The translations under genes were made by a program, and so were the position numbers. Below, one piece after another: positions 1 through 27,284 of a stretch of DNA of 27,284 nucleotides. The stretch covers positions 1-27,284 of the forward strand of contig JABUUQ010000001.1 in NCBI GenBank assembly GCA_021443125.1, given 5' to 3'. The notes under the pieces were generated by a model. That model did no database searches. It was not told the DNA's origin and was given only the letters and a program-made list of their open reading frames with translations. The DNA is from Bacteroidales bacterium (GTDB lineage Bacteria > Bacteroidota > Bacteroidia > Bacteroidales > P3). Within the stretch, counting starts at the first letter, position 1. Each line of letters begins with the position of its first letter.

Positions 1-341
1 TCTTCTTTTTCTTTTACATATTTTCTATATAGAGATTTAAAAAGATAGCCTTTATCTGTGGGATATCCTAATTCTTTATAAAATTTTTTTAAATTTGCTA
101 TAGCTTTTACACAAGTATTATTAAGTTGGATCTCTCTTGTCTTTCCTGTTTTCTGTTCTCTAAGAATTATTTTATTATCTTTAGTTATGTGTTCAAATTT
201 TAATTTTTGTAAATCTGAAATTCTTAAAGCTACATTCACACCAAAATTGATTAGTTCTAATATTACAGGCTTATTTTTATATTTTAATACTTCTCTTATT
301 CTTTTTAGATCATCTTCTTTTATATATTTCACACTTTCCAT
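1..341 (-). CDS. Tyrosine recombinase / plasmid resolvase (phage-integrase family), N-terminal part; runs off the left edge
   Basis: Not in the ORF track. Manual translation from ATG 341 (RBS AGGAGA at 345-350): MESVKYIKEDDLKRIREVLKYKNKPVILELINFGVNVALRISDLQKLKFEHITKDNKIILREQKTGKTREIQLN... It contains box I (ALRISDL, catalytic Arg) and the EQKTGK Lys loop. The HxxR and Tyr motifs would lie outside the window. Confidence 0.88.
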   Translation of the reverse strand, partial: MESVKYIKEDDLKRIREVLKYKNKPVILELINFGVNVALRISDLQKLKFEHITKDNKIILREQKTGKTREIQLNNTCVKAIANLKKFYKELGYPTDKGYLFKSLYRKYVKEKE

Positions 342-557
342 AATTCTCCTTTAAATTCTAGGTATACTATAAGTCGTCTTTTCTTTTATAAAGCCTTTAA
401 AATCAATTTTACAAAGGCATTTTTGAATTGAAAATAATTAAAATATTTCATCATAAAAAAGTTGATTTTTTCTGAAATAAAAAAACTTATTTCCTAGAAA
501 CCATAATGAAATAAAAATTCAAAAATTCTTTATCTATAGCTAAAAAAGAAAAATATA

Positions 558-600
558 AATACTTGTCATATTTATGATATCATAATATTTATGGCAAGTA
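558..600. repeat. Composite inverted repeat (candidate accessory recombinase site)
   Basis: AATACTTGTCATA (558-570), an internal palindrome TTATGATATCATAA (572-585), and TATGGCAAGTA (590-600). Confidence 0.6.
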
Positions 601-652
601 AAGAAATTCAGGAAAGAGAAAATAAAATTTAAGTATTAATTTTACTCAAAAA

Positions 653-685
653 AATACTTGTCACTTCGTTGTTATGACAAGTATT
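653..685. other. Candidate tyrosine-recombinase crossover (res) site, 13-7-13 architecture
   Basis: AATACTTGTCACT-tcgttgt-TATGACAAGTATT. The outer 11 bp are a perfect inverted repeat around an asymmetric spacer, about 310 bp upstream of the recombinase gene. Confidence 0.55.
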
Positions 686-692
686 GAAATAT

Positions 693-721
693 AAAAAAAA
701 ACTAGTAAGATACTAGTTTTT
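693..721 (-). terminator. Intrinsic terminator ending the candidate ncRNA (possibly bidirectional)
   Basis: AAAAACTAGTA-AGA-TACTAGTTTTT hairpin; U9 run on the minus strand (plus-strand A run 693-701). Confidence 0.8.
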
Positions 722-831
722 CTCATTTAATTATTTTTAGTAGTGACAGGGCGACGTTCCTGTATCTCCTAACTTGGGCGATAGCTGCCTTTTCTATCCT
801 CAATACTAAAAATTTCTATGTTTCTGTTCTT
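693..831 (-). ncRNA. Predicted ~140-nt structured small RNA downstream of the PBECR3-like gene
   Basis: Has its own consensus promoter (838-867) and terminator. A 10-bp closing stem (733-742/804-813) encloses a GC-richer core with two hairpins: GATAG/CTATC (780-798) and ACAGG/CCTGT (746-763). No start codon with an SD. The 5' end is estimated from the -10 position. Confidence 0.65.
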
Positions 832-837
832 ATAATT

Positions 838-867
838 ATTATATATTACTTTGACATAAGTTGTCAA
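838..867 (-). promoter_or_regulatory. sigma70-type promoter TTGACA-18-TATAAT with an overlapping inverted repeat
   Basis: On the minus strand, TTGACA (867-862) begins immediately after the stop codon of the 868-1233 gene; TATAAT is at 843-838. The inverted repeat TTGACA-taagt-TGTCAA (851-867) covers the -35. Confidence 0.75.
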
Positions 868-1233
868 CTACAAATTTTTTACACACACATAATATTTATT
901 TAAAAGCTGAAATTCAAACTTTTTATCATTTAATTTGTACAGTGTTCTTGCAAATAAAGTTCCATTTTTTGACATTCTAACAGCAACTTTTATATAACAT
1001 TTTTTTTCTTCTGAATAAAATTCTTTTATTAATTCTAGAGAGCCATCCTTTAAATTTTCTCCTACATAATCTGGGGAGCCAATGATAGCACCTATATGTT
1101 CATAATATATTTCATATTCATCTGGATGACTATTTTTCATATGTTCAATATTTTGTTCTCCTATATATACCATACAATTAGTTAGATTAAACGTTTTGAC
1201 AATTTTTTCCTTTAAAACTCCCACCATTTCCAT
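868..1233 (-). CDS. Stand-alone PBECR3-like (phage-Barnase-EndoU-Colicin-RelE, BECR-fold) predicted RNase domain protein
   Basis: Pattern YIGEQNIEHMKNSHP..Y......I...PDYVG....GSLELIKEF......KVAVRMSKNGTLFARTLY matches my recollection of the PBECR3 family (N-terminal H-x4-H helix, terminal-strand Thr). RBS AGAAGGT upstream. Confidence 0.7.
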   Translation of the reverse strand: MEMVGVLKEKIVKTFNLTNCMVYIGEQNIEHMKNSHPDEYEIYYEHIGAIIGSPDYVGENLKDGSLELIKEFYSEEKKCYIKVAVRMSKNGTLFARTLYKLNDKKFEFQLLNKYYVCVKNL

Positions 1234-1265
1234 GTTTATACTACCTTCTTTATATTTTTTGTTTT

Positions 1266-1305
1266 AGTGGAAGTTTTACTAAAGTCTTGTGTTAGTTATT
1301 CCACT
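1266..1305 (-). other. Stem-loop in the leader of the PBECR3-like gene (possible attenuator)
   Basis: AGTGGAA (1266-1272)/TTCCACT (1299-1305) plus inner ACTAA/TTAGT; no clear U tract on the minus strand. Confidence 0.4.
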
Positions 1306-1351
1306 GTTTAAAATAATAATTTTTTCATTACAATAATGTTCTCCTTGAAGA

Positions 1352-1678
1352 CTATTTTACTATTTCAGCCTCTTCTATTTCAAAAGTTTTATCTTCTATT
1401 TCAGCTTTTTTTTGAGTAAAAGTACCTGTTTTTGAAAACATAGTAAACTGCATTAATTCAAGCTCTTTGTGAATATTATCTCTTTGTATTTTTACATAGT
1501 CTAGTTCTCTATCTTTTTCAGCCAAAGCATTTTTAAGTTCTTCAATTTCTTGATCTTTTTTTACATCAGAAATTATATTAGATACATAGCTTTGAGATTT
1601 TTTTACTTTTTCTGCGATTTCTTTTTGAGTAAATAATCCACTTTCATATGCTTTAGCTATACTTGTTTTATCACTCAT
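1352..1678 (-). CDS. HTH + coiled-coil protein (KorA/KfrA-like plasmid regulator architecture)
   Basis: HTH pattern FTQKEIAEKVKKSQSYVSNII followed by a heptad-rich segment. Start moved to ATG 1678 because of RBS GAGGTG. Confidence 0.65.
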   Translation of the reverse strand: MSDKTSIAKAYESGLFTQKEIAEKVKKSQSYVSNIISDVKKDQEIEELKNALAEKDRELDYVKIQRDNIHKELELMQFTMFSKTGTFTQKKAEIEDKTFEIEEAEIVK

Positions 1679-1713
1679 CTTAGACACCTCTTTTTATATA
1701 TTTTTATAATAAA

Positions 1714-1742
1714 ATACTATCATATTTTTTTCAAAATGTCAA
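1714..1742 (-). promoter_or_regulatory. Promoter TTGACA-17-TAGTAT with extended -10 (TG)
   Basis: Minus strand: TTGACA (1742-1737), ttttgaaaaaaatatga, TAGTAT (1719-1714). Confidence 0.7.
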
Positions 1743-1951
1743 TCGATAATATCTCTATATATTACTTTGTAATAAAACAAAATATTATTATGTTTCAAAA
1801 TACCTGTAAAATAAAGGAAAATAGGTGTTATAATTAATATTTTTTTTAAAGAAATATTCCAATTTATTATTTAGTAAATAGTATTATGGGAGTGAGTTAT
1901 TTTTTAATATATAAATTATCGGATGATATAATTTTAATTTTTAAAACAAAT

Positions 1952-1981
1952 AAAAAAGGAATAAAATATATTCTATTCCTT
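1952..1981 (-). terminator. Intrinsic terminator after the 1994-2371 gene
   Basis: AAGGAATA/TATTCCTT stem followed by a U run on the minus strand. Confidence 0.7.
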
Positions 1982-1993
1982 CATATGTTGAAA

Positions 1994-2371
1994 TTATTTG
2001 ATTTTAGTTATTGCTTTTTTTTCTAGTTCTTTTATTTCTTCTACTCCTTTTTTTATTATAGGATAAAAAGTCAATCTCTTATTTTCTTTTATCTCTAAAT
2101 ATCCTATATGTTGAATATTTTCTTCTGGATAAATAACAAGACAATCTGTAGCATAATCTGAAGGTGTCTTGAATAAATAAGTAAGAACTGATAAAGTATC
2201 ATCATTTAAAAGTAAATCTACTTCTATTTTATCTTCATTCTTTCTTTTTAATAAATTTTTTAAAATTCCTTTTTCTTTTACTGGTAAAACAAATTTATAT
2301 ATTCCATAAGGATAAAGTGGATTATCAATTCCGTCAAAATCGTGATGTTCCCATAATATAGTTATTTTCAT
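1994..2371 (-). CDS. Hypothetical protein (125 aa)
   Basis: ORF with RBS (GGGAGAG) in a co-oriented cluster; no recognised motif. Confidence 0.7.
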   Translation of the reverse strand: MKITILWEHHDFDGIDNPLYPYGIYKFVLPVKEKGILKNLLKRKNEDKIEVDLLLNDDTLSVLTYLFKTPSDYATDCLVIYPEENIQHIGYLEIKENKRLTFYPIIKKGVEEIKELEKKAITKIK

Positions 2372-2419
2372 TTCTATCTCTCCCTCTTCTTTATTTAGGA
2401 CTTGCTTACTATAGCTATT

Positions 2420-2707
2420 CTATTTTAATTTTTCTTTTGCTGTATTTAAATAATCAATAAATCCTTTCAAAAGCCCCTGATGAGTCCTCATATAAGATGA
2501 TGATTCAATATTTTTAATTTGATCATTAATATTCTTATAAGTTTTAGTTCTATCATATGTATCCCCTTCTAAAATTATATCTCCGCTATCCATTAAATAT
2601 ATTTTATCTACAAAAGATAAAATATATTTAATATAACCCCTTATATCCCCATCATTAACAATAAATTCCTTATTAGCTATTAAAATTTTTTCGACTTTTC
2701 CTAGCAT
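2420..2707 (-). CDS. Hypothetical protein (95 aa)
   Basis: RBS AAGGAAGG; preceded by a TGTAWTACA tandem site. Confidence 0.7.
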   Translation of the reverse strand: MLGKVEKILIANKEFIVNDGDIRGYIKYILSFVDKIYLMDSGDIILEGDTYDRTKTYKNINDQIKNIESSSYMRTHQGLLKGFIDYLNTAKEKLK

Positions 2708-2726
2708 ATTAACCTTCCTTATTTTT

Positions 2727-2747
2727 TGTATTACAACCTGTAATACA
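2727..2747. promoter_or_regulatory. TGTAWTACA-N3-TGTAATACA element, copy 1
   Basis: TGTATTACA-ACC-TGTAATACA; 5 bp after the stop at 2753. Confidence 0.8.
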
Positions 2748-2752
2748 ATTTA

Positions 2753-2971
2753 CTATTCCTTTATCTTTCTAGGACGCCCTGTTGTTTTTAAACCTCGTTC
2801 ATCTTTTAGTAGCTCTTCTACTCCACCACTTTTATATTTTCTTTCCCAAAGCCTTATAGCACCTCTCGAAGCAATATTGAGTTTCTCCATAACTTCTGGA
2901 TATGACAATCCCGCTTCTCTTAATTTAACAGCTTCTACTTTTATTTTGTCATCATATCTTCCAACACTCAT
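2753..2971 (-). CDS. Small HTH protein resembling the DNA-binding domain of IS3/IS150-family OrfA
   Basis: YDDKIKVEAVKLREAGLSYPEVMEKLNIASRGAIRLWERKY..GGVEEL...GRPRK; likely start ATG 2971. No OrfB/DDE domain nearby. Confidence 0.65.
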   Translation of the reverse strand: MSVGRYDDKIKVEAVKLREAGLSYPEVMEKLNIASRGAIRLWERKYKSGGVEELLKDERGLKTTGRPRKIKE

Positions 2972-2993
2972 TTTATAACCCCACATTATTATT

Positions 2994-3026
2994 AAAAAAA
3001 GCTACCTTATACTTTAAGGTAACTTT
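2994..3026 (-). terminator. Intrinsic terminator downstream of ardC
   Basis: Minus strand: GTTACCTTA-AAGTA-TAAGGTAGC followed by U7. Confidence 0.8.
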
Positions 3027-3032
3027 CTTTAA

Positions 3033-3061
3033 ATTATAGTCCAAGCTCTTTTAATTGTCAA
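3033..3061 (-). promoter_or_regulatory. Perfect consensus promoter TTGACA-17-TATAAT overlapping the ardC stop codon
   Basis: TTGACA 3061-3056 (contains the ardC TGA at 3060-3058), 17-bp spacer, TATAAT 3038-3033. Confidence 0.75.
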
Positions 3062-4083
3062 TCATCGTTCATTTCTAATTCTTTTTCTTGTTCTTTTTCT
3101 TTCTTCAAGGCTAGTATATCTACTACTTGTATTTGTGGCTCTTTTTCTTTTATGCTTTTTTCCAGTTCAACTGTTTGTTCTATCCCTTTATATTCTTTTA
3201 CAATAAAATTTGCAATATCTTCTGCGTCTGATGAAGCTCTATATATTTCATTTGGATCTTTATCAAGTATAGAGATCCAAGACCTTATATATTCTTGATT
3301 ATTTTCAAATTGTCTATCTGTTACTGGCAAATTTAACTGATTTTGTAAAAACATTGAGGAAATTTCAGCCCTTAATTCTTCCCTTGCATAATTTGGCGAT
3401 CCAAATTCTCCTGTAAGATCTCTATCTAATCTTTCTTTGTGTCCTGTACTGTGAGCCATTTCATGAAGTAAGGTTGAAGCCAATGCAAGATCATTTGTAA
3501 ATAAATCCTGATTAGGTAAGAGAATAACATCTTTACTAGGAATATAACAAGCTCTATCCTGATTTGCATATTCAATCAAGCATTTTGAACTTTTCTCTAA
3601 ATTTCTTATCACTTCCTGAATTTTTTCATCTTTTATTCTTTCAGGTATTTCAAAGGCTGGAGCTCCTTCAACTTCTGTAAAATTAAATACTTTAAAATAA
3701 CTAACACTTGGAGATCTTAAAGGTACATTTTTTTTCTCTATTTCCCCAGTTTCTGCGTTTATTTCTTCTATAGTCTTTGAGAATCTCCAATGTTCGCATA
3801 CAACGCCTTTAGCACCTTTATTTAATTTATATCCCTTATCTGCTATCTGCTTAAATGTAGCCCACCTAGGATCTTTATAATCATTTAGTAAAGCAATTGT
3901 TCCAAGTTTTAATTTATTTCCTCCATGATACTCTGTTCCATTTATTCCATTGTGAGGGGTACAAAGTGAACTCCATTCTTTAAACCACTCAATACCCTTT
4001 TTATCCAAGTTTTCTATTATAATTTCAACAAGTTTTCTCCGTTCTTCCTGAATAATATCAAAAGCTGTCTTTTTTTCACTCAT
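3058..4083 (-). CDS. ardC: ArdC-family antirestriction protein (ssDNA-binding N-domain + zincin-like MPTase domain)
   Basis: Motifs PHNGINGTEYHGGN, DPRWATFKQ...G..L.KGAKG, LLHEMAHSTGH..RLDR (HExxH) and YAREELRAE. Confidence 0.92.
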   Translation of the reverse strand: MSEKKTAFDIIQEERRKLVEIIIENLDKKGIEWFKEWSSLCTPHNGINGTEYHGGNKLKLGTIALLNDYKDPRWATFKQIADKGYKLNKGAKGVVCEHWRFSKTIEEINAETGEIEKKNVPLRSPSVSYFKVFNFTEVEGAPAFEIPERIKDEKIQEVIRNLEKSSKCLIEYANQDRACYIPSKDVILLPNQDLFTNDLALASTLLHEMAHSTGHKERLDRDLTGEFGSPNYAREELRAEISSMFLQNQLNLPVTDRQFENNQEYIRSWISILDKDPNEIYRASSDAEDIANFIVKEYKGIEQTVELEKSIKEKEPQIQVVDILALKKEKEQEKELEMNDD

Positions 4084-4358
4084 TAGTTATCGTCTCCTTT
4101 AAACTCATGAGTTCCCTCAATATCATCATCATATCCATTCTCTTCAAAAGCCCCATATTTCTTCTTAATATCTTCAATAGTATCTTTTTCTTCTGTCTTT
4201 TTCTCTATAATATCTAGATTTTCAAATTTTTTTTCCTTGCCTCCCTGGATCGATTTTTTTTCTTCCTCTTTTGCTTCTTTATATTTTATTATATTCATAC
4301 CTATAAATACTAATATACAAAGAATTAAACCTACAATTACTAAATTTGTTAATAACAT
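4083..4358 (-). CDS. Single-pass membrane protein, hypothetical
   Basis: N-terminal hydrophobic helix, acidic tail; RBS AGGAGG; stop overlaps the ardC start. Confidence 0.7.
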   Translation of the reverse strand: MLLTNLVIVGLILCILVFIGMNIIKYKEAKEEEKKSIQGGKEKKFENLDIIEKKTEEKDTIEDIKKKYGAFEENGYDDDIEGTHEFKGDDN

Positions 4359-4370
4359 TTTTGCCTCCTT

Positions 4371-4916
4371 TTATAACTCCATATTAATTATCAATTTTTC
4401 AATATCTATTTTTTTCATGACCTTTCTATCTTCAAATATCATTTTCTGCTCTTTATTTATAGCTCTTACCATAAAGCCAAACTCATTAAATTCTAATTCT
4501 AAAAGGATTTTTTTATTCTTATCTAAAAACTTTATAGATCTAGGAAAATTATCTTCTTGAAGTTTATTAATATTTCTTATCTTTCTATCCATAACTAATT
4601 CTACATATGAATACTTTTCCTCAATTTTAAAATCTTCTCTTTTCATTGGATCTATTATCCAATCTTCAATAAAGATTGAAGGATCTCCTATCCAACCACA
4701 AAACCAACCGCTTCTTAATTCTTTTACTTTTTCATCTTTAGAAATATATACTCTATGCTGACGATGTCTATTATTAACATGGAGAATATAATTCTTATCA
4801 AAAATAATATTTTTTTCATAGATAAAAAATCGTTCATATTCTTCTGGACTTAATAAGATTTCTTTTCTTCCAAAGGTATTTTTTAATAAAATACTTATAA
4901 ACTTAGGTACTTTCAA
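4371..4916 (-). CDS. Hypothetical protein (181 aa, TTG start)
   Basis: RBS GGGAGG before the TTG; in an operon with ardC. Confidence 0.7.
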   Translation of the reverse strand: MKVPKFISILLKNTFGRKEILLSPEEYERFFIYEKNIIFDKNYILHVNNRHRQHRVYISKDEKVKELRSGWFCGWIGDPSIFIEDWIIDPMKREDFKIEEKYSYVELVMDRKIRNINKLQEDNFPRSIKFLDKNKKILLELEFNEFGFMVRAINKEQKMIFEDRKVMKKIDIEKLIINMEL

Positions 4917-4948
4917 TTTAACCTCCCTAAATAACTAAATATAGTATT

Positions 4949-4986
4949 AAAATCTTGTGGCCAATTAGAAATTAGCACAAGATTTT
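4949..4986 (-). terminator. Terminator after topoisomerase III
   Basis: AAAATCTTGTG/CACAAGATTTT stem; the inner C.A mismatch reads as G.U on the minus strand. Confidence 0.7.
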
Positions 4987-4991
4987 GTGTT

Positions 4992-7097
4992 TTACTTTTT
5001 CTTTTTACCCTTTACAAATGAATCAAATCTTAAATTTGGATAATTATTTTCTACAACTAGCTTTAAATTAGCTTCATATTCATTTCCTGCTGTACTTTTC
5101 AATTTTGCTGGTATTGTTTTTCCTTCAAGAAGTTTTTTAACTTTAGAAACTGTCAATTTTACTTGATTTTCTTTGTTAAAATTCATTGTTTCCCAAAGTG
5201 TAAATTTACACCCCTCTTTATAGCCTGAACAAGAATAAGTTATTTTTCCCGTTTTAGTTTTCCCCTCATAAATGGGCTTTTTACAAATAGGACATTTTCC
5301 TATTTCTTCTTTTAAATCATTTTTTGCTATTTTTTCTATTTCTATCTCTGTTTTTATTATTTGTTCTAATTCTTTTTCTGCCATTTCTATAACTTCTTCT
5401 ATCTTTTTTTCACCTTTATAGACTTTTTTTAAAATTTTACTGAATTCTACTGTTTTTTCTTTATAAAGATTTATATTTAATTTATCAAGAACTTCTATTA
5501 GTTTTTCTCCCAAAGGCTCTAATGAAAGGTTAGAATTTTTTCTGGATATATAATTTATATCTATTGCATTTTCTATAATTCCCGTTCGAGTTGCATTTGT
5601 TCCAATCTCTATACCTTCAAATATTGCTTTGTATTCTTCATCTTCTGTAGTTTTTTCTGAACGAAACGGATTTTTTAAAAAGTTTCCCAGTTCATCTTCT
5701 GTAGCTTTTTTAGGAGCAGTTGTTTTTTTCTTTACTGGCTTAAAATCTACCTCAAAATTTTCTCCTTCTTCTAATTTAGGTAAATTATTTTCAATTTTTT
5801 GAGGCTCATATTTTAAAAATCCCTCTTGCTTTATACTTTCCCCTTTAAATTCAAATACTTCATCTGCTACTTTTAATGTTACAATAACCTGATCTATTAT
5901 TGTATCTTCTTTAAGAAAATTACTTATAAACCTATTAAAAACAGTTTTATATACTGTTTTTTCTGTTTCATCTGTAATATCTTTTTCTATATCTGGTATC
6001 TTGGTAGTTATCGTTATAGCACTATGACTTTCTATTTTAGAATCATTGAATATTTTTTTTGTATCTTTAAACTCAACATTAAAATCAGATAATTTACTTA
6101 AAATTTCTTTTACTTTATCTTTTTCAGCTTCCCCCATATATTCTGAATTAGTTCGAGGATATGTTAAATATCCTTTCAGATATAAAGATTGGATAGCTTT
6201 CATAGAAGTTGAAAAGTTGATTTTATAATTTTTTGATAAAAGCCCTTGTAAATTATCTAAAGAAAATAATTTACTAGGATATTTTCTTGTTTCTTTTTTT
6301 TCTATTTTAGTTACTATAGCTTTATTTTTATTTAGTTCTGTAGCAATTCTTTGTGCTTTTTCTTCTTCATTTTCATTAAATTTTTTATCTTTTATTGATA
6401 GTAATAAGTCTATATCCCCAACCTTTAAAGAACTTTCTAATTGATAATAAGTTTCTGGCTTAAAATTTTTGATTAACATTTCTCTATCATAAACAAATTT
6501 TACAACTGGTATTAAAACTCTACCAGCTCTTAAAAGTGTTCCCGCTTTTATTGTTAAATATCTTGTTATATTAATACCTAAAAGCCAATCAAGATAAGTT
6601 CTAGCCAAACACTCATCGTGCAGATTCTTGTATTTGCTATTATCAGGTAAATTATTTACCTGTTTTTTTATGGTTTCTTCTGTTTGTTCTGGCAACCACA
6701 GTCTTTTCACGGGCTTATTTGTTCCTATGTTAGCAATAATAAGATCTATTATTATTTGCCCCTCCCTCTCTGCGTCACCGCAGTTTACTATTTCTTTCAC
6801 ATCTTCTCTATTTACCAATTCCTTTAAAATCTTATATCTTCTTTTTATTTCATCATCATCTTTTAACCCAAATTTAAAATCTTGTGGAATGAAAGGAAGC
6901 TTGGTATCTTTCCAAGCCATCTTATCCACTCCTAAGTATTTTTCTACGTCGTAAAGCTCAAATAAATGCCCTTTTGCCCAAGAAACAATATATTTATCAT
7001 TCTCATAATATCCATTTTGCTTATTAAATGCTTTCAAGGCTTTAACTACTGCTATAGCTAAGCTTGATTTTTCAGCTATTATTAGTGTTTTTTCCAT
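4992..7097 (-). CDS. topB: Type IA DNA topoisomerase III, plasmid type, with C-terminal zinc ribbon
   Basis: Toprim motifs LIIAEK, SWAKGHL and CGDAEREGQ; active-site GYLTYPRT; CPICKK...CSGYKEGC. Confidence 0.95.
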   Translation of the reverse strand: MEKTLIIAEKSSLAIAVVKALKAFNKQNGYYENDKYIVSWAKGHLFELYDVEKYLGVDKMAWKDTKLPFIPQDFKFGLKDDDEIKRRYKILKELVNREDVKEIVNCGDAEREGQIIIDLIIANIGTNKPVKRLWLPEQTEETIKKQVNNLPDNSKYKNLHDECLARTYLDWLLGINITRYLTIKAGTLLRAGRVLIPVVKFVYDREMLIKNFKPETYYQLESSLKVGDIDLLLSIKDKKFNENEEEKAQRIATELNKNKAIVTKIEKKETRKYPSKLFSLDNLQGLLSKNYKINFSTSMKAIQSLYLKGYLTYPRTNSEYMGEAEKDKVKEILSKLSDFNVEFKDTKKIFNDSKIESHSAITITTKIPDIEKDITDETEKTVYKTVFNRFISNFLKEDTIIDQVIVTLKVADEVFEFKGESIKQEGFLKYEPQKIENNLPKLEEGENFEVDFKPVKKKTTAPKKATEDELGNFLKNPFRSEKTTEDEEYKAIFEGIEIGTNATRTGIIENAIDINYISRKNSNLSLEPLGEKLIEVLDKLNINLYKEKTVEFSKILKKVYKGEKKIEEVIEMAEKELEQIIKTEIEIEKIAKNDLKEEIGKCPICKKPIYEGKTKTGKITYSCSGYKEGCKFTLWETMNFNKENQVKLTVSKVKKLLEGKTIPAKLKSTAGNEYEANLKLVVENNYPNLRFDSFVKGKKKK

Positions 7098-7110
7098 TTT
7101 TCCTCCTAAA

Positions 7111-7386
7111 TTAGCTTTTTTTCAAGTATATAATCTGAATTCCTTCACTATTTTTATATGATTTTTTTATCTCTAAAGCTATATCTATATCCAAGTTAGA
7201 GTTTTCTTTTTTTAATATTCTCAATTTCTTAGAAAAGCTATTCTTTTTATTTATTCTCTCTAAATAATTCATAAGTTCCTGATAATCTACTGTATTATCT
7301 TTTAAAGAAATAACTCGTGATAAACTTTTAGAGTATATTCTTAAGTTAGCCAATAAAAATTTTTTATCATAAATAAATATAGCCAT
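7111..7386 (-). CDS. Hypothetical basic protein (91 aa)
   Basis: Translationally coupled to the upstream beta-barrel gene (overlap at 7386). Confidence 0.6.
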   Translation of the reverse strand: MAIFIYDKKFLLANLRIYSKSLSRVISLKDNTVDYQELMNYLERINKKNSFSKKLRILKKENSNLDIDIALEIKKSYKNSEGIQIIYLKKS

Positions 7387-8330
7387 TAGAATTTATATTG
7401 AATTCCCGCTGTAATCATACTTTCAGTATTAGAAGTATTTAAAGATTTTCTACCTTGTAAAGAAACATAAGTTGTTATAATTTCAGCCACATCATAGCTT
7501 CCTTTTATTTCAATTGTTAAACTATCCTTAAAATCATCTTTCATTCTATCTTTATATATTCTTTCTTCCATAAATTCTCTTTCATATCCAGCTAACAATT
7601 CAATACTTACTTTGTGATCGTTTGCTACTTCAATTTCTTTTTTAGCTATTCCTTTAATTCCAGCCTTTACACTATCATTTGTTTTCTTTAGCTCTTTTTC
7701 TTTAGTCCTTAACTGTTTTCCCTCAATATCAATTCTATATCCTTTATAAAGCTCATTGTATATCTCTTCAATATGCTCATATCTAGTATGAACTCCCCAA
7801 TAAGTATTATCTCTTTTTTCATCATTTTTCTCTTTCTCATCTGCGGATCCAACATAAGCAATTGTTTGAAAATTTTTATTATCTTCTTTTTGACTATGAA
7901 ATAAGCTGAAATGATACCCCTTTCCATCATATTTAAGTCCAGCATATTTATTTTCAAAATCATTATAAGTAAATGCCATACCTATTCTATTTTCTTCATC
8001 TAAAGAAGTACCTAAAACTACAGATACATTCGGACTTTTTAAATCTCTTCCATTCAAATATCCAGCATTAATTTTAAAAAGATAATCAGTTTCTAGATTA
8101 TCGTTTTTCAAAGTTTCAAATAATATGTCATTATTATTTTGTAATAGTCTATAGATATTTTTTATATTATCAACTGGCGATTTTTCAGAATTTATATTCT
8201 TATAATTAAGTTCAACAGAAATTCCTGATACTCCTTTTTCTTTTTCAACTTCTGGAAGTCCTACCCCCAAATCATAAGCATAAATATTTAATGATGATAA
8301 AGCTGTTAATATAATAAAAGTTTTTTTCAT
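7386..8330 (-). CDS. Outer-membrane beta-barrel protein (autotransporter beta-domain-like, no passenger)
   Basis: Signal peptide MKKTFIILTALSSLNIYA, alternating amphipathic strands, C-terminal BAM-type signal ITAGIQYKF. Confidence 0.7.
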   Translation of the reverse strand: MKKTFIILTALSSLNIYAYDLGVGLPEVEKEKGVSGISVELNYKNINSEKSPVDNIKNIYRLLQNNNDILFETLKNDNLETDYLFKINAGYLNGRDLKSPNVSVVLGTSLDEENRIGMAFTYNDFENKYAGLKYDGKGYHFSLFHSQKEDNKNFQTIAYVGSADEKEKNDEKRDNTYWGVHTRYEHIEEIYNELYKGYRIDIEGKQLRTKEKELKKTNDSVKAGIKGIAKKEIEVANDHKVSIELLAGYEREFMEERIYKDRMKDDFKDSLTIEIKGSYDVAEIITTYVSLQGRKSLNTSNTESMITAGIQYKF

Positions 8331-8341
8331 AAATCTCTCCT

Positions 8342-8995
8342 TTAATCATAGTTTAATTCAGTCTTAACAAATAGTTTTTTAATTATTTTATCTAAATTTT
8401 CATTTTTTTTAATTAGTGTCTTAGCAGAATATCGTTTAGCTTCATGAATTCCGCATAAACGATATAAAATAATATAATCTGTATGCATTGCTTCTGCAAT
8501 TTGCTCCAAATTATAATAATTTAATTTAGAGATCATTGCATATTCCAAAGCTTGAATCTCTCCCTTGTCAATTTTCGCCTTTTCAGCCAGTTCTTGACAG
8601 TCCATTTTCATTTCTTCTCTTATTTTTTTAATAAAATTTCCTAATTTAACTCTGTTTGATTTTGGAATTATAAAAGTGTCATATAAAGAAATTTTATTTA
8701 AACAATATTTTTTATCTCTTTTACTCAAAGTTAAAAATTCTTTTAAAAAATCTTCTACTAAATATTCAGGAAAACATCTTTTTAAATACTTTATAGTAGA
8801 AAGTGGCATACCGTGCTGTTTTTCTTCCTTTTTTTCACGTATTTTTAATATTAAAAGTAAAAGTAAATAAAAAATACATATTGTAGCTCTAATAAAAGAA
8901 GATCCAAAACAAAATAAAGCAATCATACAACCTAAAAATAATAATAGCCCTATTAAATATAAAATTTTTTTTATTCCTACAAAATTTTCAAACAT
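8342..8995 (-). CDS. Membrane-anchored XRE-family HTH protein
   Basis: Two N-terminal hydrophobic helices; C-terminal IKKIREEMKMDCQELAEKAKIDKGEIQALE...NLEQIAEAM (XRE/Cro pattern). Confidence 0.7.
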   Translation of the reverse strand: MFENFVGIKKILYLIGLLLFLGCMIALFCFGSSFIRATICIFYLLLLLILKIREKKEEKQHGMPLSTIKYLKRCFPEYLVEDFLKEFLTLSKRDKKYCLNKISLYDTFIIPKSNRVKLGNFIKKIREEMKMDCQELAEKAKIDKGEIQALEYAMISKLNYYNLEQIAEAMHTDYIILYRLCGIHEAKRYSAKTLIKKNENLDKIIKKLFVKTELNYD

Positions 8996-9012
8996 TTATA
9001 CTCCTTTTTAAT

Positions 9013-9032
9013 TCTGGGGTGTATGCCCCAGA
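9013..9032. other. GC-rich hairpin just upstream of the RBS of the XRE gene
   Basis: TCTGGGG-TGTATG-CCCCAGA. Confidence 0.55.
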
Positions 9033-9045
9033 CCCCCTATATTGC

Positions 9046-9096
9046 GTTTTCAGAAATTTCATATTTCTCTTTGAGAAACATAAAATTTCTAAAAAC
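9046..9096 (-). other. 24-bp stem-loop fully paired only on the minus (mRNA) strand
   Basis: 21 Watson-Crick pairs plus 3 C.A mismatches on the plus strand, all of which are G.U on the minus strand; 3-nt loop. Confidence 0.65.
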
Positions 9097-9201
9097 ACTC
9101 AAAAGGTATATTCCAAACTGCATAAAATCAAATTTAAATAGTTTCAATCCTCTTTCTAGTATAAAATATCCTTTTCCTATTAAATACGCTTAAAATCAAT
9201 T

Positions 9202-9696
9202 TTAGAAAGGATAAATTAATTTTGCTTTTTTCTGAATAATATTCAATGGAAGTGTTCCCCAATATCTCCCATCCCAGCTCTTTTCATGAGGTGCTAGAGG
9301 TAAAAATTCCCCTTTTTGTGGCTGTAATTTCTCTACTGTTAATTCAGGAAACTTATACCCCTCACTATCTGCCTTTTGTATTTTTCCATATAGAAATCCA
9401 TTAATATAAAGACTATCTTCTTTGATTTCCACCTTGTCATTTTCTAAAGCTCCTATTTCTTTTAACATTGCTTTACAAAATCTTGGAATATAATTTTTAA
9501 CTTTTGCTTGTGCTGGAACTTCAAAAAGAACTATATCCCCTTTATTTAACGTTTTATAATTTCTCATAAAGTAAATTCCTCTTGGTAAACTAGGAGTAAG
9601 ATTAATTGTAAAAAAATTACTTCCTAGTATTAAAAGACCACTAAAGATCCCAAGAATTAAAACTCTTCTTAAGAAAAGTTTATGTTTATTTTTCAT
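9202..9696 (-). CDS. traF: S26-family conjugal pilin-processing peptidase (IncP TraF-like)
   Basis: NLTPSLPRGIY (Ser), LKEI (Lys), SWDGRYWG. Confidence 0.9.
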   Translation of the reverse strand: MKNKHKLFLRRVLILGIFSGLLILGSNFFTINLTPSLPRGIYFMRNYKTLNKGDIVLFEVPAQAKVKNYIPRFCKAMLKEIGALENDKVEIKEDSLYINGFLYGKIQKADSEGYKFPELTVEKLQPQKGEFLPLAPHEKSWDGRYWGTLPLNIIQKKAKLIYPF

Positions 9697-10651
9697 TTGA
9701 TCCTCCTGTTGCCCCTATATATGCAGAAACAGTATTATTTCCACCAGAAGAACTTGAAAATCTATCTTTCATTCCTGAAAATCCCCCAGCCTTGCTATAT
9801 GAATCTTTTAATATTCCTCCTGCTTTATTAAATGCCATTGCTGTAAGTCCAGCCATTGCCACACTTGGAGCTCCTGAACTAACACTACTACCACTTATTA
9901 AAGCACTTGATATTGCGTTTACTCTCTTCAAAAGCATAAACAATATTAATAACTGAAATAAAACAGAAGTTAAAGCTATAAAATCAAAAGTTAGTGCTTC
10001 AATAAAAAGTTGATTCCATCTATCTTCTAAAAAATTTAAAACCATAATAAACATAATAATTTTAAAAGATTGAGCAAACAACCCTGATAGTGCTCTCATA
10101 GCAAAACTTTTTGTTTCAGAAAACATTCCAAATGGAAGTAAAAGAATTCCACAAACTGCCATTAAATAATACTCAACAACAACTAAAATTATTTCTAAAG
10201 ATAGCATTATTACAGCTGTTAGCATTCCTAGTATTACTAATCCTAAAATAACAGGAACGCTTTCTATTCCTATTTTATCTAAAACTACCATTCCTACTCC
10301 ACCACCTCCAACAAATGGAGCTAATACAATTAAAAAATCAAAAAAGAATTTAAAAGGACTTACTAATAAATCAATTGAAGTATTTCCAACAGCATAGTTT
10401 CCAAGTTGAATCGCTCCATTTATAAACCAATTCATCACAATAGTTTTATATTCTAATATAAGCCAGAAAAAGAAACTATATCTTAGCATTTTAGCAACTA
10501 AAGTTTTAAAAGCGTCAACTTCTCCCCACATAAAAGTGTAGACAATATCAATAACAGCTAACATTGCCCCCATACTAAGAGCAAAAGGCTGAAAATACTT
10601 TAATGCTTTGGTTAAGAAATCTATAATGTCTTTTAAAATTTCATTAGTCAA
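9686..10651 (-). CDS. trbL: P-type conjugative transfer protein TrbL (VirB6 family)
   Basis: Polytopic membrane protein; EYYLMAVCGILLLPFGMFSETK..A..AL pattern; Gly/Ser-rich tail; follows trbJ. Confidence 0.88.
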   Translation of the reverse strand: MTNEILKDIIDFLTKALKYFQPFALSMGAMLAVIDIVYTFMWGEVDAFKTLVAKMLRYSFFFWLILEYKTIVMNWFINGAIQLGNYAVGNTSIDLLVSPFKFFFDFLIVLAPFVGGGGVGMVVLDKIGIESVPVILGLVILGMLTAVIMLSLEIILVVVEYYLMAVCGILLLPFGMFSETKSFAMRALSGLFAQSFKIIMFIMVLNFLEDRWNQLFIEALTFDFIALTSVLFQLLILFMLLKRVNAISSALISGSSVSSGAPSVAMAGLTAMAFNKAGGILKDSYSKAGGFSGMKDRFSSSSGGNNTVSAYIGATGGSNEK

Positions 10652-11464
10652 CTATATTCCCCCCCAACTAGCATTTATTTTTTTCTTTGCTTCTTTTTGC
10701 TTAATTAGTGCTTTTTCAAAACGATCATCAAATTCCAAACGATAAGCCTTTAATGCTTCATCTGCACTTGCATCAGTTACAGCTTTTTCTTGTCTTATTT
10801 CTTCACTAACTGCACTTGCCACAACCACAGATTTTCCAAGTATATTTTTTATTTCAACAAGACTTGTTGCCATCTGTCCCAAAATATGATTTGCTACTGT
10901 TAAAGCTTCTAAAGCTCCCTCTGTTGTAGAAGCTTTTTCTATTAATATCTCTAAATTTCTTTTATCATTTAGTGTAGGGTTATAACTAGCTTCATTCATA
11001 GCGTCAAAAATTACATTTCGAGTTTCTTTTCTAACTCTTTCTATTTCTTTTTTATTAGCTTCAATTCCCTCATCTAGTCCTATTTTATAAACATCACTTA
11101 TTTGATCCGAAGTTCTATACAAAATTCCAAAATCCTTTAAAAAATCCTCTGTTTTAAAAAAAACTGATTTTGTTTGAGCGTCAAAATCTATAATTCTCTC
11201 AAGTCCTCTTTTTATAAATGTTATATTTCCAGAACTTAAGTCTTTTCCTATTTGCTGTAAGTTTTTAGCCTCATTGGCTAACTGCTGATATTGATTTTTT
11301 AATTGTTCTATCTGATTCTTAGTTTGTTCAACTTGTTCGATTGTTTGCTTTACTGCTTCTATTTTGGCTAAAATATTTGTTTCATGATTTTTAGGATCAT
11401 AAACTATTCTTGCTGAATATGTATATGTAGTTAAAATCAATAAAAATATTAATATCTTTTTCAT
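10652..11464 (-). CDS. trbJ: P-type conjugative transfer protein TrbJ (VirB5 family)
   Basis: Signal peptide, IVYDPKN motif, then Q-rich helices (NQIEQLKNQYQQLANEAKNL). Confidence 0.85.
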   Translation of the reverse strand: MKKILIFLLILTTYTYSARIVYDPKNHETNILAKIEAVKQTIEQVEQTKNQIEQLKNQYQQLANEAKNLQQIGKDLSSGNITFIKRGLERIIDFDAQTKSVFFKTEDFLKDFGILYRTSDQISDVYKIGLDEGIEANKKEIERVRKETRNVIFDAMNEASYNPTLNDKRNLEILIEKASTTEGALEALTVANHILGQMATSLVEIKNILGKSVVVASAVSEEIRQEKAVTDASADEALKAYRLEFDDRFEKALIKQKEAKKKINASWGGI

Positions 11465-13848
11465 TTCAAAACCTCCTCTATATTACCTTTAATATCTTTG
11501 TATTTGAGCCATTCTTTACAAAATTCATCTGCTGATTCCACTTTTTCTGAAAGTTTAAGAGCTTCGCTTTGACTTTCTAAGTCCGTTGAAGCTATAAAAG
11601 CTATTTCAATTTTTCCTAAACTCAAATCAAATAACCTTGATCCTTTATTTGATTTAAAATAATAATCTTTTCTTTCTGTTGCGTCTGTAATTATATTGAG
11701 TTCCTTTGTATTAAGTCCAAATTCTCTATATAAATCTGCGTCTTGGTTATTTGCTTTTTTATTTGCCAAGAAAATTTTTGTTTCACAAGCATTTAAAATT
11801 GTATCTTTTAAGACAGATTTTGTTATATCAGAAAGTTCTTGTGTTGCAAAAATAACTCCTGCTTTTTTCTTCCTGAATGTTTTTAACCAGTCTTTTATTT
11901 TTTCTCTAAATGCTTCATTTGCAAGAAATAACCAACATTCATCAAGTAAAACAATTACAGGGTGTATTCCATCAAGTGTTTTATAAATTTTACGGAATAA
12001 ATACGAAAGTAATGGACCAATAGCTTGTCTATTATCAATTACTTTCGCCATTTCAAAAACAACCCAATCTGAAATATCTAAATCATCATTATTAGAATCA
12101 AAATATCTTCCAAGAGCTCCCCCCTTTGTATAATTGTTTAAAGCGTCTTTTACTTGTTGTAAGTTACAATAAGAAACAAAAGCCGTCATTGTCCTAACAT
12201 CAATTGGATCTTTTGCTAATAATGTCAATGTTTCCCAAACTACTTTTTTTATATTAGCGTCTAATACAATGTTTTCTTGTTCTAAAATATCTAAAATAAA
12301 TTGATTCGCCCATTCCAACTCTTGAAGTTCATCAATATTACGTAAAGGCTGAAAAGATAATTTATCTTCCCCAATATCATAGAATTTTCCTCCAACTGCT
12401 TTTGTTAAAACAAGTGAAGATCTATCTTTATCAAAAATAAATGTCTTTGAATTTTTATATTTCCGCCAATTAAAAGCTATATCCCCTAAAAGCACAGACT
12501 TTCCAGCCCCTGTTCTTCCCAAAATCAAAGTATGGGCTACTCCACTATCTCCATGTAAATTTATTCTAAATGGAGTTGATCCTGTTGTTTGAGTATAGAT
12601 AAGTGGAGGCTCATTTAAATATTTATTCCAACTTTCCCCAGCCCATGGCTCTGAAAATGGCATTAAATGACTTAAAGTCAAGGAATTTAAAATTGACACA
12701 TCTCTTAAATTATGGTATATATCCCCCGGTATACTACCTAAAAAAGCATGAACAGCATTATAGCTTTCATCAATTGTTATAAATCCTAAATTTTGGATAA
12801 CCTTTGTCACAACTTCTACTTTTCTTTCAATTTCATTTATATCTTTATCTCTTAAAACTATTAAGTTTATATAAAAACCTTGTGACACATAATCCCCTTG
12901 TGTTAATATTTCCTGATCCTTTACTTCCCCAGCTTTTAATAAAGCGTCCTCATTCTGATTAGTAGGCTCTCTTTGTGTTATTTCTTTTTGGATCATTTGC
13001 CATAAAGAAAATCTTCCTGAAAACCATTTTTTCCATTTTGAATTCAATATCTCTAAAGCTTCTAATTTATCAAGAGCTTTAAATCTAGTATGCCATCTAT
13101 ACTCTATATCTAATTTATTTAACTTATCAAAAAAACAAGGATATGTTACATGAGGAAATCCTAAAATAGATATACACCTAACATATTCATCATCTAACTT
13201 AGGTTTTAAACCTCCTACAAATAAACTATCACATAAATAATTTGATAAAAAAATTGGAGTTTTAGGCAAAATTACTTTTTGTTTTTTTACACTTACACAA
13301 TCATGTAAAAAAGTTAATGTTTCTTCCTCTGTTAGCTCTTCAACAGCTAAAAATACACTTTTTAATAACCCTTTTATATGTTTAAATTCTTTCAAAAAGA
13401 TTTCAACATAATTTTTTTCATATGCTTGAAAATCTGAATCTATCATCATTTTTTCTACTTTTTTAACTTGATCTGTAGGTACTGTATAAGTTATTGTTAA
13501 AAATGTCTTTGTTTCGTAATGATCCCCCTTGTTAAAAAAAGCCTCTCTCTCTTTGTCTATCATCTGCCCTAAAAGATCAGGAAAGTTTCCTGTTTGGTAT
13601 TTTTGACACTTCATTCTAATAGAATCTATATGTAGAACATATCCACCTTCAAGTCTTTTTAAAACATTATTTAATTTTGTTGTATGTACTTTCATTTCTT
13701 CGTCTGTACAATTTTCTAAGTCATAACCCCTGATTTCCAGCGTTTTTTGAAGAGTTCCATTTTTATTTAAAATTAGTCCTTCTTTAAGCATAAGAAACCA
13801 AGGTATATATGTAGAAAGTTTTTTATTAAAATCTCCGTATTCTCTCAC
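11461..13848 (-). CDS. trbE: TrbE / VirB4 ATPase
   Basis: Walker A GRTGAGKS, FIFDKDRS, Walker B LLDECW, WLKTFRKK..GVIFATQ. Confidence 0.96.
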   Translation of the reverse strand: MREYGDFNKKLSTYIPWFLMLKEGLILNKNGTLQKTLEIRGYDLENCTDEEMKVHTTKLNNVLKRLEGGYVLHIDSIRMKCQKYQTGNFPDLLGQMIDKEREAFFNKGDHYETKTFLTITYTVPTDQVKKVEKMMIDSDFQAYEKNYVEIFLKEFKHIKGLLKSVFLAVEELTEEETLTFLHDCVSVKKQKVILPKTPIFLSNYLCDSLFVGGLKPKLDDEYVRCISILGFPHVTYPCFFDKLNKLDIEYRWHTRFKALDKLEALEILNSKWKKWFSGRFSLWQMIQKEITQREPTNQNEDALLKAGEVKDQEILTQGDYVSQGFYINLIVLRDKDINEIERKVEVVTKVIQNLGFITIDESYNAVHAFLGSIPGDIYHNLRDVSILNSLTLSHLMPFSEPWAGESWNKYLNEPPLIYTQTTGSTPFRINLHGDSGVAHTLILGRTGAGKSVLLGDIAFNWRKYKNSKTFIFDKDRSSLVLTKAVGGKFYDIGEDKLSFQPLRNIDELQELEWANQFILDILEQENIVLDANIKKVVWETLTLLAKDPIDVRTMTAFVSYCNLQQVKDALNNYTKGGALGRYFDSNNDDLDISDWVVFEMAKVIDNRQAIGPLLSYLFRKIYKTLDGIHPVIVLLDECWLFLANEAFREKIKDWLKTFRKKKAGVIFATQELSDITKSVLKDTILNACETKIFLANKKANNQDADLYREFGLNTKELNIITDATERKDYYFKSNKGSRLFDLSLGKIEIAFIASTDLESQSEALKLSEKVESADEFCKEWLKYKDIKGNIEEVLK

Positions 13849-13858
13849 ATTACACCTC

Positions 13859-14113
13859 TTATTCTGGATAAAAATATTTTCTTTGTTTTAAATAACATTT
13901 TAGAATTATTTTTATAATTAATGGATCTTTTTTACATACCTTTCTAAGTACGAGGTATAGTATAATAAATATTGGCAAGGTAAAAAATGCTCTATAAATT
14001 ACTAAAAATAAGAAAGTCAATGAAACTAATATAATAAATGCTTCTCTTGGAATTCCTGCTATTGTAGGATATACCGTCAAAGCTCTACAAACAGGTACTT
14101 GATATCCTTCCAT
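13859..14113 (-). CDS. trbD: TrbD / VirB3 membrane protein
   Basis: PVCRALT.YPTIAGIPRE...KKDP pattern; directly upstream of trbE. Confidence 0.88.
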   Translation of the reverse strand: MEGYQVPVCRALTVYPTIAGIPREAFIILVSLTFLFLVIYRAFFTLPIFIILYLVLRKVCKKDPLIIKIILKCYLKQRKYFYPE

Positions 14114-14126
14114 TTTTACCTCCTTC

Positions 14127-14285
14127 TTAAAGTTTCCATATAATAATGATTAAACCAAGTAAAAGATTGCTAATACATATATGTAAAGCCTTAGCCTCTG
14201 ATGGAGTATTAAGAAATTTAAATAAAAATATATTAAAAATAAGAAATATACTTATAGTTATTAATGGCTCCCATTTCTTTTTCAC
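14127..14285 (-). CDS. Unannotated 52-aa two-helix membrane protein between trbB and trbD
   Basis: Manual translation from GTG 14285 (RBS AAGGAAG): MKKKWEPLITISIFLIFNIFLFKFLNTPSEAKALHICISNLLLGLIIIIWKL*. It fills the gap up to the trbD RBS. Confidence 0.65.
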   Translation of the reverse strand: MKKKWEPLITISIFLIFNIFLFKFLNTPSEAKALHICISNLLLGLIIIIWKL

Positions 14286-14315
14286 TTTTACTCTTCCTTT
14301 CTGAAAAATTATAAT

Positions 14316-14336
14316 TGTATTACAAGTTGTAATACA
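14316..14336. promoter_or_regulatory. TGTAWTACA-N3-TGTAATACA element, copy 2
   Basis: TGTATTACA-AGT-TGTAATACA; 8 bp after the trbB stop. Confidence 0.8.
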
Positions 14337-14344
14337 CTATATTC

Positions 14345-15280
14345 TCATTTTTTTATATCATCTAAAATATAATTATTATTTTCATCAAGTCCTTTCATTC
14401 TCTTTATTTCAACTATTTTTCTTTTGTTGCCAATTTTTTCTAATACTATAATTAAATTTATATTATCAGCTATCAATTCTTTTTGAGGATTTAAAGACTC
14501 TCTTAAGATATATTGTTCCAACTGTCTAAGACCTTTTAAAGCGGTATGAGAATGTATCGTACAAACTCCACCCCCATGTCCTGAATTCCACCCAGTTAAT
14601 AAGTATAAAGCTTCTTTTCCTCTTACCTCCCCAACTACCAATCTTTCAGGAGTTCTTCTTAAAGAATGTTCTATAACTTTTACCATTGGAAAAGTTGGAG
14701 AAGTCAATAATCTAAGAGTATTTTGTGACTTGCATTGTATTTCTTTAGTATCCTCTGCTATCAATAATCTTTCTTTTGTTGCTTCTATTTCAGCTATACA
14801 AGCATTTGCAAATGTAGTTTTTCCGCTTCCTGTCGCCCCAATTATAAGAATATTTTCTTTATTTCTAATTGACTCACAAATAATCTCTTTTTCTTCTTTT
14901 GAAATATTTCCTTGTTTAATATAATCATCTAAAGAAAATATTAAAATAGAATGTTTTCTTAAATTAAATGAGGGAGGACTAACTGGATTTATTGAAGCAG
15001 AAAAACGGCTACCATCTGGAAAAGTCGTTTCTAAAGTAGGAGCTATCTCATTAACTATTATTCCTTCATAATCTGCTACAAGCCTAATTATTGATAAAGT
15101 TTTTTCCTCTTCCATCTTTTTTTCGGTATCTATCCACCCTTTAGAGAAAGTACAGATAGAAACCATTTGATTGTCATTTACTGCTATTTCATTTACATCT
15201 TTATCTTCTATAAATCCTATAAGCTCTTTTCCTAAATTAAGTTTAATTAGCTTTAGTTTCTCTTCCTTCTGTTCGTTCAT
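14345..15280 (-). CDS. trbB: TrbB / VirB11 ATPase
   Basis: GATGSGKT, AEDTKEI, LRRTPERLVVGEVRG, HGGGVCTIH. Start at ATG 15280 or 15283 given RBS GGAGG. Confidence 0.95.
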   Translation of the reverse strand: MNEQKEEKLKLIKLNLGKELIGFIEDKDVNEIAVNDNQMVSICTFSKGWIDTEKKMEEEKTLSIIRLVADYEGIIVNEIAPTLETTFPDGSRFSASINPVSPPSFNLRKHSILIFSLDDYIKQGNISKEEKEIICESIRNKENILIIGATGSGKTTFANACIAEIEATKERLLIAEDTKEIQCKSQNTLRLLTSPTFPMVKVIEHSLRRTPERLVVGEVRGKEALYLLTGWNSGHGGGVCTIHSHTALKGLRQLEQYILRESLNPQKELIADNINLIIVLEKIGNKRKIVEIKRMKGLDENNNYILDDIKK

Positions 15281-15545
15281 CATCAACCTCCTCTTTCTCT
15301 TTTATTCCTTGATTGATGATTGGGATAATTTCTTTTAATTTTCCATTTATTTTATCTTTAAATTCTCTCTTTCTCCCATTTGTATTTAGAATCTCATAAA
15401 TATTCTCATCTTCCAATAAATCATTAAAAACAACTGCAAGAACTCTTTTCTTTTTTTCCTCCCATTCTTTATCTACTTTTTCTAGCTGTTCTAAAAATTT
15501 TTTTCTTTTCTCTGCTAGAGAAATTTTTTTTCTTTTTTCATTCAT
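15243..15545 (-). CDS. Hypothetical charged coiled-coil protein (100 aa)
   Basis: Starts 2 bp after the traG stop and overlaps the trbB start. Confidence 0.65.
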   Translation of the reverse strand: MNEKRKKISLAEKRKKFLEQLEKVDKEWEEKKKRVLAVVFNDLLEDENIYEILNTNGRKREFKDKINGKLKEIIPIINQGIKEKEEVDDERTEGRETKAN

Positions 15546-15547
15546 TT

Positions 15548-17308
15548 TTAACTCCTTAATTTATCTATATTAGCCCAATTTTTAGGATTTTCTCTTTCCT
15601 CCAAATTAAAAATTTTCTGATCTAAATAGGGCTCTTCATAATATTTAATTATTCTTCCAAATGTAGGATAACAACCACCAAGCATAATTATGCTATTTTC
15701 ATCTCCAAGTTGAGGAATAACCTCTTCTGGCTCCATCAATCGACGTGATTTTTTATTTATATTTACATTTCCATCAAAGAATCCACCATATTTTTTTCCT
15801 GATTGAGTATCATAGTAAATAGTTTTACTTCCCAACATATCAGAAATTAATTTACAAGTTTCATAGTCTGTAGCTGTAGGAGCATAAAAAACAGAACTAG
15901 CACACCCCTGACGAATTGAATTTACTTGTCCGTAAACTGCTTTTATCTGCTCCGTATTTTGAGCTATTAAGACCATTTTTATTCCGTAACTTGCCACAAA
16001 TCCAAGTGCTATATCCATTAATTCTATTTTTCCATAAGCTGGAAATTCATCTAACATCATTAAACATTTATGTTTGTGTTTTTCTTTACGCATTGATATT
16101 CCTATGAATTGAGTTATAAATATACGGATATAGAGCCCCAAGGCGTCTAACTCTTCTTGTTGAGCACAAAAATATAAACTTACAGGATTGTCATTATCCA
16201 TCAAATCTTTTATTCTGAAATCTGAACTTGAAGTATTTTTTTTGATGATAGGATCCTTAAAAATAGCCAATTTATTTAAAGCTGTTGAAATAACTGAACT
16301 TCTTTCCCGACTTGATTTTTCCAGCATTTCTGTAGCTCCTTGAACTATTGTTGGGTGTACTCCATCTTCATATTTATTTCCATAAATATTTCTAATAATA
16401 TTTTTATCAGATTCATAACGTTCTTTTAAAAGATCACTAAATTTTTCTTCCTGAGTTTTACTAGGGCTTGTCATAAATTCATAAACATCTGATAAAGAGG
16501 CATTTTCATCTTTATATAGCAAATGTAGAAATACAGATACAAAAACCGTATTAGCAGACACATGAAAGTGATCTCTTGACTTTCCACGTTCAGGTTGAGT
16601 TAAAATATTAGCTATAATTTCACAATCCCTAACTTCATAAGGTGTTCTTATTCTTATTTCTTTTAAAGGATTGTACTTACTTCCACCCAAGGCGTCATAT
16701 GGAGCTAATCTTAAAACTTTATTTCCAAAATAATCTTGTCTATATTTAGATGTTGTTTTAAAGTTTTCTCCCTTTATATCAAAACAAATAACCGAGCCTC
16801 TCCAATTAACTAAAGTTGGTAATATAATTCCTGTTCCTTTTCCTGATCTACTTTTTGCAACTACTAAGATATGAGTTTTTTCATTGTCGATTATAGTCTT
16901 TGATGTTGTTGTTCTTCCTAAAATAACCCCATCTTTATATAGTTCTCCTTTTTGGGGTACTTTTCTATCAAGATATCCTTTTTTCTTTAATTCTCTAGGT
17001 TTTGAATATCTTCCACTTCCATGAGTATCCTTTTGACCTCTTTTACACAAAATAACATATATAAATATGCTATAAATTGAATTGAAAACTCCTATTAATA
17101 AAAGTGACAAGTCTGTTAATCTAGGAGCAGATTTTTTATACTTAAAAATCCAAACAATAATTGAGTATGGAAAATAAAACTTTCCTATAACTGGTTTTAA
17201 TACTGGGTTATAATTAGTTATATGTGCAAAAATTTGTGTTGTTATCCATAAAGATAAAGTCAAGCCTATTAAAAGGATCAGAAAAAATTGTAAAATTTTT
17301 TTATTCAT
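15548..17308 (-). CDS. traG: Type IV coupling protein TraG/VirD4
   Basis: N-terminal TM helices, DTHGSGRYS, AKSRSGKG (Walker A), FDIKGEN, LMLDEF (Walker B). Confidence 0.95.
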   Translation of the reverse strand: MNKKILQFFLILLIGLTLSLWITTQIFAHITNYNPVLKPVIGKFYFPYSIIVWIFKYKKSAPRLTDLSLLLIGVFNSIYSIFIYVILCKRGQKDTHGSGRYSKPRELKKKGYLDRKVPQKGELYKDGVILGRTTTSKTIIDNEKTHILVVAKSRSGKGTGIILPTLVNWRGSVICFDIKGENFKTTSKYRQDYFGNKVLRLAPYDALGGSKYNPLKEIRIRTPYEVRDCEIIANILTQPERGKSRDHFHVSANTVFVSVFLHLLYKDENASLSDVYEFMTSPSKTQEEKFSDLLKERYESDKNIIRNIYGNKYEDGVHPTIVQGATEMLEKSSRERSSVISTALNKLAIFKDPIIKKNTSSSDFRIKDLMDNDNPVSLYFCAQQEELDALGLYIRIFITQFIGISMRKEKHKHKCLMMLDEFPAYGKIELMDIALGFVASYGIKMVLIAQNTEQIKAVYGQVNSIRQGCASSVFYAPTATDYETCKLISDMLGSKTIYYDTQSGKKYGGFFDGNVNINKKSRRLMEPEEVIPQLGDENSIIMLGGCYPTFGRIIKYYEEPYLDQKIFNLEERENPKNWANIDKLRS

Positions 17309-17381
17309 TTTCCTCCTAAAATGAGTATTATTTTTTAAAAAATAAATCCCATTAAAAACATTAAAATATTTCTTTAAAACT

Positions 17382-18539
17382 TTATTTTGTATAAGGACTT
17401 AGAACAATATCTGAACGAACTGTTATGTTAAATCTATATCCTTGTGGAATTTCAATGGTTGGCTGTCTATTTAAAATTCTATCTCCCATTTTATTTCCAA
17501 AATTTAATATTACTTCTCCAGCTCCTCTTCCAGCTTCTGTTCTCCAGTCATCTTCTCCGTTATCAGTTACGATTGCACCTCCCGCCCCCATAGCTGATGA
17601 CAAAACAACAGCTTTTAAGAGATCAAAGAAATGGTTGTTGACTTTTCCTGAAAATCCAGCATACCCTGAAAGATCCACTCCATTCATATTACTTAAGCCA
17701 ATATATTTCCCATTAGGAAAAATAAGTCTTTTCCAAACAATTAATAATCTATCTTGGCCATAAGAAATACCACTGTCATATTCTCCTATAACCCTAGTCC
17801 CTTTAGGAATTAATAAAACATTCCCTGTTACTGTATCATATACATCTTCTCTTACTACTGCCACAGATTCAGAGGGTAAATCGGAATTAATTCCAGTTAC
17901 AAGAATAGCTGGTATCATTGTTCCCGCCATAACTTCATATGGAGAAATAGGATTAGCTTCTGTAAATGGATTATAAAAATTTCCTGTCTTGCTATTTTCT
18001 ATAAAATCTTTTTTTTCTTTCTGCATATTTTGTGCCATATATTCATTAGAGGGCATTGATGGAGAAATATATTGTCCTGCTCCTTGATAATTTTCCCCTC
18101 TAGCAGTTGAAGCTGTTTCATTTGTTGAAGTATTTCTTGCAAATTCAAGATTTGAAGTCCTAGCTTGTTCTTCATCCTGAATAAGTTTTGTATAATAAGC
18201 TCTTAATAATTCCGCTCTTTCATCAAAGCCATTATAATTTCCATTATCAACAATTACATTATTACTTACTGGTTGTTCAGTAATTGTTGTTTCTTGCTTT
18301 ACAGGTTTCTTTTCTGTTTTAATAAAATATTGATCTGTTATAGGCAGTTCTTCACTTGTTAAATTTTCATGTTGTTGCTCTTTCTTTACTTCTTTTTTTG
18401 TATTATTATCTTCTCTCTGATATAAAGCATTTGCAATTGCAAGTATAAAAATTAAAAAAACTAATAAAGAACCAGCATATATGATTTGCTTTTTTATCTG
18501 ACTTGCTACTTTTGGTGTATCTCCTGTTTCTATTCCCAT
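17382..18539 (-). CDS. trbI: TrbI / VirB10
   Basis: TM anchor; GTMIPAILVTGINSDLP, DVYDTVTG..LLIPKGT, GQDRLLIVW, RQPTIEIPQG. Confidence 0.95.
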   Translation of the reverse strand: MGIETGDTPKVASQIKKQIIYAGSLLVFLIFILAIANALYQREDNNTKKEVKKEQQHENLTSEELPITDQYFIKTEKKPVKQETTITEQPVSNNVIVDNGNYNGFDERAELLRAYYTKLIQDEEQARTSNLEFARNTSTNETASTARGENYQGAGQYISPSMPSNEYMAQNMQKEKKDFIENSKTGNFYNPFTEANPISPYEVMAGTMIPAILVTGINSDLPSESVAVVREDVYDTVTGNVLLIPKGTRVIGEYDSGISYGQDRLLIVWKRLIFPNGKYIGLSNMNGVDLSGYAGFSGKVNNHFFDLLKAVVLSSAMGAGGAIVTDNGEDDWRTEAGRGAGEVILNFGNKMGDRILNRQPTIEIPQGYRFNITVRSDIVLSPYTK

Positions 18540-18542
18540 AAA

Positions 18543-19331
18543 TTAAACACCCTTTCTCTTGAAAATAACTCTCTTCTTTCCAAGTTGAAGTGCTCCTTCT
18601 TGAAAAGTTCTATCAACTATCAAATAATTTCCTTTTACTCTATAATTAACAGTTAAAAGTTTGCCATTTTCTTTCATGAATAACGCTGGAAGCTCTTGTA
18701 AATTTGACTTCATAACAAGAAATGTTTTTTTGCCATCATCAAATATAGTTGATGGTACAAAATCATATTTTTTAGTACTAACAGTATAAGAATAATTTAA
18801 TTTGCTTGGATCAGTCAAAGTCATTTCTTCTTCACTATTTCTTTTTGTTCTTTCTGCTAATTCAATTTCTTTAGGATATAACCATTTAACCATTGGGTTA
18901 TACCATTCTCTGGCACTTGTTACATTAATGTTATAAATTCTTTTATTAGTAAAAATTGAAATATTAGTCTTTACCATTTTTTCTTCATTAAAACTGATAG
19001 GTTTTATAATAATTGCACTTCTTTCCCCATCAGATGATCCTGTATTTACTTCTCTTATTCTCCATCTTGCAGTATCTCCCGCATTAACAGAAGTAACTTG
19101 CTCATCAGGACTTAATAACAAAGTTGTAGTGTTGTTTACACGGCAATAAATGTTATAAATTTTATCCTCTTCATAGAAAAATGTTGTTGTAACATTTTTC
19201 TTTGCTTCTTTTTCTCCTGAAAGAATAACTGCATTTTCTGATGGATATATTTTATCCATCAAAATTTCTTCAACTTCTGCATAAGAAGCTAACGACATAA
19301 CCAAAAAAATAAATGTGAAATATTTTTTCAT
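18543..19331 (-). CDS. trbG: TrbG / VirB9
   Basis: Signal peptide; AGDTARW, IFTNKRIYNI, IFDDGKKTF, VNYRV..NYLIVDR. Confidence 0.92.
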   Translation of the reverse strand: MKKYFTFIFLVMSLASYAEVEEILMDKIYPSENAVILSGEKEAKKNVTTTFFYEEDKIYNIYCRVNNTTTLLLSPDEQVTSVNAGDTARWRIREVNTGSSDGERSAIIIKPISFNEEKMVKTNISIFTNKRIYNINVTSAREWYNPMVKWLYPKEIELAERTKRNSEEEMTLTDPSKLNYSYTVSTKKYDFVPSTIFDDGKKTFLVMKSNLQELPALFMKENGKLLTVNYRVKGNYLIVDRTFQEGALQLGKKRVIFKRKGV

Positions 19332-19411
19332 AATTCTCTATCTCCTTAAAAATTTTATATTTAGATGTTCAAGTAAAAATATTTTTCCCTCCCAGCAACC
19401 CACCCTAAACC

Positions 19412-19504
19412 AACGACGAAGTCGTTAATCATTTTTCTCTTGGATTTCAGGACTGATTATATTAAAAATAATAAAAAGGTAAGTAGTCCGTTCGCTGTAA
19501 GCGA
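19412..19504 (+). other. Two GNA-triloop hairpins in the 195-bp trbF-trbG spacer (candidate ssDNA signal)
   Basis: AACGAC-GAA-GTCGTT (19412-19426) and TCGCT-GTA-AGCGA (19492-19504). Confidence 0.45.
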
Positions 19505-19526
19505 GAAAGCCATCATAAGGGAACTT

Positions 19527-20174
19527 CTACTTTTCCACAGTTAATGAAAAGTCTAAAATTTTAATTCCCAATGGATTGTTTTCTAAGTCAGCTAATGTTT
19601 CAGGAACTTCAACTGTAATTGTAAATATTCCTGTATAATTTCTTCTTTGTACTATTTCCCCTATTCCATCAATTAATGTTTCATTCCATCTAATCTGATA
19701 AGAATTTTCTGTATTAGCCATTTTTACTAAACTTTGTATTTGCATATCACGGGTATAGTTTTCATTTATCAAATCATTTATTTTTTCATTTTCAATCATT
19801 TGTAAATATTTTTTTAATGATCTTGGTTTTAAAAAAAATCTATTTGTTGTAAAAGAAGCATTAACTACATCAACATCACTAGAAAGTGTTCTAGCCCTTT
19901 TTAAAAATTCTCTTAAGAAATATTCTCTTTCATTTTCTGTAGGAATATATTTTTTTAAACTTGCTTGATTTATTCCCTTTGCATTCCCTGTTTCATCAAC
20001 CTCTATTACATAAGGTATAAGATTACTTCTAGTAGTTAAATATCCAGCTATTGAAAAGGAACAAATTGTTAAAACCATTGAGGCAAAAAATGCCATTTTC
20101 CATGAATGAAGAGCTTTAGCTTGACGAGCGTATAAATCTTCATGTTCTCTCTTTGCATTTTCATATCTACTCAT
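19527..20174 (-). CDS. trbF: TrbF / VirB8 family
   Basis: One TM helix, IPYVIEVD..G, SYQIRW.E, NPLGI.I..FS. Start at ATG 20174 given RBS GGAG. Confidence 0.9.
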   Translation of the reverse strand: MSRYENAKREHEDLYARQAKALHSWKMAFFASMVLTICSFSIAGYLTTRSNLIPYVIEVDETGNAKGINQASLKKYIPTENEREYFLREFLKRARTLSSDVDVVNASFTTNRFFLKPRSLKKYLQMIENEKINDLINENYTRDMQIQSLVKMANTENSYQIRWNETLIDGIGEIVQRRNYTGIFTITVEVPETLADLENNPLGIKILDFSLTVEK

Positions 20175-20183
20175 AATCAACTC

Positions 20184-20507
20184 CTATATAAAGACTGCTG
20201 AACTTGTAAATTTATAAAATGCTGTAATTATTCCAGTTGCTCCAAAAGCTATCCCTAAAGCTATAACAATTTTTAAGCCTCTACTCATTCCAGCCCCATG
20301 TCCATCAGACATAGCCCAAGTCAAAGCGGTTATAACAATCGCTATTGTTCCAACTCCAAGTGCAACTGGACCAGAAATTGACTTAGATAAGTCATTTGTG
20401 TTCTCTTCCCAAACTAGCCCCTTTCCAGATGTACTCGCTACTGCTGTTGTACTTTTAATTATTCCTCCTAGTAACAGAGTTTTGAAAAAATTTTTTCTGT
20501 TTTTCAT
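20184..20507 (-). CDS. trbC: TrbC / VirB2 major pilin
   Basis: Signal peptide, GLVWE...SISGPVA motif, two hydrophobic helices; RBS AGGAGG. Confidence 0.88.
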   Translation of the reverse strand: MKNRKNFFKTLLLGGIIKSTTAVASTSGKGLVWEENTNDLSKSISGPVALGVGTIAIVITALTWAMSDGHGAGMSRGLKIVIALGIAFGATGIITAFYKFTSSAVFI

Positions 20508-20540
20508 TTGAAAAACCTCCTTTTAAATTTGTTGTATCCC

Positions 20541-20568
20541 ATTATAAAACAAAAAAAAAAAAAAACAA
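20541..20568 (-). promoter_or_regulatory. trb operon promoter with an A15/T15 homopolymer in the -35/-10 spacer
   Basis: Minus strand: TTGTTT (20568-20563), 16-bp spacer, TATAAT (20546-20541); A15 at 20551-20565. Confidence 0.65.
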
Positions 20569-20579
20569 CCATTTTATAG

Positions 20580-20608
20580 TTGATTTTTATTTTAACTTAG
20601 TATATAAT
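20580..20608 (+). promoter_or_regulatory. Divergent promoter TTGATT-17-TATAAT towards oriT/mobA
   Basis: TTGATT 20580-20585, TATAAT 20603-20608; back-to-back with the trb promoter. Confidence 0.6.
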
Positions 20609-20736
20609 TAACTAAGAAAAGTTTAATAGTAGGTAATTTTACAAGTTGCTATCTATAAAAAATAGCAAAAATTTAGAAAAAGAGGCTTTATTCAAAAAGA
20701 CATGAATATCCCTCTTAATTTTTTTAAAAATTATAG

Positions 20737-20778
20737 AGGGCACGTTTAAGGGTATCTCGTACCGAGATACCCAACGTG
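20737..20778 (-). other. oriT: Origin of transfer (MOBQ-type), variant nic core
   Basis: Minus strand: GGGTATCTCG-GTA-CGAGATACCC, T, then TAAACGTGCCCT. Same layout as MOBQ oriTs (IR + TAAGTGCG^CCCT); about 135 bp upstream of the relaxase. Confidence 0.72.
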
Positions 20779-20911
20779 ATTTTTTCTTTCAGAAAAAATG
20801 TCGCAATGCTCAACCCTAAAGGGTGTTGACTTTGTCAACGTCAACCAATCATCAGCTTATAGCTGACCGCCCAATCTTGGACTTGATAAAAAAATTTTAG
20901 GAGGCTAAATC

Positions 20912-23395
20912 TTGGCAATTTATTTTTGTAGATTAAGTCATGGTAAAGTTGGTAGTGGTATTCCACACTATCAATATATTCACGGTTTAGGAAAATACAG
21001 CTATAAAGAAAATGAAGTTGCATACAAAACTGAACATATGCCAGAATGGGCTTCTGCTGATGGAGAAAATTTTTTTCAGAATGCTGATGAACACGAAGGG
21101 GCTAATAGAGCAGTTTATAAAGAAATAAAAGTTGCTCTTCCAAATGAATTTTCTTTAGAAAAAAATCAAGAAATTTTAGAAGAATTTCTAAAAAAAGAAC
21201 TTGGAAAAAACTACTATTATTCTGCTGTTATCCATGACAAAGAAATTGAAAAAGGAATAAGACAAAATATTCATGCTCACATAATGTTTTCTACTAGAGA
21301 ACTTGATGGAGTTGAGAGAAACAATGAGTTATTTTTTAAAAAGGCTAATACAAAAAATCCTCATTTGGGAGGGTGTGCTAAAAATCCTAAATGGGATTCT
21401 AACAATAAAAAAACTGTAGAAGAAATTAGATTATCATGGGAACAAACTTTAAATAAGCATTTAATAGAACATGACATTGAACCAGTAAGCAGACTTTCTT
21501 TAAAAGAACAATATCAAAATGCACTTTTAGAAAAAGACTATGACAAGGCAAAACTTTTGAAAAGAAAAGCTATCAATTGTCAAATGCAAATATTAAAAAA
21601 AGTGTCTGCTGATATTCCTCTTAATCGTAGTGAAGAAAAACAATATAAAAAATATTTAAAAGCTAAAGAAGTTAAATACAGACTTGAAAAAGAATATGAG
21701 CAAATTATCACTTCAAGAGAAAAAGTCAATGAGAAGAAAATAGAATTAAATTCAATACAAGAAAAGTTGGCTAGTATAAATCAACCACAAGAATTCATTG
21801 ATAAAAAGTTTAATTCTTTTATTGAAGTAGAACAAGAACTTTTAAAGCTAGAAAAAGAAATACAAATGATAAAAACAGCTTCATCTTTATCTAATGTTCA
21901 GGTATCAGCAATAGAAAGTATTCATACTGGATTTGAAAAATTACATAAGGAACAAGATTTTTATATAGATAAATTAAATTCTTTGGAAAATGCAGAAGAA
22001 GCAGAAGAAGAAAAAATGAAACATTATACTTCCAAGGTAGCCGATATTCAAGAAAAAATAGATGTTATTGTTAAAACAATAAATCCTGATATTTTAAATA
22101 AATTAACTGCTGAAAAGAAAGTAGAATTAAATGAAAAATTAACACATATACAATCTGAAAAAGATCATTTAAGAACAGTAAGAGAAAACTTATATCAACA
22201 GGCAGATATTAATAAAATTGCTATTGATAAAGTTACTCTAAATAATAAATTCGGCTCATCACTTGAAAAGTTGGTAGATCTTGATTATAACTTAAAAGTT
22301 TTAACTAAAAATTTATCTCGAACAGAAAAACAGCTTGATGGAGATAATTTAAAAGAAACAGCAAAAAATATCTTAACAAAAGGCGAATATAGAAAAACTA
22401 CAGAAGAATTAAATCGTTGTATTGACAACATGAATTCCATTGCTAGAAATATAAATGGAGGAATGTATGATGATAGAAAAGATTTATTAATAAAAAAACA
22501 TGAAGAATATGCAAACTTAAAAGAAAAATTAGAAGTATTAAGATCGAAAGAAAATCAATTAAATAAGTATCTTGGTAAATCACATTCTAAACTTATGAAA
22601 ATTGAAAAAAGTATGGAAAATAAACTAAATACAAGACGAGAAAAACTTTTAGATGAAAGATTTATCATGTTACAAGAAATTCAATTTTATAAATTATATC
22701 TAGCAGAGCCAAAAACACAAGATGTTAAAGAGGTTTTTAATTCTAAATATGCAAAATATAAAGATCAAATTGAAATAGCTACTCATGAACTTTCACGCTT
22801 AGAGAAAATTCATGAAATACTTAAAGAAAACTTAAGCCATGCTAATTTAAAAAATCTTGCTTATAACAAAATTACTAAAGGAGAATATAATAAAGTCCTA
22901 AAAGAATACGGCACTTTAGAAAAGCAAATAAAAGACCTTGAAACAGTAAAGAATTCTTTAAGTAGATTAAATCCAAAAGTATTAATTTTAAATGGAGAAA
23001 TCAACAAGTTGGAAAAACAAAAAGAAGATTTGAAAGAAAAATATAAAACTATGCTAAAAGAAATTGATCCAAAAGTATTTAAAGAAACTCTAAAATCATT
23101 AGAAAATCATAGAGCAAAAACACTTGGAAACATCAAAAAACAAATTGGAAAACAAAAAAATATTAAGTTTGAATTTACTGTTAAAAAATCTACTATTTAC
23201 AAGCTAAGAGAAGAAGTTTATCCTTATAGCTTTGAAAAATTTAAAGCTAAAGCTAATACTTTAAATTTATTCCAGAATTATAAGGGTACAGATTATAGTA
23301 GTCATTCTCGAAATCTTTTTGATGAAGAGGAAGAAAGAAGAAAACAAAGGGAAAAAGAAAGAGAAAAATTACAAGAATATGACTTAGAATTATAA
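20912..23395 (+). CDS. mobA: MobA/MobL (MOBQ) relaxase with a long coiled-coil C-terminus
   Basis: TTG start with RBS AGGAGG; MAIY..., HMPEWA, EIKVALPNEFS, IHD...NIHAHIMFSTR (3H motif). Confidence 0.93.
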   Translation: MAIYFCRLSHGKVGSGIPHYQYIHGLGKYSYKENEVAYKTEHMPEWASADGENFFQNADEHEGANRAVYKEIKVALPNEFSLEKNQEILEEFLKKELGKNYYYSAVIHDKEIEKGIRQNIHAHIMFSTRELDGVERNNELFFKKANTKNPHLGGCAKNPKWDSNNKKTVEEIRLSWEQTLNKHLIEHDIEPVSRLSLKEQYQNALLEKDYDKAKLLKRKAINCQMQILKKVSADIPLNRSEEKQYKKYLKAKEVKYRLEKEYEQIITSREKVNEKKIELNSIQEKLASINQPQEFIDKKFNSFIEVEQELLKLEKEIQMIKTASSLSNVQVSAIESIHTGFEKLHKEQDFYIDKLNSLENAEEAEEEKMKHYTSKVADIQEKIDVIVKTINPDILNKLTAEKKVELNEKLTHIQSEKDHLRTVRENLYQQADINKIAIDKVTLNNKFGSSLEKLVDLDYNLKVLTKNLSRTEKQLDGDNLKETAKNILTKGEYRKTTEELNRCIDNMNSIARNINGGMYDDRKDLLIKKHEEYANLKEKLEVLRSKENQLNKYLGKSHSKLMKIEKSMENKLNTRREKLLDERFIMLQEIQFYKLYLAEPKTQDVKEVFNSKYAKYKDQIEIATHELSRLEKIHEILKENLSHANLKNLAYNKITKGEYNKVLKEYGTLEKQIKDLETVKNSLSRLNPKVLILNGEINKLEKQKEDLKEKYKTMLKEIDPKVFKETLKSLENHRAKTLGNIKKQIGKQKNIKFEFTVKKSTIYKLREEVYPYSFEKFKAKANTLNLFQNYKGTDYSSHSRNLFDEEEERRKQREKEREKLQEYDLEL

Positions 23396-23397
23396 AT

Positions 23398-23503
23398 GAG
23401 GCTATGAAGGCGTAAAATCAATTTTAAGGGTAGGGGAAAAATTTGATATGGATTTATTGAATCAAGTTTAAAAAATCGGTTAAAATTGATTTTGCAAAGC
23501 CTC
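23398..23503. repeat. Spaced inverted repeat between mobA and the traD-like gene
   Basis: AAAATCAATTTTAA (23414-23427)/TTAAAATTGATTTT (23480-23493), with outer GAGGCT (23398-23403)/AGCCTC (23498-23503). Confidence 0.6.
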
Positions 23504-23527
23504 AAAGCGTTTAAAAAGAGGTGTTAC

Positions 23528-24004
23528 ATGGATTTATTAAATAAAAAAAGAAAATTAGAAGATAAAATTAAACGAAATGACCGTCAAATGAGAATTGAAC
23601 AAGCTCGTATGACAGAAAAACAAAGAAAAGAAAGAGCTCATCGCTTAATTAAACTTGGAGCACTTTTTGAAATTGCTAAATTAGATCATTTAGAAGCCTC
23701 TGTTTTACTTGGATATTTATTAAACTATCCAAAAGACAGAAATGATTTAATAGATCTTTTTTTTAAAGCTGGAAGTGAAGAACTTGAAAATAGAAAAGTG
23801 AAAAAAAAGAAAATAGATAATTATCATCAGGAAGAAAAAACTTTTACAACAGCTGATATTTTAGCTTTATTTGAATTAGCTCAAGAGAAAAAAGTTGATA
23901 TTGTTTGGGAAATGCAACAAAAATTTAAAAAAAAGTTAATTGAAGATTTAACCTATAGTCAATTTGAATATTTAAGAAATTATGTAATCTTATATAAAAA
24001 TTAA
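23528..24004 (+). CDS. traD: TraD/MobC-like relaxosome accessory protein
   Basis: RKERAHRLIKLGALFE..L....LLGYL pattern; start reassigned to ATG 23528 (RBS GAGGTG). Confidence 0.72.
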   Translation: MDLLNKKRKLEDKIKRNDRQMRIEQARMTEKQRKERAHRLIKLGALFEIAKLDHLEASVLLGYLLNYPKDRNDLIDLFFKAGSEELENRKVKKKKIDNYHQEEKTFTTADILALFELAQEKKVDIVWEMQQKFKKKLIEDLTYSQFEYLRNYVILYKN

Positions 24005-24122
24005 TTTTAAAAAAAATAAGAAAAAAAATCTTATTCTTATTTAAAAAGAATTCTTTTTATCTTATTTAATTATTCTTTTTAGAGCATACTCAAAATGCTT
24101 ATATAGAGATAGTTTTAAATAT

Positions 24123-24267
24123 ATTAATGAGTACTAAAAACTGCAAAATGGAATAATAAAGCGTACCAAAAACTGCATTAATGAGTACTAAAAACTGCAA
24201 AATGGAATAATAAAGCGTACCAAAAACTGCAAAATAAAATATTAATGAGTACTAAAAACTGCAAAAT
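24123..24267 (+). repeat. Iteron array (oriV): 5 copies of GTACYAAAAACTGCA
   Basis: Cores at 24131, 24163, 24185, 24217 and 24249 (spacing 32/22/32/32); includes an exact 54-bp tandem duplication; AT-rich flanks; upstream of rep. Confidence 0.85.
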
Positions 24268-24453
24268 AATTTTTATAAATTTTTTAAGAGGATAATTGAA
24301 TAAAAAAAAAGTTTATTATTTCATATAAATTATGTATTATAGGAATTTATAAATATAATTGTATATATACAATAATAAAAAATAAAATATAGAATTTTTT
24401 ATAAGTTATTCTTGAAATTAAATTTGTAATTTTATTTTTAAAATTTTAGGTAA

Positions 24454-24474
24454 TGTATTACAAGTTGTAATACA
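24454..24474. promoter_or_regulatory. TGTAWTACA-N3-TGTAATACA element, copy 3
   Basis: TGTATTACA-AGT-TGTAATACA; 14 bp upstream of the rep -35. Confidence 0.8.
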
Positions 24475-24488
24475 AAAAAAAATAAAAT

Positions 24489-24517
24489 TTGACTATGTTA
24501 AAAAAAAAAGATACCAT
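24489..24517 (+). promoter_or_regulatory. rep promoter TTGACT-17-TACCAT with A10 in the spacer
   Basis: TTGACT 24489-24494, A10 at 24500-24509, TACCAT 24512-24517. Confidence 0.65.
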
Positions 24518-24545
24518 AAAAAAGTAGACATTGAGAGGAGAGAAA

Positions 24546-25715
24546 ATGAGAGAAAATGAAAAAAAAGATATTGTAATTCATCAAAACAAATTATCTTATG
24601 GAAAATTTGAAGAATTTGAATTAAGGGAATTGAAACTTTTATTAAAATTGATTGCTGAATATTCAAAGGATCCTCAACCTAAAGTTTTTTTAGAGGCTAA
24701 AGATATAAAAAGATTTGTAAATATGGAAAGAGATAATTATTCAGTATTTGAAACTTTGATAAGAAGATTAGGAAAAAGAGAAATATTAATAAAAGATCCA
24801 GAAAAAAATAGATATGTAGTATATCATATCTTTTCAAAATTATATTTTGATTTAGATAATAAGGTAGTAGAACTTAGCTATACTCCTGATTTTTTACCAT
24901 TAATCAGTAATTTAGAGAAAAATTTTTGTAAATATGATTTAGAAAATATAGAAAAATTAAAAAGTAAATATTCAGTATTATTTTATATAAGGGCTAAAGC
25001 TGAAATGTTTAAAAAGAAATTTTATTTAAGTGCTGATGAATTAAGTAGTTTGTATGGTAAAAAATATTTAGAGGATAGAAATCTTGATAAAAAGGTAATT
25101 TTTCCAATGTTGAAAGAAATAAATGAACATACAGACATAGTTATTTCTACAGAAAAGGAATATGAAGCACAGCAGAGGGGAAGAAGTAAAGTTAAGGGAT
25201 ATATATTTAAAATTGATAAAAAAACATTAACTGTATCTCCTGAACTGGAAAAAGCTATTGCCAAAGCTAAAAGAAATATTTATATAGCAAAATCAAAGAC
25301 TTTAAATGATGGAACTGTACAAATTTTACTGGGAAGTATGAATGAAGCTCAATTAATAGCTGGACTTAATAGAGCCTATGAAGTTATAAATAAAGACTTT
25401 ATAGCTCTTAAATATTTACAAAAAGTAATTGAACAAGCAGAAGTTACAGAAAAAAACATTAAAGATAGTAAAGTAGGGGAACCAACAAAGAAGAAAAAAG
25501 AAAAAGAAATTCCTAAAGTTAGTGATGAAATATTAGCAATGGAAATTGAAATAATAAGCTATGCAGTAAATAAAATGAACATAGATAAAGGATTTTTTGA
25601 GACTATGAAGAGAAATAATAATATGCTGTATAAATTGACTTTAGCAGAATATAAAAAAGAAATGGATCAAGAAAAAGAAAAAAAAGAAAAAAGCATTGAT
25701 GGCACAATGCTTTAA
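24546..25715 (+). CDS. rep: Rep_3-family plasmid replication initiator
   Basis: IVIHQNKL, ELKLL..LIA, Y..LISNL..NF..Y....I..LKSKYS..FY, LDKKVI...LKEIN; adjacent to iterons. Start at ATG 24546 (RBS GAGGAG). Confidence 0.88.
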   Translation: MRENEKKDIVIHQNKLSYGKFEEFELRELKLLLKLIAEYSKDPQPKVFLEAKDIKRFVNMERDNYSVFETLIRRLGKREILIKDPEKNRYVVYHIFSKLYFDLDNKVVELSYTPDFLPLISNLEKNFCKYDLENIEKLKSKYSVLFYIRAKAEMFKKKFYLSADELSSLYGKKYLEDRNLDKKVIFPMLKEINEHTDIVISTEKEYEAQQRGRSKVKGYIFKIDKKTLTVSPELEKAIAKAKRNIYIAKSKTLNDGTVQILLGSMNEAQLIAGLNRAYEVINKDFIALKYLQKVIEQAEVTEKNIKDSKVGEPTKKKKEKEIPKVSDEILAMEIEIISYAVNKMNIDKGFFETMKRNNNMLYKLTLAEYKKEMDQEKEKKEKSIDGTML

Positions 25716-25784
25716 AAAAATAAAAAAACAAATATAACTAACTTTATGATAATGGAAATTTAAAGAAAAATCAAGGAGGATTTT

Positions 25785-26294
25785 ATGAAAAAATTATTAA
25801 GACCATTATTTGTTGGGTTTTTATTGATTTTAGGAGGGTGTGGCGGAGAAAAAAATCAAATTCCAAAACAATATCTGGGAAAATATAAAGCTGTAAGTGC
25901 TACTGCCAAAATAACTGAAAAAGGAAATATAATAGATGATGGTACTATAGAAGGTTTTGCAACTTTGGCTAAAAAAGGAGATAGGTATATTTTAAAAATA
26001 GAAAGAAATGATAATGAAGTTGTTGAAACAGATGATGTAATAGGTAAAATAGTGAAAGAGAGAGCAAGTGCTAATATAGAGTTAAATGCTAAATTAGAAA
26101 CAATAAAAGGAAAAGCAGGAGAGTTTCAAGAATTTTATGTAGCAAATTTTTGGGATACAAAAATGACAGGCGATGAAAATAAACAGGCTACAAGTCTTTG
26201 GCAAGTATTAAGAATTGAAAAAGAACTTATTTTCACAAAAGAAAATAATAGATATGTATTAACTATTGCTGGATTTAGGTTTATAAAGGAATAA
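25785..26294 (+). CDS. Lipoprotein, unknown function
   Basis: Signal peptide with lipobox LGG-C (Cys19); RBS AGGAGG. Confidence 0.8.
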   Translation: MKKLLRPLFVGFLLILGGCGGEKNQIPKQYLGKYKAVSATAKITEKGNIIDDGTIEGFATLAKKGDRYILKIERNDNEVVETDDVIGKIVKERASANIELNAKLETIKGKAGEFQEFYVANFWDTKMTGDENKQATSLWQVLRIEKELIFTKENNRYVLTIAGFRFIKE

Positions 26295-26300
26295 AAAAAC

Positions 26301-26321
26301 TGTATTACACTTTGTAATACA
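26301..26321. promoter_or_regulatory. TGTAWTACA-N3-TGTAATACA element, copy 4
   Basis: TGTATTACA-CTT-TGTAATACA; 6 bp after the stop at 26294. Confidence 0.8.
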
Positions 26322-26347
26322 AAAAGGAAGAGTGAAAGAGAGGACTT

Positions 26348-26500
26348 ATGTTAAGAGCATTATTCTGTATTTGTTTTGGAGTATTATTTTTTATTTTTGA
26401 TAAAAAGATAAGAAGTAAATCTGTCAAAAATATTTTTCAACTTATAGGTTTTCTCTATATTGTTGCTGGGATATTTGGCTTAATATATGGTACAAAATAA
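26348..26500 (+). CDS. Unannotated 50-aa two-helix membrane protein
   Basis: Manual translation: MLRALFCICFGVLFFIFDKKIRSKSVKNIFQLIGFLYIVAGIFGLIYGTK*. RBS GAGAGG; bounded by element copies 4 and 5. Confidence 0.68.
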   Translation: MLRALFCICFGVLFFIFDKKIRSKSVKNIFQLIGFLYIVAGIFGLIYGTK

Positions 26501-26502
26501 AC

Positions 26503-26523
26503 TGTATTACAACTTGTAATACA
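26503..26523. promoter_or_regulatory. TGTAWTACA-N3-TGTAATACA element, copy 5
   Basis: TGTATTACA-ACT-TGTAATACA; 2 bp after the stop at 26500. Confidence 0.8.
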
Positions 26524-26542
26524 AAAAAATAAGGAGGAAAAA

Positions 26543-26821
26543 ATGACTAAAAAAGAATTTATTGAGTTGTATTTTACAAAAGGAGGATTTACTACAAAAG
26601 CAGACGCAGAAAGAAAAGCAATAGCTTTTTTAGATGTTATTGAAGAAGGGCTATTAAAAGGAGAAGATATCACTTTTTTAGGTTTTGGAAAATTTGAAGT
26701 TGCTGATCGTTCAGCAAGAGAAACTAGAAATCCACAAACTGGGGAAAAAATGCAAGTTCCAGCGAAAAAGGTTGTAAAATTTAAAGCTGGTAAAGCTTTA
26801 GCGGAAAAAGTTAATAAATAG
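26543..26821 (+). CDS. hup: HU-family DNA-binding protein
   Basis: MTKKEFI..., GEDITFLGFGKFEV..R..R..RNPQTGE...PAKKVVKFKAGKAL. Confidence 0.95.
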   Translation: MTKKEFIELYFTKGGFTTKADAERKAIAFLDVIEEGLLKGEDITFLGFGKFEVADRSARETRNPQTGEKMQVPAKKVVKFKAGKALAEKVNK

Positions 26822-26830
26822 TAAAATAAT

Positions 26831-26851
26831 TGTAATACAAGTTGTAATATA
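26831..26851. promoter_or_regulatory. TGTAWTACA element, copy 6 (direct-repeat variant)
   Basis: TGTAATACA-AGT-TGTAATATA; 9 bp after the hup stop. Confidence 0.7.
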
Positions 26852-26883
26852 ACAATAGGTATCTAGCATTAAAGAGGTGAATT

Positions 26884-27093
26884 ATGAAACAATTTGAAAT
26901 TTATCAAACTGAAGAAAGAGGTATTCCAGATTATTTAGATGGAACTGATAGTGAAAGTTTAAAAGAAACTGTATTTTTTTCAACATTAGGAGAAGCGAAA
27001 GATTATGCACGAGAAAAATATGGGGATTGTATTGTTAGATGGATACGAAAAGATGGACAGATGGGATATGCTGATTATGAAGTGAGAAAATAA
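26884..27093 (+). CDS. Hypothetical protein (69 aa)
   Basis: RBS GAGGTG; bounded by element copies 6 and 7. Confidence 0.72.
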   Translation: MKQFEIYQTEERGIPDYLDGTDSESLKETVFFSTLGEAKDYAREKYGDCIVRWIRKDGQMGYADYEVRK

Positions 27094-27102
27094 TAAATTA
27101 AA

Positions 27103-27123
27103 TGTAATACAAGTTGTAATACA
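27103..27123. promoter_or_regulatory. TGTAWTACA element, copy 7 (direct-repeat variant)
   Basis: TGTAATACA-AGT-TGTAATACA; 9 bp after the stop at 27093. Confidence 0.75.
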
Positions 27124-27136
27124 CAATGTATAATAG

Positions 27137-27163
27137 AAAGGGATATGTTTACATATCCCTTTT
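27137..27163. terminator. Bidirectional intrinsic terminator
   Basis: AAAGGGATATG-TTTA-CATATCCCTTT between convergent genes. Confidence 0.78.
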
Positions 27164-27170
27164 ATAGTCA

Positions 27171-27284
27171 TTATTTATTAATATTTTTTATTAGATAAGT
27201 AGATATTAGATTTTCTAATTTCTGATTTAATTCTAAAATATTATCTCTAAATTTTAAATGTTTTATAGCATAGTCTAAGCCTTG
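27171..27284 (-). CDS. 3' end of a convergent gene entering from the right edge
   Basis: Open frame QGLDYAIKHLKFRDNILELNQKLENLISTYLIKNINK* stopping 8 bp before the terminator; product not identifiable. Confidence 0.4.
   Translation of the reverse strand, partial: QGLDYAIKHLKFRDNILELNQKLENLISTYLIKNINK

Follow-up and report, generated by a model that had tools for sequence, protein, structure and literature searches.

The window, a stretch of 27,284 nucleotides from a Bacteroidales bacterium, carries a 21-bp element that recurs from one gene junction to the next, and the question it raises is what such a repeat does there and what recognises it. The window corresponds to positions 1-27284 of contig C11 (29,452 bp). 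The ends of this contig overlap by 56 bp and C11 is therefore a circular plasmid of ~29.4 kb; it is a conjugative, Fusobacterium-type plasmid with Rep_3, iteron-based replication and encodes several HTH proteins and HU.

The element and its positions

The 21-base repeated element is real. TGTAWTACA was found 13 times in the window as compared to 0.26 expected from shuffled sequences, in which the largest count was 2. The 13 units resolved into paired 21-mers at 2727, 14316, 24454, 26301, 26503 and 27103 and an imperfect seventh copy at 26831, and all seven copies listed in the preliminary description were found in place. Each copy consists of two 9-bp pseudo-palindromic units (T-GTAWTAC-A, core GTAWTAC) and, as had been described, the centre-to-centre distance between the units is 12 bp in all copies. 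The second unit of the copy at 26831 has one mismatch (TGTAATATA), and the copy at 27103 has an extra, degenerate third unit at 27127 (TGTATAATA), which gives a repeat with a 12-bp period and 2.6 copies. Among successive cores no more than 40 bp apart, 61 of 63 were spaced by exactly 12 bp (11 loci). The features of the window are as follows.

2727..2747: site copy 1 (TGTATTACA-ACC-TGTAATACA), 5 nt past a stop codon, next start 19 nt on; neighbours are a 77-aa HTH_28 gene (2753-2986, minus strand) and a 95-aa ORF (2420-2707, minus strand)
14316..14336: site copy 2, in the T4SS operon, with a virB11-like gene (14345-15286, minus strand) on one side and a 52-aa ORF and virB3 (minus strand) on the other
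24454..24474: site copy 3, with the iteron/AT-rich origin region on one side and the rep promoter on the other
24489..24517, plus strand: rep promoter TTGACT-17-TACCAT, predicted by consensus match only and located downstream of copy 3
26301..26321: site copy 4, lipoprotein gene before and 50-aa membrane ORF after
26503..26523: site copy 5, 50-aa ORF before, start of an HU-like gene 19 nt after
26831..26851: site copy 6, past the HU-like gene, second unit TGTAATATA, units in direct orientation
27103..27135: site copy 7, two direct units and a degenerate third, past a 69-aa ORF and ahead of an intrinsic terminator
27171..27284, minus strand: 3' part of a gene for a small, 75-aa HTH-like protein, interrupted by the window end

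A scan of the full plasmid, which the preliminary description had proposed, added four copies outside the window (contig positions 27507, 28096, 28332 and 29097) for a plasmid total of 11. All but one of the 11 copies fall entirely between genes, a placement open to only 10% of positions (binomial P ~1e-9). When recomputed, the gaps between the preceding stop codon and six of the window copies were 5, 8, 6, 2, 9 and 9 nt, and the end of copy 24454 was 14 nt from the TTGACT -35 (24489-24494) of the rep promoter, in agreement with the earlier values. The majority of copies lie in transcribed junctions, 15-32 nt ahead of a start codon. The short distance to the stop codon can be attributed to the compactness of the plasmid, since there is room for 21 bp only between the stop codon and the next RBS.

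No paired copy was found on the other 20 contigs of the genome (1.66 Mb scanned), where all 147 GTAWTAC cores were unpaired, and no paired copies were dispersed in the manner of REP/BIME elements in this 1.66 Mb or in 260 other genomes of the family. A REP/BIME-type chromosomal extragenic palindrome was rejected on the absence of chromosomal copies. The sites were also rejected as intrinsic terminators, as their stems are AT-rich and have no T run, and contigs from RNA libraries pass through the sites at 26301, 26503 and 26831 (copy 5 is spanned in runs X5 and X9). Separate true terminators follow the copies at 27103 and 29097.

Conservation, folding and gene content in related plasmids

The element is most likely a docking site for the plasmid's own DNA-binding protein. 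The gene of the candidate binder lies just beyond the window at 27778-28329 of C11 and encodes a 183-aa protein of a family without annotation. Relatives ~53% identical to this protein are encoded on related plasmids whose sites have a variant form, AGTAWTACT, with the 12-bp spacing and the gene-junction positions retained. Paired GTAWTAC-type sites were present with every family member read, down to ~50% identity, a count that covers the members whose contig was read, including one from a later profile search, and leaves out the distant P0026 and P0019. Pairs number 14 in the 15 kb of contig L140 and 10 in the 9.8 kb of L144, mostly at gene junctions with the next start 15-22 nt away, and some AGT-type sites provide the stop codon of the upstream gene. 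In relatives a gene pair encoding a 46-51-aa and a ~183-aa protein was always conserved with the motif. A Fusobacterium varium plasmid with a related backbone and no homologue of the 183-aa protein had no paired cores in 42 kb, and both the protein and the TGT-type motif were absent from all 260 other species genomes of the family.

Site copy 2 was retained in metagenome contig L130 (97.9% identical) and site copy 3 in L133 (position 523). Between C11 and L133, which are 91-95% identical, differences were found at 2 of 144 unit positions, 5 of 24 spacer positions and 93 of 400 positions of the ungapped flanks; because the units differ less than the spacer or the flanks, this comparison indicates that the units are under selection and the spacer is not. 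The relatives also contain arrays of 3-4 units in 12-bp phase, four site pairs inside a gene with a 60-bp phase (L137) and a conserved promoter with two operators, one against the -35 (AGTATTACTTGACA) and another ~58 bp downstream. Unit orientation was 7 TA, 1 AT and 3 AA in C11 and 26 AT, 0 TA and 21 direct in relatives (~45% direct). The inverted orientation is thus strongly preferred, which a model of purely independent units does not predict.

The preliminary description had offered an RNA hairpin with a 9-bp stem and 3-nt loop as an alternative. Lying just upstream of each RBS, such a hairpin would control processing, stability or translation of the cistrons. The inverted copies did fold, with energies (-7.6 to -14.2 kcal/mol) far lower than those of shuffled sequences, and the preference for inverted orientation, the location of most copies ahead of starts in transcribed junctions and their presence in RNA-library contigs are all consistent with action in RNA. 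However, the copies at 26831 and 27103 folded no better than shuffles (-2.5 and -3.5 kcal/mol) with both units kept, deviating copies showed no compensatory change on both sides, and in relatives nearly half of the sites have their units in direct orientation. Each plasmid type uses one inverted polarity (TA or AT), and as the two are equally stable, stem stability does not explain the choice. A hairpin gives no reason for arrays of 3-4 units or for sites that abut a -35, copy 24454 is upstream of a promoter with the origin on one side and rep on the other, and no copy had an Rfam match. We give action at the RNA level only a very slim chance.

Gene content changes at the sites between plasmids. 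The 69-aa ORF and one site are present in C11 and missing from L133, a 172-aa ORF of C11 is swapped for an unrelated 171-aa ORF in L133 between two sites, and L133 has additional genes carrying their own site. The elements could accordingly be read as sites of recombination comparable to integron attC or pdif, turning the genes on either side into exchangeable cassettes, with promoter binding secondary. The differences between C11 and L133 fall exactly at sites, a DNA contig from another sample (X1) and the window part ways at 26849, on the border of site copy 6, and the central 3 nt vary and also flip to their reverse complement (at site copy 4, CTT in L133 vs AAG). C11 furthermore encodes a short tyrosine recombinase (~194 aa), but this enzyme has its own 13-7-13 inverted repeat (653-685) adjoining its gene, and no recombinase is conserved with the motif, the AGT-type plasmids carrying serine resolvases. 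Phased arrays of 3-4 units, promoter sites and in-gene sites are unlike a crossover site, and an identical 21-bp patch suffices to account for exchange now and then, homologous or by template switching, as a side effect. With different recombinases on different plasmids, site-specific recombination is unlikely, and we regard the cassette reading as a whole as improbable. attC sites are imperfect palindromes of 57-141 bp that are recombined as folded single strands and need IntI, and pdif sites are 28-bp XerC/D sites (Acinetobacter). The resemblance is in units of a gene plus a site, with small genes present or absent and bounded by the repeat; the site here is 21 bp and forms operator arrays, and an integron-type gene cassette system was not supported given this length, the short tyrosine recombinase of C11 and the serine resolvases of the relatives.

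A candidate binding protein

In the 183-aa protein, an N-terminal domain of four helices is joined by a variable linker to a C-terminal domain predicted to be of the ribbon-helix-helix (RHH) type. When the 66 C-terminal residues (118-183) were predicted as a homodimer the score was 0.76, as compared to 0.00 for the best of 3 controls; among proteins with solved structures, 20 of 30 that are pairs of one chain attained the mark applied to this score, as did 1 of 23 that are single chains. Three runs shared at least 98% of contacts and the partner pLDDT was at least 84. The predicted cross-chain contacts followed i+j ~282 over residues 136-146, centred on Ser141, the pattern of an antiparallel two-strand ribbon, and helices were predicted after the ribbon at ~147-159 and 165-180. 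The RHH module is a strand-helix-helix of ~45 residues and an obligate dimer via an antiparallel two-stranded sheet. The C-terminal domain is therefore predicted to resemble an RHH (MetJ/Arc) dimer; many RHH dimers have solved structures, and the passing score may reflect likeness to these. Searches of Pfam (15 family members, E up to 10) and of PDB sequences (the 183-aa protein) returned no match. The monomer model was poor (pLDDT 62, strand not formed) and a fold search with it yielded nothing beyond generic helical pairs (Z at most 5.6). Language-model look-alikes included RHH_1/CopG, DUF5388 and DUF3408, all with scores below 0.9.

The preliminary description had suggested a cooperative dimeric repressor of the Phd/YefM or RHH type. 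The RHH half of this proposal agrees with the predicted dimer, and the Phd/YefM antitoxin operator was rejected, as no member of that family was found among the scanned ORFs and the core differs. YefM-YoeB and Axe-Txe operators have two short palindromes with a TGTACA core 12 bp apart centre to centre. Only this spacing is common to the two systems; the GTAWTAC core has one extra central base, and there are 11 plasmid-wide sites as compared to one autoregulatory operator.

The site at 27507 begins 4 nt past the -10 of the candidate's own promoter and is followed by a conserved 51-aa ORF and then the 183-aa gene. This promoter (TTGACA-17-TAAAAT) is the best match in the region at 11/12, where promoter-like matches are no commoner than in shuffles (41 vs 37.8). 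The site at 28096 sits in the linker-coding part of the 183-aa gene; most relatives also have a site within the linker, at two different linker positions, and distant family members retain the peptide SNTKSIT, the translation of a perfect variant site. The site also co-varies with the protein: an Arg at predicted strand position 143 accompanies T..A unit flanks and a Lys accompanies A..T flanks, a rule that held for three contigs added later; the Arg-type proteins form one clade, making this a single evolutionary event. The rigid 12-bp phasing, the arrays of 2-4 units and the co-variation at residue 143 are indirect pointers to possible binding of tandem or inverted short repeats by cooperating dimers.

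A different binder is very improbable. The choice includes the 75-aa HTH protein, whose gene was read through L133 (3666-3893), diverges from the candidate binder's operon and shares with it the control region containing site 27507. Other HTH proteins of the plasmid, its HU or a host factor would also qualify in principle, and the site could even be read by the N-terminal part of the 183-aa protein or with the help of its 46-51-aa partner. Yet neither the 75-aa gene nor HU nor the HTH genes of the window are conserved beside the motif in AGT-type plasmids, where the pair encoding the 46-51-aa and ~183-aa proteins always is. This includes the HTH proteins at 1352, 2753 and 8342, which had been put forward as binders and showed no link to the motif, the candidate lying outside the window. 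The absence of paired sites from the chromosome makes a host factor unlikely.

Proposed control and comparison with known systems

What was observed is a set of sites that are rigidly spaced, confined to the plasmid, conserved and found together with the protein family; the binding, its stoichiometry and its regulatory effect we infer. The model we lean towards, with somewhat better than even confidence, is that the 183-aa protein binds the paired units as cooperating dimers and controls its own promoter and junctions throughout the plasmid. One RHH-type dimer would occupy each 9-bp unit, with two dimers binding cooperatively, and the protein would repress its own promoter via the site just past the -10. 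The other sites would damp the rep operon, transfer genes and cargo genes, either as roadblocks against transcription that reads through or by covering weak internal promoters, and the outcome would be plasmid-wide control of the KorA/KorB or omega type. RNA-library contigs cross three of the sites, so any roadblock would be leaky. At most junction sites no promoter could be recognised at a fixed distance, which leaves repression there a conjecture. The plasmid-wide regulon of the preliminary description holds in that the sites touch replication, transfer and cargo genes; the regulon itself is still inferred, as clear operator geometry occurs only at the candidate regulator's own promoter.

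With the same binder, the sites may instead be centromere-like or architectural, acting in partition, nucleoid tethering or compaction and not in transcription, and this has a small but real chance of being right. For segregation, the 183-aa protein would be an adaptor of the ParR, ParG, omega or StbA type. A site lies within the binder's own gene, much as parS lies inside some parB genes, L137 has four site pairs, one every 60 bp, inside a gene, and sites are spread round the plasmid irrespective of promoters. The scanned ORFs of the plasmid included no detected gene for ParA, ParM or TubZ, and a Rep_3 iteron plasmid with none of these needs another stability mechanism. Regulation and centromere binding are combined in one protein in omega of pSM19035 (PMC9499535). 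On the other hand, no partner NTPase is conserved beside the binder gene, where the downstream genes differ among plasmids (membrane ORFs in C11, a 418-aa protein in L136, 155- and 141-aa ORFs in L140), and the conserved operator geometry at the gene's own promoter argues for at least an autoregulatory role.

An extension of the preferred model is unlikely, though not negligibly so. RHH-bound sites would gate genes singly at almost every junction, some doubling as stop codons, and the identical 21-bp patches would also be preferred crossover points for small cargo genes. If true, this would be an operator-bounded cassette system needing no integrase, in which cargo is gained, lost and swapped between plasmids. 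More generally, a system of global control or of DNA organisation probably belongs to the plasmid itself, with a logic like that of well-studied plasmids.

Among known systems, the P22 Arc and Mnt operators are ~21 bp and are occupied by a pair of RHH dimers, the adjacent subsites being separated by about one helical turn. The site here is similar in length and in its adjacent subsites, and the cooperativity of dimers known for Arc and Mnt is presumed for it; Arc and Mnt, however, are proteins of 53-82 aa that act on single operators at one promoter region with a subsite spacing of ~11 bp in place of 12. The C1 operators of the phage-plasmid P1 are likewise many copies of a short site at gene junctions of an extrachromosomal element. 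The element, site sequence and repressor fold are different, and the P1 sites are on promoters of lytic genes.

Omega has sites at several promoters, linking copy control, stability and its own synthesis. Omega (ParB_pSM) of the inc18 plasmid pSM19035 and, by prediction, the 183-aa protein are both plasmid-encoded RHH dimers on short repeated units. The omega heptads are direct or inverted units of which at least two adjacent are needed by this RHH ParB (PMC9499535). Omega is ~71 aa with a disordered N-terminal tail, it has no sequence similarity to the 183-aa protein with its folded N-terminal domain, and it partners a ParA (delta), a family not found in the scanned plasmid ORFs. Its 7-bp heptads are contiguous, whereas the 9-bp units here have a 12-bp phase, usually two per site, at ~11 dispersed sites that are mostly cistron junctions. 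With this period and no ParA, an omega/inc18-type system was set aside.

In RK2/RP4 (IncP-1), KorB-OB and KorA-OA are likewise based on a scattered short palindrome, with some sites at promoters and some far from them, and join replication, transfer and stability in a single circuit (PMC11790492, PMC2665229). KorB is a CTP-dependent sliding clamp of the ParB family and KorA is an HTH protein, and neither fold nor a CTPase domain was detected here. The ParB/KorB family, marked by an N-terminal ParB CTPase domain and an HTH for a parS-like palindrome, was rejected as the candidate binder has no ParB-type Pfam domain, and the only weak HTH_ParB match, below the cut-off, was in an unrelated 111-aa protein (1352-1687). 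What C11 shares with RK2 is a short palindrome scattered round a conjugative plasmid, although the RK2 sites are not packed between the stop codon and the next RBS as they are here.

Distribution of a 21-bp element on a conjugative plasmid

Contig C11 (29,452 bp, 27% G+C) ended in a terminal overlap of 56 bp, identifying it as a circular plasmid of about 29.4 kb. The plasmid is conjugative and of the Fusobacterium type, and carries a VirB/Trb-type T4SS, a MobA/MobL relaxase, TopB, ArdC, an HU-like protein, a Rep_3 initiator and a short tyrosine recombinase whose gene spans the contig junction. Its topB was 82% identical to topB of F. varium plasmids, and this was the sole match when the window was compared with plasmids by megablast. 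A 13-7-13 inverted repeat (AATACTTGTCA...) at window 653-685 and a related composite site at 558-600 are located upstream of the gene for the tyrosine recombinase and probably serve this enzyme as its own site of recombination or resolution. On the minus strand at window 738-808, directly 3' of a PBECR3-type nuclease gene (868-1233, minus strand), is a skipping-rope RNA (Rfam RF02924, 55 bits).

The window, which spans positions 1-27284 of C11, contained 13 occurrences of the 9-bp unit TGTAWTACA where 0.26 were expected, mostly in pairs forming a 21-bp site.

Copies of the 21-bp site and the replication repeats on C11
2727, 14316, 24454, 26301, 26503, 27103: window, paired elements, TGTAWTACA pairs
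26831: window, seventh element, second unit TGTAATATA
27507, 28096, 28332, 29097: further copies, outside the window
24121-24267: iterons of the Rep_3 initiator, distinct 22/32-bp repeats separate from the 21-bp site

Ten of the 11 plasmid copies were wholly intergenic (P ~1e-9). The preliminary description had placed six copies 5, 8, 6, 2, 9 and 9 nt after a stop codon and one 14 nt from the rep -35, and all of these distances were borne out. Sites 28332 and 29097 also have extended flanks in common (AAAG...CTTT), suggesting a duplication. Two near-identical intrinsic terminators (GGGATATG...CATATCCC followed by a T run; window 27136-27163 and contig 29130-29151) close the two most site-rich operons, each directly after a site copy.

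No paired copies were found on the other 20 contigs of the genome, where lone GTAWTAC cores numbered 147 in 1.66 Mb; we therefore rejected a host transcription-factor site. Rep iterons were rejected given the distinct repeats at the origin, and a MITE or REP element was rejected because the site is too short and plasmid-only. When genome contigs were scanned with the degenerate 21-mer, no relatives emerged, and the hits were all lone chance palindromes from unrelated organisms. Literature searches with the motif strings gave nothing relevant, and a search of the Fusobacterium conjugative plasmid literature gave no description of the element.

Unit geometry, RNA folding and exchange at the sites

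Among 137 GTAWTAC cores in C11 and ten related loci, 121 had a partner at exactly 12 bp, and 61 of the 63 core-to-core distances of up to 40 bp were exactly 12 bp, the other two being 24 bp. The central W orients each unit, and the C11 pairs comprised 7 TA, 1 AT and 3 AA. In a comparison of C11 with L133, a close relative at 91-95% identity, differences fell at 2 of 144 for the 18 unit positions and at 5 of 24 for the 3-nt spacer, indicating that selection acts on the units and not on the spacer; ungapped flanks differed at 93 of 400. The spacer of a given site appeared reverse-complemented in relatives (CTT/AAG and AGT/ACT; window 26301-26321, 24464 and 26513; L133 2431-2451), as expected of loop inversion through template switching within a short palindrome. 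On an unrelated metagenome contig (Ga0136651_10005560, 47% G+C; locus L129, 2213-2295) six TGTAATACA/TGTATTACA units were arranged as two blocks of three in exact 12-bp phase, intergenic and beside methyltransferase-like and phage-like genes. Another protein may here use the 9-bp unit and 12-bp spacing independently.

The preliminary description had offered an RNA hairpin as an alternative to a protein-binding site, and inverted copies did fold as predicted RNA at -7.6 to -14.2 kcal/mol. At -2.5 and -3.5 kcal/mol, copies 26831 and 27103 folded no more stably than shuffles and still kept both units, and none of the deviating copies carried a compensatory two-sided change. Direct repeats made up about 45% of the pairs in relatives, which also carried arrays of 3-4 units in 12-bp phase, some abutting a -35. 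For inverted pairs, each plasmid type kept to one of two equally stable polarities, and zero matches to Rfam families were found at any site copy. Taken together, the folding, direct repeats, arrays, polarity and Rfam result disfavour a simple hairpin and fit better with a protein on double-stranded DNA.

Metatranscriptomic contigs from one study bridged sites 26301, 26503 and 26831 without differences, placing these sites within polycistronic RNA, although DNA carry-over is possible in such libraries, assembled contigs carry no RNA starts, ends or levels, and parts of the plasmid outside their coverage are uninformative. A terminator reading was rejected as these contigs run across all three sites. 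Promoter-like matches in the region were no commoner than in shuffles, so promoters could not be assigned to the junction sites.

Gene content between C11 and L133 changed at the sites. A 69-aa ORF together with site 27103 was present in C11 and absent from L133, the C11 172-aa ORF was replaced in L133 by an unrelated 171-aa ORF flanked there by two sites, and a further two minus-strand genes, separated by a site, were present in L133. One DNA contig of a different sample agreed with the window as far as 26849, at the edge of site 26831, and diverged beyond that point. Breakpoints at these positions fit recombination at the sites, which could help explain cargo-gene movement among these plasmids. 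Recombinases differed by plasmid type (tyrosine in C11, serine resolvases in plasmids with AGT-type sites), and we therefore consider the exchange a side effect of having identical 21-bp patches rather than the function of the sites.

A candidate binder and its relatives

A candidate for the binding protein is encoded just outside the window, in an operon with three of the site copies.

Features of the candidate binder operon (contig C11)
27474-27502: top-scoring promoter match of the region, TTGACA-17-TAAAAT
27507: site, 4 nt after this promoter match
downstream of site 27507: 51-aa ORF, then the 183-aa ORF (27778-28329)
28096: site within the linker-coding part of the 183-aa gene
28332: site, 2 nt past the stop of the 183-aa gene

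Neither Pfam nor PDB offered a usable match to sequences of the 183-aa protein family. When 1.84 billion cluster representatives were searched with a profile, only 42 relatives were returned, all unnamed, and remote relatives of the C-terminal part alone were empty in Pfam and fell in clusters all named 'hypothetical'. Searching PLSDB plasmids by tblastn gave no match to the protein, and Atlas look-alikes scored below 0.9 and serve as leads only. The C-terminal 66 residues were predicted as a homodimer with a score of 0.76 (best of three controls, 0.00); among proteins of solved structure, 20 of 30 one-chain pairs and 1 of 23 single chains reached the scoring mark. Runs agreed in at least 98% of contacts with pLDDT of at least 84, and cross-chain contacts followed i+j ~282 over residues 136-146, giving an antiparallel ribbon and then two helices. 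In these models the C-terminal residues thus show a ribbon-helix-helix (RHH) pattern, a likeness and not proof, since many RHH dimers have already been solved. The N-terminal 60 residues were modelled as a four-helix HTH-like bundle with weak fold matches, and the matches from a fold search with the monomer model were all generic helical ones.

An ORF of 46-51 aa always preceded the ~183-aa gene (contig 27630-27785 in C11, corresponding to 3631-3786 of its part L005; also in L137, L140, L141, L144, L145, L146 and L149). Identity was 43-54% with invariant CYFK.LD and AI.IG.ALG, and this conservation indicates a real small protein and a two-gene module; the small protein may partner or modulate the DNA binder. 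Divergent from this operon is a 75-aa HTH-like gene, read in L133 (3666-3893, minus strand), with no Pfam match; its middle corresponds to contig C11 27285-27446, a run of 162 bases that reads N directly after the window.

Homologues with ~50-56% identity were found on related conjugative plasmids from metagenomes. These plasmids lacked TGTAWTACA and carried instead AGTAWTACT-N3-AGTAWTACT, with the same core and 12-bp spacing, at densities such as 14 pairs per 15 kb (L140) and 10 per 9.8 kb (L144). Sites occupied almost every non-overlapping gene junction, the first unit supplied the TAA stop of the upstream gene in ten cases, and the site usually ended 15-22 nt ahead of the next start codon. 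Upstream of the homologue gene was a conserved two-operator promoter with one site abutting the -35 (AGTATTACTTGACA) and the other ~58 bp downstream. L137 (53-253; also L139 15-35) carried a 60-bp coding tandem repeat (peptide SNTNGNT) in the 3' part of the 523-aa gene that lies upstream of a TraF-like peptidase. Each of four consecutive repeats held one AGT-type pair, which could represent a centromere-like array within a gene or a low-complexity coding coincidence.

Most homologues contained a site inside their own linker at either of two positions, and in distant members the peptide SNTKSIT, the translation of a perfect AGT-type site, was kept in an otherwise unconserved linker. The linker-coding region of the distant member P0026 (contig PEAW01024298.1; L153 1071-1226) held three copies of AGCCATACA-AAA-AGTATGGCT (peptide SHTKSMA), a different inverted repeat with the 12-bp arm spacing of the C11 sites. 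The sequences suggest that own-gene sites are a family-wide trait with lineage-specific sequences.

Arg at the predicted DNA-facing strand position 143 accompanied T..A flanks (C11, L133 and family member P0009) and Lys accompanied A..T flanks, in a pairing that leaves out the distant members P0026 (L153) and P0019 (L157), whose motifs had no confident assignment. This prediction held on three contigs fetched afterwards, and because the Arg143 proteins form one clade the co-variation counts as a single evolutionary event. As controls, F. varium plasmid pFV113-g1-1, with a related backbone and no homologue, had 5 cores and zero pairs in 42 kb, and all 260 other species genomes of the family lacked both the 183-aa protein and the TGT-type motif.

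Predicted role and comparison with known systems

All functional roles of the site and the 183-aa protein are predictions from sequence and modelling. One RHH dimer would bind each 9-bp unit, with two dimers per site. The best-supported step is autorepression, which the protein would exert at its own promoter. From the other sites it may damp rep, transfer and cargo genes by roadblock or occlusion of internal promoters, as analogy to omega of pSM19035 (PMC9499535) and KorA/KorB of RK2 (PMC11790492, PMC2665229) suggests. The hugging of stop codons is attributed to compaction, as junctions are little more than a site and a ribosome-binding site. The main rival is that the protein and its sites serve partition or plasmid architecture; no ParA-type gene was found on C11.

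Fusobacterium and its relatives are medically relevant and genetically hard to manipulate. To our knowledge, almost nothing is known of plasmid regulation and inheritance in these bacteria. This analysis supplies a defined 21-bp site and a candidate binder from an unannotated family (42 cluster representatives), and the TGT/Arg143 and AGT/Lys143 classes offer a ready-made swap experiment. If binding is true, the protein would be a new RHH-type global plasmid regulator and the pair a compact, orthogonal repressor-operator system for tools in AT-rich anaerobes. The logic itself is already known from omega, KorB-OB and P1 C1. New relative to these systems are the site architecture, in which 9-bp units keep strictly to a 12-bp phase, the near-systematic occurrence of sites at cistron junctions and the sites within the candidate binder's own gene, together with an unannotated protein family in which a folded N-terminal domain is predicted to precede an RHH-like C-terminal domain, and two natural specificity classes, TGT with Arg143 and AGT with Lys143.

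Follow-up and report, generated by a model that had tools for sequence, protein, structure and literature searches.

A length-conserved T15 tract in the predicted promoter spacer of a plasmid conjugation operon may tune transfer

Homopolymers in promoter spacers make surface structures phase-variable, as exemplified by the poly(A) tract of Mycoplasma hyorhinis vlp and the poly(C) tract of Bordetella pertussis fim; the poly(G)/poly(C) tracts of Neisseria meningitidis porA/opc are further examples of tracts located in the spacer. How costly a conjugative plasmid is, and how far it spreads, is set by the way in which the expression of its transfer genes is controlled. Well-studied transfer operons use trans-acting repressors, and the trb promoters of IncP plasmids are under repressor control. 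To our knowledge, no repeat-based control has been described for the transfer operons of well-studied conjugative plasmids, and our search of the literature on repeat-controlled conjugation found nothing relevant. A T-tract in a different position is found at Helicobacter pylori sabA, where it ranges from T5 to T22 in 51 strains (Aberg et al. 2014, PMC4081817). That tract is located upstream of, and adjacent to, the −35 element, and acts by phasing UP-like elements (PMC4081817). Fusobacterial promoters have been described as having a pronounced −10 element, a weak −35 element, and Shine-Dalgarno-led 5′ leaders with a median length of 39 nt (PMC11005410). Here we describe a T-tract on a conjugative plasmid which, different from that of sabA, is located downstream of the TTG and inside the spacer, and hence does not have the sabA-type layout.

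The window, i.e. the whole 27,284-nt stretch of DNA analysed, has a homopolymer of 15 T on the minus strand (A15 on the plus strand) at positions 20551–20565. Read along the minus strand, the order of elements is TTG (20568–20566), T15 (20565–20551), G (20550), TTT (20549–20547), and TATAAT (20546–20541). The tract makes up most of the stretch between the −35-like TTG and the −10 box of the predicted trbC promoter. The −35-like hexamer TTGTTT (20563–20568, minus strand; TTG core at 20566–20568) is a 3/6 match, and the −10 box TATAAT (20541–20546, minus strand), which is a 6/6 match, follows after 16 bp, which is the spacer length with TTGTTT taken as the −35 element. From TATAAT to the ATG of trbC there are 33 nt, and this stretch contains the Shine-Dalgarno sequence AGGAGG (20516–20521, minus strand), 8 nt before the ATG at 20507. 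Transcription is predicted to start at about 20533–20537 on the minus strand, which would give a trbC leader of ca. 27 nt carrying the AGGAGG. The original prediction, made from the window alone, had placed an A15 between TTG and a perfect TATAAT, with a 16-bp spacer and a 3/6 −35 element, some 35 bp upstream of trbC, and had named it the longest homopolymer found; our direct reading agrees on the elements, the distance is matched by the 33 nt given above, and a count of runs confirms the rank, the runner-up being A10.

By sequence, the features of a sigma-70-type promoter of the fusobacterial kind are present: the 6/6 −10 element, the 3/6 −35 element, the 16-bp spacer, and the short leader with AGGAGG. 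As far as these motifs go, the region upstream of trbC fits the published description of fusobacterial promoters. Its repeat tract has the placement expected of a contingency locus, between the −35 and −10 elements of the candidate promoter. The extended −10 element (TGnTATAAT) is absent from the trbC promoter, which has a G at −16 (G-TTT-TATAAT) and not a TG at −15/−14. A promoter scan of the region did not call the predicted trbC promoter, because the scan demands 4/6 matches in each hexamer and the −35 element has only 3/6. Two other readings of the region were rejected. As for a terminator, no terminator-like site was found in 19800–21200, and the T run has no GC hairpin on its 5′ side. 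As for a Bacteroidota-type promoter (TTTG / TAnnTTTG), none was found upstream of trbC, the genes are Shine-Dalgarno-led, and the relatives are fusobacterial. An Rfam search over 20300–21000 returned nothing credible.

The gene behind this promoter, trbC/virB2 (20184–20507, minus strand), encodes the pilin as a 107-aa ORF (PF04956, E = 2.6e-12) and is the first gene of the type IV secretion system (T4SS) operon. The remaining operon (9202–20180, minus strand) was assigned by Pfam matches and continues on the same strand with virB8, virB9, virB10, a virD4-type coupling protein gene, a 100-aa ORF, virB11, virB3, and virB4, and then with a virB5-like gene (weak), virB6, and a TraF-type S26 peptidase gene. 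The T4SS gene order is the same in all related contigs. With a TrbC/VirB2 pilin followed by VirB8, B9, B10, D4, B11, B3, B4, and B6, the controlled product is a surface structure. On the other side of the intergenic region, the MobA/MobL-family relaxase gene (20912–23395, plus strand; PF03389, E = 2.7e-17) diverges from trbC, and beyond it the plus strand carries traD, a Rep3 initiator gene, and an HU gene. The promoter scan called a divergent promoter-like site, TTGATT-17-TATAAT (20580–20608, plus strand; 10/12 match), which faces oriT and the relaxase gene; its −35 element is separated by 11 bp from the TTG that belongs to the trbC promoter, and by 14 bp from the tract. An imperfect palindrome of 20 nt (70% complementary) at 20587–20620 overlaps the −10 element of this relaxase-side promoter and is a candidate operator. 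Between the two divergent units there is also an oriT-like perfect 10-bp inverted repeat (20750–20772), flanked by CACGTT and TTAAACGTGCCCT. Upstream of trbC, repeat and flanks are found again in two related contigs (L011 and L028) and, in a variant form, in a third (L029). The whole unit (window 20735–20790; L011:195–245; upstream region of L028 and L029) is kept while the rest of the intergenic region has diverged. The tract is ca. 185 bp from the repeat, a distance that differs between lineages. Judged from this gene arrangement, the tract is inside the control region of two divergent transfer units.

The window covers positions 1–27,284 of a contig of 29,452 bases (C11). The ends of the contig overlap by 56 bases, and it is therefore a circular plasmid of ca. 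29.4 kb. The T4SS set, the relaxase together with the oriT-like site, the replication gene, the circularity, and the fusobacterial relatives characterize it as a VirB/Trb-type conjugative plasmid of Fusobacteriota. Among ORFs of at least 150 aa, 74% of those on the plasmid have a Shine-Dalgarno-like 4-mer before the start, compared with 5–10% on the chromosomal contigs (C14, C16, C18, C20, and C21). The T9SS C-terminal sorting domain has 32 matches on the same five contigs and none on the plasmid; SusD, sought as a marker of the chromosome, gave no match. The nearest VirB10 (57% identical) is on a contig of a Cetobacterium sp. MAG, and the nearest plasmid VirB4 proteins (42–44% identical) are from plasmids of Ilyobacter polytropus and Fusobacterium varium. 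A TrbC homologue is present in 14 of 190 Fusobacteriota genomes. The region has no match in PLSDB by DNA; a protein search of plasmid databases with TrbC returned only distant Xanthomonas and Caulobacter plasmids, and a word-indexed protein search with TrbC only two matches. Relatives of the binned genome, compared with the plasmid DNA, gave matches at chance level only, which fits a mis-binned plasmid. From these signatures we conclude that the plasmid belongs to a Fusobacteriota-type host using Shine-Dalgarno sites and sigma-70-like promoters; it was probably mis-binned with a chromosome of Bacteroidota. The host question matters because Bacteroidota would not use TTG/TATAAT promoters, and the promoter logic should accordingly be read for the plasmid's own host type. 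The exact TrbC protein occurs in 85 blocks of public assemblies, and the runs with the plasmid come from wastewater, animal gut, biofilm, and freshwater.

The tract is long beyond chance expectation. It is the longest homopolymer and the sole A/T run of more than 10 nt in the window, where A/T runs of 6, 7, 8, 9, and 10 nt number 113, 62, 23, 3, and 1, respectively. The expected number of A/T runs of at least 15 nt in the window is 0.012 with independent bases and ca. 0.086 under a first-order Markov model. A/T runs of at least 11 nt number only seven in the whole 2.0-Mb assembly. The six others are all chromosomal, namely A24, A11, A17, A15, and A13 on C14 of the assembly (G000; 32503–32526, 40038–40048, 40107–40123, 137605–137619, and 149690–149702, respectively) and A14 on C20 (91950–91963). 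Several of these adjoin TAnnTTTG-like Bacteroidota −7 motifs, and the neighbouring repeat units at C14:40038 and C14:40107 differ in their tracts (A11 vs. A17). For the significance of the plasmid tract, conservation is a stronger argument than these chance statistics.

We then inspected the region upstream of trbC in diverged plasmid lineages. In the Cetobacterium MAG (L011/L013; TrbC and VirB10 both 57% identical) the promoter reads TTG-T15-GTTTTATAAT, which is the 28-nt block of the window, and the flanks have diverged. The same block between diverged flanks is found in a second lineage (L040; TrbC 54%). A contig from another run that encodes L040's protein (L039) starts inside the tract with 16 T, so that this run contains a 31-mer with no fewer than 16 T. 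A further lineage (L029/L030; TrbC 41%) has TTG-T14-GTTATATAAT, and a Fusobacteriota genome (L027; TrbC ca. 36%) has T15-G-TAATAT without the TTG. Hence GTTTTATAAT is common to three lineages, including that of the window, and GTTATATAAT occurs in the fourth; the TTG is immediately 5′ of the tract in these four and absent from L027. TTG, tract, G, and −10 box are kept in relatives with TrbC identities of 41–57%. Across the four diverged lineages the tract is T15, T15, T14, and T15, i.e. exactly 15 in three of four. The pure T14–16 followed by G and a −10 box, kept at ca. 40–57% protein identity, argues for function and for selection on length. In one other lineage (L031–L036) the T-rich stretch is interrupted (T6-C-TT-G-TT-AGG-T7) and is followed by a weak −10-like TTAAAT; the remaining TrbC homologues among the relatives read have no long tract. 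Look-ups of P0018 and P0009 yielded no further tract-bearing lineage. The tract promoter is absent where genes of small HTH regulators or other small ORFs precede trbC (L037, L140, and L031), which suggests that these relatives may control the same operon in alternative ways.

Length variation within the same plasmid was read from contigs found in public assemblies by exact-protein look-up of TrbC, VirB8, and VirB9, together with one Logan DNA contig. Fifteen assemblies were read, including the window and a coded run (X4) that could not be compared with the named samples. The tract is T15 in 13 of the 15 (87%), i.e. in the window, ERZ3979719, SRR27381358, SRR31011219, ERZ27313646, SRR10912417, run X4, ERZ23873211, ERZ28665555, ERZ27313630, SRR29703866, SRR35014608, and ERZ28659967; it is T16 in ERZ27259772 and T13 in ERZ27313633. 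All 24 listed runs are Logan contigs, and the tract lengths are those of consensus contigs. The range of 13 to 16 T in these assemblies is far narrower than the T5–T22 of sabA. A 14-kb alignment of nine assemblies separates two clades ca. 170 substitutions apart, with T15 as the mode in both. The T13 copy has no substitution over 14 kb relative to the T15 copy of ERZ27313630, the two T's being the sole difference, and between the T16 copy and a T15 copy there are three substitutions, besides the one T, over 14 kb. Of 35 other A/T runs of 7–8 nt in the same 14 kb, which serve as a control, a single one varies (A7/A8, in one assembly). The two clades (ca. 1.2% divergent) also differ by a 75-bp intergenic indel located before virB3, between the virB11-like and virB3 genes (alignment columns 9312–9386; L130–L138) and in the length of VirB10, 384 vs. 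385 aa, owing to an in-frame indel of 3 nt; in the relaxase gene, in-frame deletions of 9 and 12 nt are found in single assemblies.

On the evidence of this alignment, the length changes appear to be recent, independent, tip-level events, with 15 retained as the background. Frequent slippage together with strong selection for a single length should leave such a pattern. The pattern would equally be left by reversible switching about a favoured state and by occasional errors of short reads or of the assembler; both deviant calls, T13 and T16, were made in short-read assemblies and could be due to Illumina or assembler errors. The original prediction had cautioned that homopolymer length is error-prone in assemblies, a concern that is answered in part, in that 13 of 15 separate assemblies give exactly 15. 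It had also named an invariant tract length as one outcome that would speak against it, whereas T16 and T13 occur on near-identical and identical backbones, and at least 16 T in a related lineage.

Contigs from three metatranscriptome runs span virB8–trbC up to positions 20517, 20496, and 20444, and on the other side contigs from these RNA runs extend from 20690, 20749, and 20743 onward. Positions 20518–20689 are covered by no RNA-run contig, and one DNA-run contig spans the whole stretch. In two samples, the RNA-run contigs begin at 20743–20749, at the oriT-like repeat. The RNA-run contigs are consistent with transcripts that diverge from within the intergenic region and, for trbC, with a start near 20533–20537 rather than at or before the tract; as evidence they are weak, because contig ends are not 5′ ends.

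Similar tracts were sought outside the plasmid. The pattern of T13 or longer, G, 0–3 nt, and TATAAT occurs 10 times in 190 Fusobacteriota genomes, compared with once for a reversed control pattern. Leaving aside the Cetobacterium plasmid, nine sites remain, of which seven are located 5′ of surface-protein genes (L121–L124 and L127–L129, in genomes G091, G105, G150, and G217). Three of the seven are 5′ of YadA-head trimeric autotransporter adhesin genes, and the other four, all in one genome, are 5′ of genes for large proteins with autotransporter-like N-termini. A TTG stands 0–3 nt before the tract in five to seven of these surface-gene promoters, most of which have the extended −10 element TGnTATAAT, and the tracts range from T13 to T17. 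Three paralogues in one genome have otherwise identical promoters with T16, T13, and T14, a fourth paralogue has T17, and two orthologous adhesin genes have T13 and T15. T-tract spacer promoters with copy-to-copy length differences would hence be a recurrent fusobacterial device at surface-structure genes. This looks like a seemingly undescribed tract-length control of fusobacterial adhesins; a search of the literature on fusobacterial phase variation and on such tracts found no relevant paper. The adhesin tracts raise the prior for phase variation and, by contrast, show how tightly the plasmid tract is held. Pattern scans for TTG-Tn-GTTTTATAATG returned 65 stretches from JGI metagenomes, ten of them pure tracts at unrelated loci, and only one unrelated locus from IMG/VR; none of the 65 comes from this plasmid, although records of it or close to it may not be part of the JGI set. 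A tract of this motif at an unrelated locus with conserved flanks, found on metagenome contigs (L050, L054, L067, and L094) and on IMG/VR contigs of ca. 90 kb (L113, L115, L116, and L119), clearly varies in length between assemblies, with n = 10, 10, 10, 10, 10, 11, 15, and 15; IMG/VR calls its contigs of this locus viral.

With confidence only a little beyond an even call, we favour the reading that the tract is a selected spacer element of the trbC/T4SS promoter, acting as a set-point and a low-frequency mutational rheostat. The T15 would form the spacer of a sigma-70-type promoter that runs TTG, T15, GTTT, TATAAT, ca. 27-nt leader, AGGAGG, and ATG, and its length would fix the −35/−10 spacing at 16 bp. 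As a pure block of oligo(dA:dT), it would be a stiff and slightly over-twisted spacer, and the over-twist would partly offset the angular deficit of a 16-bp relative to a 17-bp spacer. Selection would keep the tract at 15 ± 1, and rare T13, T14, and T16 descendants would arise because a long homopolymer slips. Their spacers would be 14, 15, and 17 bp, respectively, and we infer that they should lower or raise transcription of the operon. Such an element would be a promoter set-point with a rheostat and not a free-running on/off contingency switch. The T15 of 13 of 15 assemblies and of three of four diverged lineages is, as read from these comparisons, a mark of stabilising selection on one length: the tract is slippage-prone yet far less variable than classical contingency tracts. 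The mere 3/6 match of the −35 element and the missing call by the promoter scan speak against this reading. The lineage without the TTG (L027) speaks against its spacing part, and the tract may matter independently of the −35 spacing. Moreover, if spacing alone mattered, a mixed sequence would be expected to replace the mutable homopolymer, as seems to have happened in L031–L036. That the tract has stayed pure calls for a physical role of its own or for selection for mutability, and our data do not separate the two.

Selection for mutability is the core of a different explanation, namely an evolved phase-variable (contingency) switch, in which frequent slippage would switch the T4SS and the pilus on and off or grade their expression, so that transfer-proficient and transfer-silent cells always coexist and both cost and exposure to pilus-specific phages are limited. 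A pure homopolymer kept in at least four diverged lineages and length variants on identical or near-identical backbones in two separate clades are what such a switch would leave, and the variants change the spacer to 17 bp (T16) and 14 bp (T13). The break of the L039 contig inside the tract at 16 T, with 15 T in the other run encoding the same TrbC, points the same way, as does the nature of the product, a surface structure. The same holds for the T13–T17 tracts in the arrangement TTG...G-N-TATAAT before genes for YadA-type adhesins and other large surface proteins of Fusobacteriota, which differ in length between paralogues (16/13/14/17) and between orthologues (13 vs. 15). Known promoter tracts, however, spread widely between strains (sabA T5–T22, PMC4081817), whereas this one is exactly 15 in 87% of assemblies and in three of four lineages; the literature searched holds no example of repeat-controlled conjugation, and a weak fusobacterial −35 element may make spacing less critical. 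We therefore regard a contingency switch as possible but doubtful. The phase-variable conjugation proposed in the original prediction is accordingly plausible and partly supported: the spacer position, the surface target, a length that is not invariant, and the adhesin analogy speak for it, and the sharp mode at 15, unlike the T5–T22 of sabA in 51 strains, speaks against it.

The sharp mode, shared by 13 of 15 assemblies and by distant relatives, would also be the mark of a purely structural, effectively invariant element that acts only through its physical properties or spacing, with the T13, T16, and at-least-16 calls being sequencing or assembly stutter. Homopolymers of such length are error-prone in short reads, and both deviant contigs have MEGAHIT-style names (k119_ and k141_). 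This explanation is unlikely, because stutter does not usually remove 2 nt from a consensus contig, the tract is the sole T13/T15 difference over 14 kb and, with three substitutions, one of few in the T16/T15 pair, and a 15-nt run is expected to slip in vivo anyway. Least probable is that the tract serves something other than the TATAAT promoter at 20541–20546. As the oriT-like repeat is ca. 185 bp away and the −35 element of the divergent promoter 14 bp, it could be a stiff or bent element of oriT or the relaxosome, or an insulator between back-to-back promoters; yet its distance to the oriT-like repeat varies between lineages. It could also be the U-run at the start of a transcript from an upstream TATAAA (20574–20579, minus strand), subject to UTP-sensitive reiterative transcription. 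That TATAAA is 7 nt 5′ of the TTG, and L029 has a similar TACAAA; however, the TATAAA is not kept in L011 or L040, where the downstream TATAAT is kept, and the RNA-run contigs stop at 20517, short of the tract.

Under the favoured reading of a spacer set-point, the tract may be a real part of the promoter, and plasmid transfer may be tuned through it. If the promoter itself carried such a mutational set-point or rheostat, transfer-proficient and silent subpopulations could arise by a route that differs from repressor control and does not depend on the host. The plasmid is widespread and Fusobacteriota plasmids are poorly studied, so a conserved, testable control element would be useful. The adhesin tracts, with their length differences between paralogues, suggest a regulatory device that may be phylum-wide. 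The farther-reaching proposal, which we put forward as a tentative one that is more doubtful than not, is that a family of Fusobacteriota plasmids has kept a hypermutable T14–16 spacer before its pilus/T4SS genes, that slippage there stochastically grades or switches transfer, and that this is part of a wider, undescribed use of T-tract promoters at adhesin genes. If true, it would be the first repeat-controlled conjugation switch.

Compared with described systems, the plasmid promoter shares with IncP-type plasmids a mating-pair-formation promoter that adjoins the oriT/relaxase region, a control point for transfer cost; those plasmids, however, rely on trans-acting repressors. With sabA it has in common that a T-tract adjoins the core elements of a promoter in an AT-rich organism. 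The sabA output is graded (a 'rheostat') rather than strictly on/off, with a mechanism proposed to act via DNA geometry (PMC4081817), but its lengths of T5 to T22 differ from the 13 to 16 of the plasmid with their sharp mode. The layout is shared by the fusobacterial adhesin promoters, TTG-(0–3 nt)-T13–17-G-(1–3 nt)-TATAAT, which precede surface-structure genes in the same phylum as the plasmid's relatives. Most of them have TGnTATAAT, whereas the G of the plasmid promoter is two positions further upstream, and their tract lengths differ freely between paralogues and orthologues, unlike that of the plasmid. As in vlp, fim, porA, and opc, a mononucleotide run separates the −35 and −10 elements of a promoter that serves a surface structure, and one-base slippage alters the spacer length, 16–17 bp being the active range. 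Different from these four, the target is a plasmid conjugation operon (T4SS and pilin), and the length is strongly kept, at 15 in 13 of 15 assemblies and at 14–15 in distant relatives. The mechanistic class, a repeat tract in a promoter spacer, is hence already known; what would be new is the conjugation operon as its target and the deeply kept modal length.
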